DNA from: a virus
Taxonomy: Duplodnaviria; Caudoviricetes
Virus record (IMG/VR): IMGVR_UViG_3300015050_000842
Location: 9,894-73,893 of that record
Strand: one strand, 5' to 3'
Length of the DNA: 64,000 nt
Below the pieces are notes generated by a model. It was not told the origin of the DNA, did no database searches, and saw only the letters and a list, made by a program, of their open reading frames with translations. Made by a program: the position numbers and the translations under genes. Positions 1 to 64,000 of the stretch are shown here, in pieces (position 1 is the first letter of the stretch; each line of letters opens with the position of its first letter).

Positions 1-3000
1 TTATATACTTCTTCACTCCATAGTTTATCATATTTCTTAGCTTCTTTGATAGATAGATAAGTTTTAACTCCATCCCTTAATATTGCTTCATCGGAATTTG
101 AATTAATGTTTAATCCATTATCTCTTAAAAAACCGATTATTTCTTTATCTTTTGTAGGAATAACCGCTTCAATACTACGCATATAGGTTCTGTCAGGTCT
201 GAAACCTAAGTAGTCAAATGCCCCATAGTTAAAGAATCCATTTAAGATGCCTACGTTCTCAAAATCTGAACGCATGGAAGGTTGACCTGAAATACCTCTC
301 GTAATACCCTCTAAATCTCTTACAAACCTAATAGAGAATAGGGGTAAGTCAAAGTTGCCACCGACAACATTAGCTATCTGACCAAATGCTTTCTCTCTTG
401 CAGGTGGATTGTTTTTATTAAACTCTTTTAGTGCTTTTGCTAATTTAGGCATTGCTTCGTACTTCGCAGATTTATCAAATGTATCAGCTATCCACTTAGC
501 AAATTCCTCCCTATTCATAGCTAATGCCATTAAGGTCATTTGCGGAATTAATGCTGACTCATATCTTTTAAACCACGCATTTCTTTTTCTCCATTCCTCG
601 TACTCATCGTCACCACCTGATGCGATTAAACCTAATGTAATCAGTCCTGATGCTACGCCACCTATCAATACCCTCCTTGTAACAGTTTTTCTCCTAAAGT
701 CATCAGTCAAGTATTCTTCAAGTCTTTTTACATCGTCAGGACTTGATAGGTCTATCTTATTCAATGTTTTTCCCCACCACATTCTTAATGGAGAAATTAC
801 ATCAAGACCTTGTTTCTGTAATCCTAATACTAACCAATTCGTTCCACCTCCGACAAAAGGATTAAGGAAATTTCTATTGAATGTTGCAGTAAGTGTGTAC
901 ATCGCTGCTTTATTCCAATCCTTTTCTTTAATCGCTTTCTTAATACGTTCCTCAATAAATGCTTGGTATCTATTCACCATTTCAGATACAATATTGTTTG
1001 CTTCGTGACCTAATCCATAACCTGCAACTTTATAGGCTGAATCATACGCTGCTTCAATCATTTCTACGGTAACAACATTTCCTGACAATAGATTAGCCTT
1101 AACTAAATCCATTGCACCACGATATACATTCTCTTTATTGTTGGCTAATACCTCTATACCTGCTTCTGAATTAATCTTGTCTATGATTCTTTCTGACTCT
1201 TTTAAAGCATCCTCGAATTTCTGACCTATAAGTTGTTCATTAATGTACTTAGACGCTTCTTCGGCAGTCATTCTGTTAGGATTAGTTTTATCTGTCATTA
1301 CTTTTAATAATGCAGTCCTAAAGAAAGTTTCTGTCAACGATGCCTTGTTCATACTATCAGCACCTTCTAAATAAGATTTTGCTAATGCAACAGATACAAC
1401 GTAGTGATATGCCCTATTTTTGCTTAATCCGTTAATGTAGTCCTCGATTTGACTTTTGGTTAGGAACGGTGTATTTATCTCACCAAAGTAAAGACCTGCA
1501 TTTTTAGTAATATCAGCTTTAATAGTTTTGCTATACTTCTTAATTAACGCATCAAACTCTTTATCACTCAACTCACCGCTTAATAGTCTGCCTACTTCTT
1601 GAATTACTCTTTCCTGACGACCTGAAATTTGGTTATCTAAGAACTGTTTTACGGATTGTAGCTTTGTTCTTAACATTAAGTTAAATATCTCCGAAGCGGT
1701 TTGAATAAACTTAAATGTATTTGTTCCTTCTTGCCACGCAACCTTGTTAAGCAACTTAGTTATTTTTAGGTTTATCTCCCTAATGAAATGCTTTGAGAAA
1801 AACTCATTATCATTCATTGAGTACAAGTCTTTCAAAGACGAAGCGAATCTTTCCGCTTCAAAGAACGCTTCCTGACCAATATCACTTAATCCTAATGCTT
1901 TATTCAGTAAGTATTTAAACTCATCGGGATTCTTGTCAAACAGTCCTAAGTCGTACAATTCAGCCAATCTCCTTGCACTACTCTTTCTTGACGTAGGTGA
2001 TTTTGGAGTATTTGCTCGTTCAAGTTCTTTTAATGCTTTGGAAACAATGTCTGCCCTTAAATCTTTAATCTCCTGCATAAACGCTTCTTTCATACGTTCT
2101 ATCTGAACATCAGAAAATCCTTTACCCTTTAAAGTCTTTTCAACTATCTCGGTAATGTTGTCGATACTACCTTCCTCTCCTGCGAGTTTCTTCCAATCCA
2201 ATACTTGACGTTTCTCTTTATCTTGCTTAGTGGTGACAGTAATTTCTCTACCATACCCTGCCTCGATTAGAGCCGTTTTAGTGAACTCTTTTGGATTAGG
2301 GTCTATTTGGTTAAGTAAATCTATCTTAGCCTTTCTAATGGCTTTTAATTGCTCTATTTGAGGTGTTGATAATGGGTCTTTCCTTTCCTTTTGAACTTTC
2401 TCTTGTTTTGATATTTGTTCGTCAAGGTCTTTCAACTCATTCTCTAACTTAGTAACAACCGACTTTTCTTTAGACTCATTAATTCTGTCGATAGATTCTT
2501 GCGTTAGGTATTGATTAGCGACTGTCTTTAATGCTTTCTCTTGTTGTTGTAATGCAACGAGTTCGGCATCTGTTTCAGGCTTGTTTCTAATCTTTAACTC
2601 TTTCTTCTTATCCGCTATCTCTTGCTCTAATTCAGTAATACGTTCTTTAGTTCGTTCTTTAGCTTTCTCAATTCTGTCTTTTGGAGTTTTGCTTTCACTT
2701 GCAATAACATCACGAATATCTTGAACTGTAATATCGGGCGCAATATCTTTAACGGCATTTAGTATTTCTGATGAAATTTCATTTATCTTAGTAATTCCTA
2801 ATTCGGCAAATAGCTTTGTTAGTTTAATAATATGTGGAGTAGCTACTTTTACCTGCTCTGCATAAGGGATTGAAGACATAGCACCACCACCACCTCTTGC
2901 TGACTTAATTAGGTCTTTACGTAGCTTTTCAATCTCTGCTTTAATATCAGCCTTTACTACCTTTGAGTCACGTTTAACTTTTGGTGCTTCAATGATAATA

Positions 3001-6000
3001 TCATCTGATTCTTGTTCTTGTGATTCAGCTTCTTCATTAATAGCATCCATATCCGACTGAATAGCTTTCTCAACTTTTCTTCTGCCATCTAATTGCTTAG
3101 TTGTAAAGAATTGGTCTGTTACTGCTTCAATGTCGTAACCTACCCTTGCTAATTGACGTAACCTACCTAATCCTAATGCTCTTGCTACGGTACGCTGATA
3201 TTTGATAGTAATATTCTGTACTAACTTCTCTTGCTTTTTAAGCGTGAGATTATCAGGGTCGTCAAGCAACTGCTTATTCAGGTCGTTCTCTAATGATAGT
3301 AGGATTAAACTTGTGTTGTCTATTCCGAGTGTGCTTGTGTTGTCACGAATGAAAGCTAACAATCCCTCTACGTATTTGTCGCCAAACTCTTGTTTTGCTT
3401 GTTCGATAATATCTGCCCCTAATTGGAATGTATCTAATATCTTTTTTACACGATATTCTTTTTCTTGCTTAGATAACTCTCTGCCACTTTCTCTTTCTTT
3501 ATTGCTTAAAGTATCTTTGAACTCATTGGAGTCTATGCTTGTGTGAGCAAGTTTAACAAACTCTGGACTTGCTTTTGCATCCGACTTAACTTCATCAAAT
3601 ATTGGTTCAGTTTCCTCAAAGTCACTTTCTACTTTCTTCTTACCTCCATTTGCTTCGTTCCAAGCATCCTTTACAAAGTCGTTTACATCTTCACCGATTG
3701 CTTTAGCAAAATCTTGAACAGTCTTTACTCCTGCTTCAATATAGGCTAATGCTTCTTCTAATAATGCTTTGTGATAGTTAAATAATGCTTTAGCTTTTTC
3801 TTTAGGGTCTTGTGCTATTCCTAAGTTTCTGTTTAGAGCATCAAGTTTTGCTTTTGCTTCTTTTCTATTTTGAGCAAGTTCTTCAATCTTTGTTAGCGCC
3901 TTTTTAGGTTCTTTTTGCTTATTTTCTTCGTTTTTTGACTTTAAATCAACTTTTGATAAAGCGCCTTTCTCTGCCTTTAAAGCATCAGCTTCGGCACTAA
4001 ACCGTTCTCTAATCTTTTCTACTGCATTGGGATTAGCTTTTTCATTTTTAGCTTGTTCGTAGATACCTGCTTCTTTCAAAGCATCGTGGAATTTAGCCAT
4101 GACCTTACGTTGGTCTTTCTCTATCTCTGCTAAAGTTCGAGTTGACTTTTTGGTTTCGGTTTTTGTGCCTTTTGTATCTTTTTGATTTGATACATTCTCT
4201 TGGCTTTCTGTGCTTGTGTTAATTTCATCTTCTGTAAAGTTAAGTTCTTGATTTTTTTCTTCTTCGGATAGGTTATTAAACCACTCGTCATACTCTTTGG
4301 CTAACTCTGCTTCATTGGCGGTTATTTCAGCTATATCCTCGCTTGTAAGGTCGTTATTATACGCATCTGATATAGGAACAAACATTCTGTTATTAATTGC
4401 ACCTGAACCTTGTGTGAAGTTATATCCACCTTCCTCTTTAGCTTTGTTAATAGCTTTAATAAGTCTACGTGCAGGGGCGGTATCTTTTCCTGCTAATATA
4501 TCTTTCTGACCTTTACGAATATCAGTCCATTCCATACCCAAATCAGGTCGTGGACTAAATCTATCACCATCCCAAGTAATAGCACCTTTCTCTATTTCCG
4601 ACTTAGCAAATTCTACTTCTTGCTTCTCCCTGCTTTCTGTAACGATATTGCTATTGCTTGGCGTTGTTTGGCTTTCTGCGACATTACTTTCTTGGTATTG
4701 CCTATCTTCTTGCTTCCCTTGTTGCTGTTCAGTAACTCCCTCACGTTCTGTGATATTACTTTGTTCGATGTTCCCTTGATTAACGGCATTTTCTTGTTCG
4801 TTTAAAAATTTATTAATTTTCTGTTCACTCCATTCGTCAGAAGTCATATCAATAGTAGTGACATCTGCTTTTATTTTAGTGTTTCCCTTAACCGCTTCGG
4901 TAGATATTCTGTGGTGTCCGTCTAAAACAAATAGACCGTCATTAAATCTAACAAGTTTAGGATTACCGATAGTGAGTTTTCCGCCTATTCCTGACTTGTC
5001 AACCAATTCTTGTGTTGGTGTAATTTCAGATAAGTCAACTGTTTCCTCTTTTGTATTGTCTTTATTTTCAGAAATAAAAGGTTTAAATTGTGGACTATCG
5101 ACATCTGGCAAACCTACATTATTTGATTTATTTTTAAAAAACTGCCTTGTTGGATAAACGTCTTTTGCTTTTACGCCTTCCATTTTAGCAAGACCTTCTT
5201 CTGAAAAATTTAATCTAATAGATTTTGGTTTTTCAATTTCAGATATAGTGACATCTGCTTCTTCGGTGTCAATTGTTGGTTTTTCAAGTGGGGGTATTTC
5301 TTGCGCTTTTTCTTTCGGAACTGATTGAGTTTCTAATTCGTACTGTTGCTTAGATATTTCTTCCAATTCCCCATCCTCTCCTAATTGCTTATACCACTTA
5401 TCCCTTTCAGGGTCTTTTGAATACTTAAATTTTTCATCTGCCGTAGCTTCAATAATATTATCGTTAAGACTTTGTTTTTTGGCTTCAAGAATATCTATAT
5501 CTTGTTGTGCTTGTGGTGCTAAAGACTCGTCATAAGCCTTCATTTGTTCTTGCTTAACCTTTATGGCTTCGGCAACATTATCTCTCTCTACAATGGCTTG
5601 TATAGCTTCCTTACGTTTTTTAGCACCTATATCAAAAGGTATAACTTCCGTAGCTTTAATATACTTACCTAAATTTGTTCCTATTTCATTCCACCTATCA
5701 GCATCTAAAGAACCATTATTATACCTATCAGATAATTCTTTTTTTAGTTCAGACGCTATTTCATATAATGTTTCTTTATTTGTAGCTGATGAAACTCGCT
5801 CTGCCACCATATCATCAACTGATTTCATCCCACGTAAAGCACTCCCTGTAATGCCACCCAATACCGCACCGCCTCCAATTTCATTAATTCTATTTTTCCA
5901 AAAATCTTCTACAACCTCTTGCTCGTTAAATATGCCAAGATTTGATGTTATATTGGTTAAACCTTTTAGAATATCAGTAGATAAACCTGTTATCCCCTCT

Positions 6001-7013
6001 GTTCCACCCTCAACACCTGCCGATGCAATACCTTTTAATCCTACTGATTTGAATTTATTTATTCCTTTTTTAGCTATACGACTTGCAGTTTCTTCGATAA
6101 CATCTGCCGTAATCTTTCCTGTTGTTTTTGTTGCAAGTTCTTGTACTGTTTCCTTTAAAATAGCTTCCTTCACTTTTTTAGCAACAGGATTACTCTTGGT
6201 CATAAATCCTAATGAATATCTATCGGCAATACTACTGATTGTACTATAAGCGATTCCAAAAATTTCTCTTGCATTATCTAATCCAACAGGGTCATCAGTA
6301 GTTCTGTTTCCTACTGCTTTGTCAAACTCTTTAAGACCTTGACTATAACCTTGTGCTAAGTATGATGCGCCTGCTGTTGGAATTGCAAGACCCATATCCC
6401 CTGCAAACCTTGAAATCATTAATGGAAGTGCTTTAGCGTTTTCTTTTGTAAAAACTCCTTTAGTTAAATCAAAACCCTGTTGAACTTCTTCTTCGTATTT
6501 TTTTGAGGATGAACCTGAACGTAATTTTTCAGTAACTTGCTCTGCTTTTCCTCCAAGTACATCGGCAGTCGCTTTCATTATCGGGTTTCCGTATGGATTA
6601 GACTTGGCAATAAGTCGTGTCATTCCACCTAAAAAATCTGAACCTGAACCTATAAGTTGGTTATACATAGCACCGAGATAATTGTTATCATCTTCTACGG
6701 CTTCTGAAATAGTTTTAGGCTTTACCTTTGGCTTAACGTAGGGGGTAGGTTTAGTATCGACAGGGCTTTGGAAAGGCTCGAAGCCACGATTTGAAGTCTG
6801 TGTACCACTCGTTGAAACGGGTGTAGTAAGTTCTTTTTTTTTTATTTTGGTTGAAAAAGTATCGAAATCACCCAAATCATATTCCGCACCAACGCCATCG
6901 TAAAATGCTTTACGCTTAGTATCATCTTGTAGCTTTACTTGAAATTCATCAAATGAACCTACATTATAATCCTTAGATACTGCATCGTATAATATTTTTA
7001 CTTTATCAGGCAT
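1..7013 (-). CDS. Giant internal virion / DNA-ejection protein (>2337 aa, 3' end outside window)
   Basis: ATG at 7013 (MPDKVKILYDAVSKDYNVGSFDEF); manual translation stays open to position 1 (...KKYDKLWSEEVY). Absent from the ORF track, presumably because it has no stop in the window. Long charged helical/coiled-coil stretches and hydrophobic Gly-rich helices; last of three genes after the tail module, as in podovirus ejection-protein clusters. Confidence 0.85.
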   Translation of the reverse strand, partial: MPDKVKILYDAVSKDYNVGSFDEFQVKLQDDTKRKAFYDGVGAEYDLGDFDTFSTKIKKKELTTPVSTSGTQTSNRGFEPFQSPVDTKPTPYVKPKVKPKTISEAVEDDNNYLGAMYNQLIGSGSDFLGGMTRLIAKSNPYGNPIMKATADVLGGKAEQVTEKLRSGSSSKKYEEEVQQGFDLTKGVFTKENAKALPLMISRFAGDMGLAIPTAGASYLAQGYSQGLKEFDKAVGNRTTDDPVGLDNAREIFGIAYSTISSIADRYSLGFMTKSNPVAKKVKEAILKETVQELATKTTGKITADVIEETASRIAKKGINKFKSVGLKGIASAGVEGGTEGITGLSTDILKGLTNITSNLGIFNEQEVVEDFWKNRINEIGGGAVLGGITGSALRGMKSVDDMVAERVSSATNKETLYEIASELKKELSDRYNNGSLDADRWNEIGTNLGKYIKATEVIPFDIGAKKRKEAIQAIVERDNVAEAIKVKQEQMKAYDESLAPQAQQDIDILEAKKQSLNDNIIEATADEKFKYSKDPERDKWYKQLGEDGELEEISKQQYELETQSVPKEKAQEIPPLEKPTIDTEEADVTISEIEKPKSIRLNFSEEGLAKMEGVKAKDVYPTRQFFKNKSNNVGLPDVDSPQFKPFISENKDNTKEETVDLSEITPTQELVDKSGIGGKLTIGNPKLVRFNDGLFVLDGHHRISTEAVKGNTKIKADVTTIDMTSDEWSEQKINKFLNEQENAVNQGNIEQSNITEREGVTEQQQGKQEDRQYQESNVAESQTTPSNSNIVTESREKQEVEFAKSEIEKGAITWDGDRFSPRPDLGMEWTDIRKGQKDILAGKDTAPARRLIKAINKAKEEGGYNFTQGSGAINNRMFVPISDAYNNDLTSEDIAEITANEAELAKEYDEWFNNLSEEEKNQELNFTEDEINTSTESQENVSNQKDTKGTKTETKKSTRTLAEIEKDQRKVMAKFHDALKEAGIYEQAKNEKANPNAVEKIRERFSAEADALKAEKGALSKVDLKSKNEENKQKEPKKALTKIEELAQNRKEAKAKLDALNRNLGIAQDPKEKAKALFNYHKALLEEALAYIEAGVKTVQDFAKAIGEDVNDFVKDAWNEANGGKKKVESDFEETEPIFDEVKSDAKASPEFVKLAHTSIDSNEFKDTLSNKERESGRELSKQEKEYRVKKILDTFQLGADIIEQAKQEFGDKYVEGLLAFIRDNTSTLGIDNTSLILLSLENDLNKQLLDDPDNLTLKKQEKLVQNITIKYQRTVARALGLGRLRQLARVGYDIEAVTDQFFTTKQLDGRRKVEKAIQSDMDAINEEAESQEQESDDIIIEAPKVKRDSKVVKADIKAEIEKLRKDLIKSARGGGGAMSSIPYAEQVKVATPHIIKLTKLFAELGITKINEISSEILNAVKDIAPDITVQDIRDVIASESKTPKDRIEKAKERTKERITELEQEIADKKKELKIRNKPETDAELVALQQQEKALKTVANQYLTQESIDRINESKEKSVVTKLENELKDLDEQISKQEKVQKERKDPLSTPQIEQLKAIRKAKIDLLNQIDPNPKEFTKTALIEAGYGREITVTTKQDKEKRQVLDWKKLAGEEGSIDNITEIVEKTLKGKGFSDVQIERMKEAFMQEIKDLRADIVSKALKELERANTPKSPTSRKSSARRLAELYDLGLFDKNPDEFKYLLNKALGLSDIGQEAFFEAERFASSLKDLYSMNDNEFFSKHFIREINLKITKLLNKVAWQEGTNTFKFIQTASEIFNLMLRTKLQSVKQFLDNQISGRQERVIQEVGRLLSGELSDKEFDALIKKYSKTIKADITKNAGLYFGEINTPFLTKSQIEDYINGLSKNRAYHYVVSVALAKSYLEGADSMNKASLTETFFRTALLKVMTDKTNPNRMTAEEASKYINEQLIGQKFEDALKESERIIDKINSEAGIEVLANNKENVYRGAMDLVKANLLSGNVVTVEMIEAAYDSAYKVAGYGLGHEANNIVSEMVNRYQAFIEERIKKAIKEKDWNKAAMYTLTATFNRNFLNPFVGGGTNWLVLGLQKQGLDVISPLRMWWGKTLNKIDLSSPDDVKRLEEYLTDDFRRKTVTRRVLIGGVASGLITLGLIASGGDDEYEEWRKRNAWFKRYESALIPQMTLMALAMNREEFAKWIADTFDKSAKYEAMPKLAKALKEFNKNNPPAREKAFGQIANVVGGNFDLPLFSIRFVRDLEGITRGISGQPSMRSDFENVGILNGFFNYGAFDYLGFRPDRTYMRSIEAVIPTKDKEIIGFLRDNGLNINSNSDEAILRDGVKTYLSIKEAKKYDKLWSEEVY

Positions 7014-7015
7014 AT

Positions 7016-8374
7016 TTAGAATCCTTTAATTGTTTTCTTACCGCTTGTTGGTTGTGTTGTTTTCTGTGGTTGGCTTGTCGCAGGTTTGTTCGCTTGTGAA
7101 AGAACTTTTGCTTTCGCTGCCTTAAACCCTTCATCTGTTTTAACCTTTATAGGTAAGTCTGATTCATTAACTACATACTCAACACCGTTATTTAGCACAA
7201 GTGCTTTTAATTCTTGCTTACCACCTTTTGTTTTTGTTAGACCCAATCCTGCTAATGAAACTTGTCCTCCTGCACCCATTTGTTCGTTTCTACCTGTTCG
7301 TAGATTTAAGACGTTATTTAGTTGCGTAGAAATAAAGTTTTTTTCTGTTGGCTTTATAAAGTAGTCGAACTTTATTGTTTGAACAGGTCTGTCTGCATCT
7401 GAACCATCTGCTCTTATAACTGCATTACCGTAGAATTTCTTATCAACCTCAACTTCTCCTATCGAACTATCATCTTCACTTTCAGACTTAGCTAACCTGC
7501 GTTCTGCCAATGATAACATTCGCTTTTGATAATCGGTCATATCACGATTAGGGACAACATAGCTTTTTGAACCTTCATCCTTAACTAATGGAGCGTTTGT
7601 CACCATATCTGTTAATGCCATTTGCATTGACTGACCTTCGTTATTATCCCAATCTAACTGTGGGTAAGATTCTTCAAGGATTGCCTTAAATCCATCGTTT
7701 CCACGATATAGCATTTCATACGCCCTAATTTGTGCTTCTTGTGGCACTCTTTTTATCTTAGCAAACTCGGCTACCGTTAAATCTCCTGCTTTCTTTGTTA
7801 CACCCTCTACTTCATCGTACTTTCCAAACTTTAACAATTCTTCGTTTAACTTATTTATTTCAGACACAACCTTACTTTTATCGTAACCTAAAGGAATAGT
7901 GCTGTAATCTACAATGTCGTCTTTGGAGTAGATTGGTGCTGATAATGATTTGTTGTATAATTGTTTACCTTGCTCACTAAAGAAATGTGGCTTACCTAAA
8001 ACTTTAGTTCCTACCGCTAAATCTCGTTGCGTCTTAGCTTTAGAATCAAATACGTATTTTTGGGCTTTCTGTCTTTCTTTCTCTGCTTCTGCTTGTAACC
8101 TGAATCGTTCTTTCGGGTCTTTAGCTTTCATCGCTTCGTAGGTCTTATTCTTCCAACCGTCATACACTTGATAGAAACCATCCTTGTCTACTTCACGTAA
8201 TCCCTCTGTGTTGAATTGAGATAACTTATCCGCTAATGCTTTCTGTTCTGCTTCACGTTTAGCTTGTTGCTGTACTACTGTACGAGCATACGTATTTACT
8301 GCGTTTTGGGTGCTATTGTAGATTTGGGCTGCACCCTGATTTATACCTCTGCTGACGTTTAATCCCTCTGCCAT
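7016..8374 (-). CDS. Putative internal virion (ejection) protein, ~452 aa
   Basis: ORF track 7016..8401; the likely start is ATG 8374, overlapping the upstream TAA (TAATG). Helical, Gln/Lys-rich; lies between the pilot-like and giant proteins. Confidence 0.7.
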   Translation of the reverse strand: MAEGLNVSRGINQGAAQIYNSTQNAVNTYARTVVQQQAKREAEQKALADKLSQFNTEGLREVDKDGFYQVYDGWKNKTYEAMKAKDPKERFRLQAEAEKERQKAQKYVFDSKAKTQRDLAVGTKVLGKPHFFSEQGKQLYNKSLSAPIYSKDDIVDYSTIPLGYDKSKVVSEINKLNEELLKFGKYDEVEGVTKKAGDLTVAEFAKIKRVPQEAQIRAYEMLYRGNDGFKAILEESYPQLDWDNNEGQSMQMALTDMVTNAPLVKDEGSKSYVVPNRDMTDYQKRMLSLAERRLAKSESEDDSSIGEVEVDKKFYGNAVIRADGSDADRPVQTIKFDYFIKPTEKNFISTQLNNVLNLRTGRNEQMGAGGQVSLAGLGLTKTKGGKQELKALVLNNGVEYVVNESDLPIKVKTDEGFKAAKAKVLSQANKPATSQPQKTTQPTSGKKTIKGF

Positions 8375-9150
8375 TATCTTCTGTAAGGTATTCCTCTCCA
8401 ATAATTAGGTTGCATCTGACCCATTCCTGTAATCTTGTTGTAATTACTCATACCTCCGAACCCGCTAAATGGATAGCCACTCATAGGTTGTGTTGATTGT
8501 GGATTAGGCATACCGAATTGAGATAGGTATTGTTGTGAGTTGAAAGGCGACTGTGAAACTCCTGTTGCCATTTGTCCCTGACTATCACCTGACATTTTAC
8601 CACCGTTAAGCATAGCCATTTGACCAATTTGAGATAGTTCGCTTAATCCTCCCATTACGTTCTGACGACCTGCACCTTGTAACGCTGCTGCTGCATCAGC
8701 TTGTTCGCCAAATTTTTGGAATTTATCCCATTGTTGTTTCGCTAACTGTTGCTGACCGATTTGACTTCTGTAACCCATAGCTGACCTTTGATTAGCCATT
8801 CTTGCATTTGCATCTGCTACGTCTAATCCTAAAGTTGCATCGTTTCCTGCTCTTACAATTCCTGCTAAACCTCTTGGATTGCCCATTCTGCCAAACTGAC
8901 GTAATGCCGATGCTTGGTTTCTTTGGAAGTTTTGCTGTGCTTGGTTATATTGCTGTTGTGGCAGACCAATCTTTGCCATATTCTCGGCAATAGCTAAGTT
9001 CTGATGAAACTCTTTGGGTATTTCGTAGGTAGGTCTTATGTTTTGCTTGGCAAGTTTATTCCCTTTTGCGCCTTGGAAAATGCCTTGAATGCCTTTCACA
9101 ACTGACGGTATCGCTGCTATACCTGCTGATATTAATTGCGGTGGAATCAT
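8374..9150 (-). CDS. Putative ejection/pilot protein (Gly/Gln/Ala/Met-rich)
   Basis: 258 aa with an N-terminal GIAAIPSVVKGIQGIFQG amphipathic segment and Q-rich helices, typical of small podovirus ejection proteins; has its own promoter upstream. Confidence 0.7.
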   Translation of the reverse strand: MIPPQLISAGIAAIPSVVKGIQGIFQGAKGNKLAKQNIRPTYEIPKEFHQNLAIAENMAKIGLPQQQYNQAQQNFQRNQASALRQFGRMGNPRGLAGIVRAGNDATLGLDVADANARMANQRSAMGYRSQIGQQQLAKQQWDKFQKFGEQADAAAALQGAGRQNVMGGLSELSQIGQMAMLNGGKMSGDSQGQMATGVSQSPFNSQQYLSQFGMPNPQSTQPMSGYPFSGFGGMSNYNKITGMGQMQPNYWRGIPYRR

Positions 9151-9168
9151 AATGCTATTCTTTTAAAA

Positions 9169-9176
9169 CAAATGTA
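9169..9176 (-). promoter_or_regulatory. Bacteroidota-type -7 promoter box (TACATTTG)
   Basis: Matches TAnnTTTG, 18 nt upstream of ATG 9150. Confidence 0.6.
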
Positions 9177-9190
9177 ACGATATTTACAAC

Positions 9191-9436
9191 TTATTTTTTA
9201 CCTATTGATTGTAACGCTCTGCCACGTTCATCTTCAATCTCTTTTTGTAACTCTACACACCTTACTACAAACAGTAGAAACGGTATCGGGAAACGTGCTA
9301 TTCTCTCATACAACTCAAAAAGTGGTGTCCGTGAGTCGTATAACCTGATACAAGCATCTAAAGTATTCATGTTTATCTTACTTATTGCTTTGTTCTTTTT
9401 ACACAAATCTGCTATGTACTGCCTGTGGTGGTTCAC
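9191..9436 (-). CDS. Hypothetical protein (81 aa)
   Basis: ORF track; tightly packed between tail and ejection genes. Confidence 0.6.
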   Translation of the reverse strand: MNHHRQYIADLCKKNKAISKINMNTLDACIRLYDSRTPLFELYERIARFPIPFLLFVVRCVELQKEIEDERGRALQSIGKK

Positions 9437-9439
9437 TTT

Positions 9440-10387
9440 TTACCCTCTTACACCTATAAAACTCTTTTGTGAATTAACTGCAACTGAAAATAACCTCAAC
9501 TTCGTAGACTCCGTAGTAATAATCTCTACTAATATCCAATTGCCCTTTAATACATCACCGTTCACTATTCCACCGACACTATTTATATCTCGCATAAATG
9601 AAGCTGAATACACGCCCTCTACGCTATTGATTGTTACTGTTGTGACTCCGTCATCCAATGTAGATTTTGTGAAGTCCTCGGCTATTAAATCGCTTACCTG
9701 ACCTAAACTTGTTTCTACTCCTTCCTCTGTGGTTATCATTAGCATATTACTCTGTATCGACATACTCTCAAACGTGCTTACAAAAGTGACGTTCTGATTG
9801 AAAGGCATATTGATAATCGTATTATACTGCACTCCGTAGAAATTATTACGACTAGCTGAATTATTTTCGTGTAAGTATAACTGTCCCTCTTTAAACGTAT
9901 AAAGGTTGATAAACAGTCCAAATCCGCAGTCAGGGTTGTAGGTATAGAATGAACTCCACTTATTGTTTTTCTCGCTATAAACGATATTGTTACGCTGTTT
10001 AGCAGTAGTAACCGTTGCGGTGTTTTTTATGTTGAAGATTGAAACTACGCAGTCCGCAGTAGAATAGAACCGTAGTCGTGGACTTGACCCTGCACAAAGT
10101 AAAGTTTCCTGAAAGAATCCTGTGGTTATGCGTTGCGTTCCTGCCGTTGTACCCATAAATGCCTGTAAGTATAATACCCCTGCACTTCCTGTGATACTTG
10201 TTATCGAATACGTTATCTCGTAGGTCTGTCCTGCTTCAATCGTATAACCGTTTAAGTAGATACTCCCTGCATTACACGCTTCGTGAGTGGCAATATTATC
10301 AGCAAAAGACCAACCTGTTGTAACAGACTGTGCTACTAAATCAATATCTATTGGCGTATTTTCAAGCGTGGTGAAACTCATACCCAA
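9440..10387 (-). CDS. C-terminal part of tail muzzle/stabilization protein, preceded by a beta-sandwich domain
   Basis: Second half (NIVYSEKNNKWSSFYTYNPD...LYTFKEGQLYLH...RNNFYGVQY...EGVYSASFMRD...NGDVLKGNW) matches, from memory of the family, the C-terminus of crAss-like/P22 gp10-like muzzle proteins. Confidence 0.7.
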   Translation of the reverse strand: MGMSFTTLENTPIDIDLVAQSVTTGWSFADNIATHEACNAGSIYLNGYTIEAGQTYEITYSITSITGSAGVLYLQAFMGTTAGTQRITTGFFQETLLCAGSSPRLRFYSTADCVVSIFNIKNTATVTTAKQRNNIVYSEKNNKWSSFYTYNPDCGFGLFINLYTFKEGQLYLHENNSASRNNFYGVQYNTIINMPFNQNVTFVSTFESMSIQSNMLMITTEEGVETSLGQVSDLIAEDFTKSTLDDGVTTVTINSVEGVYSASFMRDINSVGGIVNGDVLKGNWILVEIITTESTKLRLFSVAVNSQKSFIGVRG

Positions 10388-10393
10388 AGATAG

Positions 10394-11182
10394 TTACATT
10401 TTAAAATACTTTTTATAGTAGGTGTAGTTCAGTTTATTGACGTTCTGCATCAGAAAAACAATGTACGGGTTGTATAGTCTTTCAAGTTCAAAGTGATTAA
10501 TCGGTGTTAATCTCTCCTTTGCGTAATCCGTAGATTTCTCTTTATGGTTTTCAAAGTTATTAGGGTTGTCTATATCTCCGCTTTGTTTATGTCCTGCAAT
10601 CTCTTGTGGGTCTGACCAATTAAAACAGTAACTTGGAACGTAGTTTTTGTTATGTTCATCTAACTCTCCCTCATCTCTTAACTTAGAATACCAACTTAAT
10701 CCCTCATATCCTGTTAGGTCTGTTCTGAATCCTATTTCTCTTATCCTATCCATTTTAACAATAACACTTGCTTCCATTGTGTTACGTGATAACTCTATTC
10801 CGTTGGCACTTGCAAATAATGAGTATTCAGGTTTCCACGCATCTTTGCCTGTTTCTTGAATCTCTTTGACTGCTTGTTCAATATGCCACTTGAAATACAA
10901 ATCGTCATCGTCTCCGAGCATGAAATAATCCCCTGTGGCGTGAGTTATAGCATCTGTAAGTATTTCCCCTCTGTTCTTATAATCTTCGTTTGTAGCGTAG
11001 TATTTGGCGTTATTCACTACAATTATAGAGTCATCCTTGAATCCTAACTCAATCGGGTGTTCGGTATCGGTATTAAAGATGATTAGTTCCTTATTTTGGT
11101 AGGACTGTGCCTGATACATGGCTACTATTCTACGTACGCAGTAGAATCTTCTATACGTAGTACAAACGAAGCTGACTTTCAT
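10394..11182 (-). CDS. Glycosyltransferase, GT-A/GT2-like
   Basis: MKVSFVCTTYRR...KELIIFNTD...GDYFMLGDDDDLY: GT2 N-terminus and DxD-type motif. Confidence 0.75.
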   Translation of the reverse strand: MKVSFVCTTYRRFYCVRRIVAMYQAQSYQNKELIIFNTDTEHPIELGFKDDSIIVVNNAKYYATNEDYKNRGEILTDAITHATGDYFMLGDDDDLYFKWHIEQAVKEIQETGKDAWKPEYSLFASANGIELSRNTMEASVIVKMDRIREIGFRTDLTGYEGLSWYSKLRDEGELDEHNKNYVPSYCFNWSDPQEIAGHKQSGDIDNPNNFENHKEKSTDYAKERLTPINHFELERLYNPYIVFLMQNVNKLNYTYYKKYFKM

Positions 11183-11791
11183 CTAAATAAATTTATTTGT
11201 TTCATTACCCCAAGAATACCAACCATTTGAATTTTGACGAGCAAATAATTCTAATTTAATTGCATCAGGGTATAGTTCTTCAATTCTTGACCTTGCATCA
11301 TTTGGTTTTCTACTATGCTCTTTGCGTTCTGCTTCAATCAACTGCCTTACATTGTTTGATTTCTTAAAATCTTTCATACTTCCTTTTATGCCAAGCAAAC
11401 ATATTTCAGTTGATTTTAGAGTATGTGGTGCAAAATTTAAAACTGTTTTACCTGTACTTGTTTTTTTAAGCCAAACAAAAGCAATAGTTTTATACTTAAA
11501 TCCCCATGATTCCATTACTTCAATACCATCTTTTAAGTGACTATCAGTAACCCACATAAAACAAGCACAATTTTTATCAGTAATTTCTTTTACAGGTAGT
11601 TCTTTTATTTGGTCAATAGTCATTGTAGCATAAATACGTTCAATAGTCCTAAATCTATTTTCTCGTTTATCACTACCTTTTTTTTTATCTCCGTATAACT
11701 CCTTACTTCCATATTGCCAAGCAGGGTCAGCATAAATAACATTGTATTTTCTACCCTTGCAAAACATTAATAAATTATCCGAATCTTCCAT
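11183..11791 (-). CDS. MT-A70 family N6-adenine methyltransferase
   Basis: YNVIYADPAW, FMWVT, WGFKYKTIAFVWLK, EHSRKP, KLELFAR and WGNE motifs. Confidence 0.9.
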   Translation of the reverse strand: MEDSDNLLMFCKGRKYNVIYADPAWQYGSKELYGDKKKGSDKRENRFRTIERIYATMTIDQIKELPVKEITDKNCACFMWVTDSHLKDGIEVMESWGFKYKTIAFVWLKKTSTGKTVLNFAPHTLKSTEICLLGIKGSMKDFKKSNNVRQLIEAERKEHSRKPNDARSRIEELYPDAIKLELFARQNSNGWYSWGNETNKFI

Positions 11792-11792
11792 T

Positions 11793-12383
11793 TTACCTAA
11801 ATAATAATACTTGGCTATCCATAAAATACAATACTCTGAATCCGTTTTTAATCAGATAAGGTATGCTTAACTTTCCTTTACCGTTCCACTCATCATCAAA
11901 AACATCGTCAATAAGCACAAAACAGTTATCATTTAACTTATTCCAAACTGCCTTTAGTTCGTTCAACTGATGTTCGTGGCATTTACGTACATTTTCTTCA
12001 TCACCACAGTAATCAAAGCTATCTAAGAACAGAAAGTCTATTGGTCTGTGAAAGTTTTTAAGAAACTCGATGCTATCTTGCTTTTTGTAGGTTACGTATT
12101 GACTTTCAGGAACGACTTCTTTGGCTTTAGATAAATGATTGTCGTCTATATCCACTACGTACACACTTGAATTGGTTAGTTTAGCATACCACTCCCAATT
12201 TAATGTACTCCAACCATCACCGAATCTGCTTTCCTCTGTTGTGTTTCGGATGCAACCCGTTTCAACAATGACTATTGGTCGGCTATACGTGGCTAATAAT
12301 AGGTTTAATACGTTAGTAAAGGACTTATGACGACCTGTTATCGGTCTATCAGAACTGATTTCTTGCCAACTTCCTGAATCCAT
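11793..12383 (-). CDS. Class I SAM methyltransferase (Methyltransf_24-like, possibly sugar O-methyltransferase)
   Basis: VIVETGCIR, VYVVDID, IDFLFLDSFD and FVLIDD motifs. Confidence 0.75.
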   Translation of the reverse strand: MDSGSWQEISSDRPITGRHKSFTNVLNLLLATYSRPIVIVETGCIRNTTEESRFGDGWSTLNWEWYAKLTNSSVYVVDIDDNHLSKAKEVVPESQYVTYKKQDSIEFLKNFHRPIDFLFLDSFDYCGDEENVRKCHEHQLNELKAVWNKLNDNCFVLIDDVFDDEWNGKGKLSIPYLIKNGFRVLYFMDSQVLLFR

Positions 12384-13276
12384 TGATAGTATTTTTTTGA
12401 TGCTGTTTCCGCTTTGATATGTAAAGGTACATTATATGGTAGACAATTCATATAGTCGCACTTATAAAATAATTCACTTTTATTATCAACTACTCCTGCG
12501 TTGTGAAAAATGTTGTACTGATTATACACTTCCTCACTACTTGTACCCCAACTGAAATCAAAATTTTCATGTACCACGGTTTCATATCCACGTTTCCAAC
12601 CGTTCCATAATACCGAAAACATATCGCTACACCAAATTTGCAATTCGTGATAATCGGGCTTTTCTTTTTTGATTTCGTTGTTTAAGTCCGTAATTTCTTT
12701 GAACAATCGCTCTGAATCTCTTTCACATTCAGCCCAATAATCAGCATCTATTCCTTTCATTAGATACTGCGCCCCGATACAGTTTAATTCATTCGATATA
12801 ACGAGTTCTTTGTCTATTCCGACAATATCACACATCGCATCCAATATCTGCTCTCCTTTGCCTCGTATGTACTCCGCAGAGATATAGAATCGTGTGTTTG
12901 AACCGTACCACTTATTATCAGTCAGCATTTCTTCCGTAATCCAACTTGTAGGTGGCTTAGTAAATATTATATCGCAGTCGTGATAGAAAATAACCTCGTC
13001 TTTTAATTCAGGGAATCTCTGCCAATGTTGCTTTAAGATATTTGGTCTTATTGAGGAAATGTAGTGTCGTGTTTCTCTCGTATCGTTGTAGAACAAGAAT
13101 CGTGCAGGGTAGTGATTAGCTAACTTACTCCACGTATTAGGAATTACACCGTTCTCTTTATAGCATACAATGTCTATTTGATTAGGGTTAATACCCATAG
13201 CCATGAAATTTTGTAGCATTACTTCCGTTTGCCAAACATAGTAAGCAGTACAAGGTTGTGCAGAAACAAATCTCAT
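12338..13276 (-). CDS. Putative peptide O-glycosyltransferase (GT95 HPAT / GT96 SERGT-like GT-A fold)
   Basis: Likely start ATG 13276 (MRFVSAQ), 1 nt after the muzzle stop. C..YYVWQ...NF...G.NP, Y..SIRPNIL..HW and IFYHDCDIIFTKP follow the pattern of plant Hyp-arabinosyl/peptidyl-Ser galactosyltransferases (by eye). Confidence 0.6.
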   Translation of the reverse strand: MRFVSAQPCTAYYVWQTEVMLQNFMAMGINPNQIDIVCYKENGVIPNTWSKLANHYPARFLFYNDTRETRHYISSIRPNILKQHWQRFPELKDEVIFYHDCDIIFTKPPTSWITEEMLTDNKWYGSNTRFYISAEYIRGKGEQILDAMCDIVGIDKELVISNELNCIGAQYLMKGIDADYWAECERDSERLFKEITDLNNEIKKEKPDYHELQIWCSDMFSVLWNGWKRGYETVVHENFDFSWGTSSEEVYNQYNIFHNAGVVDNKSELFYKCDYMNCLPYNVPLHIKAETASKKYYQWIQEVGKKSVLIDR

Positions 13277-13277
13277 A

Positions 13278-16200
13278 TTACATGAACGATGTCGTTGTTG
13301 TACTTGTGGTTGTCGGTGTTGAAGCACAAACTACAATATTGGTTACATTTCCATTCACATCCACGTTTCCTACATATCTGATTGCTAAATCATCAGCCGT
13401 ACTGAAACTTACAAAGTCACCGTCATTTGGAACTCCTGTCCACTCTCCAACTAATATTGAAGTGTTGAAGAATTGTGTTACTGTCATAGGGTCGTTAGAC
13501 GCTGCGTAAACAGTTATCGGTTGTCCGTAAAGCGGAGTCATAACAGCACACGCATCAGGTCTACTTGCAGGGTCACTTCCATACAGTCTGTACTCTCTCG
13601 GTGCAGCAGTAGTGGTAGTTGTTGTTGTCGTAGTCGTTGTGGTCGGCTCTGGCTCGGTTGTCGTAGTCGTAGTCGGTGCTGCGGTTGTGGTCGTAGTTGT
13701 AGGTGCAATTGTTGTTGTAGTCGTAGGCGCAACCGTTGTAGTGGTTGTGGTTGTTGGTGCAATCGTAGTCGTTGTAGTCGGTGCGATTGTGGTTGTAGTT
13801 GTTGTACTTGTAGTAGTGGTTGTAGTTGTGGTAGCAACCGCAGTAGTCACAGTATAAGTATCAGATACGCAACCAACAGTTAATGTAGTCGATACAGCAG
13901 TACTTGGACTTGCAGATGCAGTAACCCTTACCTCTACATAATCATTATTTACAACTGTTCCTGCAACACTTGTCCAACTGCCTGTTCCGTTCACACGATA
14001 TTCACCACCGCCTCCTGAAATACTAATTGCAGTCGGAATGTCAATGTCGATAATCAATACTTGATTGGAAGTATAAACCTCTCCCCATTGTGCATCAGTA
14101 ACGTCTAAGAAGTTAATTACGTTAGGGCAGTCATCCCCTGCAACAATAGTTAAACAAACTCTTTTTGTCGTTAAAACACCACCACTCGGAGTAAAGCTAA
14201 ACGTGAAGTTGTCTGTGCCTGTTTCCCCTGTATTTGGAGTGTAGGTCGCAATCCCTGTTCCTGTATTGTACGTAGCAACCCCCTTTGTTCCTTGCGCCGT
14301 TAAGCTAATATCAGCAGGCGGAATAACATACGTATCGTCTAACTGCCAATTCAATTCATTGAACGGAGTATCAAACAGTATATCACCCTCTGTTTCGGTA
14401 GTTAATAGATACTCGTTGTAGAAAATATCGTAGTAGCCGATAATCTTTTTCCCTGCCTCATAAGCCTCTTGAAGCACTCTCTTGAAGTATTTGCTGTTCT
14501 TGCCTGAAATCGTGTCTACACCGTCTAATCCTGCCCGTATAGGCTCACTTCTGAAAGGGTCAACAAAGTAAATGTTGTTATTCCACTCTGCATAGCTTTC
14601 TTTGGCGTTACCCATTCCGATATTCTTACCGTTGTACCGTACACTATTGAATATTTGAGTGCTTAACGCATATTGTTCTGCCGAAGATTGGTCTTCCACG
14701 ATTGTTTGGAATACAGGAACATAACCTACCTTTAACTCCTGCAACACCACTAAGACGTTGTTTCTTTGGCGTATCTTTCTAATCCAACCGTAATTGGATG
14801 AAGTTTCTCCGTCACCATCACCATAAATACTTTCAGGATAAAATCGTGTCAATCCATTTACCAATGAATCACGTTGGAATACCTCTGAATATCTGATACT
14901 CGCTTTACGTTCTATTCTCCCTCTCTCATCGTTGTACGTTCTTGGCTTTCCATAAGAAGCATAAGCACTTGCATAGAAGTCGCTAAAGTTAAAGTCCTCA
15001 ACAACTAAGCTATCCAACTGATTCAGGTCAACACCGTTTGCCATTTCACGGCTTTTCATGTACACATCACCTGCACGAATATCTCCCGAAGTAACGGTAT
15101 GTACTCCGTTAGTTATTGGATAGGAAATGCCTACCTCATACATTAACTGTTCGGTGTACTCTGTTGTGCCACTAACTGTTTCTGTTCTCTGTTTAGGCGT
15201 GTAAATCTCTAATAATACGTTATTGTTCTCTAATGTAGCCTGTGATACACCTGACGGAATATTGACCTTTAGAATGTAGTCGATTATTGTCGGGTCTACC
15301 GTGTCAATAACAATCTCAAAATCCACAACCTCCACATCAATCTTATCCAACCATACTTTCGGTGAAGTGTTATCCGCTAATATGTAATACACAAACGTAC
15401 ACCTATCTCCTGCTGAATATTCATAACTCAACACGCTTGACGGATAGGCTTCGTTGAATTTCTTTAACGGATTGATGTTAAACGCAAAATAAGTTGAAGT
15501 GGTAAGTGCTGCGTCTAAAGTCCCCTGAACCCACAATGTCGTTTGATGCGTGTTGTTTAACGATAATCCCCAACCGTAATACGCTGCGTCAGCAGGTGGG
15601 TCGTGGTATATCTCCCAATGAATCATGGATGCTAAACCCTGTATTTGAGAATACGAAGGAGTTTTTACCACATAGTTTTCATCAGTACAAATAGGGAAGT
15701 ATCTACCCCACTTATCCTTATACCACAAAAATGTCTGATAGCTTGAATTGGATTTTAATGCTGACCTTGATATTGATGCACCTGTTCCTGCCAAAGCTAA
15801 GTCAACATTGACTAATAATGCTTTCTCTGTTCCACCGTCAGGGGTTTCGCTACTTCTTCTTGTAGTGAACTGTAAAACCCAATAGAGTGAATCGAATAAA
15901 TACACCGTGGTAGGATAAGGCATTGTCGCAGCGAAAGCACGTACCGCAGCCTCCGTATCTCCGTCTTGTCCTGCCGTAACAGTATAAGTCATTGTTTCGT
16001 AAACAACATCGGCTAAATTGGAGGTTACTATCGTGAACTCATCACCTGTCTGTGCTGTCCCTGCATAGTAAATTCTTACCTTACGATACGATGTACCGCT
16101 TACTCTTTCTTGTTGCCAATTCTCTACTCGTAATGCTACCGTAGGGTCAGGTGGAACAACGGCTATGTCAGGGTTGTAATTCACTACCTGAACTAACACA

Positions 16201-17267
16201 TCTGTTTCAGGTCTGTCATACCCCTCTGTAATTCCGCCTAATGCTAACTGATTGCCATTAATATTCTCTAAAGTTTCACACTTTAAAGGAACGTGGTCGT
16301 AATCTAAGTCGGTTTCTAAGGGGTCGACATTGCTATATAGTCCGTCATTATAGAAACAGAAATAGTACGTATTCGTAGTCGGGTCATACGCCTCTCTAAT
16401 CTCTGCATCTAAATCTATTGCAGTATCAGTAATTGTTAATATGTAATCCCTGTCAACGGTTAGTATATCAAAGAAGTCAAGTGTTCCGATTCGTGCTACT
16501 GCCTTTATTGTTTGCACTCGGTCTGTGCCTATATCCAATCCTACTATCAATGTATTGTTTGATGTTACGCTTGTTCCAACGGAAGGAGTAGATTCGTTTG
16601 TCGGAACTTCTCGCTTACTCATTATAGAATATACGCTGTACTCATTGTCTAAGTAGACGTACTGATACATGAATTGGAATAGGCTACCTTTTAATAGGTT
16701 TACAGACCTTGTATCGTCACTTCCGAACTCTACCGTAGGCACAATCATTGGTTGCGCTTTGATAATTAAAAAGTCATTTTCGGTAAGTACATCGTAACCA
16801 CCTGCCTCTAATCGTGTTAGATTAGTCATACAAGGCTGATAGTTTCCGTCAGTCCACGCTAATAGGTAGTCGTTGATTAACTTTATATCGTTGACGTAGT
16901 ATTCAGGTGTTAAAGGAAGTATGTTTTCGTTATCAGAGTCAGTCAAATTCTCGAATACATTGGTTTGAGTATTCGCATCGTAATCTAACTTAGCGATAAC
17001 GTGATAGAGTTGCGAGTTGAAAATAAAAGAATAGGCGGTACGAGTGATTTCAAAACCTGCTGCCCCGATTGCTTTGTTTATTCCTGTCGGGAGTGTGTTT
17101 GCTATTAATGAATTGCTTTCAGGGTTGGTTGCAAGACCTTCTTCGCCATCCTCTGTGCCATTTACCCTTAAATTATACGAATCTACAAAATCTGACTGCC
17201 CGACAAACTCAATGGCATCGTCAAGATTAAGACCTCCGTTATTAAATATTTTAATGTTTTCAGGCAT
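13278..17267 (-). CDS. Tail muzzle/stabilization protein (N-terminal part) with appended Ig-like domains and mucin-like Thr stalk
   Basis: 1329 aa. SIRYSE...NGLTRF, YGWIRKI, LQELKV, IYFVDP and IIGYYD..NEYLLT motifs of crAss-like/P22 gp10-like muzzle proteins, then YTPNTGETGTDNFTFS (Ig/cadherin-like) and Thr-rich repeats. Confidence 0.75.
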   Translation of the reverse strand: MPENIKIFNNGGLNLDDAIEFVGQSDFVDSYNLRVNGTEDGEEGLATNPESNSLIANTLPTGINKAIGAAGFEITRTAYSFIFNSQLYHVIAKLDYDANTQTNVFENLTDSDNENILPLTPEYYVNDIKLINDYLLAWTDGNYQPCMTNLTRLEAGGYDVLTENDFLIIKAQPMIVPTVEFGSDDTRSVNLLKGSLFQFMYQYVYLDNEYSVYSIMSKREVPTNESTPSVGTSVTSNNTLIVGLDIGTDRVQTIKAVARIGTLDFFDILTVDRDYILTITDTAIDLDAEIREAYDPTTNTYYFCFYNDGLYSNVDPLETDLDYDHVPLKCETLENINGNQLALGGITEGYDRPETDVLVQVVNYNPDIAVVPPDPTVALRVENWQQERVSGTSYRKVRIYYAGTAQTGDEFTIVTSNLADVVYETMTYTVTAGQDGDTEAAVRAFAATMPYPTTVYLFDSLYWVLQFTTRRSSETPDGGTEKALLVNVDLALAGTGASISRSALKSNSSYQTFLWYKDKWGRYFPICTDENYVVKTPSYSQIQGLASMIHWEIYHDPPADAAYYGWGLSLNNTHQTTLWVQGTLDAALTTSTYFAFNINPLKKFNEAYPSSVLSYEYSAGDRCTFVYYILADNTSPKVWLDKIDVEVVDFEIVIDTVDPTIIDYILKVNIPSGVSQATLENNNVLLEIYTPKQRTETVSGTTEYTEQLMYEVGISYPITNGVHTVTSGDIRAGDVYMKSREMANGVDLNQLDSLVVEDFNFSDFYASAYASYGKPRTYNDERGRIERKASIRYSEVFQRDSLVNGLTRFYPESIYGDGDGETSSNYGWIRKIRQRNNVLVVLQELKVGYVPVFQTIVEDQSSAEQYALSTQIFNSVRYNGKNIGMGNAKESYAEWNNNIYFVDPFRSEPIRAGLDGVDTISGKNSKYFKRVLQEAYEAGKKIIGYYDIFYNEYLLTTETEGDILFDTPFNELNWQLDDTYVIPPADISLTAQGTKGVATYNTGTGIATYTPNTGETGTDNFTFSFTPSGGVLTTKRVCLTIVAGDDCPNVINFLDVTDAQWGEVYTSNQVLIIDIDIPTAISISGGGGEYRVNGTGSWTSVAGTVVNNDYVEVRVTASASPSTAVSTTLTVGCVSDTYTVTTAVATTTTTTTTSTTTTTTIAPTTTTTIAPTTTTTTTVAPTTTTTIAPTTTTTTAAPTTTTTTEPEPTTTTTTTTTTTTAAPREYRLYGSDPASRPDACAVMTPLYGQPITVYAASNDPMTVTQFFNTSILVGEWTGVPNDGDFVSFSTADDLAIRYVGNVDVNGNVTNIVVCASTPTTTSTTTTSFM
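13600..13835 (-). repeat. Low-complexity Thr-rich repeat [T4-7-(I/V/A)AP]n encoding a mucin-like stalk
   Basis: About 80 codons: ATTTTTTTTSTTTTTTIAPTTTTTIAPTTTTTTTVAP...EPEPTTTTTTTTTTTTAAP; all four Thr codons are interspersed. Confidence 0.95.
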
Positions 17268-17272
17268 ATTGG

Positions 17273-18043
17273 TCAGGCTTTTCCAACAAGTTTTGTTCCA
17301 ATTCTGGCGGCGTCAGCAAGCTCATTAAGCACAAACTGATTAATGCGCATAGCTGCTAATCTTCTCTCTCTGTAATACTCTATCTTAAACATTCTCACAT
17401 CACCCTGACTGAATTTCTTACGTAAATCAATTGCATTTTTCCACCTTAAAAAAGCCATAAATGCTTGTTCTGCCTTAGAATCAATTTCGTAGTCATCTGC
17501 GTTTTCGTCATATCCGTCACTCATATACTCCAATACTAATTGACTGTAATGGTTGTGAATATCTAAGATGATTAGTCCGTTGCTTTCATCTACCTTATAC
17601 GAGCCTACTTTTGGTGTTCCGCTATCTGCACCAAACAGATTATAAGACGTTCCGTTATAATAGTAATTGTAGTAGTAATTCGGATAGGTGTCTTGGTCAA
17701 AGAACGGTGTTAATGTATTCAATACAGGCGCACCCTCTTTCCGTAGACTTTGAGTAGTGTAAATACTGTTCCACGTAGATAGTTGGTCGTTACGTTTATA
17801 AGTAACCACTTCACCCTTATCGTTCAATACTCCGATTTTAGAGTAGGATATATAGTCTTGTGGCAGATTAACTGTTTTGTTCGCATTTACGTCTAATACA
17901 ACGGTCTTTATGTTCCCTGTTATGTCAAGGTTAAACTCCCTGCATCCCTGCACTCCGATATTGTATAAACGCCTGAATCCATGAACAGACTCATCGGCAC
18001 TATTCAGGAATTGCGATACTAATTTTTTTAATGCTATCTTCAT
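17273..18043 (-). CDS. Tail ring/tubular protein
   Basis: 256 aa in the tail cluster; V.LP.DYISYSKIG motif and C-terminal helix resemble crAss-like ring proteins. Confidence 0.6.
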   Translation of the reverse strand: MKIALKKLVSQFLNSADESVHGFRRLYNIGVQGCREFNLDITGNIKTVVLDVNANKTVNLPQDYISYSKIGVLNDKGEVVTYKRNDQLSTWNSIYTTQSLRKEGAPVLNTLTPFFDQDTYPNYYYNYYYNGTSYNLFGADSGTPKVGSYKVDESNGLIILDIHNHYSQLVLEYMSDGYDENADDYEIDSKAEQAFMAFLRWKNAIDLRKKFSQGDVRMFKIEYYRERRLAAMRINQFVLNELADAARIGTKLVGKA

Positions 18044-18687
18044 TGTACTGTCGGTAAATCTCGTGCATCATTCATTACATCTTGCGGAACATTGCCTAAC
18101 TGCCTTAATTTAGTCGTTACCCTGTCAATAATTGACGTTTCCACATTCTTAGGTACGTTCAACTCTCCGTCTAATAAACTTCCTGTGGTTGAAATAGCCC
18201 CGACCATAGAAATATTGACTGCGGTAAACATATACTGATTGATGTTGTCGTAGTATATCCTGTTATTCTCTCTGTACGCTAAGATTGCGCCCCTTACAGG
18301 GTCTAATAAGTCCTGCATGAACTTATCCTTGTTCTGCATTGGAATAATCTGTCTACGCCTCCCTATAATGCCTAATGGAGTAATTGACGCTATCTCTTGT
18401 CCTTTAGGTAATGAGATTGGTGTGCTTGGCATGATTGAGTACTTCTGATTTAGCGTACTGTCATACAATACGGCAACATTTGTGAACGTAGAAATAAAGG
18501 CATCATTAGCGAAAGTTGTTTCCCCTGCATTACTATTCTCAAAAGCATCCTTTCTCGCTTCAAAAGCTACTTCCTGTGCAACTAATTCTGCAATGTAACG
18601 TAATGAGAAATTTGCATCATCACTTGGTACGCCTTTGTAGTACAATGTACGTATCTGTTCACTTATCTTTTTATAGGTCGTTGCCAT
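18040..18687 (-). CDS. Tail ring/tubular protein
   Basis: 215 aa, overlapping start/stop with its neighbours, between other ring-like genes. Confidence 0.55.
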   Translation of the reverse strand: MATTYKKISEQIRTLYYKGVPSDDANFSLRYIAELVAQEVAFEARKDAFENSNAGETTFANDAFISTFTNVAVLYDSTLNQKYSIMPSTPISLPKGQEIASITPLGIIGRRRQIIPMQNKDKFMQDLLDPVRGAILAYRENNRIYYDNINQYMFTAVNISMVGAISTTGSLLDGELNVPKNVETSIIDRVTTKLRQLGNVPQDVMNDARDLPTVQ

Positions 18688-19592
18688 TATCTTTCCTCCT
18701 TCGCTTGTACTTGACTAAATTGTTGTAGCATAGTATCACGGTTGTTCATAGCCAAATCTTGCAGGACATAATAAACTAACTCGTCAACTTCGTCATCGCT
18801 AAATTGTGTTTGAACCGAAGTAACTGAATTATAAACAGGTCTACTACCACTTACTTGTGATACGGTTATTGTAAATCCACTTCCTGTTCCACCGATATTT
18901 ACTGCACTTGCAGATAATACATCGCCTACAACATACCCATTCCCTGCGGTTGTCACCGTTACACTCGTTACGTTACCTCCTGAAACGACAATAGTTGCTT
19001 TTGCCCCTGTTCCTGTCCCACCTGTAAGTGTTACTCCTGTATATGTTCCTGTGGTATATAATGTTCCGTTTACAAGCGTATTTAAAGCCGTGATTCCATT
19101 TAAAGTATAGCCATAGACACTTGTTCTCGGCTTCTTTAAATAAACCAACGTAGCGGTTGCTAATGTGATTGGATAGAACTGTAAGAATGTTGAATACTGT
19201 GTGTATATCGGAAACTCTAAACTCGGTGCTTCGATAACACTTGATAAATGATTCGCTAATCTGTCTTTCTCTACACGCATTATTTCGTATTGGATTCCGC
19301 TTATCGTGTGTGTAAGGCTATCTACGTGAAATAAATCTGTCGGAAATGTATATTGTCCTGCTGTTGCACCGCTTGTTGGAATACCTGTAATTGCCGTAGC
19401 GTCACTCATAAATGGAGATAACGCATCTGAAATTCGTTGGCTCTTATAGTAGTCGTTGTAAAGTCGGTTGAATAGTTTTACTTCGGCTCTTGGAAACAAT
19501 AAGTTGAAATCAACAGGGCTGAATACTCCATTAAATCCGCTTTTAGTAGCCTTATACTTAATTAAATTGAAGATTTCAGATATTGTTGCCAT
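18687..19592 (-). CDS. Tail ring/adaptor protein with inserted Gly/Thr-rich beta domain
   Basis: YTFPTDLFHVDSL and LVYLKKPR...QFSDDEVDELV ring-protein pattern, interrupted by GTYTGVTLTGGTGTGAKATIVVSGGNVTSVTVTTAGNGY. Confidence 0.6.
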   Translation of the reverse strand: MATISEIFNLIKYKATKSGFNGVFSPVDFNLLFPRAEVKLFNRLYNDYYKSQRISDALSPFMSDATAITGIPTSGATAGQYTFPTDLFHVDSLTHTISGIQYEIMRVEKDRLANHLSSVIEAPSLEFPIYTQYSTFLQFYPITLATATLVYLKKPRTSVYGYTLNGITALNTLVNGTLYTTGTYTGVTLTGGTGTGAKATIVVSGGNVTSVTVTTAGNGYVVGDVLSASAVNIGGTGSGFTITVSQVSGSRPVYNSVTSVQTQFSDDEVDELVYYVLQDLAMNNRDTMLQQFSQVQAKEER

Positions 19593-19608
19593 TCCAAATT
19601 ACTTTAAA

Positions 19609-19616
19609 CAAATATA
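19609..19616 (-). promoter_or_regulatory. -7 promoter box (TATATTTG) for the tail operon
   Basis: TAnnTTTG 16 nt upstream of ATG 19592, just after a terminator. Confidence 0.65.
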
Positions 19617-19644
19617 ATGCTATTTATAAAGGGTTTTTTAACAC

Positions 19645-19674
19645 AAAAAGCCGTCACCCGAAGATGAACGGCTT
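19645..19674 (-). terminator. Intrinsic terminator
   Basis: AGCCGTTCATC-TTCG-GGTGACGGCT followed by TTTT on the minus strand. Confidence 0.8.
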
Positions 19675-19701
19675 TCCGACCTTAACACATTATGGAAGAG
19701 T

Positions 19702-20634
19702 TTAAGATAAAACCTTCTTTAGTTGTGTATATAACAATGACGCTTCTTGGTCATTAGCCATTACTAAGGTCGCTACCTGTTCGGCAATATCGCTATCCTT
19801 GTTTACAGAGAATAATGCCCTGCCTGTTTCTACCATTGTCAATGTACCTGTATGCCCTGAAATGATATTCATGTTCAACGCTTTGGTAATTACGTACTTG
19901 ATATTGGTTTTAGGGCTTACAAAGTTTGCTAAGAACGCATCAGGAAGTTGTCTTGCTTTTAAGATAACCTCTTTCTTGATGAAATCACCTCTCTTTTCAG
20001 GCTTGTCTACGTTAATACCAAATAACAATGCAATCGGTAACAACTCGTTAATACTTGCGTTACGTGCTGCGGATTCCGCTTCAAATGCTTTGTCGTTAAT
20101 CTCCGTAGCTTTAACTAAGGTTTCACCCTCTTTTATTAACCTGAATTTGTGGTTAGTTGGGAATAGTGGAGTTTTTTGGTCTTCGCATAAGTCCTGAATC
20201 AACAACGCCTGAATCTTGGCTTTCTCTGTTCCACGAACAAATAAGTTACCTTCCTCAAAGATAATGTCGTTACGTTGGTCACGAATCTGTGCATCCGTAG
20301 GTTCAGGATTTAACTGCTCGTCAACCCAAATAGAGGGATAACCGTACAAATATCTCCATCTACGCATTTCTCCATCATGTAATGCCACTCCCTCGTTAGG
20401 GCATAGGTAGTATGGAGGATAAAGACTGTCTACCCTGCTTCCTGTCTTGCTGTCGATAGGCTTTAGCTTCTCATACGTTTGTGTGAGTTGGAAATGATAA
20501 ACCTTTTGAGGGTCAATCTTAAATCCACTTGATTTTACTTGCGGTGCTTCTAATACCATAGTTTCTGAATCTTGTTCCGTTTCTTCTCTTTTTCTGCCGA
20601 AGTTCGGATTACCTTTTCTTTTTACTTCTTCCAT
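19702..20634 (-). CDS. Conserved virion-associated protein downstream of the major capsid gene
   Basis: ORF track 19702..20685; likely start ATG 20634 (MEEVKRKGNP), since the longer start lies inside a terminator hairpin. Confidence 0.6.
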   Translation of the reverse strand: MEEVKRKGNPNFGRKREETEQDSETMVLEAPQVKSSGFKIDPQKVYHFQLTQTYEKLKPIDSKTGSRVDSLYPPYYLCPNEGVALHDGEMRRWRYLYGYPSIWVDEQLNPEPTDAQIRDQRNDIIFEEGNLFVRGTEKAKIQALLIQDLCEDQKTPLFPTNHKFRLIKEGETLVKATEINDKAFEAESAARNASINELLPIALLFGINVDKPEKRGDFIKKEVILKARQLPDAFLANFVSPKTNIKYVITKALNMNIISGHTGTLTMVETGRALFSVNKDSDIAEQVATLVMANDQEASLLYTQLKKVLS

Positions 20635-20652
20635 AATGATTTGTTTGTTTAT

Positions 20653-20693
20653 AATAAAAACCCTCTGCCACCATAAAGATAGCAAAGGGTTTT
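20653..20693 (-). terminator. Intrinsic terminator after the major capsid gene
   Basis: AACCCTTTGCTATC...TGGTGGCAGAGGGTT stem followed by TTTATT. Confidence 0.7.
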
Positions 20694-20708
20694 CGGTTTA
20701 GTTTTGAC

Positions 20709-22067
20709 TTATTGTCCTTTCATAATCATGTACTGACTTGCTCCATACACCTTACTTCCGAAGTAACCGATAGTAGTGTAAACACTTTCTGCGGTTGTTG
20801 AAGTCGGAGTTGAAGCGAACAATCCTGTATTTGCAGTATGCCACTTCATTCCACCACCTGCGGGATTCTGATAAGTAACACAGAAACGTGGTACAGTAAC
20901 AGTCTGACCGTTAGCATCCATAGCTGATGTTTTCCCAACAGGAATCATTAGCATGAAGTTGTTGCGTAGTCCGTTACCTGATGAACCGTACATCTGTGAC
21001 TCGTCAAACAGTTGGTAGTTGGTCAGGTTGTACTTACGACCATAAACGCTTACTGATTGGAAGTTCAGGCTTAAATCAATTCCGTTGCGGTTTACACCGT
21101 TTTCGTAGATGATAGCACCGTTGTTCACAGTATTGAAGAAAGCGTTCTGCATATTGATATACGAAGTCTTATCAGCAAGAATATCATACTCCTTTGGTGC
21201 GCCTACTGCTGACAAAGCACGTTCTTGCGCTGCCAATGTAGTCTGAATACCCCAATTAGTAAATGTTCCGTTGATACCGTTTGCTTCAACCTGCTTAATA
21301 ACACCGTTTGAACCTGACTCGCTGTAACCTAAGTTATCAGTTTGAGTAGACTCCATAATCAGGTACTCTCTCTCCAAAAGTAAAGACATATCATCGTCAC
21401 GCTTCTGCTTGTAAGTGAAGTAGTGCTGACCATCAATAGCAAACTCGATTCTTTCTGCCAATGCAAGGTCAGTTAATGTACTGTCCTTTCTTAACTCGGT
21501 GTTGTAGTTTGAGTAACGGTCAATATTACGGATGATAGTTTCTGTTTTAGTAGAACCCTCGCCTAAGTACTTCTGTCCTCTGTTTAACAATTGGTCGCCC
21601 GCAAGTACAGATACGTTGTCTGCTGAATTTACAGGAGTTAATACAAATGTGTGAGCATAAGGAGTAGCCTTATTAGGCGCACTTACTCTACCCTCAACGC
21701 CTGTACGTGAGTTGTAAAATATAAGTCCTGCGGTTGGTAAAGACTCTGTTCCTGAAAGTGAGTAACTTCCTGTTCCAACAGTAATTGTAGCTGCTGCACC
21801 TGCCGAAACCGATACTGCACCTGCTGCTGATACAAAGCCCATGTAACGACCATGTGACTCATACCATCTTACTTCTTTGTTGTCTGACTTCTCAATGTTA
21901 CCTGCCAACTCGTTGACCATAACATAAGGTACATAATTGTATTTCTCAATGAACTTGCTCATTGCGATTACGTTCACAATATTAAGCCCTGATGTCAAGA
22001 GTCCTGCTCTCGATACGGAGGCTTCTGCATATTGGGCTGGCGTGGTATTTGGTTGTGTAATTGCCAT
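20709..22067 (-). CDS. Major capsid protein
   Basis: 452 aa after portal and scaffold and followed by a terminator; EVRWYE, LLLEREYLIM and GIDLSLNFQSV..YGRKYNL features resemble Bacteroidota podophage capsids. Confidence 0.8.
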   Translation of the reverse strand: MAITQPNTTPAQYAEASVSRAGLLTSGLNIVNVIAMSKFIEKYNYVPYVMVNELAGNIEKSDNKEVRWYESHGRYMGFVSAAGAVSVSAGAAATITVGTGSYSLSGTESLPTAGLIFYNSRTGVEGRVSAPNKATPYAHTFVLTPVNSADNVSVLAGDQLLNRGQKYLGEGSTKTETIIRNIDRYSNYNTELRKDSTLTDLALAERIEFAIDGQHYFTYKQKRDDDMSLLLEREYLIMESTQTDNLGYSESGSNGVIKQVEANGINGTFTNWGIQTTLAAQERALSAVGAPKEYDILADKTSYINMQNAFFNTVNNGAIIYENGVNRNGIDLSLNFQSVSVYGRKYNLTNYQLFDESQMYGSSGNGLRNNFMLMIPVGKTSAMDANGQTVTVPRFCVTYQNPAGGGMKWHTANTGLFASTPTSTTAESVYTTIGYFGSKVYGASQYMIMKGQ

Positions 22068-22099
22068 TAGTTTTTTAGTTTAAAATTTAGATATTTTTG

Positions 22100-23152
22100 T
22101 TAATAACCCCATACAGCCGTTGCAGGGTCTACTTTCTGAATATCAGGAGAAACACCGTTACGTGAAAGGTCGATATTCTTAATATTAGAAACGACTTCTT
22201 TCGTTGTGGCATTTTTGGTTTTTGTGGCAATAGAACTCGTAATCTTATCCAAGTTTTTGAACCAATAGACATCCTTCGCTATGTTCTTAACATTGGCATT
22301 ACCTTCTTTGTCAAACCATCCTCTTTCAGTTAGATAAGTAACGGCATCAAATGACTTCATTTCGTTTGTAAGTTCTGCTCTCTCACTATCAGGTATTGCG
22401 TATTTGACTTCCTCGCCATTTACTTTTAATGATAGTTCGGTTAGTTCAGGCATTACAGACTCCACATTGTCCTCCCATTGCTTTGTAATCTCGGCAATCT
22501 GTTCGGGTGTAAGTTCATTCTGTGCAGGTACTTGACCTTCTATTTTTGGTAACTGTATGTTCTTTTTTTGTTCCTCTAAGGAAATCCTGAAATCCCTTGC
22601 ATCTCTTGCAAGTAAAATCTCTCTTTCCTCAATCTTATTATTGTACTCTAACGCTTTCTCGTATTCTTCGGGATAAACGTCAGCATCAATCTCACTTAGG
22701 TCTTTCTTCTTACCGAAAGTGCCGTACTTTGACTTTAACTCCAACTCAATATCTTTGTCTGTCCATTTAGGGTTTGATTTTGCCAATCCCTCTTTTACCA
22801 CATCGTAGTCAGACAATACATTGTAGTCCTTTCTTTTCTCTGATAGAAAGTTATAAAGACTTTCCTCATCCCCTTTTTGAAACGCTTCAAACAATGCCTT
22901 TGCATCGTCACTCTCAAATTCAGGGTACTTCTCAATTATCTTCTCAACAACCCTTTCAGTAACCTCAACTTTCGGTTCTTCTGTTTGCGATTCTACTTGT
23001 GTTTCTACTTCTGCTACAACCTCTGTCGGTGTTTCGGCAATAGGTTCGGCAGTTTCAATCGGTGTTTCTACAACTTGTGTAGGCTCTTGTACCATCGTAT
23101 CTGAAACCTCGTCAGACCACACATGGTTATTATCATTAATATTTTCTTCCAT
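22100..23152 (-). CDS. Capsid scaffolding protein
   Basis: Very acidic Glu/Thr-rich N-terminus and coiled coils, between portal and capsid genes; ATG 23152. Confidence 0.7.
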   Translation of the reverse strand: MEENINDNNHVWSDEVSDTMVQEPTQVVETPIETAEPIAETPTEVVAEVETQVESQTEEPKVEVTERVVEKIIEKYPEFESDDAKALFEAFQKGDEESLYNFLSEKRKDYNVLSDYDVVKEGLAKSNPKWTDKDIELELKSKYGTFGKKKDLSEIDADVYPEEYEKALEYNNKIEEREILLARDARDFRISLEEQKKNIQLPKIEGQVPAQNELTPEQIAEITKQWEDNVESVMPELTELSLKVNGEEVKYAIPDSERAELTNEMKSFDAVTYLTERGWFDKEGNANVKNIAKDVYWFKNLDKITSSIATKTKNATTKEVVSNIKNIDLSRNGVSPDIQKVDPATAVWGY

Positions 23153-23157
23153 ATACA

Positions 23158-23165
23158 CAAAGGTA
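23158..23165 (-). promoter_or_regulatory. -7 promoter box (TACCTTTG)
   Basis: TAnnTTTG 5 nt upstream of ATG 23152. Confidence 0.55.
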
Positions 23166-23193
23166 TAGTGTTGTTTTTAATGTTTTTTTATCT

Positions 23194-25650
23194 CTATTGT
23201 GGCATCATTTCTTCCTGTGGTATCATGCCTTGTTCTTCCATAGCCATCTGCTCCTGCATCATCTGTTCCTGTTGCATGGCTTCTTGTTCTTCTTGCATGG
23301 CTACGTTTTGCATCTGTTGGTCTAATAAAGCCCCTGATAAAGCGTTTGTTTGATTAATACCCTCCAATGCCCATGCAGGGATTTGCTCTATACTACCGCC
23401 CTCTTTATTCAGTATAGACTTAATTACTTCTACTTTGGCTATTTGAGTGAACTTAATAGACTCACTTGATTTCAATGCCTCTATCTCGTCTAATCGTGCT
23501 TGTGCTTGTAGTTGCGATTTAAGCTGTTCCAATTTCATCTCACCGTTGGATTTTGCTTCCGCAGCAGCGACAGCAGCTTTAGTATTTTCTTGTGAATTAA
23601 CCAACGCTTCCTCCATCTTTGCCTTCCTGCGTTTCTTTTCTCTCGATGCTAAAAGGTAACTTGCATACTTAATGTTGGACTTGGCAATTAATCTTACGTC
23701 TATTGCATCTTGTAACGTGATAGTATCATTTGCTAAACATACCTGAATGTTCTGCTCCAACATCTGTGCTTCCTTATCGTCAATAACCGCTTCAATCTTT
23801 ACATCGAACTGTGCTTTCTCAAAGTCGTCTGTTGCCTCTACTCGGATATATTCAACTCTGTCGCTTCCTAATGCTTGTCTGTAACCATCGTAGTACGTGA
23901 TACCGTCTTTCTTTCCGTAAACTAATATATCCCACAATCTCATCTGAACAATCTTAGCCGTTCTCTTAAACATATTCAGGTAGGCGTTGTAGATGTAGTT
24001 GGATGCACTCTCACCAATTTGTCTTGCGTCTTGTAGGACTTGTTTACCTACCGCTTGATTGCTTAACTCACCCTCTGCTAAGTTGTTTGTACCTACAATT
24101 CGCATCAACTTGTCGTACTCTGCGTTCCAAACTCCCATTAACTGATTTAGTTTATCGCTAAACGGTACATTCTTTGGTTGGATTGGTGCTTGTCTTTGTC
24201 CCTCTCCGTCATCTTCTTTCCTTTTATAATACTGAATACCTGTTTGCTTGTAGATTCTGTAAATATCAAACGGAGATAGGTTTTTAAGGTCTTGCCCTAA
24301 TGTAATGTCGGACATTGTGGAAATATCAACCTCAAATCCATCGGGGGCTGCTGCTGCGATTATCTTTTGTTGCTGTAAAGCCACCAATTGCATAATCTTA
24401 ATACTCGGTATCATGGTTTCAATCATCGGCTTGTTCACCATGTTATGATTGTTATACATATACACCACGTATGGCAACTTAATCTCGGTCAGGTTTTCTT
24501 GTGGCTTAATCATGTTCTTAGCTAAACCCCACTCTAACACATAAGAAGTATCTACAATGTACCTACCGAAATACTCTACGTAATACGGTTTGCTTTTCTT
24601 GTACTTAACTCCTTCTTCTTCTTGTGAAAACCACTCTACCTTAGTTAGTTTCTCTGTTCCGAACCTGTCTTCCCAAACCTTATACTTTAGTCCGTACAAG
24701 GTCTTTAATGAACACTCAACAACCGTAACAGTAAACGAGTCGTAAGGTCTTGCTAAAGCAAACTCCCACATCGGATTCCAGTCCCAACTCCATTCATTCG
24801 CATTGCCGTTCACCCCTTTTTGGCTACGTGCCAACTCAAATAGCTTTTGCTCTGATATTTTATTAGGGTATTGTAGTCTAATATCCATAATACTCATTTG
24901 AGTACACCTACCCATATATTGAGCATCTTCTAAATCGTCACGATTCGCATAGCCACTAATAATGTTTTCAGGTTTTTCAAATGGAGTCTTAATGCGACCA
25001 TTCGGGTCTATGTACGGACATATCATGGATATACCGCAATTAATTAAGTCTGTAAGGATTCGGTCTTTAATTACGTCAGACCAACTGTTATCGTAGAAAA
25101 CAAGGTCAATGCCTTGTTCCATAATCACTTCTTCTCTTTCTTTGTAGTTGAATCCAAACTCAATGTCGATTTCTGCTTCGCTTTCAGGGTCATCCTCATT
25201 AAATTCTTCTAACTGTACTCCTGACTCTTGTTGGAGTTGCATGATTTGCTCTTTATTCTTTAACTTGAACAAGGCATCTGCTTTGGCTTTTTCTTTCTTG
25301 CTTTGTGAGAGTGGGTCTACTGCATTACATTGTATCTTTTCAATTCGTTGCAGGTATCTGTCCTTTAATCGGTTGATGAAAGGTATTGCTATCGGTAGTG
25401 GGTCGTATGCTAAATTAACAACAGACATTTCACCATCTAAGTCCAATATATCCTTGAACTCGGTCATATCCTGCATCCCGAAAGCATAGGAACGGTTGTA
25501 TTCAAACCTGCGCTTCCTATCTCCTGCACTTTCAGCCGAACCTACTCTCCATCTTTCGTATATCGAGGTTAAAAACCTTAATCCGTATGCTTCACTATTT
25601 TTATCTGTATCTGATGCAAGAGGATTTGGTAATGTAGAAGATACTGCCAT
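23194..25650 (-). CDS. Portal protein
   Basis: 818 aa between terminase and scaffold; long helical C-terminal barrel with an acidic Gln/Met-rich tail; size typical of crAss-like and related portals. Confidence 0.85.
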   Translation of the reverse strand: MAVSSTLPNPLASDTDKNSEAYGLRFLTSIYERWRVGSAESAGDRKRRFEYNRSYAFGMQDMTEFKDILDLDGEMSVVNLAYDPLPIAIPFINRLKDRYLQRIEKIQCNAVDPLSQSKKEKAKADALFKLKNKEQIMQLQQESGVQLEEFNEDDPESEAEIDIEFGFNYKEREEVIMEQGIDLVFYDNSWSDVIKDRILTDLINCGISMICPYIDPNGRIKTPFEKPENIISGYANRDDLEDAQYMGRCTQMSIMDIRLQYPNKISEQKLFELARSQKGVNGNANEWSWDWNPMWEFALARPYDSFTVTVVECSLKTLYGLKYKVWEDRFGTEKLTKVEWFSQEEEGVKYKKSKPYYVEYFGRYIVDTSYVLEWGLAKNMIKPQENLTEIKLPYVVYMYNNHNMVNKPMIETMIPSIKIMQLVALQQQKIIAAAAPDGFEVDISTMSDITLGQDLKNLSPFDIYRIYKQTGIQYYKRKEDDGEGQRQAPIQPKNVPFSDKLNQLMGVWNAEYDKLMRIVGTNNLAEGELSNQAVGKQVLQDARQIGESASNYIYNAYLNMFKRTAKIVQMRLWDILVYGKKDGITYYDGYRQALGSDRVEYIRVEATDDFEKAQFDVKIEAVIDDKEAQMLEQNIQVCLANDTITLQDAIDVRLIAKSNIKYASYLLASREKKRRKAKMEEALVNSQENTKAAVAAAEAKSNGEMKLEQLKSQLQAQARLDEIEALKSSESIKFTQIAKVEVIKSILNKEGGSIEQIPAWALEGINQTNALSGALLDQQMQNVAMQEEQEAMQQEQMMQEQMAMEEQGMIPQEEMMPQ

Positions 25651-25669
25651 AGTTCTTTATTTGTTCATA

Positions 25670-25677
25670 CAAAGTTA
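25670..25677 (-). promoter_or_regulatory. -7 promoter box (TAACTTTG) for portal
   Basis: TAnnTTTG 19 nt upstream of ATG 25650. Confidence 0.6.
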
Positions 25678-25703
25678 TAGTAATAAATACTACTTTTTTT
25701 AAC

Positions 25704-25711
25704 TATATTTG
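25704..25711 (+). promoter_or_regulatory. -7 promoter box (TATATTTG) for the HNH gene, back-to-back with the portal promoter
   Basis: TAnnTTTG directly before the structured leader. Confidence 0.6.
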
Positions 25712-25810
25712 CTTTGTAATAAATAGATGCCGACACATCTAATGTAAAATATTTTACCCATTTAGGGGGAGGCTGTCGGGCTGAACCCAAAATGGGTTTT
25801 TTATTTTAAT
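25712..25810 (+). ncRNA. Structured 5' leader, pseudoknot/attenuator-like (copy 1)
   Basis: CCGACA (25730-35) pairs with TGTCGG (25774-79); ACCCATTTAGGG (25756-67) pairs with CCCAAAATGGGT (25786-97); then a T-tract and ATG. Confidence 0.55.
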
Positions 25811-26512
25811 ATGGTAAAATTATGTAAGGAATGTGGTGAATTAAAACCACACGAATTATTCTATAAAAATCGTACAATGAGTGACGGTCTAACCTATGAC
25901 TGTAAATCATGTAGATTAATAACAAAGAGAAAAAAGATAGCTGAAAACACAAAAGAAGTAATAGATATTGACGGAGAAATTTGGAAAGACGTAGTTGGTT
26001 TTGAAGGTTTTTGCATGGTAAGTAATATTGGCAGAGTAAAGTCATTAGATAGGTATTATGACTCAAAACGTGGTTGCACAAGAAAGGTTAGTTCCCACCT
26101 ATATGGAATTAGAGTAGAAAAAGGATATGATAGGGTTGGTATATGTGATGAATTTGGGCAGAAATCTTATGCAGTACACAGATTAGTCGCAGAAGCGTTT
26201 ATACCAAATCCTGATAATAAACCACACGTAAATCATATAAATTCAATTAGAAATGATAATAGGGTTGAAAATTTGGAGTGGGTTAATCATAGTGAAAACG
26301 TAACTCACGGTCTTGTATCGAAGTCATCTAAAACATCTATTTATTCGGGAGTTAGCTTCATCTCAAAGGAGAAAAAATGGAAAGCGTCTATAACTATCAA
26401 TAAAAAACAGGTTTACTTAGGAATATTTGGTTCTGAAACTGATGCAGCGTTAGCATATAAACAGTCGTTTATTAAGAATGGATTGGTAAATAGATATGTT
26501 GTATTGATTTAA
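25811..26512 (+). CDS. NUMOD4-HNH homing endonuclease with N-terminal Cys motif and AP2-like C-terminus
   Basis: EIWKDVVGFEG..MVSNIGRVKS (NUMOD4); VHRLVAEAF..VNHINSIRNDNRVENLEWVNHSEN (HNH); YSGVSF...WKASITINKKQVYLGIF (AP2). Antisense to the packaging module. Confidence 0.9.
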   Translation: MVKLCKECGELKPHELFYKNRTMSDGLTYDCKSCRLITKRKKIAENTKEVIDIDGEIWKDVVGFEGFCMVSNIGRVKSLDRYYDSKRGCTRKVSSHLYGIRVEKGYDRVGICDEFGQKSYAVHRLVAEAFIPNPDNKPHVNHINSIRNDNRVENLEWVNHSENVTHGLVSKSSKTSIYSGVSFISKEKKWKASITINKKQVYLGIFGSETDAALAYKQSFIKNGLVNRYVVLI

Positions 26513-26519
26513 CAGTTTT

Positions 26520-28706
26520 TCAATAGTAAGTTTTGGACTTTCTTACCTGCATGAAATTCATAATCTTTGGCTCGACAACCTTTTTTCTAAAGTCTGATTT
26601 CAAACCCATTAACGAATAACCCCATGCCATTGCTGCATCGTAGTCATTTCTATCATTGATATTAAAGCCTAACATATCCTTCAATAACCGCAAAAACTTA
26701 ATCTTGTGCATATTATTTAACGCATACTCCACCATTTCTGTTAGGTGCTGTTCCCTTGCTTCTTTATCTTGTGGGGCGCAACCGTACACTTCTGAATTGT
26801 TTGCACGTTTGGTAGGAATTAAGTACCCGTGTAGCTTTGGTGCGGTTTCAGGACTTGCAAGACGATTGTTTTGGTGCATGGCGTGGTCTATCCAATCGGT
26901 AGGGGCACGTTCACCAAGCATTCTAACTCCGTAGTATTCTAATCCCCAATATACCTGATTGAAAAACTCTTGCTTGGTTTCAGGTCTGCCTAAGAACATA
27001 GCACATGGATAGTCTGAATTTTCAGGGTCTAAACTGTCGTACCTCTTATGAATAATACAACAAGCATCCGAACCCTTGTCTACTGTTTGTCGTGAGTTGG
27101 CAAAAGGGTCAAGCCCTGCGCTTCCAAAAGCTGTATTGTCGGGACATTTAATACTTCCTTGATAAACAGACTTGTTGTGGTTCTCAACAAATTCAAGTAT
27201 GTACCACATTCCCGAATTGCTGTCCTCGAAGTAAACCTCTCCGTTATCTCTTTTCTTAAATCTGCCTCGTCTGCCATTCTCTGTTAGTCCTGTTCCCTCT
27301 AACGAAGTTTCAATACGTTCTATCTGGTTGGTTAAGTCCTCTAAATTAAAGTGGCATAGGTTGTTTACGCCTCTAAATACCTCTATCCACTCGAAAGGAA
27401 ACTGTCTTATTTCCTCCGATAATAGTTCGGGGTCATTTGCTAATATGTTACGTTGTTCTTGCAGATAGTCCTTTGCACCTATTCGTGGATTAGGACACGC
27501 TTTCTTGCCTGTTGTTGGGTCACGAACTTCTTCTAAGTATGCTATTTGTTCGGGAGTTGGATTCTCAATGACAGAGTTCCCATACTTGTCAATATAACCG
27601 TAATATCCTCTATACCCCTCTAAGAAAAATCGTTTTAGACGTGACGGGGTTTGACCAATACTGCTTAGTTTTCCTTGCTGATTAGAGGATAGCCAAATCT
27701 TTTTAAAGTTGTCACCTCCTGCATCACCCTTGTTTACGCTACTAAATAGTGATACGTGACCAATTACTGATGCACCGACCACTAAAGTCTTGCTAATCTT
27801 TGAAAAACATAGCTGAACATCTGCCTCCTGCCATTTTGCTCCCTCGTCAATGGTTATTTTTCTTGCCCTACGACCATCGTATGCGTTCTCTGCCGTTGGC
27901 AACCAATTCACACGATTGTTCTTGCCCTTATCGTTTGATACTGTTCTGTTATTGGCAGATATTCTTGCTTTTGGTTTAGCGATATGAAACTCTGTTTCGG
28001 CTACCTTTGCTAATTCAGGAACAAGAAATTCGGGTAACTTCTCCAATCCGTTCTTAACCATCAAGTACATTTCCTTAGCATCCGTACCCGTCTTAGATAC
28101 AATACCCTGTAAGGTATTTTCCTCTATTATTGCGATTAAAAGGCTTATAGATGCCGACATTGACGACAAACCAACCCTTCGACCTTTTATTCCACAGTCA
28201 CCTAACGTGAAGTCGTCATCCTCACATAGCTTGTAGAATATAAAGTATTCAAGTGAAGTGTCTTTGTAGATAGGGTATATGCCCTCTTGGAGCATAAAAT
28301 ATTGATGGAAAAAATAACAATACTTATTGAAATAGGTCGGAACTCCGTTTATGAATACCCAATCTCCATTATGTAGCTTGTAAATTTCTTGAATGAACCA
28401 CTCCATTTGACCACGTTGCGGTGCTTGATGCCAAAGAGTGCCTAATTTTGGGTCGGTATTCCAATCCCATTGTTCGTATGTAGTATCTCTGTACCAAACT
28501 TGGTCGTGTTTCGGTAAGTGGTGTCCTCTGATTTTATGGAACGGAGGTATTGGTGGTGTTTCGTATAAAACGTGCTGAACGTATGATTTGATAGTATTCC
28601 CTATCTTCCACTTTTTTTCTTGTGTGACAGGTGGCACGTATTCTATGCCTAATGCTAATGCCTCTGCTCTTGCTCTTTTCTCTCTTTTCTTAGGGTTACC
28701 TGCCAT
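26520..28706 (-). CDS. terL: Terminase large subunit
   Basis: KGRRVGLS (Walker A region), ITIDEGAKW (Walker B), FSSVN coupling motif, AGLDPF nuclease motif and YDAAMA C-terminus. Confidence 0.9.
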   Translation of the reverse strand: MAGNPKKREKRARAEALALGIEYVPPVTQEKKWKIGNTIKSYVQHVLYETPPIPPFHKIRGHHLPKHDQVWYRDTTYEQWDWNTDPKLGTLWHQAPQRGQMEWFIQEIYKLHNGDWVFINGVPTYFNKYCYFFHQYFMLQEGIYPIYKDTSLEYFIFYKLCEDDDFTLGDCGIKGRRVGLSSMSASISLLIAIIEENTLQGIVSKTGTDAKEMYLMVKNGLEKLPEFLVPELAKVAETEFHIAKPKARISANNRTVSNDKGKNNRVNWLPTAENAYDGRRARKITIDEGAKWQEADVQLCFSKISKTLVVGASVIGHVSLFSSVNKGDAGGDNFKKIWLSSNQQGKLSSIGQTPSRLKRFFLEGYRGYYGYIDKYGNSVIENPTPEQIAYLEEVRDPTTGKKACPNPRIGAKDYLQEQRNILANDPELLSEEIRQFPFEWIEVFRGVNNLCHFNLEDLTNQIERIETSLEGTGLTENGRRGRFKKRDNGEVYFEDSNSGMWYILEFVENHNKSVYQGSIKCPDNTAFGSAGLDPFANSRQTVDKGSDACCIIHKRYDSLDPENSDYPCAMFLGRPETKQEFFNQVYWGLEYYGVRMLGERAPTDWIDHAMHQNNRLASPETAPKLHGYLIPTKRANNSEVYGCAPQDKEAREQHLTEMVEYALNNMHKIKFLRLLKDMLGFNINDRNDYDAAMAWGYSLMGLKSDFRKKVVEPKIMNFMQVRKSKTYY

Positions 28707-29058
28707 TCAATGTTCCCGATTCCTTTAGCTTCTTTGATACTTGTTCAAATATATTGGTGTCTGAAAAACCCTCCGTATGTTCTTCTTTCTCTTTTGATTT
28801 TGGCTTTGTCTTTTCTACCCTTGCTGATATGGTCTTACTCTTATTATCCTCACCCATCAAAGTTACGATTTTAACAAACATTTTATCGTCTGCCAATACC
28901 GCACCTGTTTCCCTTATTGCACCCAACTCCTTTGCTATCTGTTGCTTCATTAGTTGTAACTCATTCGTCAGGTCGTTTGAACCGAATAAAGCACCCTCTA
29001 AATACGTTACGTAGTCAGACTGCTCTTGTGTTAAACTGTCAAGGTTTGGTCTTTTCAT
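28696..29058 (-). CDS. Hypothetical protein, candidate terminase small subunit
   Basis: 120-aa helical protein directly upstream of and overlapping terL; the assignment is positional only. Confidence 0.4.
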   Translation of the reverse strand: MKRPNLDSLTQEQSDYVTYLEGALFGSNDLTNELQLMKQQIAKELGAIRETGAVLADDKMFVKIVTLMGEDNKSKTISARVEKTKPKSKEKEEHTEGFSDTNIFEQVSKKLKESGTLNGR

Positions 29059-29666
29059 ACTTGCTCAAATTTAGCTGCGATTTCGTTATGAAACAACTTG
29101 ATGTAATCTCTACCATTGTAATTCAGGTAGTATTGGTGGTCGTCATCCGTACATACTATATCTCCAACACTTATCTCCTTGTACTTTCTATTCTTTGGAA
29201 CGTGCAGTATTTTGATTTTTAATGTTTCCTTTTTCTTGTCTGCCGAAGTGAGGTATATTCCGCTATCGGTCTTGACTGCATCTGTGTAGACTTGTTCCCC
29301 TAAGTACATATCGTCTGCCATTTCGATTTCTTCCCCTACAATCTTAAAAAATACGTGGTAAGGAAATACTAAGGAATATTCTTGTTCGTCTATCTGAATG
29401 ACTTCTTCGGCTTCCTTTGCCATGTAATGAAAGAATAACCTATCACCTTTTTTATATCCTAAGTTTGGTTGGTCAAAGCATACTGTTCCGATTTGTGGAT
29501 GCACCTCTTTCATGTTGAAGTTTGTCATCCACTTAGTTGTTTCACCGCCATAATCTCCGTGTTCGGTGTGTTCCCACATATCGGGGCGTATTAATTCAAC
29601 ACCACCTACTTCAATGATTTTGTTGTGCCTATCGTCAAACTGTACTATGAGTCTATTGCTATACAT
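29055..29666 (-). CDS. GroES-like co-chaperonin (two tandem GroES-like units)
   Basis: KTDSGIYLT...KIKILHV...ISVGDIV...YNGRDYIKLFHNEIAA matches GroES; the N-terminal half has a similar PQIGTV...KKGDRLFF pattern. Confidence 0.7.
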   Translation of the reverse strand: MYSNRLIVQFDDRHNKIIEVGGVELIRPDMWEHTEHGDYGGETTKWMTNFNMKEVHPQIGTVCFDQPNLGYKKGDRLFFHYMAKEAEEVIQIDEQEYSLVFPYHVFFKIVGEEIEMADDMYLGEQVYTDAVKTDSGIYLTSADKKKETLKIKILHVPKNRKYKEISVGDIVCTDDDHQYYLNYNGRDYIKLFHNEIAAKFEQV

Positions 29667-30645
29667 CGAGTAATCTATCTATTCTTAATTGGTTTATCTT
29701 GCTTAGTAAACGGTTATTCAAAATCCAATCCCACGCTTCATTATTCATTATTTCAAGTGAGTTAAACTCATCTTCATACGCTTTAAACGTATCTTTTACT
29801 CCTTCTGAAATATCAGCAACAAATCCATGCTTAAATTCGGGCAGAGTAGCGTTACCGAAGAACGCTGAACCTGCATACGTGGCTTCGAGTAATGAGATAT
29901 TACTTTTACAGACATTAAACACATTGGTAATCAATGGGAAGAACGCAATATTCGCATTTAGTTCGTGATACTCTTTATAAAACTGCATTAAGGTTACAGG
30001 GTCGGTGTATTCGTGATTCTTGCCTGTTCTTTCCTCGATGTGCTTAAAACGACTACCCTGAAACCTGAAAGTCCAATCCTGATTGTCGTTAATCATATAA
30101 ACTATGTCGTTGATATTTTGGTACATATCCGCTTCGTGAGATGCGCCACCCCTATAAGACATAATCTTTGTCTTGTGGTTAAACGGTTTCTTATTCTCTA
30201 TCGGAAATACTGTATCATTGTGGCAATTTGGGATTATGTGAATGTTTTTGTTGTACGGCTTGTATATGTGCTTAATCGCAGGTGTTGTTACCCAAACTTC
30301 ATCAGCTAAATGAATAGCCATTTTGATATTTGACTTCTGTTCTGCTAAGGTTATACTTGCGTTGTTGTGGAAAGGTACGTTCAATAGGTCATCGTCATAG
30401 TCTAAGATTACACGAATGTTCATATCCTTTGCTAACTTGATTAACTCGATATGAGGTTCGTGTGTCGGTCTTTGGAATATAAATGTATCAAAACCAATTA
30501 AACTGTTCCATCCGTATTCATTCTTTGAATTGTATAGGTTGGTTACGCTTATGTCAGGACTGTTTAGAAAGTTAAGTACACCGTTTGTCCTGTAAAATGC
30601 CGAAGCATTGGTTTCAAGCATACTTAAATAACACACTTTTTTCAT
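29659..30645 (-). CDS. Glycosyltransferase, GT-B/GT4-like
   Basis: RVILDYDDDL, ADEVWVTT, IHIIPN, NIAFFPL..N.FN.CKSNISLLEA motifs. Confidence 0.75.
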   Translation of the reverse strand: MKKVCYLSMLETNASAFYRTNGVLNFLNSPDISVTNLYNSKNEYGWNSLIGFDTFIFQRPTHEPHIELIKLAKDMNIRVILDYDDDLLNVPFHNNASITLAEQKSNIKMAIHLADEVWVTTPAIKHIYKPYNKNIHIIPNCHNDTVFPIENKKPFNHKTKIMSYRGGASHEADMYQNINDIVYMINDNQDWTFRFQGSRFKHIEERTGKNHEYTDPVTLMQFYKEYHELNANIAFFPLITNVFNVCKSNISLLEATYAGSAFFGNATLPEFKHGFVADISEGVKDTFKAYEDEFNSLEIMNNEAWDWILNNRLLSKINQLRIDRLLDV

Positions 30646-30782
30646 TTATGTAGTTTTATTGAACGATTTTTATATAGTTGTTTCAAGTCCTTATATGCGT
30701 TATTTGTGAAACGATTATCCTCAAAGTTATCGACTTGATAAATTGTTATCTTTCGTAGTTTACGAGCCTTCTTACCATTCAT
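30642..30782 (-). CDS. Small basic hypothetical protein (46 aa)
   Basis: ATG 30782 follows the DUF3307 stop; part of ORF-track entry 30642..30842. Confidence 0.45.
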   Translation of the reverse strand: MNGKKARKLRKITIYQVDNFEDNRFTNNAYKDLKQLYKNRSIKLHK

Positions 30783-30783
30783 G

Positions 30784-31167
30784 CTACTTAAATAAAATCC
30801 AATATGTTGTGAATAATTGTACGTAGTGTAATACTTGGTCAAACCCTACGCTAATAAAGAAGTTATGGCTATTCCCCGATGCCCAAAGTTTACTATTTAG
30901 TCTGCTTGTGTAGTAATCTGTTATCGTGTGAGCAACAAAAGTTATTAACAGGAATAAAGATATATTTTCAATAATCCCATGTACTGAAAACATAGAATAC
31001 CAACTATATAGAGCACCAACGATAGCAAAAATATAAGTGTAAGTAAATGTATGACCCAATAAATCATCCCAATTCTTACTTTTGCCTTTAGCTTGTTTAT
31101 CAGTTTGTAACACAAAGTCTGCAAACCAATGAATAATTAGTATTGCGAATATTTCTGTTAAATTCAT
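30784..31167 (-). CDS. DUF3307-family membrane protein
   Basis: HWFADFVLQT, H..TDYYTS and GFDQVLH motifs with hydrophobic helices. Confidence 0.8.
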   Translation of the reverse strand: MNLTEIFAILIIHWFADFVLQTDKQAKGKSKNWDDLLGHTFTYTYIFAIVGALYSWYSMFSVHGIIENISLFLLITFVAHTITDYYTSRLNSKLWASGNSHNFFISVGFDQVLHYVQLFTTYWILFK

Positions 31168-31168
31168 A

Positions 31169-33592
31169 TCATTTATTTTTATAAACCCAAACTAATTCAT
31201 CCAAATACTTTCTATCCATATCAAATCCAAAGATTTCGTCTACGGCTTCAATAACTCCCTCGTGCGCCTCGCAATAGTCGTGACCTGATATTATGCCGTT
31301 CTTTTTAATTTTAGGCAACCACGCCCTTATATCGGAGTAAACCCGACTTTTTACATGGTCAGCATCCAAAAATAGAAAATCAATGCTTTCATCTTCAAAC
31401 TGTTCTGCACTTAATCCACTATCGCCTTTAATAACATTTACTTTGTCGATTACCGATGCTAAGTTTCTTCTGAATACAACCTCGATGTTTTCATTTGTCT
31501 GTTCGTCATTAAACGTAAAGCTATCGACTGCATATACATTGAAACTCTTGTTTGCACGTAGCATTTCTACCATGAAGTAAGCAAGACTTTTGCCCTCATA
31601 GACACCTACTTCTACCACATTACTTCCGTTTGGTAAGGATTGAACAATGTCTTTGTAGAATCTTGGAAATGTAAACCACCCTGTTATTGGTTCGTAGAAG
31701 TGCTTTATTTCATCTAATGACTTTTTCAGGTATTGCTTACATAGCTTAATAGCCATAGTTGGTCGTACTAATCCAAATTGTGCCTGATACGGTATCATTC
31801 GGTATAAGTGTAATGCACAGTAGAAGTACGCTTTTCTGATAACCAACTCTCTGTCCTGTCCTAAAATCTTCGTGTAGAAGTCTATAATCATATCGAACTC
31901 TAACTCTGAATATTCGGGTGCGGTTTCTGAATCCCAAAACTCATACTTAGTCAAGTACGACTGCATCAGCTTTCCTAAGTCCTGTTCAACTACTCCTGCC
32001 TTATTGTCGTTGTCGAAGTCTATCATCTTAACAGAGAACTTATTAACCAATACATTTTCGTAGGTTAAATCTCCGTGATAGTTTTGATAAGAAATGGTCG
32101 GTGACAAATCGTGAATACGTACTGACGTTCTTAAAATAGTCAATATCTCATCTGTTTCATTACCTAATCCGATTTCATGTAGCTTATCTTTCTTTGAAAA
32201 TATCTTTTCTGAAAGGTAATCGTGTAACCAATACGAAATAATCAAAGACTTATTCCCACTATCATACCACTTGCTTAGGCAATCAAACAACTCATTGAGT
32301 GCTAAAACTCTGTCCTGAATTGATAGTAAATGAAGTGGTTTGTAACCGCTTAACTTCTCCATTACGTAGCTATCCTCTTTAAACTCACCTATCTTTGGAA
32401 CTAAGTAGTGTAGTTTAGAGTCTGATACGGCTTTCATAGATTCGTACTGTGCCTTGAATTTTACTTTCTGATACTCTGTGGCATCTTTCGGTAAATACTT
32501 CAACACAATGTCGTTATGATAGGATAGCTTCGCTTCACTATGACCTAAAGCAATATCCTTAATACCCTCATCCCTCTTTACTTCGTGTGCCATAGCCATA
32601 GGTTTTTCTGAATACGGTTTTTTGTCGTTTATTAAATATCTTGTCCCAGAGGGTAAACCCATAACCAAATGTTCATATCGTACTCCTGCCTTGCGTAGCA
32701 TATACTCCAATTCAGGTCGGAACTGTTCATCCCTGCTTGTTGTTAGTACGATAAAACAATTGTTGTCTTTCCGCCACTCGTCTATCTTTTCTCTTGCACC
32801 CTCTAAAAACTCAATATCTTTAGTGTAGTCAGGGATATTCTCGTGTTTGATTACTGTTCCATCTAAGTCGCAGAATATTGTGGATGCTTTCTTTTCCTCA
32901 TACATATTCTTTAACCGTTCAGGGTCGCCAAAGAACTCTGCTTCTTTTACCTCTACTGCCTTAGTCTTATGATACTGAATATTAATTCCGTCTGCTATTA
33001 TATCTGATATATACTTCATATCATGGGTTGGTTTGAATAGCTTTGAAAAATAGTAGCACCCAATAACTCCATAGCTTAATGTTTTCTCAACCATATTTGG
33101 CTTAGACTTTTCTGAAATAGACCTGACCATATTATTATCGTCAACCCTAACTACACTCCACTTGTTTATTTCAGATTCACTAATGTTATATACAGGAACA
33201 ATGCAATTAAATTTACCCTTATCAATATCCTTAAATATACCATCCACATTCAATGAGTGGTCGCAGTCACAGAATATTACATCGTTCAATACGTCTTGAT
33301 GCTCGAATAAGGCTGATATGGTTTCAACAGGACTTTTAGTTGGTTGTATCGGTACAATTTGCAGGTTTGCAGGAATGTTAAAGCTACGGAATCTTTCTTC
33401 TACGTTAAACTGAATCAAGTGGTCTTTCCTGACAATAAATACAAAATCTTTTATTCTGTCCTTGTGCTTTAAGAATGGTTGCACGGCAAGTTCAATGAAT
33501 GTTTTATCAAAAATCTTGAAAAACGGCTTAAATTTCCCTCCAAACCGTTGAGATTCTCCTGCCATTGGAAAGACTACTGTTACTTTATTCAT
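31169..33592 (-). CDS. Four-domain fusion: sugar-phosphate nucleotidyltransferase + HAD phosphatase + APH/choline-kinase-like kinase + class I methyltransferase
   Basis: VFPMAGESQRF...KP (NTP-transferase); IFCDLDGT, LTTSR, YLIND (HAD); YHGDLTYENV, MIDFD, DLGKL (kinase); VEVGVYEGKS, FLFLDADH, GIISGHDY (methyltransferase). Confidence 0.85.
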   Translation of the reverse strand: MNKVTVVFPMAGESQRFGGKFKPFFKIFDKTFIELAVQPFLKHKDRIKDFVFIVRKDHLIQFNVEERFRSFNIPANLQIVPIQPTKSPVETISALFEHQDVLNDVIFCDCDHSLNVDGIFKDIDKGKFNCIVPVYNISESEINKWSVVRVDDNNMVRSISEKSKPNMVEKTLSYGVIGCYYFSKLFKPTHDMKYISDIIADGINIQYHKTKAVEVKEAEFFGDPERLKNMYEEKKASTIFCDLDGTVIKHENIPDYTKDIEFLEGAREKIDEWRKDNNCFIVLTTSRDEQFRPELEYMLRKAGVRYEHLVMGLPSGTRYLINDKKPYSEKPMAMAHEVKRDEGIKDIALGHSEAKLSYHNDIVLKYLPKDATEYQKVKFKAQYESMKAVSDSKLHYLVPKIGEFKEDSYVMEKLSGYKPLHLLSIQDRVLALNELFDCLSKWYDSGNKSLIISYWLHDYLSEKIFSKKDKLHEIGLGNETDEILTILRTSVRIHDLSPTISYQNYHGDLTYENVLVNKFSVKMIDFDNDNKAGVVEQDLGKLMQSYLTKYEFWDSETAPEYSELEFDMIIDFYTKILGQDRELVIRKAYFYCALHLYRMIPYQAQFGLVRPTMAIKLCKQYLKKSLDEIKHFYEPITGWFTFPRFYKDIVQSLPNGSNVVEVGVYEGKSLAYFMVEMLRANKSFNVYAVDSFTFNDEQTNENIEVVFRRNLASVIDKVNVIKGDSGLSAEQFEDESIDFLFLDADHVKSRVYSDIRAWLPKIKKNGIISGHDYCEAHEGVIEAVDEIFGFDMDRKYLDELVWVYKNK

Positions 33593-34293
33593 AACGTGAA
33601 GTTATTAGCATCGTTAGCAAACATCTGTACCGTTTCAATACTATAATCCCTTAAATTCTTGTCTTTCATCTTTAGCTTTTCCAAGATTGGTTGCGGTATA
33701 GTGATAATGTCGCAGTACTCTTTTGCTAAGTGAATATCGCCAAGACTTCTTACTCCAGCCCAAAGTAACTTGATATTACCCCTGTCCGTTCCTATCATAT
33801 CGCTAATCTTTTTGATTATCGTGTTTGGAGATATGCCTGTATCAGCTATTCTGCCTGAAAAAACAGATAATACTACATCGTAGTCTTTAGTTACACCTAA
33901 GTCTAACAACTCTCTGACCTGCTGTGGAGTAAATATTGCCGTTACATTTATTTTGATTCCATCGTCAAGCAAGAATTTGATTACTTCGGCACAAGACTCT
34001 CCTTTGTCGTTTACTATCGGAATCTTAACATATACATTGTGACCCCAACTACTGATTTCTAATGCCTGAAATACAATGTCCTTTAGGTCGTTGGTCAAGA
34101 CCTGAATCGAAACAGGATAACCGTTACTATTGTCAATTATCGCATTGCAGTAATCTTTATAAACAATTGGTAAATATTGTTTCACCAAAGAGGGATTGCA
34201 AGTGAAGCCTGTAACGTCAAAATCTGTAAGTACGTGGTTAATGTACTCTTTGGTTGGCTCAATGCCATCTGCGTAAATTTCTAATTCTCTCAT
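33589..34293 (-). CDS. tal: Transaldolase / fructose-6-phosphate aldolase family protein
   Basis: IYADG, GFTCNPSL, VYVKIP (Schiff-base Lys), INVTAIF, SVFSGRIADTG, LLWAG and DIITIP motifs. Confidence 0.9.
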   Translation of the reverse strand: MRELEIYADGIEPTKEYINHVLTDFDVTGFTCNPSLVKQYLPIVYKDYCNAIIDNSNGYPVSIQVLTNDLKDIVFQALEISSWGHNVYVKIPIVNDKGESCAEVIKFLLDDGIKINVTAIFTPQQVRELLDLGVTKDYDVVLSVFSGRIADTGISPNTIIKKISDMIGTDRGNIKLLWAGVRSLGDIHLAKEYCDIITIPQPILEKLKMKDKNLRDYSIETVQMFANDANNFTL

Positions 34294-34793
34294 TTCGTTA
34301 AGTGTATTACTCCTTGTTCGTTTGGATTAAAGTTACTCATGTAGTATTGTTCGATTGTTTTAAAACCCCACCTTTGATAGTTGTCTTTTATTATAGCTAA
34401 CTTATCTGCATCGTGGTATTCAATAGCCATTTCCTCTATTCCGTTAAACAATTCTATTGGTATCTCATTCAGTAGGCTTTCAAATCCCTCTATGTCGCAT
34501 TTTACGGCTTGTGGTTGAACTGTCATTAGATAGTCAGCCATTTGTTCAGGCGTGTTGATTTCGTCTGTTATAATCGTTAATTTCGGGTCAGGCACATTCT
34601 CTGCGTACCAAATACGTTCATTATCCCACATTTCAATACCTACAACCTTACTTGCACCCTGACTTAAGAAGTATTCAGGAGTCGTTGGTCTAATTTCCCA
34701 CATCCTTCCTGCCCCAAAATCCAAGACAACTCTATCCTTTACGTTTAACATTGACCAATGATGAATTGGATTTTCGCTTTCTATGCTTTTCAT
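34290..34793 (-). CDS. Class I SAM methyltransferase-like protein (FkbM-like)
   Basis: VVLDFGAG, KVVGIE and VKCDIEGFE motifs. Confidence 0.65.
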   Translation of the reverse strand: MKSIESENPIHHWSMLNVKDRVVLDFGAGRMWEIRPTTPEYFLSQGASKVVGIEMWDNERIWYAENVPDPKLTIITDEINTPEQMADYLMTVQPQAVKCDIEGFESLLNEIPIELFNGIEEMAIEYHDADKLAIIKDNYQRWGFKTIEQYYMSNFNPNEQGVIHLTK

Positions 34794-35371
34794 CTAAGTA
34801 TTGTGTTTGTTATGTTTAATCTATTGATAACTACGCCCTGTTTTTTTAGGTTTTCGGTTACGTAAAATTCAGTATGAAAAATTTTGCCATCTCTGAATAG
34901 GTTTCCATGTTCCAAATATACGCTATAATACTTTTTCATTACCTTGTAACTGCCGAAAGCAAATTGGTCATTAACACCTCCACAATGGTCGTTACCGTAA
35001 GGAATGTAAATGTTTGTGTCGTCAATATTGTAGTCATCAAAGTTTATCTTTCCGCTTAATACTATGTCTGTTCTTGACTTTACATACACATCGTAGTTGT
35101 GTGGTACTAAACAGAATCCTATGAATAGATTGTGCCACGCCTGTAAAGTGTTATCTGTGCAGGTGACAGGGTTTTTATTGCTATTGTACCAATCCAACGG
35201 TTCGGTGTAGTACGTTCCTTGTATCTTGTTAAACTGCTTGTACGGTGTTTCAGGTTCATCGTATGTGTAGAAATAGGTTTCTGTGGTCGGGGTGTAGAAA
35301 TTATCAATTTGATTCTGTCTACAAGCGTTCCACGTTCTTAGATGCCCTGAATATAATACCGCTACGTTCAT
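34790..35371 (-). CDS. Putative glycan-modifying enzyme (SGxxR / SRxD / NDQFAFG family)
   Basis: VAVLYSGHLRT, YDVYVKSRTD and VNDQFAFG motifs, recurrent in polysaccharide clusters; function not assignable. Confidence 0.5.
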   Translation of the reverse strand: MNVAVLYSGHLRTWNACRQNQIDNFYTPTTETYFYTYDEPETPYKQFNKIQGTYYTEPLDWYNSNKNPVTCTDNTLQAWHNLFIGFCLVPHNYDVYVKSRTDIVLSGKINFDDYNIDDTNIYIPYGNDHCGGVNDQFAFGSYKVMKKYYSVYLEHGNLFRDGKIFHTEFYVTENLKKQGVVINRLNITNTILR

Positions 35372-36171
35372 GCCTCAAACGGGTTATAGTAAATATCTCG
35401 TACTCCTTTTTTGTAGTCCTCTGCTATCTCTGAAAACTCGGCTATTGTTCTTCCTGCTTCTCTGATTTTCTCTTTAACGTGTTCTCCCTCTCCGTTATCT
35501 AAGTGAACAATAGGAATTGTTGGTAGGAAAGCATTTTCAAATCCTGCAAGTTCGGAACGTAGTGACATCAATGAATCATCCCAAGCGTAAGTGGAAATTT
35601 GCCACATGTAGCCGACTTTATCTAATAGTTTAGGGCTAAACATAGTGCAAGTGCCTATAATATCTTTGGAGATTTCTAAAACAACCCAACTATCACCTCT
35701 TTCGTGAGGTAAAAACTTTAATTGTGTTCTGTATGCAGGATTTTCATGTTCAGGGTGTTGAATTAACTCTGTTCGCTTTAATCCTAATATTCCTAAGTTC
35801 GTGTATCTCTCAAAACATTCTTCCATTTCCTCTACCCAACCTACCCTACCTATCGTTACGTCTGAATCAATTTTAATTACGTATTGATTAGGTTTTCTTG
35901 TACGTATGCCTAAGTTTACTGCCTCTGCCGTACCTAAGTTCTTACCGTTATACGATATAGTTAGGTGGTTTGAAGGGAACATTGATTCAAAATGATATGT
36001 AAACTCTTTATAGAAATCAATCATTTCTTGACAAGAGCCGTTATCGCTAATGAAAAGTTCGCTTGGCAAAAAATCTACGGTGTCAAGTAAACCAAACAAA
36101 GTCTTTTTTGCGTACTCTAACCGATTATTTGTTTCGGTTGCGTATGACGCCATAATCACTAAAGCACACAT
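35368..36171 (-). CDS. Glycosyltransferase, GT2 family
   Basis: LFISDNGS, NLGTAEAVNLG and VIKIDSD (DxD) motifs. Confidence 0.8.
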   Translation of the reverse strand: MCALVIMASYATETNNRLEYAKKTLFGLLDTVDFLPSELFISDNGSCQEMIDFYKEFTYHFESMFPSNHLTISYNGKNLGTAEAVNLGIRTRKPNQYVIKIDSDVTIGRVGWVEEMEECFERYTNLGILGLKRTELIQHPEHENPAYRTQLKFLPHERGDSWVVLEISKDIIGTCTMFSPKLLDKVGYMWQISTYAWDDSLMSLRSELAGFENAFLPTIPIVHLDNGEGEHVKEKIREAGRTIAEFSEIAEDYKKGVRDIYYNPFEA

Positions 36172-36290
36172 AGATTACAAATAAAATACCCCAATACCAA
36201 GCGATGCGGAAACATACAGCAACTCGGAAGTTGTGCCTGATATTGGGGATGGATTAAATGTGTCAAGGGTTTTGCTGTTATATGTTTTTC
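36172..36290 (-). ncRNA. Structured 5' leader, pseudoknot/attenuator-like (copy 2), heading the glycosylation operon
   Basis: AAACATATAACAGCAA pairs with TTGCTGTATGTTT; CCCCAATATCAGG pairs with CTTGGTATTGGGG; interleaved order, then a T-rich tract and ATG 36171. Confidence 0.55.
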
Positions 36291-36354
36291 CGCTAACCAA
36301 AGTTGAGAAAAGTTTTTTATATATGCAAGTAAAAAAAGCACTTTCCTTTTAATT

Positions 36355-36362
36355 TATCTTTG
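36355..36362 (+). promoter_or_regulatory. -7 promoter box (TATCTTTG)
   Basis: TAnnTTTG 29 nt upstream of ATG 36392. Confidence 0.6.
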
Positions 36363-36391
36363 AGTCATTAATAAACTTAATTCTTAATGTC

Positions 36392-36664
36392 ATGGCAGTA
36401 GCAATTTCAACCAAAGTACTTCAAATGCCGAATGGTCAAAATTTCGCAAACGAAGGAGCAGCAGACCCTTGTCCTGTGTATCTAATCGGAACGGATTACA
36501 TTCAGCAAGTAACCGCAGCATCAACAGCACAACAAGCAGATGTATCAGGTGTGCAATCTATTATTTACGTAAATTATTACGAATTTAATCAGGTTCAGAC
36601 AGGTACGTACTATGTTGGTGATTCGGTAGCAACTCTGCTTACCAACATTAACGCAGCTACCTAA
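36392..36664 (+). CDS. Small Ala/Thr/Val-rich protein, possibly a virion decoration protein
   Basis: 90 aa with its own promoter and terminator, opposite to all neighbours; composition is beta-rich and virion-like. Confidence 0.6.
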   Translation: MAVAISTKVLQMPNGQNFANEGAADPCPVYLIGTDYIQQVTAASTAQQADVSGVQSIIYVNYYEFNQVQTGTYYVGDSVATLLTNINAAT

Positions 36665-36685
36665 GTATGCGTAGTGCAAAATGAG

Positions 36686-36720
36686 AAAAGCCATAGCAAA
36701 TTAATGTTATGGCTTTTTTT
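36686..36720. terminator. Bidirectional intrinsic terminator between convergent genes
   Basis: AAAAGCCATAGCA-AATTAA-TGTTATGGCTTTTTTT. Confidence 0.75.
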
Positions 36721-36735
36721 ATTATAATCGGTTGG

Positions 36736-36993
36736 TTATTTTTTCCTTAATGCTTTCTTGATAATATCGCTTGAATCAGCACCGTACATTGGCTTCTCGC
36801 CTTTCTTCATTATTGGTTTACCAATTGCTTTACCGTAACCTACCTTAGCTAAAGAATCCACTTGTCTTTTTGAGGCTTCTCCACGAGGGTATAGCTTAAC
36901 TGTTTCTGGTTTTGGTTTTTGTAGTCTTGTGGCAGTTACCTTTACTTCGGGTAACATCATTGCTCTTGGTTTTGGGTTTACTTTCTTTGCCAT
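36736..36993 (-). CDS. Basic Lys/Pro-rich hypothetical protein
   Basis: ORF track, 85 aa. Confidence 0.6.
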   Translation of the reverse strand: MAKKVNPKPRAMMLPEVKVTATRLQKPKPETVKLYPRGEASKRQVDSLAKVGYGKAIGKPIMKKGEKPMYGADSSDIIKKALRKK

Positions 36994-37379
36994 TACGCTA
37001 TTCTTAAATGTCTGATTACTTCTGTAAAGTTAAAACATAATTGGTTAGGATTATTGACTTGTGTTCTTATGGGCTTTCTGCTTAATTTAAAGACTTGTGT
37101 GCGACTTTCTTGCTTGGGTTGGACAAATGGTAGTCTAAGGTCTAAATTCGTTGGAGGGGGCATATCTCGGAGTTCTTTTTTCACAAGACAATGGTTTGCG
37201 CGATGCCATTGACCGTAGCAACGGCTTGCAGCCAAACTGCACTTCTCCCACGTGTGAGCTGTTATTTCCATAAATAATCGCTCAAATCCACTCATATCAC
37301 CGACATTAGCCTTTTCTAAGGATTCTCTAAAGAACGGATGTTCTAAAATAAGTTTAGTTTGTTCTTTTATAGATGCCAC
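36993..37379 (-). CDS. Hypothetical protein
   Basis: ORF track, 128 aa, stop overlapping the next start. Confidence 0.55.
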   Translation of the reverse strand: MASIKEQTKLILEHPFFRESLEKANVGDMSGFERLFMEITAHTWEKCSLAASRCYGQWHRANHCLVKKELRDMPPPTNLDLRLPFVQPKQESRTQVFKLSRKPIRTQVNNPNQLCFNFTEVIRHLRIA

Positions 37380-37438
37380 GTCACTTAATTTAAGCTACAT
37401 TTTTAGTAAAAGTAAAAACCTTTTTTTAAAAAAACAAA

Positions 37439-38023
37439 TTAATACCTCCATTTAAAACCTGCGCAAAAACTTGTTACTCCTCTTGCACAAGCAGATATTG
37501 CGCCAAAACTTCTATTTACACTTCTTGCTGCTTCAACAACAGAGCCAAATTCTTGAACAAAAACATCATCCATTGTGTATTTTTTTACTGATTTAGATGT
37601 AGGGTTTTCGCCACCGTATTTTCTTTTGTAAACAGATGGCTTTCTACCAAGAACTCTGTATGCGTGTAAATTATTTTCTTGTGATGTACACCATTCAAGG
37701 TTTTCGACTCTATTGTCTGTCTTAATTCCGTTCTTGTGATTAACAAATGGTTTATTTTCAGGGTTTGGAATAAACGCTTCTGCAACTAACCTATGAATAA
37801 CAGTAATAACAATTCTATCTAAATCATGCAAAGATATTTTCTGATAAGTATTTGTAACTCCTTTTACCAAATGACCACTTCTATATTTTTGTCGAGATTT
37901 CCTATTATTCATACCCAACCATTTCCCGTGTCTATAAACCCTTCCTAAAGAACTAACCATATAAAAACCACTCCACCCTAATACATCTCTCCATTCCTCT
38001 CCTTCTAAAATTTCAATATCCAT
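37439..38023 (-). CDS. NUMOD4-HNH homing endonuclease with C-terminal NUMOD1-like domain
   Basis: Likely start ATG 38023 (MDIEILEGEEW). EEWRDVLGWSGFYMVSSLGRV; IHRLVAEAF..VNHKNGIKTDNRVENLEWCTSQENN; FVQEFGSVVEAARSV. Confidence 0.9.
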   Translation of the reverse strand: MDIEILEGEEWRDVLGWSGFYMVSSLGRVYRHGKWLGMNNRKSRQKYRSGHLVKGVTNTYQKISLHDLDRIVITVIHRLVAEAFIPNPENKPFVNHKNGIKTDNRVENLEWCTSQENNLHAYRVLGRKPSVYKRKYGGENPTSKSVKKYTMDDVFVQEFGSVVEAARSVNRSFGAISACARGVTSFCAGFKWRY

Positions 38024-38125
38024 AATAAAAAACCCCACAAATACAAAGGCTGTCCAGTCTGCCGAGGTAGGCATAAGGCAATGTAGATGCAGGGATATTT
38101 TTAAATTTCTTCATAACTGAACAGC
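38024..38125 (-). ncRNA. Structured 5' leader, pseudoknot/attenuator-like (copy 3)
   Basis: GCTGTTCAGTT pairs with GACTGGACAGC; CCCTGCATCTACA pairs with TGTATTTGTGGGG; TTAAAAATAT linker; T-tract then ATG. Confidence 0.55.
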
Positions 38126-38129
38126 AAAA

Positions 38130-38137
38130 CAAATTTA
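38130..38137 (-). promoter_or_regulatory. -7 promoter box (TAAATTTG)
   Basis: TAnnTTTG 4 nt before the leader stem. Confidence 0.6.
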
Positions 38138-38153
38138 ATGTAAAGTTTTTTAA

Positions 38154-38435
38154 TTATACAAATAAATTTTCTATCTCGTTAAATGTTAAATCTTTTTCTA
38201 TCTTTTGTATCTCTAAATAATCATCGCTAAATCTTAGGTTTCGGTAACAATCGTAATATTGTTTGCAACAAGCTATGAATAAGTCAGGGTTTTTCGGTGC
38301 GTAATCTTTTACTAATATCATTTGTCCTACTTTTAGTTTGTCTAATATGTTCCAACACTTACGTAAAACTCTGTCTTCAATCAAATCAGAATGGTTCAAA
38401 ATTATCATCTTCTTGCTCTTTAATACTTTGGTCAA
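38154..38435 (-). CDS. Hypothetical protein
   Basis: ORF track; the true start may be later (MIILNHSDL). Confidence 0.55.
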   Translation of the reverse strand: MTKVLKSKKMIILNHSDLIEDRVLRKCWNILDKLKVGQMILVKDYAPKNPDLFIACCKQYYDCYRNLRFSDDYLEIQKIEKDLTFNEIENLFV

Positions 38436-40455
38436 AACTATAATTTGGAGTTATCGCTGATTGTGATATTGGTTTAACTTTATTGTGAAACTCTAATATC
38501 GGGTTCAATCCTTTTTCTGTAAATATCCTTGTCGTACAATACTCGAAACCGCAGCTACCTTGTATCATCTTTAAACTTATTGGATTAGCATATGGAGTTA
38601 CTCTACCACCTGTTTCGGTTTCTTTAACTTTTCTTACGTGGATTTCAGTAAACATCCATTCAGTAGGGTGTTGCGTAATTCGGTGTACTGTTATGAATTG
38701 GTCTGCTTTGTTTGCAAACATTACACCCATTTCGGTATCTTCTTTTTGCGGTGCTTTTGTATATCCGCTATTGTCTTTATTTCGTGCAGCAGGAGTTCCT
38801 ACGTGGCAGTTTAAATATACGGAAAGGTTATTGTTTTTGCAATAAAGTTGAATGTAACTTGCTGCTTCATAGTGGTAATCGTATGTAGCTTGTTTCGTTC
38901 CATTTGGAATATCTAACTTTAATGAATTGTAAGGGTCAATCATTAATCCTTTGTATTTTTTCTTCTTTAAAGCCTTTGTTGTCATATTTAAAATATCCTT
39001 GTAGTTGAATAGACTTTCAGAGCATTTAATAATGTCAAAATTTTCAGTTACCCACTTTTTCCCTAAGTTATATTTTTCATCAGACATTGACTGTATTGAT
39101 TCAGACCAATAAAATTCAATTAGTTTACGAACCACAGAACCTAACTTGTTTTCAGAACTAAATATTAACCACTTCCAATCATGTAAAACATTTGATAGTG
39201 TAGCTAAATACCAAATAATACTCGACTTACCTACATTATCCAATCCGTTTATAATCACTAAATCTCCCTCTTTGAATAGATAATACTTGTCAAGGTCAGG
39301 TATTCCTGTGCTTTTACCTCTTTCAAATGTACCTGTTCTCCATTTTTGCAGGTATTCTTCGTAATCATTTTGAGTGGCAAGAAATGAGTAGTCATCATCT
39401 GTGGTATCAATTACGCTTGGTATTTCGTTGTTATGGCTCGTTATCTTTTCTAACCTATCTCCATAACCTAATTCGTAAAGTTTTTTTGGCAACTCTTTAA
39501 AATCTCCATTACATTCCAATACTGCAAAAACTGCGTATGGCTGATATGCTTTTTGAGATTCAAATTCTGTTGATGTACTAAAAACGCTAAACCAATTCTT
39601 TTCTTCATCAAAATTTCCACTATGGTCGGCTTTGGTATCTCCGGGTCTTTGCATTAAAATCTTTCTGCCTTTTCTTCCGACTTCTTTCCATCCATGTTCA
39701 ACTAATAAGCCAACTACATCGCCACGATTATTGTAATCTTCAAGCGGTGTTAAACCCTTTATTTGTTTCTTTTCTACTCGCTGACTCGGAACGTACTCTT
39801 TAATTACTTCGTTGAACGAATAAGCAACATTAAACATTATAGTTCTTTGTTCAGGGGTTATGGTTTTAATATTGCTTAAATCTCCATAAACCAATTCATA
39901 GCCATTTGTTGGGTAACAAGCAATATATCCTTTCTCTCCCCTTGTTTCAATCAACACCCTAACCTTATCCTCTTTTGCTTCCCTCTCTGCTATTTTTTTA
40001 GCGTGGCTAACTCTTTTATCGTCAGTATCTAATTCAGTTGATTGTAGGGCTTCTAATAAGGCTCTATCGTAAGATTTAGTGTAGGTTGCTTGTTTCTCTG
40101 ACAAGATAGTTTCTCTTGAAGCAAGTTTTTGATTACCTGCTATGGTTTCGCATCGGTAAATAAAATGATAACCGTTGCTTACTGTTTTTTGAACAACCAT
40201 TTTTGGAAGTATCGTATTGTCAAGTTCATTTATTGCTTTTTTAAACTCGTTAAACAATGTTCCTGTCAAATCATACTTCAAGTCAATATCAATCGCTTCA
40301 ACATTTCCTGAAATAGAACCGCAGACTAATCCGATAGCTTTGGCATTATTGTAATCGTAATCCTTTTTAGTTTGTTCCCATTTTTGATGTATCGGTCTTT
40401 TATTTTCCAATACAGGCATGAATTGTAAACTCTTATCCTTTGATATAGGCTGCAT
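38386..40455 (-). CDS. Bifunctional Prim-Pol primase / SF4 (DnaB/Twinkle-like) helicase
   Basis: IGLVCG...AIDIDLK, KTVSNGYHFIY and IETRGEKGY (Prim-Pol); STGIPDLD, INGLDNVGKS (Walker A) and LMIDPYN (Walker B). Confidence 0.85.
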   Translation of the reverse strand: MQPISKDKSLQFMPVLENKRPIHQKWEQTKKDYDYNNAKAIGLVCGSISGNVEAIDIDLKYDLTGTLFNEFKKAINELDNTILPKMVVQKTVSNGYHFIYRCETIAGNQKLASRETILSEKQATYTKSYDRALLEALQSTELDTDDKRVSHAKKIAEREAKEDKVRVLIETRGEKGYIACYPTNGYELVYGDLSNIKTITPEQRTIMFNVAYSFNEVIKEYVPSQRVEKKQIKGLTPLEDYNNRGDVVGLLVEHGWKEVGRKGRKILMQRPGDTKADHSGNFDEEKNWFSVFSTSTEFESQKAYQPYAVFAVLECNGDFKELPKKLYELGYGDRLEKITSHNNEIPSVIDTTDDDYSFLATQNDYEEYLQKWRTGTFERGKSTGIPDLDKYYLFKEGDLVIINGLDNVGKSSIIWYLATLSNVLHDWKWLIFSSENKLGSVVRKLIEFYWSESIQSMSDEKYNLGKKWVTENFDIIKCSESLFNYKDILNMTTKALKKKKYKGLMIDPYNSLKLDIPNGTKQATYDYHYEAASYIQLYCKNNNLSVYLNCHVGTPAARNKDNSGYTKAPQKEDTEMGVMFANKADQFITVHRITQHPTEWMFTEIHVRKVKETETGGRVTPYANPISLKMIQGSCGFEYCTTRIFTEKGLNPILEFHNKVKPISQSAITPNYSFDQSIKEQEDDNFEPF

Positions 40456-41161
40456 ATTCTTCGTCTGTCATTGGTTTAACTCGTTCGGTTAGTAAATTTT
40501 TCTTTGGTACTTCGTTTAGGTATTTTTCAAACTTGTTACCAAACAATGTTTCAGGGTTTAGGTAAATACACATCTTTGGGTCATCAGTCCATTGTTGGAC
40601 TTTGGTATCAATCACAGACTTAAAATCTGAAATCTGAAATCCATCTTTCAATCTTGCAGAAATATTCTTTTTTGATATAACAGATTTTTCAGAAAAGTTT
40701 TTTGAAGTTTTTTCGTTTAAATATTTAACTACTAATAGTATATTATTATCATTATCATATTCAGGGATTTGCTTCACTTTTGCTTTCTTTTTGCTTTCTT
40801 TTTGCTTTTCATTTGCTTTATTACCACGACCACCCTCTTTACCACAGTTAGACCTAATTTCAGATAAATTGCTCTCACGTACCATTCTACGGCTAATTAT
40901 ACGGATTTTATCATCTTCAATAAACTCAAAATTGAGTATATTATTCTCATATAACTCGTTAAATATCTCCTTAGTTTTAGCTAAATCTGACTTAAAAAGT
41001 ATTGAAAGTGTGTTAAAATTTGTCACAATTACGCCCTTTTTTTCTGACTTAAATAGCTTAAAAGTCAATTTTAATAAAGCAAATTCTGCGAGTGGAGAAA
41101 TGCAGTTTGTGTCCTGTTCCCAATCTCCAATATATAGTGGTATGTAAGGTACTTTTGCCAT
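40433..41161 (-). CDS. Phage replication initiator-like protein (DUF1376-like N-terminus, Phg_2220_C-like C-terminus)
   Basis: PYIPLYIGDW N-terminus; VVKYLNEKTSKNF...ISARLKDGF...W..DPKM..YLNPETLFGNKFEKYLN. Confidence 0.75.
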   Translation of the reverse strand: MAKVPYIPLYIGDWEQDTNCISPLAEFALLKLTFKLFKSEKKGVIVTNFNTLSILFKSDLAKTKEIFNELYENNILNFEFIEDDKIRIISRRMVRESNLSEIRSNCGKEGGRGNKANEKQKESKKKAKVKQIPEYDNDNNILLVVKYLNEKTSKNFSEKSVISKKNISARLKDGFQISDFKSVIDTKVQQWTDDPKMCIYLNPETLFGNKFEKYLNEVPKKNLLTERVKPMTDEEYAAYIKG

Positions 41162-41162
41162 A

Positions 41163-41351
41163 TTAAAATATAAAAATGTTCATACGTCTTTCCCTTATCT
41201 GATTAGCCAATGAATCACATATTTCAGCGCATATTTCTTCATAATCAAAATCTTCTGTTTCAAAATGTTCCATTTGATAGAAGTCATGTAATGCTTTTAA
41301 ATCTGCTATACTTAATTCAGATAGCTTTTCGTGGTTTATTTCTATGCTCAT
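41163..41351 (-). CDS. Small acidic hypothetical protein
   Basis: Likely ATG 41351 within ORF-track entry 41163..41411. Confidence 0.5.
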   Translation of the reverse strand: MSIEINHEKLSELSIADLKALHDFYQMEHFETEDFDYEEICAEICDSLANQIRERRMNIFIF

Positions 41352-41391
41352 AATTTCTCTATTTACGAATTGTATAAAGCCGACAAAAGAC

Positions 41392-41571
41392 TTAATCCTT
41401 TGGTCTATCAAATCTGTTTAATAATGTTACACCGAATTTCTCGTAGGTTGGTAATCTCTTTTCGTTAATCCAATTATATATCGTTCTCTTTGTTTTATCA
41501 ACAAGAACTGCATATTCATCTATGGTAACGAGATTTTGAATTGGTGGTAATTTTTCTTTCGTTGTTTCCAT
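41392..41571 (-). CDS. Small excisionase/AlpA-like HTH protein (59 aa)
   Basis: Manual translation METTKEKLPPIQNLVTIDEYAVLVDKTKRTIYNWINEKRLPTYEKFG...; below the ORF-track size cutoff; has its own promoter. Confidence 0.7.
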   Translation of the reverse strand: METTKEKLPPIQNLVTIDEYAVLVDKTKRTIYNWINEKRLPTYEKFGVTLLNRFDRPKD

Positions 41572-41575
41572 ATAT

Positions 41576-41583
41576 CAAATATA
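41576..41583 (-). promoter_or_regulatory. -7 promoter box (TATATTTG)
   Basis: 4 nt upstream of ATG 41571. Confidence 0.65.
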
Positions 41584-41620
41584 TATACTATTTCACAAAT
41601 AATGAAATTTATTTTCAAAT

Positions 41621-41706
41621 AAAAAAGCCCCATGTCTTTCGACACAGGGCTAAACGAAATGAAAAACGAAAGACTAACACAAAGAGCCTGATGAAAAGCG
41701 ATTGCT
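41621..41706 (-). ncRNA. Candidate small RNA (~85 nt) between a promoter and a terminator
   Basis: TACCTTTG at 41717-41710, then an AGAGC/GCTCT hairpin, a U-rich single-stranded stretch and the terminator AGCCCTGTGTC-GAAA-GACATGGGGCT-TTTTT; no ORF on this strand. Confidence 0.55.
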
Positions 41707-41709
41707 CTA

Positions 41710-41717
41710 CAAAGGTA
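41710..41717 (-). promoter_or_regulatory. -7 promoter box (TACCTTTG) for the candidate sRNA
   Basis: TAnnTTTG just downstream of the exoribonuclease gene stop. Confidence 0.55.
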
Positions 41718-41734
41718 TTACTTATTTTTAGATT

Positions 41735-42415
41735 TCAAAATGATTGTAAGAAATTATAAAGTTCTTTATTCCATTTAGCATCATCTAAAGCGTTGTGTTC
41801 ATTTTCTTGTTTTGGAAATCCCTGCAATTCTTTAATTGCATCGAGTCTTTCTTTAAAAAAAGAACCTTCTGAAACAATCGAGTCGGTTAATTTTCGATTT
41901 TTAATAGGTAGGTTATATGCTTTTTCGTCTAACGCCTGCTTTAAGTCACGACAATACATCGGAAAACCTTTTGGTAAGTCAATCATCCTTCCGAATAAAG
42001 AACAGAACACTACCCAATCATAATCAGCGTAATAAGCGTAAAATTCAATATCGTTGTATTTATAAGTTATATCGTAATATTTAGCTTTTTCTATTGTTAT
42101 ATTATCTTGCGTACAAAACTCAAAAACTTCTTGTGCAATCTGTTTATTTGTCTTTCCGAATATTTTATGGAATTGTTCGGCAGTAAAGCGATTTCTATTA
42201 TCTCCGTGAACTAAATCGCAATAAATTTTATGAATAACATTATCCTTTACCCAATTATCTGCCTTTTTGTAATCATACTCACTACTTACTGCGTAATACT
42301 CTCTACCATCCTCTGCAACGATACCAATGCTGATTATGTCGATAAAGTGTCTACGTTTGCCGAATAAAGGTTTATGAAACCCCTCAATAAATTCTGTGTC
42401 GATAAAATATTTCAT
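41735..42415 (-). CDS. 3'-5' exoribonuclease, DUF5051/Rv2179c-like (DEDDh)
   Basis: YFIDTEF, ISIGIVAEDGREYYA, DYDWVVF and HNALDDAKW motifs. Confidence 0.85.
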   Translation of the reverse strand: MKYFIDTEFIEGFHKPLFGKRRHFIDIISIGIVAEDGREYYAVSSEYDYKKADNWVKDNVIHKIYCDLVHGDNRNRFTAEQFHKIFGKTNKQIAQEVFEFCTQDNITIEKAKYYDITYKYNDIEFYAYYADYDWVVFCSLFGRMIDLPKGFPMYCRDLKQALDEKAYNLPIKNRKLTDSIVSEGSFFKERLDAIKELQGFPKQENEHNALDDAKWNKELYNFLQSF

Positions 42416-42425
42416 GTGGTTGTGG

Positions 42426-42875
42426 TTAAAAATTTAAAGTTGATTGTTCGTTAGGTAAAATTAAAACTGACCCTAAATATTCTGCCATCCAACGTGCTAT
42501 ATCGTCTATGTAATCCATAAATTCCGTTGTGGTCAATGTTGCCGTACTACCTGTAATGTTTATCACATCGCCTGTAATCTCGCTTACCAAGTCTTTTTTA
42601 AGGAACTTAGCTTTAAGCATTTCGTGTACTATCTCGGCATTTAATTCAGAACGTGGATAGCCATTCTCTACCAAAGCATCTATTACCTGCAATATCAACG
42701 AGCCAAAATAATATTTGTTCTGTTGTAAAGACCTCTGTTTCTTCCACTTCTCCACAGTAACCTTAACTGATTTACCTGCGAATTGTTTTAGGAAGTCATC
42801 GAAGTACGTCTTTTGGTGTATCTTCTCTACTTTACCTTGTTCAGATATGTCGAATTTAAAACTTAGCTTCTGCAT
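42426..42875 (-). CDS. NinB/DUF1367-like recombination-associated protein
   Basis: RSLQQNKYYFG, VHEMLK..F and STATLTTTEFMDYID motifs. Confidence 0.7.
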   Translation of the reverse strand: MQKLSFKFDISEQGKVEKIHQKTYFDDFLKQFAGKSVKVTVEKWKKQRSLQQNKYYFGSLILQVIDALVENGYPRSELNAEIVHEMLKAKFLKKDLVSEITGDVINITGSTATLTTTEFMDYIDDIARWMAEYLGSVLILPNEQSTLNF

Positions 42876-43105
42876 TATCTTCTTTTACCTATGAATGAGT
42901 AAACAGCGGGTGATTTTTTAGATTCTCTTAAAATAGTTCTCTCGCTTTTTGGTTTTTCCTTACGATATTTATTCTTTGCGGCTTTATTATATGGTCTTGC
43001 GTAGTCTGCGTGGGCTTTTTTACATAAATCGCATCGACAGCCATAATTATATCCCGAGTTTGTTCCGTGTACTGTATTTCTTCCTTGTGGTCGCCCTTTT
43101 TTCAT
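42875..43105 (-). CDS. Small basic Cys-containing protein
   Basis: HGTNSGYNYGCRCDLCKKAH motif, common in phage proteins. Confidence 0.65.
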   Translation of the reverse strand: MKKGRPQGRNTVHGTNSGYNYGCRCDLCKKAHADYARPYNKAAKNKYRKEKPKSERTILRESKKSPAVYSFIGKRR

Positions 43106-43266
43106 TTCTTTGTCAGTTTATATCTCCAATAATCTAATTCTATTACTTTGTTTCGTTTCTGCCAACCATCTTCTACTGCCCAATAACCGCATGAACAAGT
43201 GTATAGCTTACCGTATTGTGTAAGACCTTGACCTAAGCACCTGTGGCAGAATAATTCTATGCTCAT
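43102..43266 (-). CDS. Small zinc-ribbon protein (54 aa)
   Basis: Manual translation MSIELFCHRCLGQG...TCSCGYW; ATGA overlaps at both ends. Confidence 0.55.
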   Translation of the reverse strand: MSIELFCHRCLGQGLTQYGKLYTCSCGYWAVEDGWQKRNKVIELDYWRYKLTKK

Positions 43267-43673
43267 AATCCTAATCGTTTTTTGAGTCGGTTTATTTTAA
43301 AGTTTTCTTCCTCTAAGCAACTACCGAATAGCATTTCCATTTGTTTTATTGTTATCTTTACATCAGCGATTTCAGATTTAACTGCTTTGAAAAAATCATC
43401 TTCGGTTACGGTCTTTGACATAAGAATTTCGGTATAATTTCTATATCTACATTTCAGTAATGCTTGCGTAAGTTCAGCCATTTCTTCGATACATTTATCA
43501 ATCTGTCTGTCAGCACCGTATTTGTCGATTGCTTTTTGGAGTATTTGGTCGTTTGTCATGTTATTAATTTGTGGCATTTGTCCTACTTCGTCTAAGTATA
43601 ATTGATTCTTTTTAAACCTTGACCCATCGTATGATTCTTTTGTAGGTGGCTTGAAGTATAGTTTATCTTTCAT
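43263..43673 (-). CDS. MazG-like NTP pyrophosphohydrolase
   Basis: KCIEEMAELTQAL...SEIADVKITIKQM motif. Confidence 0.8.
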   Translation of the reverse strand: MKDKLYFKPPTKESYDGSRFKKNQLYLDEVGQMPQINNMTNDQILQKAIDKYGADRQIDKCIEEMAELTQALLKCRYRNYTEILMSKTVTEDDFFKAVKSEIADVKITIKQMEMLFGSCLEEENFKINRLKKRLGL

Positions 43674-44017
43674 TTGAAAAGTCTTATTAAATCTTTAATG
43701 TCCTCTATTGTGGTGGCTGTACTCATAATACCATTTAGGTAAACCACTTTCATGTTTAATGATACATGAATATCGTTTGTAGTTAAGTAAAGTTCATAGT
43801 ATTCTTTTCCTTTTTCAAACCCCATCTCAATCAGGGCTTCGGGGGTGATTTTATTGCTCATGGCTATATTTTGTTCTTTTTCACAATCTTGAATATTATT
43901 ACCTGATACATTACATTCAGAACCTACCGTACAACATTCATCGTCACAATGTAATTTTGTTGCAGGGCAAATCATGTCTTCAACTACTGTAATCTTTTTA
44001 TTTGGTGTAGCTTTCAT
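43670..44017 (-). CDS. Hypothetical protein (Cys-rich N-terminus)
   Basis: ORF track, 115 aa. Confidence 0.55.
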   Translation of the reverse strand: MKATPNKKITVVEDMICPATKLHCDDECCTVGSECNVSGNNIQDCEKEQNIAMSNKITPEALIEMGFEKGKEYYELYLTTNDIHVSLNMKVVYLNGIMSTATTIEDIKDLIRLFK

Positions 44018-44310
44018 ACAATCGTTTTAAACCACGTTAATATTCTGTTAGTATAATTAGTCAAATCGGATAAGATATGCTCTCTTAGGCTCTTATTTGG
44101 CTTAATAACGTACAATTCCATGTGTACTCGGTTTACGTAGTCAACATAGGAATCAACTTTAGCCCATTGTCCGTTCTGAAACGCTGTGATTACGTTTTGT
44201 CTGTGGTCAAAATAAGGTAAATCAGGGAGTGAGTCTGCAAGGAAAAGTAAATCTTGAACATAGATTGGCTTAATTCCGTGTTTTGAGGGTGCTTTGGTTG
44301 TGAATTTCAT
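44014..44310 (-). CDS. Hypothetical protein
   Basis: ORF track, 98 aa. Confidence 0.55.
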   Translation of the reverse strand: MKFTTKAPSKHGIKPIYVQDLLFLADSLPDLPYFDHRQNVITAFQNGQWAKVDSYVDYVNRVHMELYVIKPNKSLREHILSDLTNYTNRILTWFKTIV

Positions 44311-44398
44311 TTCGCTTAGTATTAAATTTATTTTTTAAATATTCTATATCCAACATACACTCCTAAAAAGTATGCAAATAATGTTATTAGTAAACCTT

Positions 44399-44605
44399 TC
44401 ATGCGTAGTGTTTAGTAATATTGTTAAATGCTTCTGTTATTTCTTTATCTCCGATGTAAGCGAGTAATAACTCGTCTGCGGTAATATGTGCCAACTCGTA
44501 GTCTTTAGAGTCTTGTAGGGCTTGTAATGAGTCTAAGAGTTCTTGTTTCTTGTCAAGCCTCTCTTTTAGTTCGTTTGAATACTCGAATTTTGTTCTATCT
44601 GCCAT
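44399..44605 (-). CDS. Hypothetical protein
   Basis: ORF track, 68 aa; AHITADELLL motif. Confidence 0.6.
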   Translation of the reverse strand: MADRTKFEYSNELKERLDKKQELLDSLQALQDSKDYELAHITADELLLAYIGDKEITEAFNNITKHYA

Positions 44606-44778
44606 AGTATTGATTATTTAATAAATTCAGTTACCAAAGCACTTATTTGAATACCTAATAGTATTCCTACGATAAAGTAATACCAATTAAATCTGTTCTT
44701 ACCTTCACGTATTCCTAAATCAAAATAGTGCCTGTCGTTTTGTTCTTGTTTCGTTAGTTCTTCCATTTTATTAACTAT

Positions 44779-45039
44779 TTATAGGTTTTCTATCATAAAT
44801 TCTAAAGACTCAACGTATTTTTCATCTTCTGTCTTTACAACTGCTTTTGCAACTAAGATTATAGTTTCATCAGCATTTATTGGGGATGTTTGAAAAGTTT
44901 GCCAACTAAGTATGTGATGTTCATTTCTCCATTCATACAGTTGCTCATTGATACAAGACTGAATATTCAACGGAGCGTGTAGGCTTGTTAACTCCCAAGA
45001 AGCAAAAGTAAATACGTGCTTTAATTTAATAGTGTTCAT
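44779..45039 (-). CDS. Hypothetical protein
   Basis: ORF track, 86 aa. Confidence 0.55.
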   Translation of the reverse strand: MNTIKLKHVFTFASWELTSLHAPLNIQSCINEQLYEWRNEHHILSWQTFQTSPINADETIILVAKAVVKTEDEKYVESLEFMIENL

Positions 45040-45047
45040 TATATTAA

Positions 45048-45233
45048 TTATTTAACCCTTCGTTTTGTTACTATTGTTGCTTCACTTTCACACTCAAAGT
45101 GATTAGTAAAATACTCTTTAATAGCTTCATATACTGTTTCACCATCCATTGTGTACCTTACAAACTCTGTGTCTTTAAATGAAATAAAGTTTATTTCAAC
45201 CTCATCTGTCATCTTAATCGTTAATTTCCTCAT
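45048..45233 (-). CDS. Hypothetical protein
   Basis: ORF track, 61 aa. Confidence 0.5.
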   Translation of the reverse strand: MRKLTIKMTDEVEINFISFKDTEFVRYTMDGETVYEAIKEYFTNHFECESEATIVTKRRVK

Positions 45234-45730
45234 AGACCCAATTTCTTATTTGTGATTATCTTAAAATTATCTACTCCATTGTTATCAAATATCAGTTTAG
45301 CCACAATCCTTTCAATTCGTTTCTTTTTCTCCCCATTAAAGAAATACTTCGGATGAACCAAGAACGCTGACCTGCTAGACTGCTTTATAATTAAACCTGA
45401 CGAACTTAACTCCCCCCACGCTTGTTTAATTGTTTGGTCGGCATACTTAACCTTATCATTCGTAATAAGTGCTATAAACTCATTGAAAGCAATCCTGCTA
45501 TCCTCTGTGTGGTAAACAATATTCTTATCATTCATTTCCTCACCTAACCAGTCCATTAAATTCCTTGCACAAGGACTTAGTCCTGCCAATAAATACAATG
45601 AGTTGTGAAAACGCTTCGTATGACTTAACTCAATCTTTTCCTCATTAATAACCTGAATCTTAATACCCTCATTCTCATCAAACTTCCACCCTGATATATA
45701 ACTCAATATTCCTGTATCTTTCTTGCCCAT
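45230..45730 (-). CDS. RepL-like winged-HTH DNA-binding protein
   Basis: TIKQAWGELSSSGLIIK...FLVHPKYFFNG...R pattern of the RepL family; first gene of the leftward arm. Confidence 0.6.
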   Translation of the reverse strand: MGKKDTGILSYISGWKFDENEGIKIQVINEEKIELSHTKRFHNSLYLLAGLSPCARNLMDWLGEEMNDKNIVYHTEDSRIAFNEFIALITNDKVKYADQTIKQAWGELSSSGLIIKQSSRSAFLVHPKYFFNGEKKKRIERIVAKLIFDNNGVDNFKIITNKKLGL

Positions 45731-45767
45731 AGTTTATAAAAATCGTATACCAATAGTATCTACACAA

Positions 45768-45799
45768 CAAACTTACAGTATTAATTTAAAACTACCAAA
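45768..45799 (-). promoter_or_regulatory. Bacteroidota promoter TTTG-N20-TAAGTTTG for the leftward arm
   Basis: -33 TTTG (45799-96) and -7 TAAGTTTG (45775-68) with canonical spacing. Confidence 0.7.
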
Positions 45800-45826
45800 A
45801 GTATTTTTAAAAAGATACTAACACTT

Positions 45827-45871
45827 CCACAGTATACCTACACGATACTGACCAGTATACCCACAGTATAC
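45827..45871 (+). repeat. Three CAGTATAC direct repeats (operator/iteron-like)
   Basis: CAGTATAC at 45830, 45853 and 45864; two extend to CCACAGTATAC; a further GTATAC at 45746. Confidence 0.6.
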
Positions 45872-46744
45872 TAACTTTCACTTAACTTCTTGATAATCAA
45901 TGAAAAGTCTAAAATAATCGCTAAGACACTTGAGTGAACTAATCCTTACTGTTACATACTTTACAAGGTTACTTAATTACAATCAAAAAATTTCGCCAAA
46001 AAATTAAGGCATCAAACTATTCAAGTAATCATTACTACAATAATACAATTCGCTATATACCAATCGGGGTGGCTTGGTAAAGTGTTTGTAATTAATAACA
46101 GATACTACGTGTGTTTATAACCGTGATGTTGTTGTTTGATAGTCTATGTTCATAGGGGGTGGACTATCCCCCCTGTCACCACTCTCTCCAATCACAAAAT
46201 AAAGTCGTTTCCTCACATGGGGGTACTATCAAACGTAAAAGTTATCCAGCTATCTCAATCGTTTATCAGTCATCCATTATAAGTAAATCAAATCAGTTAC
46301 CCTGAATGATTGTTATGCTTGTTAAGTGGTAACGGTAACAGGTTAGTGAATGGTATTGTCTTGATTAGGTTATGCAATGGAATTGGATTTGATATGTTGT
46401 GTTTTATGTGTGTATGTAAAGGAGAGAGGGATAAACAACCAACACAACACAAGTCCGCGTATGATATAGCCAAAAAACTATAATTAATCAATACCAAAGT
46501 AATAACTATTAAAAACCCTGTTTAATGGTATTTAAACATAGAAAACGATTATTTTGTTAGTGTTGATATATCATACTATACAATGTATAAAGTGTCTTAA
46601 AACGTCTTAAAATAGGCTTAAATTAAATGTACTGTTTTTGGTTATGTATTATTATTTAGACTTATTATAAATTGCAAATATATTATGTATTAATTAAAAT
46701 ACTACTTACTATTGTATAAGCAATTAAATAAACACTTAAATATT

Positions 46745-46978
46745 ATGAAAACACACACTTATTTTGAAATTCAAGACGGTTCAGGATGTATTGGTAATGG
46801 TAGGGGTATTTACAGTTTTAAAACACTTGAAGAAGCTGTAAGGGTAGCAACAGAATTTAAAAGCAATCCACGTAGTCACAATGAAAAGATGTCTGATGAA
46901 AATGTAAAGTTTTGGAGCAGTAGAACATACACTATTGTAAAAAAGATAATTCAGACGGAAGAAATTCAAACTATATAA
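46745..46978 (+). CDS. Early hypothetical protein
   Basis: ORF track 46712..46978; likely ATG 46745. Confidence 0.55.
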   Translation: MKTHTYFEIQDGSGCIGNGRGIYSFKTLEEAVRVATEFKSNPRSHNEKMSDENVKFWSSRTYTIVKKIIQTEEIQTI

Positions 46979-47054
46979 CCAATCAACAGGGGTTGAAATA
47001 TACCCCTCTTTATATTTATATCAGTAATTAATTAAACACTTAAATATAAACATT

Positions 47055-47240
47055 ATGACTACAATAGAATCAATTCAAAGTAACATTCATTACTATAAAA
47101 CTATGTTAATAAGACTACGTAATATAGTACCGAATGACCCATTGGAGGAGATTAATAAAAATGAGGGTATTGAGTATTATATAAATACATTATCCGAATT
47201 AAAGGAATCATTAAAAAACGCGATTAATCAAACATTATGA
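47055..47240 (+). CDS. Early hypothetical protein
   Basis: ORF track. Confidence 0.55.
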   Translation: MTTIESIQSNIHYYKTMLIRLRNIVPNDPLEEINKNEGIEYYINTLSELKESLKNAINQTL

Positions 47241-47461
47241 AAAATCTATTGGAAAGTAACGGATTTATAAAAGTTAATAATAAAAATGAATGGTTTATCA
47301 ATTTTCAGGGCAGAACATATACCGTAATTAAAAACGGTGGTAAATGGTGGGTAATAATTAATAAAAATGGAATAGAAATAAAAATCAATCAAACAGGATT
47401 TACAAAATTTAAGCATATCCAAAACTTATTAGAATCAATTACACTTAATAAAATTAACTAA
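47237..47461 (+). CDS. Early hypothetical protein
   Basis: ORF track; ATGA overlap with the previous gene. Confidence 0.55.
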   Translation: MKNLLESNGFIKVNNKNEWFINFQGRTYTVIKNGGKWWVIINKNGIEIKINQTGFTKFKHIQNLLESITLNKIN

Positions 47462-47510
47462 ATTTTAAACACTTAATGTCAGGGCAGACAATAACAGCCC
47501 CATAACGATT

Positions 47511-47825
47511 ATGAAAATACAAAACTATAATGCCGAACAATTAACAGGAATACTAATTGACAGGCTTAAAGAGATTGAACAAAGGGAACGGATAGTATTA
47601 AAATTTCCTTTCAGTCATGCTATAAATAGAATAGAGATATATTGCTCCGAAACAGAGCCAAAGGGTAACGGATATTTTGGTACTACATTTAACGGTATTG
47701 TTTCTTTGCAGGTATTTAATGACTATGGAAATAAGCCAGTTGAAAAATCTTCATACTCCTACCAAAATGAGATGCTAAATTTCATACCAAAGTTAGTACA
47801 AAACATTTATTCCAAACTTAACTAA
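47511..47825 (+). CDS. Early hypothetical protein
   Basis: ORF track. Confidence 0.6.
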   Translation: MKIQNYNAEQLTGILIDRLKEIEQRERIVLKFPFSHAINRIEIYCSETEPKGNGYFGTTFNGIVSLQVFNDYGNKPVEKSSYSYQNEMLNFIPKLVQNIYSKLN

Positions 47826-47850
47826 TCAATTCACTTAAACAGATATAACA

Positions 47851-48339
47851 ATGAAACTGTCAGGTAAAAAACTTGAATTAATACATATAACAAGACAAAG
47901 TCTATTTGATTGCGATTATGTAGGATGTTGCGATAATTGTGGTAAGATTATAGTCAATATAGCCACCGTAAAAGACGAAAACGGCAAAACTTATGAGATA
48001 GGACTAGACTGTAAAAAGACATTGATAGACAAGCCTGTAATTGATAAAATGTTGCTTAGTACTGATTTTATGACAAAGTACAATGTTAAGGAATACAAGC
48101 AAATGACATCAGAAGCGGAGAAGTTTTTAAAGTTTTGTTCTTATCCTGATATTGATATTCAGATAAGTAATAGCGAAGTTGTTATTTATGACAATAAGCC
48201 AAATACTCAATTTCCTGATAGCGGATTAATTGGCAATACTATCTATATGCAAAACATAGGCTATTTGAATAAAATAGGACTAAAGAATTTTATCATTAAC
48301 CTATTAAATACTAATAAAGCAAAATTATCTAAATATTAA
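47851..48339 (+). CDS. Early hypothetical protein with Cys motifs (CCDNCGK...GLDCKK)
   Basis: ORF track; possible zinc binding. Confidence 0.6.
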   Translation: MKLSGKKLELIHITRQSLFDCDYVGCCDNCGKIIVNIATVKDENGKTYEIGLDCKKTLIDKPVIDKMLLSTDFMTKYNVKEYKQMTSEAEKFLKFCSYPDIDIQISNSEVVIYDNKPNTQFPDSGLIGNTIYMQNIGYLNKIGLKNFIINLLNTNKAKLSKY

Positions 48340-48389
48340 TTAAACCATTTAAGACCGTTCAGGTGCAGAACTAAAAAGACACAAAGAAA

Positions 48390-48626
48390 ATGAAAAACGA
48401 CATTTATTTAAACTGCAAGGCTCAAATTAAAAAAGAAGCTATTTTATTAAAGCGTGATAATCCTAAAGATAAAGCATATATACGCTATCAATTAAACACT
48501 CTTTGCGACGAACTTATAAAGCAAATTAATTGGTATGTAATGAAGGACAAAATAACTGAAAAACAAGCTAAATTATACGCTCTTTGGTTATCATCATTTA
48601 CAGCAAACATGCACCCTAAAAACTAA
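48390..48626 (+). CDS. Early hypothetical protein
   Basis: ORF track. Confidence 0.6.
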   Translation: MKNDIYLNCKAQIKKEAILLKRDNPKDKAYIRYQLNTLCDELIKQINWYVMKDKITEKQAKLYALWLSSFTANMHPKN

Positions 48627-48630
48627 TAAC

Positions 48631-48882
48631 ATGAAAAATTCACTAAAACATTTTAATACGTCTTTAAAGCAATTGCAACAAGACGAAAAAGACGGTAAGC
48701 AATTAAGCCAAAATCATTATGGGGACTATTTAATGATTGAACAGTCAGAAGATAAAGAGCATTACAGGGTTTGGCTTAATCATCCTGAAAATGTAAAACA
48801 AGGATGTTCAAAATATCAAATTGAATATTGCGGTAAGGGTAATAATTGGAATTGGAAAACAATTAAACAAGGTAATAATTAA
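48631..48882 (+). CDS. Early hypothetical protein
   Basis: ORF track. Confidence 0.6.
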   Translation: MKNSLKHFNTSLKQLQQDEKDGKQLSQNHYGDYLMIEQSEDKEHYRVWLNHPENVKQGCSKYQIEYCGKGNNWNWKTIKQGNN

Positions 48883-48886
48883 AGCT

Positions 48887-49609
48887 ATGAAAAAGATTAT
48901 AAAAGAAAATGTAAAAATTACGGATGCCTACGAAATGCCAAATGCCTACATTATAGATAAAGACGGTTTATGTTTTGTCTTTGCTTGTGTTGGTATTATA
49001 TCAAGTTGTAAATATCAAAAAGCAGAAGATTATTTAAACCCTTTATGGCATAACAAATTCGTTTTGTCTATTCAATACGATTATAGAAGCGGAGATGATT
49101 TAAATTCCTTTAAATGGGTTAAGAATACGGGAACGTATGGAGAAACATTTTTCTGCGATACTTTGGAAGATGCAATTAAAAAGCATGAAGATTTTATAAA
49201 CAGGACTTTTGAAAATTACAGGACATTTCACGGGGATAAAATAGAGCAGATTAATAAAGCAACTATTAAACAGGTCGCAAAATCTCAATCATTACATCAT
49301 TACAGTATGTTTCCAAATCTATTAGAGAGAAACGACATATATCTGCAAATTATCAAAAATAGCGGGGAGATGACAGAACTGAATAAATACATTGATAGAT
49401 ATAACAACAACAGAGTTGCAGACGAAAAATACCTTAACAAGGTAAAAAACAGGTTTTTGTCAGACTTTGGGCAACCATTAGAACTATTTATACATAATTG
49501 GCATTTTTACATAACAGGGTTTATGAATAAATTCAACTTTAAAAATGTTGATGACCTAAACAAAAAGCAACAAGTAACAATCAGGAAAGTAATACACTTA
49601 TATAATTAA
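48887..49609 (+). CDS. Early hypothetical protein
   Basis: ORF track 48821..49609; likely ATG 48887. Confidence 0.65.
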   Translation: MKKIIKENVKITDAYEMPNAYIIDKDGLCFVFACVGIISSCKYQKAEDYLNPLWHNKFVLSIQYDYRSGDDLNSFKWVKNTGTYGETFFCDTLEDAIKKHEDFINRTFENYRTFHGDKIEQINKATIKQVAKSQSLHHYSMFPNLLERNDIYLQIIKNSGEMTELNKYIDRYNNNRVADEKYLNKVKNRFLSDFGQPLELFIHNWHFYITGFMNKFNFKNVDDLNKKQQVTIRKVIHLYN

Positions 49610-49713
49610 CCCCTAACCACAAAATAAAGCCATTACAGACACTTTAATATGTTTGTAATGGTAATTACTAACTTGCCCTTTATAATTGATTACAGGGCTT
49701 AATTTTAAACGAA

Positions 49714-49959
49714 ATGAAACAACATAACCAGATAGGAAAGTACCCTAAAAAAGAGTTAGTGCTTGACGGCAAAAAGGGCAGAAACTTTGTAACCCCTAAA
49801 AATAAAACATATCAGTTTGACTACGAAAAAATAGGTAATTCATATAATTTTATTATAATCTATATGGGTAAAAGAATGAGAATGAAAGAATCAGATTTTA
49901 ACAAGCATAATATTGATGATATTCTAATCTCAATAGAAAATTCACTTGCCATAAACTAA
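49714..49959 (+). CDS. Early hypothetical protein
   Basis: ORF track. Confidence 0.55.
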   Translation: MKQHNQIGKYPKKELVLDGKKGRNFVTPKNKTYQFDYEKIGNSYNFIIIYMGKRMRMKESDFNKHNIDDILISIENSLAIN

Positions 49960-49964
49960 ACACA

Positions 49965-50147
49965 ATGAAAACAGAACTTAAAAAAGCAATAGTTGATTTT
50001 ATTTTTGAAAATGAAAAAGACTTTCAACTAATTAACAGAACTATCCAATATTTCAGGGAGTATATTTACAATAGTGAGGGAGATTATTTGATAGGCGGAG
50101 AAGAAGTAAAAGATTTTATAAAAGATGCTATAAAGTTTTTGCTATGA
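49965..50147 (+). CDS. Early hypothetical protein
   Basis: ORF track. Confidence 0.55.
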   Translation: MKTELKKAIVDFIFENEKDFQLINRTIQYFREYIYNSEGDYLIGGEEVKDFIKDAIKFLL

Positions 50148-50341
50148 CAGCACAACAAATAAAAGATGCAGTATTGCAAGGCAATAAGGTATTCTACGGA
50201 CACAAAGGCTATGAAGTCATTACCGATAAGCATAATCAATGGTTTATAAGATATATTCCTAATGGGCATTGTATTGGATTAACGTGGCAAGACGGAACAA
50301 CACTAAACGGAGATGAACAAGATTTTTATATTGAAAACTAA
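50144..50341 (+). CDS. Early hypothetical protein
   Basis: ORF track. Confidence 0.55.
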   Translation: MTAQQIKDAVLQGNKVFYGHKGYEVITDKHNQWFIRYIPNGHCIGLTWQDGTTLNGDEQDFYIEN

Positions 50342-50353
50342 ACACTAAATAAG

Positions 50354-50596
50354 ATGAAAGCAACACAAAATCATATCCATAGCCTTGAAAGTATTTTATA
50401 CCGATTGAAACAAGCAGAAAAGTATATTGAAAAGGATTGCATAGAAATTTGCCTAAAGGGAGATAATACAACTTTTTCCTATACCAATCGTAACGGAGAT
50501 ACATTAGGCACTCTTACAAAGTTTGTAGGCTCTGAATTAAACCAATTAAAAAACGCAATTAACGAATTAGAAAACTTAATTGAAACAAGCAAATGA
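50354..50596 (+). CDS. Early hypothetical protein
   Basis: ORF track. Confidence 0.55.
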   Translation: MKATQNHIHSLESILYRLKQAEKYIEKDCIEICLKGDNTTFSYTNRNGDTLGTLTKFVGSELNQLKNAINELENLIETSK

Positions 50597-50698
50597 AAAC
50601 ACTAACACAAATTGATTGGCTGAAATGGATTTTAGCATCAATAACACTAACCTTTATTTTATCGGGTATTTATTCAGCATACTTAAACTTGTAAGGAG

Positions 50699-50971
50699 AT
50701 GATAGAAATTAAAGGAATTAAATACGAAGAAATTCCACAACACCAACCGATGAGAATGAGTAAAACAGCTATGGAATTAATTGCTATGGCAAGTATGTTT
50801 TACACTCCATATATGGGTTATGGTAATGGAAATTCACAACCGAAAGAAAAATTAAAAATTGATATTGTTAAAGAGTTTGAATTAATTCAGGACAAAAAAT
50901 CTAACCTTTCACGTTCTGAAAGAGAATGGGTAGTAAAAATATTTAATCAAAAATACAGGCAAGTAATATGA
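50699..50971 (+). CDS. Hypothetical protein
   Basis: ORF track. Confidence 0.55.
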   Translation: MIEIKGIKYEEIPQHQPMRMSKTAMELIAMASMFYTPYMGYGNGNSQPKEKLKIDIVKEFELIQDKKSNLSRSEREWVVKIFNQKYRQVI

Positions 50972-51288
50972 AAGAACTTGAAGAAAAACGCAAAGACGAA
51001 ATTAAGATTGTTTCGGAAAGGCAGATTGAAAAGCAATTAAAGTTTATCGGTAACATATTTGTAAGACCAAATCAGAAATGCTATGAATACAATACACTCA
51101 CTAAAGAACTGCAAATAGCCAAAACAGAATGTATAATCAATCCATTTGCAACAGGTAAGAAGATTGATATTTACAATGGTTGAACAATAGGAGAGAGCAA
51201 ATTTGAACAAAAGGTAATTACCAAAGATGACTGCCTGTATGTTGTAGCTATTAACAAAAGAAACGCAAAACGTAAATTAGGATTATGA
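50968..51288 (+). pseudogene. Hypothetical gene interrupted by an in-frame TGA at 51181-51183 (nonsense mutation or readthrough)
   Basis: The frame continues for 34 sense codons after the TGA and ends in a TGA overlapping the next ATG (ATGA at 51285-88). Confidence 0.5.
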
Positions 51289-51503
51289 AACAAGCAAAAG
51301 AACTATTCACCGAATTAAAGAAACACTATTCAAGTACAGAGATATTTATTAAGCTATTCTCTGCCATTATGGGATGTGTTGGAGGTATTATGATACTCTT
51401 AGGAATATGGAAATTCTTAGTAGATGTATTGGGAGATAATATTTTAAAATAATTTGATAGTATTAAAATAAATACTATATTTGATAAACGAAACGAGAAT
51501 ATA

Positions 51504-51806
51504 ATGAAACTTAACAAAGAAAATGCAAGAGCGTTTAACCAATCGTTAAAACTTGCGGTAAGTAACCAAACCCAACAAAAAGTAAGGGTAGAGATAATTA
51601 ATTCATATAAATTTCCTGATTGTTATGTTAGAGTTTATGCCCCAAATGGATTTTCAAACGAATTTAGATTAAGTGTTTTTGATGCTTTTGGTAATTCAAG
51701 AGATGGGCTACTAAATATGGATAATATTTCTTATGGAAATATTCAGAGCGGATTTATTTCTGGCAAAGTATTTCAATGGGAAAATCTTTTTAATCAAAAT
51801 AACTAA
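51504..51806 (+). CDS. Hypothetical protein
   Basis: ORF track; TATATTTG box at 51476-83 upstream. Confidence 0.6.
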   Translation: MKLNKENARAFNQSLKLAVSNQTQQKVRVEIINSYKFPDCYVRVYAPNGFSNEFRLSVFDAFGNSRDGLLNMDNISYGNIQSGFISGKVFQWENLFNQNN

Positions 51807-51807
51807 C

Positions 51808-51978
51808 ATGAAAACGACCTACAAAGTAAAGCTAACACCTCACCCGATAATCATTCGGGTACAAGACAACGCCGAAGAAATAATCTTTGATAAGAAACAC
51901 CTTAAAATCAGTAAGGCAGAAAGAATTGTTGCTGATTTGAATTTAGGGGTAACGATTGATTTTGATAACTTAAACTAA
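51808..51978 (+). CDS. Hypothetical protein
   Basis: Likely ATG 51808 within ORF-track entry 51733..51978. Confidence 0.5.
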   Translation: MKTTYKVKLTPHPIIIRVQDNAEEIIFDKKHLKISKAERIVADLNLGVTIDFDNLN

Positions 51979-52150
51979 ACACAATGAAAAGCGAACCACT
52001 AACAAACGAAAAAGCTATTGAACTAATCAATGCTCAAATAAAAGACCTTGCATGGAATGTTGAATACCATGAGCAGAAACTTGCAGAGTACAGACTTAAA
52101 CTGCAATTAGCAGAGCAGAATCTTACAATCTATCTTAAACCCGAAACAGT

Positions 52151-52219
52151 ATGAGAATCAATTTCACAATACAAGGCACTAAATACTCTTTAGATGCCGA
52201 TGGCAGTCAGTATTGTTGA
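52151..52219 (+). pseudogene. Truncated duplicate of the 5' end of gene 52944..53225
   Basis: MRINFTIQGTKYSLDADGSQYC* versus MKINFKIQGTPYYIDADGSCY. Confidence 0.7.
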
Positions 52220-52228
52220 ATAAATTAT

Positions 52229-52236
52229 TATATTTG
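52229..52236 (+). promoter_or_regulatory. -7 promoter box (TATATTTG)
   Basis: 4 nt before the structured leader of the HNH gene. Confidence 0.65.
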
Positions 52237-52240
52237 TAAC

Positions 52241-52366
52241 GCTTTGTACTTAACTCTTAAACACATGATTATTCATTCTTAAAAATATACCCTGACGGCT
52301 GGCGGAACATTCCTCTCTATGAGAGTTAAGTTACAAAGCACGTTAGCCTGATGGGTTTTTAAAATC
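52241..52366 (+). ncRNA. Structured 5' leader, pseudoknot/attenuator-like (copy 4)
   Basis: CTTTGTACTTAACTCT (52242-57) pairs with AGAGTTAAGTTACAAAG (52322-38); ACCCTGACGGCT (52289-300) is complementary to CGTTAGCCTGATGGGT (52341-56); T-tract then ATG. Confidence 0.6.
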
Positions 52367-52960
52367 ATGGGACATTTCAAAAATATAGACAATCAGTTTT
52401 CTATCGATGGAGAAATTTGGAGAAAAATAAGACAACATAAACTATATGAAATTTCAAACTACGGTAGATTGCGTAGGTGGCGTAATTCAAAGCAAGAATA
52501 CTATATCTGCATAAATCCACTTGTAAGGGTTACAGGATATTACAGAAAGACCATGCAGGTAAATGGTAAAAGTACAGGACAATTTATTCACCGATTAGTC
52601 GCAGAAGCATTTATACATAATCCTGAAAATAAGCCAATGGTAAACCATAAAGATGGCAATAAATGGAATAACCACGTTTCTAATTTAGAATGGGTTACCG
52701 CCAAAGAAAATATTGACCACGCATGGAGGACGGGTTTGCAACACACTAATTCACCCAATCTAAAAGGGTCACGACCAGCAAGAGAAATAAATCAATTAAC
52801 ATTAGAAGGAAATTTTATAAAAACATGGAAAAATGCAAGACAAATACACAGGGAATTAGGATTTTCAAATACAAGCATCTCTAAGTGTTGCAATAAAGAA
52901 AAACATCATAAAACAGTCAGAGGATTTAAATGGGAATATAAAGATGAAAATAAACTTTAA
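52367..52960 (+). CDS. NUMOD4-HNH homing endonuclease with NUMOD1-like C-terminus
   Basis: EIWRKI...YEISNYGRLR; IHRLVAEAF..MVNHKDGNKWNNHVSNLEWVTAKEN; FIKTWKNARQIHRELGFS. Confidence 0.9.
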   Translation: MGHFKNIDNQFSIDGEIWRKIRQHKLYEISNYGRLRRWRNSKQEYYICINPLVRVTGYYRKTMQVNGKSTGQFIHRLVAEAFIHNPENKPMVNHKDGNKWNNHVSNLEWVTAKENIDHAWRTGLQHTNSPNLKGSRPAREINQLTLEGNFIKTWKNARQIHRELGFSNTSISKCCNKEKHHKTVRGFKWEYKDENKL

Positions 52961-53225
52961 AATTCAAGGCACACCGTACTACATAGATGCAGACGGCAGT
53001 TGCTATACTCTTTATGCAATAGGAGTGAACAGAGATAAGGATTCCAAAAAGTTTGGAGAGCCAACAGAACGGTTTATAGGTCACTATACTAAAATAGTCA
53101 ATGGCTTAAATAGAGCCGTTCAGACAGAGTTAGGCAATAGTATTGAAGAAATAGACCTGAAAGAGTTTTTGTTAAGATACGAGTCAGCTATGGAGTCTAT
53201 AAGCAATCAAATAGGAGATAAGTAA
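52944..53225 (+). CDS. Hypothetical protein
   Basis: ORF track, 93 aa. Confidence 0.6.
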   Translation: MKINFKIQGTPYYIDADGSCYTLYAIGVNRDKDSKKFGEPTERFIGHYTKIVNGLNRAVQTELGNSIEEIDLKEFLLRYESAMESISNQIGDK

Positions 53226-53226
53226 G

Positions 53227-53385
53227 ATGGGACAATTAGTATCTGCAATTATAATATTTGCACTCATAACCTTATTAGGTTTAGGAATAGCATACGTTAC
53301 GGGATGGAATGGGAAAACCGTATTGTTTGTTCTTTATGGACTAATAGTATTTTTAGGATGTATTCAAGCAGCAGACGAATTATGA
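53227..53385 (+). CDS. Small two-helix membrane protein (52 aa)
   Basis: Manual translation MGQLVSAIIIFALITLLGLGIAYVTGWNGKTVLFVLYGLIVFLGCIQAADEL. Confidence 0.55.
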   Translation: MGQLVSAIIIFALITLLGLGIAYVTGWNGKTVLFVLYGLIVFLGCIQAADEL

Positions 53386-53597
53386 ATCACTACAACCCAT
53401 ATCAAACCCTTAGTTACACCGCTAAGTACGGTAGTCCTAAACCAAAAGTTAAACATACTCACTTTGTAGTGACTTATAATGGGATTGCCTTAACAAAGCC
53501 GATGTCTTATGCTTTATCGCAAATGGAGTTAAAGCAATTTAAGATGCAGGGTATTTTATATCCTGATAAAACAAAGTTTAAAATAGTAGGAGTATAA
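53382..53597 (+). CDS. Hypothetical protein
   Basis: Likely ATG 53382 (ATGA overlap) within ORF-track entry 53304..53597. Confidence 0.5.
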   Translation: MNHYNPYQTLSYTAKYGSPKPKVKHTHFVVTYNGIALTKPMSYALSQMELKQFKMQGILYPDKTKFKIVGV

Positions 53598-53612
53598 ACA
53601 AAACGAAACGAA

Positions 53613-54548
53613 ATGCAATTAAAGACAATTAAAAAGACAATTTCAGCCAAAATGAACGCATGGCTTGAATCAATTACAGATGAAAAACTTAGGTCAGATG
53701 TCAAAGACAATTTGCTTATTTCAGGTGGTTCAATTACATCATTACTACTTAACGAGGAAGTAAATGACTATGATGTTTATATTCAAGACAGAAATGTTTT
53801 GCTTAAATTAGTTAATTACTATGTTGGAGATATGGATGACGTAGAGGTTTGGGATGGCAGGAACAAAAAAGACATCATCAAAGACAGAGAGTTCGATGGT
53901 TGTGACTTAGAAAATAGCTACTCACAATTAGGTTGCGCCATTAGGAACTTAGGCACAGACCAAATAAAACTTTATATAGAGGGTAGTAGTACAGGAGGGT
54001 TAAAAGTAGAAAGTGCCTTAGAAGCAGTTAGAAACTCTGCCGAATCAATGACAGAAGTAGCTAAGTATAGAGTTGAATTTTTGTCGCCAAACGCTATCAG
54101 CCTATCGGATAATATTCAAATAGTTATTCGTTTCTACGGAACACCCGAAGATATACACAAAACATTTGATTTTATACACGCCACAAACTACTTTACATTT
54201 AAAGATGGAGTTGTTACAAATATAATGGCACTCGAAAGCATACTAACTAAGCAGTTGCATTATCAAGGTTCTTTATATCCACTAACATCAGTTATAAGGG
54301 CTAAAAAATTCTTAGATAGAGGATGGAAAGTAAATGCAGGTGAATACCTTAAAATGATGTTTCAAATCTCATTACTCGACCTTACCGATATTGATGTTCT
54401 TGAAGAACAGTTAATAGGGGTTGATGTAGCTTATTTTGGGGCATTAATTAAAGCATTGAGAGAACACAAAGAAAAGAATATTGATTTTGTACCTACGGCA
54501 GCGTACATGAATGAAATTATAAACAGAATATTTAACGAAGAAGAATAA
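53613..54548 (+). CDS. Pol-beta superfamily nucleotidyltransferase-like protein (poly(A) polymerase/CCA head-like)
   Basis: ISGGSITS...VNDYDVY (GG..DxD), FDFIH and R..KF..RGW motifs. Confidence 0.6.
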   Translation: MQLKTIKKTISAKMNAWLESITDEKLRSDVKDNLLISGGSITSLLLNEEVNDYDVYIQDRNVLLKLVNYYVGDMDDVEVWDGRNKKDIIKDREFDGCDLENSYSQLGCAIRNLGTDQIKLYIEGSSTGGLKVESALEAVRNSAESMTEVAKYRVEFLSPNAISLSDNIQIVIRFYGTPEDIHKTFDFIHATNYFTFKDGVVTNIMALESILTKQLHYQGSLYPLTSVIRAKKFLDRGWKVNAGEYLKMMFQISLLDLTDIDVLEEQLIGVDVAYFGALIKALREHKEKNIDFVPTAAYMNEIINRIFNEEE

Positions 54549-55264
54549 TGGAAACAAAAACAAGTATAGCAAAAGCCATATTAGCGGTAATGAAAGACGT
54601 TAAGGGCATTGACAAGAGTATGACAGTTGGTTCAGGGAACAACTCATACAAAGGAGTACCTGACCAAGAGGTAAAAAAGATAATCGGTGAAGCGATGGAA
54701 AAGCACGGGTTATGCTTATTACCTATCGGAGTAGATGCAAAAACAAAGATAGACCGATGGGAAGAAGAGTCTACTTACAACGGAGTAACATCAAAGAAGA
54801 TGAAACAGTCCGTATTTACAGAGTCAAAAACACGATACCTTTTACTACATACAAGCGGAGAGAGTATTGAACTTGAAGGTTACGGTCAGGGAGTTGATTC
54901 ACAAGACAAAAGCGCAGGTAAAAGCACCACGTATGCACTAAAATACACACTTTTATACACTTTCTTAGTTCCAACAGGGAAAATTGACGATGCTGATACT
55001 ACTCATTCAGATGATATTCAAACACCACAAACGAAAGCACCTGTTCAAGTCAAAGAACCAAGCGTAGACGATAAAGTAGCCAATATGCAAGGCAGAACAA
55101 ACCCTGAATTACCCTCTGGAATTGCACAGTCTATCTTAGATGCAAAAACACAAGCAGAACTAAAGACTATATGGGAATCAAATACAGACCTACATAAAGT
55201 TAAGAAGTTTGCTGATGCAGTAACACAAAGGAAAGCAGATTTACTTAAAAACGGAATGAAATGA
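54548..55264 (+). CDS. erf: ERF-family single-strand annealing protein
   Basis: GQGVDSQDKSAGKSTTYALKYTLLYTFLVPTG..DDAD motif. Confidence 0.85.
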   Translation: METKTSIAKAILAVMKDVKGIDKSMTVGSGNNSYKGVPDQEVKKIIGEAMEKHGLCLLPIGVDAKTKIDRWEEESTYNGVTSKKMKQSVFTESKTRYLLLHTSGESIELEGYGQGVDSQDKSAGKSTTYALKYTLLYTFLVPTGKIDDADTTHSDDIQTPQTKAPVQVKEPSVDDKVANMQGRTNPELPSGIAQSILDAKTQAELKTIWESNTDLHKVKKFADAVTQRKADLLKNGMK

Positions 55265-55452
55265 AAAATTGGAGATTAGAAACAATGGCAAAGGATTGTA
55301 TTGATTCTTTGGTTAATGAGATTGATTCATTAGAAAAAGAAGTTGATAGATTGACAGACGAAGTTGATGAATTGCAAGATAGATTAACCGAAAGAGATAA
55401 TCAAATCTCTGATTTAGAAGAAATAATTCAAAACCTTAATAATCCTGAATAA
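55261..55452 (+). CDS. Small coiled-coil protein
   Basis: Heptad acidic helix. Confidence 0.6.
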   Translation: MKNWRLETMAKDCIDSLVNEIDSLEKEVDRLTDEVDELQDRLTERDNQISDLEEIIQNLNNPE

Positions 55453-55967
55453 TGGAAACTACACCACTATTAAAAAAGAAGTCAATATATAACCTACAAT
55501 CAGAGTATATTGATTTAATGAATCAGATTGAAGACAATGAAGGAGAATTAACACCTGAACTATCTGCACAACTTGACATAACAAAAGAACAGTTAGAGGA
55601 TAAAGCAACAAGCTATTGCTATCTAATGAAAGAACTTAGTTTTGATACTGCTAAAATAGACGCTGAAATAAGCCGTTTACAGGCACTAAAATCTTCTAAG
55701 GTTAAATTACAAGAGCAATTAGAAATTCGTGTGTCAGAAGCCATGAAACGGTTCGGTATAGACAATATAGACCGTAACAACCTTAAACTTTCATTCCGAG
55801 CATCTAAACAGTTGATTATTGCAGAAGGAACTAAAATACCTAAGCAATTCCAAATCGTTAAAATGAATACGGTGGTGGATAAGGCTAAATTGAAAGCACA
55901 TATTGAATCAGGTAAGAAAGTAAAAGGAGTTAGCATATTAGAGAAGAAAAATCTTCAAATAAAGTAA
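55452..55967 (+). CDS. Siphovirus Gp157-family protein
   Basis: SIYNLQSEY...IDAEISRL...KLSFRAS...VDKAKLK...GKKVKG pattern. Confidence 0.85.
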   Translation: METTPLLKKKSIYNLQSEYIDLMNQIEDNEGELTPELSAQLDITKEQLEDKATSYCYLMKELSFDTAKIDAEISRLQALKSSKVKLQEQLEIRVSEAMKRFGIDNIDRNNLKLSFRASKQLIIAEGTKIPKQFQIVKMNTVVDKAKLKAHIESGKKVKGVSILEKKNLQIK

Positions 55968-56176
55968 TGGATGACATTCAAAAAAGACTATCAGGCAGGA
56001 TAAACTTACTATCTGATTTTAACATCACAGTAGATTATGAAAATGATATGATTTACGTTCATTGTGACAGAGAGTTAGATGTGAGTATAACATGGTTGAA
56101 ATACATGAATAAGCCAAAGTTCACAACTTACCTTAACGAAGTTCAGGAAGCATACTTAATAAAAAACGAATTATGA
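55967..56176 (+). CDS. Hypothetical protein
   Basis: ORF track. Confidence 0.5.
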   Translation: MDDIQKRLSGRINLLSDFNITVDYENDMIYVHCDRELDVSITWLKYMNKPKFTTYLNEVQEAYLIKNEL

Positions 56177-56457
56177 AATGGTATATAGGACAACCGATAG
56201 TGGCGATAAGGAATCATTCACAAGGTATATTTAAGAAAGGTCAAGAGTTTTCTATATCAGGAATTAGATTATGCCCATGTGGGTGCAATATGATTCAGAT
56301 TGATATTTCAATTAAAAGCGGAACAGAGTGGGAATGTGACAAATCAAAATATAGAGAGCATACCGCTATATGGTGGCTTTCTGAAAGAAATTTCGCACCA
56401 CTTGACCAAGACATATCAGAACTAACAGAAATATTAACTAAAAAAGAAACAGCATGA
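56173..56457 (+). CDS. Hypothetical protein
   Basis: ORF track. Confidence 0.6.
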   Translation: MKWYIGQPIVAIRNHSQGIFKKGQEFSISGIRLCPCGCNMIQIDISIKSGTEWECDKSKYREHTAIWWLSERNFAPLDQDISELTEILTKKETA

Positions 56458-56584
56458 TAAACGAGCAACAAACAACAGGATGGAAAGTAACGATATGTGT
56501 TATCTGCTTTCTATGGGGAGTAATTACAGGTATAATAATCAGTAAGGCTATTGATAGCAATTACTATTCTAAGGAGGTAGTGAA

Positions 56585-56950
56585 ATGAACAGAGATATAA
56601 AGTTTAGAGGTATAAGTGAACGTACTAATGGTTTTGTTTACGGTAGTTTATTTTTTGCCGATACAGGGTTGACTATAATTGAAAATGGAGGTTCTGACAT
56701 AACAGACTTCCATTTCGTTAAGCCCGAATCAGTAGGTCAATACACAGGAATAAAATTTAATGATGTCGAATTATACGAAGGTGATATAATCGAATGGTAT
56801 CAAAGACCAGAGGGTTATCCACAAGACCCCCAAAAAGTTAGAAAAACAAAAGTAATTGAACTTAGTAATTTAATAGCTGGTTGCTTTTTGTATAACTTTT
56901 ACGATTATAAGATTATCGGAAACATTCACCAAGACAAAGACTTATTATGA
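56585..56950 (+). CDS. yopX: YopX-family protein
   Basis: REIKFRG-like start, VGQYTG, LYEGDII and IIGNIHQDKDLL motifs. Confidence 0.85.
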   Translation: MNRDIKFRGISERTNGFVYGSLFFADTGLTIIENGGSDITDFHFVKPESVGQYTGIKFNDVELYEGDIIEWYQRPEGYPQDPQKVRKTKVIELSNLIAGCFLYNFYDYKIIGNIHQDKDLL

Positions 56951-57204
56951 GCAAAAACCTACACATGGAAACGCAAGAACAACTACTTGCCAAAGAACCA
57001 ACCGCCATTTCACTTGAATTGGTAGAGAGAGAATACAAATTCTTAGGTTGGGATAATAGTTGGAGTATTAAACCTCCTGAATTAATGCCTTGTAAAGAAG
57101 CTAAACACGAAAGACGTTATTTCTATCAAGGTAACAGAGGACACAACAATACAGTAGTCTGTGATAAATGCAGATACTATTATAAATACGACAGTTCAGA
57201 TTAG
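56947..57204 (+). CDS. Hypothetical protein (Cys/His motif)
   Basis: ORF track. Confidence 0.55.
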   Translation: MSKNLHMETQEQLLAKEPTAISLELVEREYKFLGWDNSWSIKPPELMPCKEAKHERRYFYQGNRGHNNTVVCDKCRYYYKYDSSD

Positions 57205-57209
57205 AAAAT

Positions 57210-57452
57210 ATGGCTCATATAAAAACACAAATAGGAACATCAGATTCCGCAGATTTTGAACAAAACACATGGACATTTTCAATGAACACAAGATTTAGTG
57301 TTTGTGCAGGAGATTTTGCAATAGTCCCATTACAATCTTACAGGGATTCCCTAATTAAGCTAAACGAAATTATTGATAGGTTTCCTAATAATGTTGAAAT
57401 TCAACACGTAAAAGATTCAGTAAAATATGTTTTATTAATGTTAGAAGAATAA
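57210..57452 (+). CDS. Hypothetical protein
   Basis: ORF track. Confidence 0.55.
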   Translation: MAHIKTQIGTSDSADFEQNTWTFSMNTRFSVCAGDFAIVPLQSYRDSLIKLNEIIDRFPNNVEIQHVKDSVKYVLLMLEE

Positions 57453-57616
57453 ATTATGAGAGTAGCAGTAAGCAGAACGGTTTACCCAAACGGTAAAGTA
57501 AAAGAACATGAACACGGAATGGATGTCTTAGAGATAAGAAAACCATTAAAGGATAACCAATTCAATCGGGTTGGAGAGAGAGTAACAAAATTCGTAAACA
57601 AGTTATATAATATAAA

Positions 57617-57895
57617 ATGATAACAAGAGAACAAATCGAAGTAGCATTTGGAGATATACGAAATGCCTTTAAAACAAAAAATATTGACCACGATGTAACT
57701 GCAATAACCTTACTAAGAGAAAGAATACCTTATGAAGTTTGCAAAAGCATTATCGGTGGTGCAGAACACGATGTATTATTTCTATGCGATTTGAAAGACG
57801 CAATCCCCCATCTTTCAGAGGATGATTTAGGAATATTAGCAGACTGCAATGTTTGGGTAGATGATGACTGCGATTGCTTTGCACTTTTTGTATAA
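57617..57895 (+). CDS. Hypothetical protein
   Basis: ORF track. Confidence 0.6.
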   Translation: MITREQIEVAFGDIRNAFKTKNIDHDVTAITLLRERIPYEVCKSIIGGAEHDVLFLCDLKDAIPHLSEDDLGILADCNVWVDDDCDCFALFV

Positions 57896-57931
57896 ACATT
57901 TAAAAAAAACAAATTAAATAAATAAATAATC

Positions 57932-58273
57932 ATGGAAGTAAAAGGTAAAATTGTAAAAATCGGGCAGGCCGAACAAGTAAAAGAGAATTTTTCTAAACGT
58001 GACTTAATCGTTGACGTATCAGATAACCCAACCTACCCAAGTCCTGTTAAATTTGAAGCATTAAAGGATAAGACCTCTTTGCTTGACAATCTTAAAGTAG
58101 GGGATAATATAGAAATATCGTTTAATATGAATGGTCGTGAATGGGTTGATAAAACAGGTAAGGTATCTTACTTTACCACCCTATCAATTTGGAAAGTGAA
58201 TATATTTAGTGCAGGTCAGATGCAGGAAGCACAAGTGTTTGATAATGAACAAGATGAACAATTACCGTTCTGA
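57932..58273 (+). CDS. DUF3127-family ssDNA-binding protein (OB fold)
   Basis: MEVKGKIVKI...FSKRDLIV...GREW...YFTTLSIWK, with an acidic tail ending in LPF. Confidence 0.85.
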   Translation: MEVKGKIVKIGQAEQVKENFSKRDLIVDVSDNPTYPSPVKFEALKDKTSLLDNLKVGDNIEISFNMNGREWVDKTGKVSYFTTLSIWKVNIFSAGQMQEAQVFDNEQDEQLPF

Positions 58274-58274
58274 T

Positions 58275-58649
58275 ATGACACCATACATAGCAGTAGGACT
58301 ACCGTATATATCTATCAAGGGGTATATACGGTACAAAGCATCACTACCCAAGATGGACATGGCAGAGGTTGATATGATAGTTAATCGGATTATAATGTTA
58401 ATATCATTGGAGTTGAGTGTGCCAAAGTCAGATATTTTATCCAATTCAAGACGTATGCCCGAAAAGGATGCAAGACACTTAGCTATTCGTATTATACGAA
58501 ACAGAACCAAGTTATCAACGGTTAAGATAGGGCAAATATTTAATCGTGACCACGCTACAATCGTTCACTCTTTACAAACAACAGATGGATGGATTAGGCA
58601 CAACCATAAATTCAATCAGCTATACACAAGTATTGACAAATTAATATGA
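58275..58649 (+). CDS. Stand-alone DnaA domain IV-like HTH protein
   Basis: DILSNSRR....ARHLAI...KIGQIFNRDHATIVHS; likely ATG 58275. Confidence 0.8.
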   Translation: MTPYIAVGLPYISIKGYIRYKASLPKMDMAEVDMIVNRIIMLISLELSVPKSDILSNSRRMPEKDARHLAIRIIRNRTKLSTVKIGQIFNRDHATIVHSLQTTDGWIRHNHKFNQLYTSIDKLI

Positions 58650-58855
58650 AAGAACCAATAACATTAAAGGAAGCACTAAACATCTACGGTGTTAAAATGG
58701 CGACAATAGAGAGGCTTGCAGGGATTCCTAAAGGATTACTGTCACAATATGTCAACGGCACAAAGAAATGCTCTCCTGAACGCTTATTTCTCATTGAGGA
58801 TGCGTTTAAACAATTAGGTAAGGATATGGAGCATACTAAACTTGTAGCAGAATGA
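58646..58855 (+). CDS. XRE/Cro-like HTH protein
   Basis: MATIERLAGIPKGLLSQYVNGTK motif. Confidence 0.7.
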   Translation: MKEPITLKEALNIYGVKMATIERLAGIPKGLLSQYVNGTKKCSPERLFLIEDAFKQLGKDMEHTKLVAE

Positions 58856-59490
58856 ACGAGCCATCATTATTTGACAAAATATTCAGAGAAGCAAACACTA
58901 AGGTAAGCGAAGCTATACTTAATGGAGAGCAGTCTGTTTATATTCCAATAACAGTCAAGCAAACAAGTCCTGCATATTTAGCAATAGACCCCGGCAAGTC
59001 AGGCGGTTTAACGGTTATGCACAACGGAGAATTAGTATTTAAGGGCATTATGCCAATATCAGGAGATAACTTAGATATTAAAGCCTTATACGACCTAATT
59101 ACAAGCCTTACAAGCGATTATCTTTTAACGGTGGTAATAGAAGACGTACACAGTATTTTCGGCTCATCAGCAGGTTCTAATTTCACATTTGGTTTTGTAT
59201 GCGGTGCTATTGAAGCAGTAGTTGTTTCTTGTAAACTAAAACTTATTAAGGTTCAGCCTAAAACATGGCAGAAAGAAGTTTGGTCTAATTCAGATAAATG
59301 CTACAAGCCTAAGAAACCTAACCAAAAGAACGCATCCATTGATACTAAACTAACATCACTTAACTGTGCTAAAAGACTGTTCCCTAATTTTGACTTTAGA
59401 AAGTCAGATAGTGCAAGGGTTACTAAAGAGCATGACGGTATTGTGGATAGTGCTTTAATGTGTGAATACGCAAGAATTAAAAATTTGTAA
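58852..59490 (+). CDS. ruvC: RuvC-like Holliday junction resolvase
   Basis: LAIDPGKSGG, VVIEDV, VQPKTWQK and HDGIVDSALM motifs. Confidence 0.85.
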   Translation: MNEPSLFDKIFREANTKVSEAILNGEQSVYIPITVKQTSPAYLAIDPGKSGGLTVMHNGELVFKGIMPISGDNLDIKALYDLITSLTSDYLLTVVIEDVHSIFGSSAGSNFTFGFVCGAIEAVVVSCKLKLIKVQPKTWQKEVWSNSDKCYKPKKPNQKNASIDTKLTSLNCAKRLFPNFDFRKSDSARVTKEHDGIVDSALMCEYARIKNL

Positions 59491-59507
59491 ATATGAAAAA
59501 CATTTTT

Positions 59508-59515
59508 TATTTTTG
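59508..59515 (+). promoter_or_regulatory. -7 promoter box (TATTTTTG)
   Basis: TAnnTTTG ahead of pseudoknot copy 5. Confidence 0.45.
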
Positions 59516-59526
59516 TTGTGTTATCG

Positions 59527-59900
59527 AAGCCGTGACAGGAAAGATAAGCACTTAACTTCTTAAAAATATACAGGCAATTTAACTGTATCTGCGAACATTC
59601 ACCCTGTCACGGTTTATTCAACGATACGGTTTTATTGTCCTGTTGTTTAAACTTGTACAGGAGAGGGAACATCCAAAGCCCTAATCAAAAACAGGTATTC
59701 GAACATTCTAACGTGTCAAATAAAGTGTGAGCAATGTCTGAAAGGTGACAACTCACGACCTTGAAGTGAAAGAGATACCGACACGGACTTGCCAATAGAT
59801 GTTGGGGAAAATGAACGAGTAGTAAGTACAGTTAAATGGATTAAAGATTAAACGTACTACAATCCCCCCTTCAAGTGATATAAACCTTTTGTGTCTAAAT
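59527..59900 (+). ncRNA. Pseudoknot leader copy 5 plus ~250-nt structured non-coding extension (candidate ncRNA)
   Basis: AGCCGTGACAGG (59528-39) pairs with CCTGTCACGGTT (59603-14); ACAGGCAAT..AACTGTATC pairs with GATACGGTT..ATTGTCCTGT; further stems CTTGAAG/CTTCAAG and GTAGTA/TACTAC; no ORF. Confidence 0.5.
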
Positions 59901-60256
59901 ATTTAACAAAATGATAAACATAAAAACAATTTGGGATAAGATAAAAGCAAAGAAATATCCTAAAAACATATTAACACCGAAAGAGTTTAACAATTTAATT
60001 TTCAAATCAGATGAAAGAAGAACGAAAAGCATTAATGAAGTCTGCAAAAAATAACTTTGTAGGCGGATATGTTGGATTACATACATTTTCAGGTATTGAC
60101 CCAAATAAAGCTAAAGAAATAGGAGAAAATCTATTCAATGCTTTTAAATCACTTGTAAACGTAATTGCTAAACAAAGGAACAAATGAAAGAATTAGAAGA
60201 TATTTTAATAGCAGTATTCTTTGTTTGCTTAGTTTGGTGTCAGATAAGGTCAAATA

Positions 60257-60508
60257 ATGTTAAGATTAAAAAAATTAAAAATGAATATGGAAGAAATAGA
60301 ATTTAAAATAGACTCAATATTAGACCAACACCTTTTAGCAGTAGAAAGAGGTTGTATAGAAGGTCAGAGTATAGCATCAAAAGAGATTGCCAAAGAAGTA
60401 AAGGATATAGCTATTGAGTTTGCAGAAAAATGTTTTGATGAATACGCTGACCAACAAATGTCATTTGGTGAACTATTTGACCAATTCATAAAAGAACGCT
60501 ACAAATGA
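60257..60508 (+). CDS. Hypothetical protein
   Basis: ORF track; start uncertain. Confidence 0.55.
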   Translation: MLRLKKLKMNMEEIEFKIDSILDQHLLAVERGCIEGQSIASKEIAKEVKDIAIEFAEKCFDEYADQQMSFGELFDQFIKERYK

Positions 60509-60693
60509 AAGAAATTAAAACAAAATTTGTTGACCCATTAGGGAATGAAACAATAGTTAGAATTTACAATGAAGTTCATTCAGATTCTAAAATGAATATA
60601 ACATACTTAACTATTGAAGAAATAAAAAAACTTTCAGGAGTAACTGATGAACAAATTAAACAAATTCAAGATGCAATATCCGCTACACATTAG
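60505..60693 (+). CDS. Hypothetical protein
   Basis: ORF track. Confidence 0.5.
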   Translation: MKEIKTKFVDPLGNETIVRIYNEVHSDSKMNITYLTIEEIKKLSGVTDEQIKQIQDAISATH

Positions 60694-60829
60694 ATTTCAT
60701 CACGCAATCGGCTTATCAAGGCTTAAATATTGCATAGCCCAATGTAAACTACCAAAGACAGATAAAGGAACATTTTACAGTCTTAGGTTTAATAACTCAT
60801 TTGATACACTTTTAAAATCAATGGTATGA
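60671..60829 (+). CDS. Hypothetical protein
   Basis: Likely ATG 60671 within ORF-track entry 60647..60829; stop overlaps the next start. Confidence 0.45.
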   Translation: MQYPLHIRFHHAIGLSRLKYCIAQCKLPKTDKGTFYSLRFNNSFDTLLKSMV

Positions 60830-61380
60830 AAATAATATTTCTTGATATAGATGGAGTTTTAAATTTAAGAAGGCGTGAAAGAGATAAATTTGGCTCATTG
60901 TTTCACAAAAGTTGGTCGGATAATTTAAATAATATTGTTGAAGAAACAGATGCTAAAATAGTAATAAGTTCTACGTGGCGTATGAGTGGATTAAGATTTA
61001 TGCAAGATATGTGGAAGCAAAGAAAGTTGTTAGGAGAAGTAATTGATATTACTCCACGTATGTATTTTAGTAAAGGAATTTCGGATTCTGTACCGAGAGG
61101 TTGTGAGATACAGAATTGGCTAAGACATAATGGTTTTCAACGTATTAATTGGTGCGAAAAAACCCAATTAGAATATTTAGAGAAATCAATAGTTAAAAAC
61201 TATATCATATTAGATGATGATTCCGATATGCTCTATAATCAGCGAGAACATTTTGTAAAATGTAGTGGAAATCACAAGCACAAGCAATCAATTGAAGGAT
61301 ATGGATTAACAAAGGAATTAGCAGATAAGTCTATTGGTATTCTGAATAAAAGCATTTTAGACCTATATTATGAAAGTTAA
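60826..61380 (+). CDS. HAD-domain protein, Swiss Army Knife RNA-repair type (HAD_SAK_2-like)
   Basis: KIIFLDIDGVLN, KIVISSTWR, RGCEIQNWL, YIILDDDSDM and GLT motifs. Confidence 0.85.
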   Translation: MKIIFLDIDGVLNLRRRERDKFGSLFHKSWSDNLNNIVEETDAKIVISSTWRMSGLRFMQDMWKQRKLLGEVIDITPRMYFSKGISDSVPRGCEIQNWLRHNGFQRINWCEKTQLEYLEKSIVKNYIILDDDSDMLYNQREHFVKCSGNHKHKQSIEGYGLTKELADKSIGILNKSILDLYYES

Positions 61381-61819
61381 ATTCTGCGATATATGTCAGC
61401 ACAAAGTAACTATACTATTTCATTCACGTAAAGCCAATAGGCAGTCATGTTGCCCTAAATGCTACCGACCTGAACAAAGCATAACACGTAAAGAGAAAGT
61501 GTCTGAGAACGGCTTAAATAAAGCGAGAGAGGTAAAGAAATATGTTATCCCTAAAGTGGGTGAGAAACAAGCAAAGATTAACGCATTGTATTCGGTTTTA
61601 AGGAAACAATATCTGAAAGACCACCCAAATTGTCAAGTTAAACTTCGTGTATGCTCAGGTAAAGCAACTGAAATTCACCACACCCACTTTGGCTCAGATA
61701 AAAGAACGCATTTTTTAGATTCATCCACATTTAAATCTATTTGCAGACATTGCCACCGATTCATACATGACGAAATGTCGTCTAAAGAGCAAAGGGAACG
61801 TGGTTTGAAGATTAATTAA
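61370..61819 (+). CDS. HNH-like / NinG-like nuclease
   Basis: CDIC..CPKC N-terminus; CQVKLRVC...ATEIHH...FKSICRHCHRFIH. Confidence 0.7.
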   Translation: MKVKFCDICQHKVTILFHSRKANRQSCCPKCYRPEQSITRKEKVSENGLNKAREVKKYVIPKVGEKQAKINALYSVLRKQYLKDHPNCQVKLRVCSGKATEIHHTHFGSDKRTHFLDSSTFKSICRHCHRFIHDEMSSKEQRERGLKIN

Positions 61820-61823
61820 AACT

Positions 61824-61855
61824 TTTGTGTTTGTAGAATATGTTATATATATTTG
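61824..61855 (+). promoter_or_regulatory. Promoter TTTG-N20-TATATTTG, 3 nt upstream of the GIY-YIG ATG
   Basis: Canonical -33/-7 spacing. Confidence 0.7.
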
Positions 61856-61858
61856 TGA

Positions 61859-62626
61859 ATGAAAAAATACTACGTTTACTCTCATACCGTAATTGGTACA
61901 CTTATTCCTTTCTATATAGGAAGTTCAACTGTTGCCGAAATTGGATTATCACATAAGAGAGCATATCGTTGTCCATTCATTAGTCGAAAAGACAACTGGC
62001 AGTCTTATGCTTCTACTGTGTCATACTCAGTAAAAATAGAAGGAGAGTTCTCAACAAAGCAGGAGGCATTAGATTATGAAAAATACTTAATTAAAAAATT
62101 CGGTAGAATTGACATAGGGACAGGTTGCTTAATAAATAAAACTGATGGTGGTTTTGGTGTTATTAATCCATGTAAAGACCTAAAGACATTAATGGAAGCA
62201 AACAGGGCAAAATCTATAAAGGGGAAAGACAAAAGAATATATCAACTGCCCTATTCACATGAAGTATCTAAATACACAGAAGAAGGTGATTACGTCTGCA
62301 CCTACCAATCACTTAATGAAGCAGCTAGGCAAAATAAAACTCTCAATAGCGATATAAGCATGGCTGTTAGGGGTAAGCGAAGATTAATATCAGGATTCCA
62401 ATGGAGGCGATATAAATTCATAAATGGCATCGGGTCGGTTCGACCAAAGAAAAAAGTCAACAAACGATTATTACAAATAGATTTCCATACAGGCGAACTT
62501 ATAAAAGAGTGGGAGAGTTCAATAGAGGCTTCAAGTTCTCTTGGAATATCAAGGACTGGGATAAATAATTGCTTGAGGGGTAGAACAAAAACGTCAAATG
62601 GATTTATTTGGCAATACGCTATATAG
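61859..62626 (+). CDS. GIY-YIG homing endonuclease with two NUMOD1-like domains
   Basis: YYVYSH...FYIGS...KRA...E..LIKKFGR.D.GTGCLINKTDGG; TYQSLNEAARQ and EWESSIEASSSLG repeats. Confidence 0.85.
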   Translation: MKKYYVYSHTVIGTLIPFYIGSSTVAEIGLSHKRAYRCPFISRKDNWQSYASTVSYSVKIEGEFSTKQEALDYEKYLIKKFGRIDIGTGCLINKTDGGFGVINPCKDLKTLMEANRAKSIKGKDKRIYQLPYSHEVSKYTEEGDYVCTYQSLNEAARQNKTLNSDISMAVRGKRRLISGFQWRRYKFINGIGSVRPKKKVNKRLLQIDFHTGELIKEWESSIEASSSLGISRTGINNCLRGRTKTSNGFIWQYAI

Positions 62627-62839
62627 TCAGCAGAAGAACAATATAGATTAGGATTAAGAATAAGAACATGAAAGTAGCAAGACCAAAAACAGAAAAGTAT
62701 CATAACTACGAAGAAGGAGATGTAGGAAGACCCATTGATAGGCATGGAAAGCATCTGTGCTATTTTAAAAAAAGGTGGTGGAAGATACACGACAGAAAGA
62801 AGTTTTTTAGAAATCTATTTAATCAGTTAGACAAATAAA

Positions 62840-63022
62840 TTATGGCACACGAATGTCCAACTTGTTATTTTACCTGTCATTGCGGAGGCGATATAGGCGA
62901 TTTAATATTTACAGAAACTAAATATGAAACTAACTGCACTCATTGTAATTCTAATGATGATGAATGGTTATGTGATTTATGCAGAGAAGATGAATGTAAT
63001 GGTAAATGTTTTGAATTATGAC
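62840..63022 (+). CDS. Small Cys-rich protein
   Basis: Manual translation MAHECPTCYFTCHCGGD...CTHC...CDLCREDECNGKCFEL; approximate coordinates. Confidence 0.45.
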
Positions 63023-63338
63023 ACCCGAAGAACTTGAACACAACTATATGCTCGGAACACTATTCTCTATTGACACCACAACAGAGTATATAGAATCCCT
63101 ACAAACAATGACAGACAAAAAAGATAGCTACGCTCACAACAAGTTTAATGATGCCGTAAAAGCAAACGGATTAGTAAGAAAGAATATTGAACGTAAGCTA
63201 TATCAGGGCAGAAACGAAGAACAGAAGCAAATGATAGACGATGCTATTGACTACCACAAAACATTAGTGTATGACTTCTTTCTTTTAGATAGTGATAAGC
63301 AAAGGAGAGTGAGAAGTTTAATAAATAAAATGAAATAA
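63018..63338 (+). CDS. Hypothetical protein
   Basis: ORF track. Confidence 0.6.
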   Translation: MTPEELEHNYMLGTLFSIDTTTEYIESLQTMTDKKDSYAHNKFNDAVKANGLVRKNIERKLYQGRNEEQKQMIDDAIDYHKTLVYDFFLLDSDKQRRVRSLINKMK

Positions 63339-63346
63339 AAAAAAGA

Positions 63347-63379
63347 TTTGGATTGTATTATAATTAATACTTATCTTTA
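63347..63379 (+). promoter_or_regulatory. Promoter TTTG-N21-TATCTTTA upstream of the tRNA-like RNA
   Basis: Near-consensus Bacteroidota promoter. Confidence 0.5.
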
Positions 63380-63580
63380 CATCACTGAATTAGTTCAGTC
63401 GTTCTTACACTTCCTGCCAAAAACAAAACAGTAATGACAAATACGAATTATACGAGAGCAATCTTTGACTGTATTCTTTTACAAGGCTCTATCCAAGCCT
63501 TTGTTTTGTAGATGGGTAACTTATAATTGTGAATACCTTGCGGTTACTAATTGGGAAATTACAGGAAGTTATTTTTTTTT

Positions 63581-63690
63581 GGCAATGTGGCGAAATTGGC
63601 AGACGCTATTAATAGTAAGAGGTTGGAGAATATAAAAGCGCAACCAACTAAAGACCTTACGTACAAGTTCAAATCTTGTCATTGCCACCA
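63581..63690 (+). tRNA. tRNA-like RNA (110 nt) without a canonical anticodon arm; isotype not assignable
   Basis: Acceptor GGCAATG/CATTGCC plus ACCA; D-arm GCG-AAATTGGCAGA-CGC; T-arm ACAAG-TTCAAAT-CTTGT; the central ~55 nt forms a long irregular hairpin. Confidence 0.7.
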
Positions 63691-63724
63691 CCCCCTCCAA
63701 AAGTAGGGGATTAAACGAATTAAC

Positions 63725-64000
63725 ATGAAAAAGAGTATGCTAAATGAATCTCGTAGGGAGCAACTAAAAAACTTAGGTGATTATCTATTTAAAAAAATGT
63801 TCCCAAACGAAGATGAAAGCGAAAGAGAAAAATTATCTGACTGGAAAGAACTTTTAAGAGATATTGAATATTTGCTTGACATAGCACCAAAATCATATAG
63901 AACTGTTTCTAAAGAGGATAAGAAGAATAATTACTATTTAGCTAAATGTAGCGAATGTGGATGGTTTGGGAGCAGTAGTCTTTTATGTGGAGGGGGAGCA
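63725..64000 (+). CDS. Hypothetical protein, partial (runs off window)
   Basis: ATG 63725, open to the window end (MKKSMLNESRREQLK...KCSECGWFG). Confidence 0.55.
   Translation, partial: MKKSMLNESRREQLKNLGDYLFKKMFPNEDESEREKLSDWKELLRDIEYLLDIAPKSYRTVSKEDKKNNYYLAKCSECGWFGSSSLLCGGGA

Follow-up and report, generated by a model that had tools for sequence, protein, structure and literature searches.

In crAss-like and related podophages, the tail-tip muzzle serves as the gate and as the first point of contact. In phage crAss001 the muzzle, gp44, is formed by one chain of ~1370 residues (PDB 7QOK/7QOL) (Bayfield et al. 2023, PMC10172136). In the Pseudomonas podophage A1002 (2026), the nozzle propeller and platform are shared by two proteins, gp39 (nozzle-rope) and gp42 (nozzle-base), as seen in the solved structure (PMC13730344). 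With respect to virion glycosylation, phage-encoded glycosyltransferases have been linked to glycans that are bound covalently to virion proteins in the mycobacteriophages Che8 and Rita (Freeman et al. 2023, as cited in PMC11256854). Our literature search returned no paper describing a split muzzle in Pachyviridae, and none describing poly-Thr tails paired with a glycosyltransferase in phages.

Here we analyze a muzzle locus of an uncultured, Flavobacteria-type phage of 74 kb, whose contig is complete, with terminal repeats, and whose cultured relatives belong to the Pervagoviridae and Pachyviridae, not to the Crassvirales. The window, that is, the whole 64,000-nt stretch of DNA analyzed, contains an N-piece ORF (P0001) and a C-piece ORF (P0002) separated by 2890 nt, in which four tightly packed genes lie on the same strand, among them that of the phrog_4417 protein P0003 (Table 1). 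The likely start of P0002 is Met3, giving a 313-aa protein that matches the length found in all homologues. Gene contexts of relatives were taken from IMG/VR and JGI metagenome scans; in IMG/VR, a single-sequence query with P0002 returned nothing and an alignment-based query gave the relatives. Promoter and terminator scans of positions 9000-17600 found nothing above shuffled expectation.

Table 1. Features of the split muzzle locus, in order of transcription (positions in the window).
Feature	Position	Strand	Size or basis
N-piece ORF (P0001)	13278-17267	-	1329 aa
N-piece muzzle-homologous part, residues 1-958	14394..17267	-	phrog_14478 virion structural protein; collinear with gp097
N-piece tail, Ig-like (Big_9/cadherin-like) region, residues 959-1133	13869..14393	-	begins directly past the break
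Poly-Thr/Pro mucin-like tract, residues 1134-1228	13584..13868	-	Thr content
Small C-terminal globular domain (residues 1229-1315), terminal Thr-rich tail and stop codon	13278..13583	-	translation
Cassette gene 1, phrog_4417 protein (P0003), 312 aa from ATG at 13276	12338..13276	-	phrog_4417 E 4.6e-61
Cassette gene 2, SAM-dependent methyltransferase (Methyltransf_24)	11793..12383	-	PF13578 E 2.8e-8
Cassette gene 3, MT-A70 DNA N6-adenine methyltransferase	11183..11791	-	PF05063 E 7.5e-32; phrog_359 DNA methyltransferase
Cassette gene 4, family-2 glycosyltransferase (GT2)	10394..11182	-	PF00535 E 6.4e-6
C-piece ORF (P0002)	9440-10387	-	315 aa
C-piece N-terminal domain, ~128 aa (residues 3-129)	10001..10381	-	conserved in >150 clusters
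C-piece core, residues 130-315	9440..10000	-	aligns to L031 residues 999-1181

Two ORFs encode the parts of one muzzle protein

Together the two ORFs make up one crAss-type muzzle, or podovirus nozzle, protein, of which P0001 is the N-terminal and P0002 the C-terminal part. Both match, in order, the single-chain muzzle/nozzle protein gp097 of Cellulophaga phage phi40:1: residues 1-955 of P0001 align up to gp097 residue 1072, and the alignment of P0002, which begins near its own residue 130, continues from gp097 residue 1075, so that few residues are missing between the pieces. At the break itself, P0001 residues 941-955 read ...IIGYYDIFYNEYLLT, and P0002 picks up at residue 134 with ...NIVYSEKNNKWSSFYTY.... 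Fused homologues match both pieces in order, far beyond chance, and in our alignment of the trimmed pieces (A4) the break corresponds to a loop of ~1-15 residues in nine of them.

Profile searches place fused homologues with the crAss muzzles. P0002 matches PF25729 (crAss_MUZ_C) weakly, at 17.5 bits (E 0.0056), below the cut-off of 27 that is passed by the fused homologues phi40:1 gp097 (67.9 bits) and L016 (48 bits), and the same family is precomputed on many family members of P0002 (42-85% identical). P0001 has no Pfam match, and none to PF25731 (crAss_MUZ) at E up to 1; the fused protein of L066, 27-31% identical to P0001, matches PF25731 at 45.7 bits (cut-off 27). Sequence searches of the PDB with P0001, P0002, gp097, the L066 fused protein and a C-piece profile gave no muzzle or nozzle match, and the match in the PDB came from structure comparison only.

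The structure compared was a model of a fused relative, L031, which is ~24-29% identical to the window proteins and stands in for the window chains. The model has a pTM of 0.75, with pLDDT above 90 over the C-terminal 360 residues and below 50 over residues 376-521. Against the crAss001 muzzle (7qol_P), Foldseek gives E 4.8e-36 and VIA a Z of 29.4 with an rmsd of 5.8 over 842 aligned residues, the VIA alignment spanning model residues 1-1176 and muzzle chain residues 4-1371, distal domains included. Against the T7 gp12, P22 gp10 and SU10 nozzles, VIA gives Z of 17-22 over 418-468 residues at rmsd 3.3-4.0, and by the same comparison the model has the platform and seven-bladed beta-propeller fold of podovirus nozzles.

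Seven-bladed WD40/G-beta propellers align to model residues 6 to ~1043, and the break falls at residues 994-1001, and thus inside the propeller, with propeller strands placed on both sides of it by homology (the fused-relative alignment and the model). Judged from this model, neither piece alone contains the whole propeller, and the break most likely lies between the second and third strands of blade 6, a blade assignment based on strand order and alignment end points. Residues 1-958 of the N-piece span the ring-joining region, propeller blades 1-5 and two further strands that open the next blade, together with inserted Ig-like and distal domains. The C-piece core contributes the five strands that complete the propeller and, after them, the muzzle C-terminal domain; its L031 counterpart (999-1181) is modelled with pLDDT above 90.

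Accessory domains on the free ends

Both ends created by the break carry additional domains. In the N-piece tail that follows the break, residues 1-168 have conserved counterparts in L004-L015 and L089-L098, and the relatives' tails show weak Big_9/Cadherin_5 matches at the place of the Ig-like region; a Pfam search with the window's own N-piece tail gave no match. The mucin-like tract that follows has a core of ~80 residues built from T5-12 blocks spaced by (I/V/A)AP or EPEP, with a threonine fraction of up to 0.77 over 30 residues. Its threonine codons are mixed (ACA 21, ACT 19, ACC 10, ACG 9), which argues against a simple DNA repeat. The small domain that ends the N-piece is 91% identical in L085 and matches no Pfam family. 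On the other side of the break, the N-terminal domain of the C-piece, likewise with no Pfam match, has no counterpart in fused proteins and is absent from C-pieces of the phi18:3 type, which start at the resumed strand. Across the relatives, accessory domains are confined to free ends of the split proteins.

A preliminary description of the locus had read it as a muzzle gene in two parts, with a four-gene cassette in a gap of ~2.9 kb, and this reading holds: the two ORFs are collinear with single-chain gp097 and meet at a short loop, and the gap encodes the phrog_4417 glycosyltransferase, Methyltransf_24, MT-A70 and GT2 proteins. The motifs that it quoted are real (P0001 to 955, P0002 resuming at 134), as are the Ig-like, Thr-rich and small terminal domains that it placed after the break (P0001 residues 959-1315) and the free mucin-like C-terminus that the poly-Thr/Pro tract gives the first piece. 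It had also suggested that the propeller is completed from two polypeptides, to be checked by aligning the 315-aa ORF to a single-chain homologue and by asking if the 1329-aa ORF already folds into a complete propeller; the 315-aa ORF does align to the gp097 C-terminus, and the L031 model, which puts the break inside the propeller, suggests that the 1329-aa ORF would be incomplete on its own.

The cassette genes and the link of phrog_4417 to the poly-Thr tract

P0003, the product of the first cassette gene, matches no Pfam family but gave an AlphaFold model with a pLDDT of 95.3. Foldseek relates this model to the UGGT catalytic domain, LgtC, glycogenin and XXYLT1 with probability 1.00 and E down to 7.6e-7, at sequence identities of 6-13% and TM-scores of only 0.43-0.49. 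At an E cut-off of 0.001 the PDB yields 209 matches, of which the 50 listed first are glycosyltransferases, chiefly GT-A enzymes of the GT8/GT24 type. The predicted model thus has the GT-A Rossmann-like fold, and a DxD motif is present: D100 and D102 (HDCD) are invariant, as is H258-N-A-G, in 23 phrog_4417 sequences down to 38% identity. Membership in the plant-type peptide O-glycosyltransferases (HPAT/GT95; GT95/GT96) is not supported by hmmscan, which gave no PF23452 match for 23 family members at E up to 1. Separately, one look-alike cluster of P0003 in the Atlas carries PF23452 in 10% of its members, which we note as a lead only.

The remaining cassette genes differ in their distribution. 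The Methyltransf_24 gene is kept in L084, the nearest relative (78% identity, dN/dS 0.09), and the GT2 gene (dN/dS 0.07) immediately precedes the C-piece in L084, L085, L086 and L088. The MT-A70 gene is missing from L084, which retains the other three, and is probably unrelated to them. In other lineages the junction holds a DUF5977 protein, a 309-410-aa family or a 2OG-Fe(II) oxygenase (an Atlas look-up of the 309-aa family gave no lead). Given these unrelated genes and the MT-A70 gene in the window, the junction also behaves as a general insertion hotspot.

The phrog_4417 gene, for its part, is associated with the poly-Thr tract. In 12 of 12 informative uncultured loci, a phrog_4417 homologue lies just downstream of a virion gene with a poly-Thr tract (the window, L084, L085, L090, L094, L097, L034, L043, L050/L074, L039 and L060), the tract being in the directly upstream ORF or, in L039, one gene further upstream; among the uncultured loci examined, such tracts occur only where a phrog_4417 gene is present. 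Within the window's clade, the cassette-free L089, L091 and L098 also have no tract. Of ten cultured phages inspected, eight likewise encode a poly-Thr tract in the gene immediately before their phrog_4417 homologue, in six of the eight at or within ~10 residues of the C-terminus; examples of tract-bearing proteins are the major tail proteins of Enterococcus phiFL1A (gp50) and Lactococcus 1706 (orf13), and Staphylococcus PT94 also pairs a phrog_4417 gene with a poly-Thr-tailed protein. In the remaining two of the ten phages, no tract is found beside the glycosyltransferase gene. In L060 the muzzle is fused and the glycosyltransferase gene follows two poly-Thr ORFs, so this gene tracks the tract and not the break. 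The preliminary description had overlooked this behavior of the first cassette gene.

These associations suggest that the ~80-residue Thr/Pro stalk may be O-glycosylated on the virion, although the poly-Thr could serve only as a flexible linker. The cassette might also be an unrelated moron island in a permissive junction, with products that modify host surface polysaccharide or phage DNA and are functionally unconnected to the muzzle. Such an island would fit the presence of a DNA methyltransferase that the nearest relative lacks, the differing cassette content of close relatives and the fact that other lineages have unrelated genes at this junction. We nevertheless consider it unlikely, since it leaves unexplained why phrog_4417 and an upstream poly-Thr gene occur together in every informative uncultured locus and in 8/10 cultured phages of very different hosts, why cassette and tract are present or absent together in the window's clade, and why the glycosyltransferase start codon lies 1 nt past the N-piece stop.

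Age and distribution of the split

A break at the same loop is found in the cultured phage phi18:3, whose gp114 and gp115 are both virion proteins detected by MS/MS. More generally, stand-alone C-pieces form >150 clusters of 303-313-aa proteins, and 5815 representative proteins match the C-piece core; among the best 150 of these, ~120 are stand-alone and 28 fused. The commonest arrangement is that of split genes directly adjacent to one another, with a gap under 30 nt, and in many relatives the ORFs touch or share a few bases. Of the 17 rows of the window's clade (support 100), 11 have adjacent split genes, as does every outgroup of the cassette-bearing subclade apart from L014; cassettes are restricted to that 7-row subclade and L014. 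A tree of the N-terminal part requires at least 2-4 changes between the split and fused states.

As the adjacent split is the commonest state and is also that of the outgroups, the cassette entered a pre-existing gene junction. On the evidence of gene order and phylogeny, the split is old and widespread and the cassette is a later, variable insertion. This reverses the order of events proposed in the preliminary description, where the cassette cuts a loop that had already gathered accessory domains. That the cassette insertion itself broke an intact muzzle gene, whose loop already carried accessory domains, would account for its position exactly between the pieces and for accessory domains on both sides of the break. 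It is nonetheless very improbable, given that phi18:3, most relatives and the outgroups of the cassette-bearing subclade have adjacent split genes with no cassette, and that none of the nine aligned fused homologues has a long insertion at the break loop (~15 residues at most).

We give even less credence to a rejoining of the pieces by RNA splicing, protein trans-splicing, read-through or frameshifting. The abutting or overlapping ORFs of many relatives could in principle permit recoding, but the window pieces are separated by 2.9 kb with four conserved genes under purifying selection, and phi18:3 has two separately annotated virion proteins. A self-splicing intron or split intein was rejected as well: no Rfam family, group I/II introns included, was found in 9000-17600 at E up to 1, the Pfam search found no Hint/intein domain, and the junction residues, T-T-E and A-K-Q, are without the Cys/Ser and His-Asn hallmarks of split inteins. 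Least credible of all is a pseudogene or assembly artefact, which the metagenomic origin of the contig might suggest but which is at odds with its complete, terminally repeated state, the same gene order in the independent contigs L084-L097, the dN/dS of ~0.1 in both pieces (0.07-0.12 between the window and L084 for both pieces and three cassette genes) and the hundreds of stand-alone C-piece clusters.

Discussion

We propose, with a probability of roughly 0.7 for the explanation as a whole, that the window encodes an anciently split muzzle that later received a cassette, and that P0003 likely O-glycosylates the poly-Thr tract. The separately translated 313-aa C-piece would contribute the muzzle C-terminal domain and the five final strands that the N-piece propeller lacks, and, because the propeller strands are shared by two chains, these would have to interlock to close the propeller, presumably in all six muzzle subunits of the tail tip. 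The new free ends would afterwards have gained accessory domains, namely the Ig-like domain, the ~80-residue poly-Thr/Pro stalk and the small terminal domain at the end of the N-piece and the 128-aa N-terminal domain on the C-piece, and the four intervening genes would have been inserted later into the existing junction. The cassette would be found there because the phrog_4417 glycosyltransferase is habitually encoded right after a poly-Thr virion gene. P0003 most likely modifies the tract while the protein is still in the cytoplasm and not yet assembled; extension and methylation of the glycan may then fall to the GT2 enzyme and the SAM methyltransferase, and MT-A70 would be an unrelated DNA methyltransferase inserted at the same spot.

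A broader reading, which we offer tentatively and at slightly less than even odds, is that phrog_4417 represents a widespread, undescribed phage system for mucin-type virion O-glycosylation, in which the enzyme gene directly follows that of its poly-Thr substrate in phages of Bacteroidota and Bacillota hosts. The C-terminus freed by the split muzzle would then display six glycosylated stalks at the tail tip, decorated with methyl sugars and each ending in a small binding domain, and other lineages, in which glycosyltransferase/methyltransferase or prolyl-hydroxylase-like cassettes recur at the junction, would have arrived at this strategy independently.

Several consequences follow from these observations. 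A seven-bladed propeller appears to tolerate a break within a blade, and such a break frees two termini as attachment points for variable accessory domains, which may act as adhesins. As the two-chain muzzle is conserved and common, annotation with single-gene markers misses or truncates the muzzle in many aquatic phages. Phrog_4417 is annotated only as hypothetical, and its associated poly-Thr tails lie on major tail, capsid-region and tail-tip proteins; the tight link between a GT-A enzyme and poly-Thr is a testable candidate for virion glycosylation outside actinobacteriophages, with bearing on phage adhesion, stability and immune recognition. The pair is present in the tractable cultured phages Enterococcus phiFL1A, Lactococcus 1706, Lactobacillus Bacchae and Chryseobacterium MA9V-3.

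Comparison with known systems

Going by the L031 model, the window muzzle has the overall architecture of crAss001 gp44: a ring-joining part, then a propeller of seven blades into which Ig-like and large distal domains are inserted, and last a C-terminal domain. In contrast to gp44, it is encoded by two ORFs, a state common to many relatives, and the chain is cut inside the propeller, with extra domains on both new ends. Among cultured relatives, gp097 of phi40:1 (Pervagoviridae) is the fused counterpart of the split pieces, and gp114/gp115 of phi18:3 (Pachyviridae) share the break, gp114 also having extra Ig/cadherin domains after it. In phi18:3, however, the two genes are separated by 3 nt and no cassette, and gp115 lacks the 128-aa N-terminal domain, beginning instead at the resumed strand. 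The muzzle of the cultured Cellulophaga phage phi13:2 is likewise split. The nozzle of A1002 resembles the proposed two-chain muzzle in being shared by two proteins, whose genes, by their numbers, flank those of the fibre proteins gp40 and gp41, but it belongs to a different lineage and is broken differently, with two incomplete blades on one protein, and its intervening genes encode fibres, not enzymes. As for the cassette, the P0003 model has the fold and DxD motif of retaining GT-A enzymes of the GT8/GT24 type. In Che8 and Rita, as far as the cited account describes them, the glycosylated proteins are actinobacteriophage capsid and tail-tube proteins, whereas the candidate substrate in the window is a tail-tip poly-Thr stalk and the candidate enzyme belongs to an uncharacterized family, phrog_4417.

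The split muzzle and its locus

The IMG/VR virus record holding the window is complete at 73,893 bp, with direct terminal repeats. In it, the N-piece (P0001) and the C-piece (P0002) flank a four-gene cassette, and the junctions throughout are tight, with 0-12 nt from each stop to the next start; the ATG of the phrog_4417 gene lies 1 nt past the P0001 stop.

Features of the split muzzle locus in the window
Feature	Coordinates	Strand	Description
N-piece P0001	13278-17267	-	1329-aa ORF
phrog_4417 family protein (P0003)	12338-13276	-	cassette gene 1, 312 aa
Methyltransf_24 SAM methyltransferase	11793-12383	-	cassette gene 2
MT-A70 DNA methyltransferase	11183-11791	-	cassette gene 3
GT2 glycosyltransferase	10394-11182	-	cassette gene 4
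C-piece P0002	9440-10387	-	313/315-aa ORF after the cassette

By tblastn, both pieces match consecutively to one gene, gp097 of Cellulophaga phage phi40:1 (1324 aa, a virion protein), the matching segments being, in order, P0001 1-955 and P0002 ~130 to 214. In pairwise alignments to gp097, P0001 stops at residue 1072 and P0002 resumes at 1075. This collinearity with a single-chain protein bears out the preliminary description, which had read the two ORFs as parts of one muzzle; the muzzle-type motifs it quoted were likewise found in both translations. Across a trimmed alignment of 75 fused (single-chain), N-piece and C-piece sequences, the break coincides with a loop whose length in nine fused proteins is roughly 1-15 residues. 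Pfam crAss_MUZ_C scores above cut-off in fused relatives, and crAss_MUZ also in one (L066), while P0001 and P0002 themselves fall below both cut-offs. On this alignment evidence, P0001 and P0002 represent two portions of a single protein family. That P0002 is a duplicate of P0001 was ruled out, because the two share no significant similarity.

Position of the break within the fold

The window's chains were represented by a homologue, the fused relative L031 (1181 aa), which was modelled from the trimmed alignment with a pLDDT of 77.7 and a pTM of 0.75, its last ~360 residues mostly at pLDDT >90. In the PDB, this model best matches the crAss001 muzzle (Foldseek E 4.8e-36; VIA Z 29.4, 842 residues aligned over the whole length), followed by the podovirus nozzles SU10, Pa223, GP4, VP1, T7 gp12 and P22 gp10 (Z 17-22). 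As described in PMC10172136, the crAss001 muzzle has a seven-bladed propeller resembling the T7 nozzle, together with a ring-joining domain, a pair of Ig-like domains and one large distal domain. Seven-bladed WD40 proteins, G-beta among them, align to the L031 model from residue 5-8 through about 1043. The break maps to residues 994-1001, after strands 974-981 and 986-993 and before strands 1002-1007, 1012-1017, 1024-1027, 1030-1035 and 1038-1042, and the crAss_MUZ_C domain starts at residue 1048. Given these flanking strands and the extent of the WD40 alignment, the N-piece is predicted to lack the last five propeller strands, which the C-piece would provide. Going by the order of the strands and by where the G-beta alignments end, the break would lie between strands 2 and 3 of blade 6, with blade 7 coming from the C-piece and perhaps closed by the N-terminal strand.

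Age and spread of the split

The 95 loci examined from IMG/VR and JGI metagenomes show the muzzle in three states: fused, split with adjacent pieces (gap <30 nt), and split with one to four intervening genes. In Cellulophaga phage phi18:3 the protein is split in the same way, into gp114 (1612 aa), carrying Ig/cadherin domains past the break, and gp115 (241 aa), beginning at the resumed strand; their genes lie 3 nt apart, and both proteins are annotated as detected in virions by MS/MS. P0002 homologues form >150 clusters (300-315 aa, 42-100% identity), many on 70-76-kb contigs. The C-piece core profile matched 5815 representative proteins, the best 150 of which comprise 28 fused (>950 aa) and about 120 stand-alone pieces; these either begin with the resumed strand or carry an extra ~125 or 180-350 residues ahead of it. 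When the window is compared with L084, its nearest relative, the dN/dS values are 0.09 (C-piece), 0.10-0.12 (N-piece) and 0.07-0.12 (the three cassette genes they share), with dS near saturation. The split is thus old, common and functional. The pieces are unlikely to be rejoined through splicing or an intein; recurrence of the arrangement in other loci and selection on both pieces exclude an artefact or a pseudogene.

In a tree built from the first 380 residues, the window belongs to a clade whose C-pieces carry a 128-aa N-terminal domain; a second clade has short C-pieces, and both have fused neighbours. Fused and split states require four changes on this tree (root not fixed), at least two of them forced by well-supported branches, so the loop may have broken more than once. 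P0001 is also a mosaic relative to L084:3343-7275: its 958 muzzle-homologous residues are 64% identical and its tail 84%, with the C-piece at 92%, which suggests recombination inside the N-piece gene.

The cassette as a later insertion

The preliminary description had proposed that a muzzle loop accumulated domains and was then cut by the cassette. This order is unsupported, because no fused protein of the trimmed alignment has a long insertion at the break loop; furthermore, the pieces are adjacent in 11 of the 17 rows of the window's clade (support 100). Cassettes in that clade are confined to one 7-row subclade, plus L014 with a different gene. These observations fit an order in which the protein split, its free ends then gained domains, and the cassette was inserted last.

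Cassette content differs among close relatives. The junction of L084, whose C-piece is 92% identical, holds GT-A, methyltransferase and GT2 genes; that of L085 holds GT-A and GT2, and those of L090, L094 and L097 hold GT-A plus an unknown gene of 287-301 aa. In L096, cut upstream by the contig end, two methyltransferases accompany a GT-A homologue that is weaker (39% identity), and in L089, L091 and L098 the junction is empty and the N-piece tails are longer. MT-A70 is absent from the otherwise collinear L084 cassette and is a recent gain or loss. DUF5977 is a domain of the N-piece tail in L089 and L006 and forms an ORF of its own, 450 aa long, between the pieces in L014 (L014:8449-9801), so tail domains can evidently become separate genes.

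It is possible that part of the cassette is purely moron hotspot content, as the same junction holds unrelated genes in other lineages. In the distant lineage of L048:4272-9011 (IMG/VR 3300025543_005075), a PF11397 GlcNAc-transferase (Skp1/mucin-type family), an FkbM methyltransferase and a 765-aa DxD glycosyltransferase lie between muzzle pieces that both carry long Pro-Thr repeats, in what looks like an independent glyco/methyl cassette. L045:6354-9050 and L083:6421-9227 hold a 2OG-Fe(II) oxygenase (PF13640, prolyl-4-hydroxylase type) and two unknown genes, with Pro-Thr repeat linkers in nearby ORFs; here the modification may be hydroxyproline-based. In the short-C-piece clade, the pieces are repeatedly separated by a gene of a second unknown family, 309-410 aa long (L038:9046-9975, L040, L044, L063, L081, L067, L069, L077), with no Pfam, PHROG or Atlas lead and no poly-Thr tract nearby.

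A glycosyltransferase paired with poly-Thr tracts

The phrog_4417 protein is modelled (pLDDT 95.3) as a GT-A glycosyltransferase (GT) whose nearest structural matches are LgtC, glycogenin, XXYLT1 and the UGGT catalytic domain. Its residues D100, D102 and H258 are invariant across the 23 sequences compared, down to 38% identity. The family comprises 1762 proteins at E up to 0.001, every one unnamed; a subset (P0135, P0139, P0165, P0175; L090:7863-9101) measures 397-422 aa and carries 85-100 additional N-terminal residues.

When every ORF of all loci was scanned, poly-Thr tracts appeared only in loci also carrying this GT (the window, L084, L085, L090, L094, L097, L034, L043, L050/L074, L039 and L060). 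The poly-Thr ORF lies directly upstream of the GT, or one gene off in L039. In L060, a fused muzzle is followed by two poly-Thr ORFs and then the GT; the enzyme therefore tracks the tract, not the break. Tract and cassette are jointly present or jointly absent in the window's clade, and the window's tract uses mixed Thr codons, like the remainder of its gene.

The pairing extends well beyond this phage group. Ten cultured phages with a GT homologue were inspected, and the gene that the GT directly follows is annotated as major tail, major head, capsid or Ig-like in six. The upstream protein carries a poly-Thr tract in eight (Enterococcus phiFL1A, Lactococcus 1706, Clostridium phiCTP1, Lacticaseibacillus R9.1, Staphylococcus PT94, Lactobacillus Bacchae, Lactobacillus 521B and Chryseobacterium MA9V-3), at the C-terminus or within about 10 residues of it in six of these, and none in bIL285 and Enterococcus 9183. 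Besides its major tail protein, phiFL1A has a Thr-rich tract (TTTTKPTTTTTKP...) in its major head protein (L099:1957-2955), and its single phrog_4417 enzyme may therefore serve two or more virion substrates.

Given this pairing across phages and the GT-A fold, we propose that the phrog_4417 enzyme would start O-glycosylation of the poly-Thr tract and that GT2 and the methyltransferase would elaborate the glycan, MT-A70 appearing to be an unrelated passenger. Glycosylation of virion proteins by this family is our inference. Elsewhere in the window (31169-34293), an 807-aa multidomain protein with a C-terminal Methyltransf_24/O-methyltransferase domain and a weak HAD signal is followed by a transaldolase; the two may form a sugar-donor pathway for the glycosylation system.

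Comparison with known systems

Existing descriptions of the crAss-type muzzle give it as a single chain, whereas that of the window is in two pieces. Our literature search found no account of a muzzle split in Pachyviridae-like phages or of the GT-to-poly-Thr pairing. Virion glycosylation by phage enzymes is known in mycobacteriophages, according to work cited in PMC11256854. The principle of a two-protein nozzle is already known as well, since that of Pseudomonas phage A1002 was solved in 2026 (PMC13730344).

Follow-up and report, generated by a model that had tools for sequence, protein, structure and literature searches.

The window, a stretch of 64,000 nt of viral DNA (IMGVR_UViG_3300015050_000842:9894-73893), carries five leader-like elements at 25712-25810 (+), 36172-36290 (-), 38024-38125 (-), 52241-52366 (+) and 59527-59645 (+), at the positions and on the strands where a first-pass annotation had placed them; they will be referred to as c1 to c5 (Table 1). 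All five follow a common plan, in which a Bacteroidota-type promoter box precedes a 5′ segment a, an A-rich linker and a terminator-like hairpin b/b′ with a U tract, and the loop or junction of this hairpin contains a segment a′ complementary to a. As annotated, three copies stand ahead of NUMOD4-HNH genes, all of the NUMOD4 plus HNH_3 type. HNH1 is flanked by the terminase and portal genes, in antisense orientation, and a recombination module (Erf-like, Gam-like, SSB, Holliday junction resolvase) is located downstream of HNH4. The two remaining assignments also held: the glycosylation operon behind c2 runs from a glycosyltransferase gene to the terminase large subunit gene (36171 down to 26520), and c5 is followed by approximately 250 nt free of ORFs and then by small ORFs. 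The 260-nt stretch behind c5 is not unusually structured (z -0.3) and had no phage match, and an HNH pseudogene at this site was rejected after a negative tblastn search. A possible sixth, miniature leader has no significance when taken alone.

Table 1: Positions of leaders, their structural parts and associated genes in the window.
Feature	Position	Strand	Remarks
Leader c1 (kissing-loop subtype)	25704..25813	+	box 25704-25711; HNH1 ATG 25811
c1 5′ hairpin	25724-25741	+	a = loop CCGACA, 25730-25735
c1 terminator hairpin	b 25756-25767, b′ 25786-25797	+	U tract 25798-25808
c1 a′ segment	25770-25779	+	UGUCGG 25774-25779 near b/b′ hairpin tip
HNH1	25811..26512	+	NUMOD4 + HNH_3 (+AP2), homing-endonuclease-like
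Leader c2	36169..36305	-	CAACTTTG box 36298-36305; U-rich tail; ATG 36171
c2 helices	a 36271-36293, b 36235-36248, a′ 36206-36222, b′ 36189-36202	-	
Leader c3 (type J)	38013..38137	-	box 38130-38137; U tract 38024-38032
c3 helices	a 38115-38125, b 38082-38094, a′ 38049-38059, b′ 38033-38045	-	inner hairpin between b and a′
c3 junction motifs	ACAUUGCC 38077-38084, GCCUUUGU 38043-38050	-	
c3 upstream ORF	38013-38114	-	33 codons; overlaps HNH3 start
HNH3	37439..38023	-	NUMOD4 + HNH_3; true ATG 38023 (corrected start)
Leader c4	52229..52369	+	box 52229-52236; U tract 52357-52361; HNH4 ATG 52367
c4 helices	a 52241-52259, a′ 52320-52339; b 52289-52304, b′ 52341-52356	+	a/a′ 19 bp; b/b′ with internal loop
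c4 conserved 15-mer	52276-52290	+	
HNH4	52367..52960	+	NUMOD4 + HNH_3
Leader c5	59508..59650	+	box 59508-59515; weak U-rich tail
c5 helices	a 59527-59539, b 59573-59589, a′ 59603-59615, b′ 59623-59639	+	
c5 15-mer	59557-59571	+	identical to c4 15-mer
Possible sixth, miniature leader	49648..49716	+	box TATGTTTG; U-rich tail; ATG 49714
Sixth-copy helices	a GUAAUUA 49661-49667, b GCCCU 49675-49679, a′ UGAUUAC 49687-49693, b′ AGGGC 49694-49698	+	

Compared with 200 dinucleotide shuffles, the interleaved-helix energy gave z values of -2.9 (c1), -6.3 (c2), -5.3 (c3), -7.7 (c4) and -7.7 (c5). When the whole 73.9-kb phage genome was scanned on both strands in sliding windows of 140 nt (n=7374), c5, c2 and c4 occupied ranks 1 to 3, c3 was approximately ninth and c1 fell within the top 2%. 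The sense strand outscored the antisense strand in 34 of 43 instances (p 1.5e-6), and G-U pairs made up 110 of 1040 pairs (10.6%). Both findings bear out the view that these are cis leader RNAs sharing one architecture, and the strand asymmetry excludes inverted repeats acting at the DNA level as well as antisense RNA. The stems differ entirely in their letters and retain pairing, as originally described. The annotation had further supposed that a/a′ competes with b/b′; this was not confirmed, as the segments share no sequence and the two helices can thus coexist.

The TAnnTTTG box noted in front of the leaders is present by position, but the motif itself is not enriched (103 found, 100 expected) and is therefore informative here only through where it lies. 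Leaders at the other promoters of this phage are only 3-37 nt long. The conserved linker stood in part: TTCTTAAAAATATAC is letter-identical between c4 and c5, whose unpaired linkers keep the shared 15-mer and GCG(G)AACAUUC next to unrelated helices, but the conservation otherwise consists mostly of the A tract upstream of the terminator. TTAAAAATAT occurs three times in the window, once each in c3, c4 and c5. Similarly, the terminal T-rich tract was found in c1 to c4, where b′ is directly followed by UUUUUUAUUUU, UAUUUUAUUU, UUUUUUAUU and UUUUU, respectively, but is weak in c5 (CUGUUGUUUAAAC). In most members a G+C-rich stem runs directly into 5-9 consecutive U, frequently matched by a complementary A tract on the upstream side, and the ATG of the gene is located 9-17 nt behind the stem. 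The terminator-like nature ascribed to b/b′ is thus predicted for c1 to c4 from a G+C-rich hairpin with a U tract, and is weak for c5; a simple terminator scan also picks up c1.

Copy c3 belongs to a sequence-conserved family, of which 18 further members were recovered by motif alone. This family, defined here as type J, consists of GC followed by a (10-11 nt), AUGAAA, an A tract, b ending in ACA, UUGCC, an inner hairpin, a′ ending in GC, CUU, UGU-b′ and a U tract, and c3 shows all of these elements. With the type J model c3, itself part of the seed, scored 105.6 bits, and the other four copies scored 18-20 bits or nothing. In a MAFFT alignment of 22 sequences 91.9% of the cells were paired, compared to 72% after shuffling and 33-43% in slid controls. 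Covariation in homologues, which had been proposed as a check, is present in this family for both a/a′ and b/b′, with 14 of 22 pairs altered on both sides, and all 15 motif hits with a signature independent of pairing also showed the pairing. Since both helices and the third hairpin occur together with invariant junction bases (UUGCC, CUU), a single folded, pseudoknotted junction is indicated. A search for multiple type J copies found one in each of five contigs.

Members of this family additionally contain an upstream ORF, which starts 1-3 nt past segment a and reads across b and a′, so that the linker includes its first codons. The frame is open to ACAUUGCC in 18 of 18 members, compared to stops in the +2 frame of 12 of 18, and its stop codon often lies ≤10 nt from the ATG of the gene or overlaps it as AUGA. 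Conservation of the peptide is limited to MK-x-F/I/L-K, the frame varies relative to the structure, and no codon bias beyond A-rich codons was detected. As c1, c2, c4 and c5 lack such an ORF, it cannot represent a general mechanism.

Copy c1 represents a different subtype (type K), which we define by a 5′ hairpin whose loop of 6-8 nt can pair with the apical loop of the terminator hairpin. Its hairpin UAGAUG/CAUCUA presents the loop CCGACA opposite UGUCGG at the tip of b/b′. The sequence is alignable end to end with loci L061, L032, L021 and L222, whose AGUA/GAAAG internal loop is not retained in c1; in the MAFFT alignment of this subtype the register of b/b′ differs from row to row. Copies c2, c4 and c5 are paralogues specific to this phage, in which the linkers are conserved and the helices unrelated. 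No homologues of them were found, as searches with the exact 15-mer and with TTAAAAATAT...GAACATTC yielded only chance hits lacking the architecture. Megablast against GenBank phages detected no close relatives of this phage. The resolvase encoded upstream of c5 has homologues of no more than 46% identity, none of them followed by a leader, and tracing c5 by synteny is therefore not possible.

In other phages, 23 of 132 regions preceding distant HNH genes showed the architecture, compared to 7 of 942 control upstream regions (Fisher p 2e-16). The suggested association with mobile endonucleases is thus statistically strong, but it is not exclusive: besides HNH, GIY-YIG and NUMOD1 endonucleases, the cargo comprises other genes and entire modules, here the glycosylation/terminase operon and the recombination module, and unrelated genes in other phages. 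The leaders are mobile as modules with changing cargo; two loci (L311 and L370) have leaders 95% identical at different genome positions and with different cargo. At HNH loci in bacterial genomes the design was found in only 3 of 77 cases, 0 of those in Bacteroidota, to which 17 of the 77 loci belong, which makes it mainly a feature of phage contigs.

This leader module, widespread in uncultured Bacteroidota-type phages, is not represented in Rfam. The five sites gave 0 matches to Rfam 15 at the gathering score and none at E≤5, and 20 leader-bearing loci of other phages gave none at E≤1, so that the absence the annotation had put up for checking was borne out at gathering and permissive thresholds alike. 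A group I intron, hammerhead or HDV-like ribozyme was rejected on the lack of an Rfam match, the pairing of b with b′ and the lack of a conserved core. Against a riboswitch, conservation is limited to helices, an A tract and 5+3 junction bases, and five copies in the same genome share no common core. A trp-type leader-peptide attenuator was likewise discarded, as no overlapping alternative helix was found. The suggested analogy to P4 CI or P1 C4 RNA gained no support from homology, with no match to the c4 antisense RNA in Rfam.

Most likely, the leaders are an undescribed dosing or gating device for the genes downstream. We favour, with a probability of roughly 0.6, a promoter-proximal attenuator. 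Each element would be the 5′ leader of a transcript initiated at a host-type promoter (sigma-ABfr, TAnnTTTG), and its 3′ end would be an intrinsic terminator (b/b′ plus U tract) located 7-17 nt ahead of the first gene. The loop or junction of this terminator hairpin would be bound by the initial 10-20 nt of the transcript, in which a is single-stranded or exposed as the loop of a small 5′ hairpin; a compact pseudoknot or kissing complex would result. Most transcripts would then terminate at a length of about 90-130 nt, and the gene would be reached only by read-through. Such attenuation might keep homing endonucleases at a low dose and mark module boundaries. In the type J family, a ribosome loading before a′ is synthesized could melt the fold, hinder closure of the terminator and, by translating the upstream ORF, deliver ribosomes to the gene start, and formation of a/a′ would lock the leader. 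In the free-standing HNH gene mobE of T4, an intrinsic terminator at the 5′ end stops 30-50% of transcripts, which has been interpreted as an adaptation limiting the nuclease (PMC2790892). Arguing against the attenuator, c5 has a poor U tract and no gene immediately behind it, and the long essential modules behind c2 and c4 demand considerable read-through. Moreover, as the 5′ pairing stays clear of the terminator arms, the anatomy does not make evident how it would influence termination.

A strong promoter right before a terminator is an odd route to merely low expression, and a regulated gate or a functional short RNA would fit equally well. For a regulated gate, termination in the leader would be the default, and a phage or host factor, or an RNA fold acting on the polymerase, would permit timed read-through as in the lambda PR′ - 6S RNA - tR′ unit with Q or with the HK022 put RNA. 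The strong consensus promoters immediately before the terminators argue for this option, as do c2 and c4, which stand ahead of long essential modules (terminase and recombination, respectively) and must therefore allow substantial read-through at some stage; the identical 15-mer and GCG(G)AACAUUC in the unpaired linkers of c4 and c5 would suit a sequence-specific factor. However, no Q, N or NusG-like gene was found among the ORFs scanned, many of which are unannotated, one dedicated protein is disfavoured by the occurrence of the architecture in very diverse phages with unrelated linkers, and put-like RNAs act on terminators downstream and contain none. We thus regard a gate of this kind as unlikely.

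Rather improbable is that the terminated leader is itself the product, an abundant and stable small RNA whose a/a′ "address" pairs in trans with nascent transcripts of its own unit in a feedback like that of P4 CI or P1 C4, or whose conserved single-stranded linker acts on other targets. Covariation does not distinguish pairing in cis from pairing in trans, a paired 5′ end together with a 3′ terminator hairpin should resist exonucleases, and no gene follows c5 immediately. Among the five copies, a/a′ pairing is largely orthogonal (-10 to -23 kcal/mol when matched, mostly -1 to -7 kcal/mol when mismatched), which is compatible with private addresses without singling them out, but a of c5 also pairs with a′ of c1 (-12.7), so that addresses are not strictly unique. 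Partners in cis are tethered and would normally win, the invariant junction bases of the type J family point to an intramolecular fold, and neither the c4 antisense RNA nor any further Rfam family is related in sequence. An equally doubtful combination would be address-coded gates, in which accumulated leader RNA acts in trans through its private a/a′ on nascent transcripts of its own unit only. By this means each cassette might keep count of its transcripts or genome copies and adjust its read-through, with a ribosome on the type J upstream ORF as a second input, and the leader would be a modular, RNA-only autoregulator travelling with homing endonucleases and accessory genes.

Purely post-transcriptional control, in which the fold has a stabilizing effect on the 5′ end of the mRNA or conceals the start region, with the U tract just part of an unstructured ribosome landing site and no real termination, appears highly improbable: a stable helix 9-17 nt before the ATG in a phylum without Shine-Dalgarno pairing, upstream-ORF stops clustering by the gene start (suggesting translational coupling) and the weak U tracts of some members (c5, L040) would agree with it, but the pre-ATG sequence of this phage's other genes is A-rich, not U-rich, and 5-9 U after a G+C-rich stem with an upstream A tract is a canonical intrinsic terminator.

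Free-standing homing endonucleases have to be expressed, but only a little, and to our knowledge hardly anything has been described outside T4 on how such a low dose is achieved. The leaders make it possible to test how base pairing of a transcript's 5′ end with a terminator loop bears on termination, RNA stability or translation, in bacteria (Bacteroidota) whose initiation is not Shine-Dalgarno-led. They can serve annotators as a marker of cassette boundaries and could yield compact, mutually orthogonal expression-control parts for Bacteroides engineering.

Among known systems, the trp and pyrBI attenuators and the delayed folding of the MS2 maturation gene are comparable with the type J family only. 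It shares with trp/pyrBI a short ORF across the 5′ arm of the terminator, but has neither an antiterminator helix overlapping the terminator nor regulatory codons; as in MS2, long-range pairing of the extreme 5′ end could shut the initiation region once the RNA is complete. In the cobalamin riboswitch an upstream hairpin loop pairs with the loop of the expression-platform hairpin (L5-L13), and a tertiary loop contact thereby governs a downstream hairpin, as proposed for the leaders; unlike its large conserved ligand core, only helices, an A tract and few junction bases are seen here, with no sign of a ligand pocket and no match of Rfam cobalamin models at the leaders. The P4 CI and P1/P7 C4 RNAs are processed from a leader and act in trans downstream, where they terminate transcription or block a ribosome site. 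They resemble the leaders as short RNAs at an operon start, with loops complementary to boxes in the same transcript and covarying "addresses", but in the leaders the two partners are both found in the roughly 100 nt that precede the gene, and there is no homology. The lambdoid late unit likewise combines a strong promoter, a short terminated leader RNA (6S RNA, ending at tR′) and a long operon requiring read-through; it is released by Q, which acts via a DNA site and a promoter-proximal pause, whereas no Q-like gene was found in this phage, and we know of no conserved pairing between the 5′ end and the terminator loop of 6S RNA. T4 mobE belongs to another phage group and is unrelated to the leaders in sequence. 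It also differs in that it lacks its own promoter, that its terminator is a simple hairpin located 27 nt into the ORF, and that the 5′ end of its transcript does not pair with the terminator. What it shares with the leaders is that a free-standing HNH gene opens with a Rho-independent terminator, in mobE conserved wherever the gene occurs and read as limiting nuclease dose (Wilson and Edgell 2009, PMC2790892).

All five leaders of the window (copies 1, 4 and 5 on the plus strand, copies 2 and 3 on the minus strand) share one architecture, as the first-pass annotation had proposed, and reading and an explicit helix search yielded the same segment order. Each leader starts with a TAnnTTTG box, replaced by CAACTTTG in copy 2, and segment a begins 4-12 nt past the box, followed by an A/U-rich linker, the C-rich segment b, the complement of a (a'), a spacer of 1-7 nt, the complement of b (b') and a U-rich tail. 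An ATG is located 9-17 nt 3' of the stem in four out of five leaders. Scoring the best interleaved helix pair by stacking energy against 200 dinucleotide shuffles placed copies 1 to 5 at 2.9, 6.3, 5.3, 7.7 and 7.7 standard deviations below the shuffles, respectively. A sliding scan over both strands of the entire genome placed copies 5, 2 and 4 as the top three of 7374 windows, with copy 3 about ninth and copy 1 within the top 2%. The box matches the -7 consensus of sigma-ABfr of Bacteroidota (PMC7366714); its position at the head of the leaders held up. Genome-wide, the motif shows no enrichment (103 occurrences against 100 expected). The other boxes preceding genes of this genome have leaders of merely 3-37 nt. 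The linker motif TTAAAAATAT, noted earlier as conserved, occurs three times in the window, every time inside a leader. In a set of 43 instances drawn from the window and other phages, 34 scored better on the sense strand than as the reverse complement (Wilcoxon p = 1.5e-6), and G-U pairs accounted for 110 of 1040 helix pairs; the leader structure belongs to the sense-strand RNA.

The family of copy 3 is conserved in sequence. A motif (ACATTGCC...GCCTTTGT) derived from copy 3 and three HNH leaders was used to search IMG/VR and retrieved 18 further members amid many chance matches; each of five contigs carries one copy. Both helices were present in all 15 matches carrying a pairing-independent signature (box, AUG and A-rich linker). 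When 22 sequences were aligned by plain MAFFT, 93.8% of the a/a' cells were paired compared to 68% after shuffling, with 8 of 11 pairs altered on both sides. For a/a' and b/b' together 91.9% were paired (72% shuffled, 33-43% in slid registers), and double changes were found in 14 of 22 pairs. Invariant are the GC opening a, the ACA/UGU topping b/b', and UUGCC and CUU at the junction; a U-G wobble within a/a' is mostly retained. Since a variable third hairpin sits between UUGCC and a' alongside both helices, the predicted fold is one pseudoknotted three-way junction in which a/a' and b/b' would coexist, and the competition between them supposed at first is not borne out.

Members of this family additionally contain a conserved AUGAAA 1-3 nt 3' of a. 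Its frame is open up to ACAUUGCC in 18 of 18 members and through a' in 16, compared to stops in the +2 frame in 12 and 14 of the 18, respectively, and it survives linker insertions (UUUAAA read UUU AAA). The upstream peptide is conserved only as MK-x-(F/I/L)-K, and relative to the structure the members use all three frames; selection, if anything, would therefore act on translating the upstream ORF rather than on the peptide. In eight members the ORF stops ~10 nt or nearer to the ATG of the gene, in one (L211) the stop overlaps the gene start as AUGA, in copy 3 it comes 8 nt after the gene ATG, and two members have the ORF joined in frame to the gene. Such an upstream ORF was found in none of copies 1, 2, 4 and 5.

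Copy 1 can be aligned end to end with four leaders of other phages (L061, L032, L021 and L222), forming a kissing-loop subtype in which a lies in the loop of a small 5' hairpin (CCGACA in copy 1) and a' at the tip of the terminator hairpin (UGUCGG). An AGUA/GAAAG internal loop is present in these four and absent from copy 1. Copies 2, 4 and 5 possess long a/a' helices of 13-19 bp, and pattern searches yielded no homologues of these three. The same 15-mer and GCG(G)AACAUUC recur in the unpaired linkers of copies 4 and 5, whose helices are unrelated. Across the five copies, the a/a' pairings are for the most part orthogonal. A distinct HNH leader variant was observed in crAss-like and related phages, with a TAnnTTTG box followed by a three-way terminator. 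Downstream of it lie two repeats (GUUAGC or GUUGAC) complementary to the terminator loop (e.g., GCUAAC or GUCAAC), the second one directly adjoining the ATG; loop and repeats covary between the phages.

Recurrence of the design was evaluated in HNH relatives of just 30-45% identity fetched from IMG/VR and metagenomes, scoring for a pair of interleaved helices with a U tract and an ATG within 40 nt (score <= -30). Among 132 non-identical regions upstream of these genes, 23 carried it, compared to 7 of 942 ORF upstreams in ~1 Mb of unrelated phage DNA (Fisher p = 2e-16), one of the seven belonging to an HNH gene itself. Pairing is retained while the letters differ, as claimed initially. HNH loci from bacterial genomes rarely showed the design (3/77), and none of the 17 from Bacteroidota did. 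One leader (L206) combines a TTGACA/TATAAT promoter with an AGGAGG ribosome site, and therefore the design is not confined to Bacteroidota phages. A strong a..b..a'..b' leader at ~1795 on the minus strand of L148 (score -47) precedes a Bro-N/antirepressor-like gene in a phage with a Shine-Dalgarno site, which shows that the design exists beyond endonuclease genes and beyond Bacteroidota-type phages. In two HNH leaders (L247 and L219), a' is able to pair with either of two adjacent 5' segments, the two pairings sharing 4-5 nt of a'; a two-state switch could result.

Copies 1, 3 and 4 head the three HNH genes of the window (HNH1, HNH3 and HNH4), which were confirmed as NUMOD4 and HNH_3 proteins with a mutual identity of 36-38%; the site at HNH3 is real, with the start corrected to 38023. 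Copy 2 heads the operon from glycosyltransferase to terminase, copy 4 the recombination module together with HNH4, and copy 5 is followed by ~250 nt without an ORF and then, from 59911 on, by small ORFs of 40-58 codons. The ORF-less stretch, which showed no unusual structure (z -0.3) and no Rfam match, phage match or HNH remnant, may be a decayed cassette. Family members of copy 3 retrieved by motif alone precede eight HNH_3-type genes, one classical HNH, one NUMOD1 protein, one GIY-YIG, DUF1376, DUF6291, a BT4734-like primase-type protein and three small ORFs. The link to endonucleases thus stands as strong enrichment at several unrelated homing endonuclease families, but not as specificity. 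A leader with 95% identity is shared by two related contigs, in which it occupies different positions; an HNH gene follows it in one contig and ~2 kb of other genes in the other. The leader is mobile as a module.

The IMG/VR virus genome of 73,893 bp has direct terminal repeats, the window covering 9894-73893, and no close relative was found among GenBank phages. The control region holds repeated GAUAGU-CCCCC motifs and has no significant fold (z -0.5). HNH1 with its leader is a self-contained cassette, and its terminator, with A and U tracts, could stop leftward transcripts too. One of the two further endonuclease-like genes matches a PHROG HNH endonuclease family; the other, GIY-YIG-like, has a C-terminal domain in common with HNH3 and lacks a structured leader, as its TATATTTG box lies only 3 nt 5' of the ATG. 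The unit with a weak sub-threshold Rfam RsaF match (E 0.04) may produce a short RNA, or may be no more than the terminator of the gene upstream.

Coordinates and loci of features in the window and of the crAss-like leader variant
Feature	Position	Strand	Description
HNH1	25811-26512	antisense	with its leader between terminase large subunit and portal genes
Possible short RNA unit	41600-41717	-	TACCTTTG box, ~65 nt, very strong terminator; next promoter immediately after
Strong terminator	41626-41651	-	11 bp, UUUUUUAUUU; fold z -4.2
Leftward genes	from ~45.7 kb		replication, then glycosylation operon to terminase large subunit, then portal and structural genes
Divergent control region	45731-46711		~1 kb without ORFs, separating leftward and rightward blocks
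Rightward genes	from ~46.7 kb		small early genes, recombination genes, further endonucleases
ORF-less stretch behind copy 5	59646-59910		~260 nt; more G+C than surroundings
Endonuclease-like gene pair	61370-61819, 61859-62626		PHROG HNH match in one, GIY-YIG-like homing endonuclease the other
crAss-like variant	L015-L017, L026-L030, L041-L043, L048, L078, L083		upstream of HNH genes
crAss-like variant, continued	L085, L081, L140, L221, L224, L233		upstream of HNH genes

As the first-pass annotation had suggested, b/b' has the features of canonical intrinsic terminators, the predicted stems being followed by 5-9 U and often preceded by an A tract. The free-standing HNH gene mobE of phage T4 carries at its 5' end a terminator that stops 30-50% of transcripts, which has been interpreted as limiting a harmful nuclease (PMC2790892); no other experimental precedent was found. 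Because of this precedent and the placement of the predicted terminators between a consensus promoter and the gene, we read the leaders as promoter-proximal attenuators that would dose or gate the downstream genes. The 5' pairing could stabilise a large-looped terminator or protect a short RNA or the 5' end of the mRNA. In the family of copy 3, the pairing could close 11-14 nt before the upstream AUG once a' is made; ribosomes loading on the nascent chain would then be the only ones able to melt the fold, hinder termination and get to the start of the gene. Regulated release by antitermination is a serious rival, since copies 2 and 4 head essential modules. Feedback by the terminated RNA, as with P4 CI, may also operate, as covariation does not separate pairing in cis from pairing in trans.

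Compared with known systems, the attenuator-like leaders match no Rfam family, and text searches of the literature revealed no published description. The kind of element, a leader with a terminator, is already known. Undescribed are the conserved pairing of the transcript 5' end with the terminator loop or junction, the family that has the conserved junction and the upstream ORF, and the association of such leaders with endonuclease cassettes.
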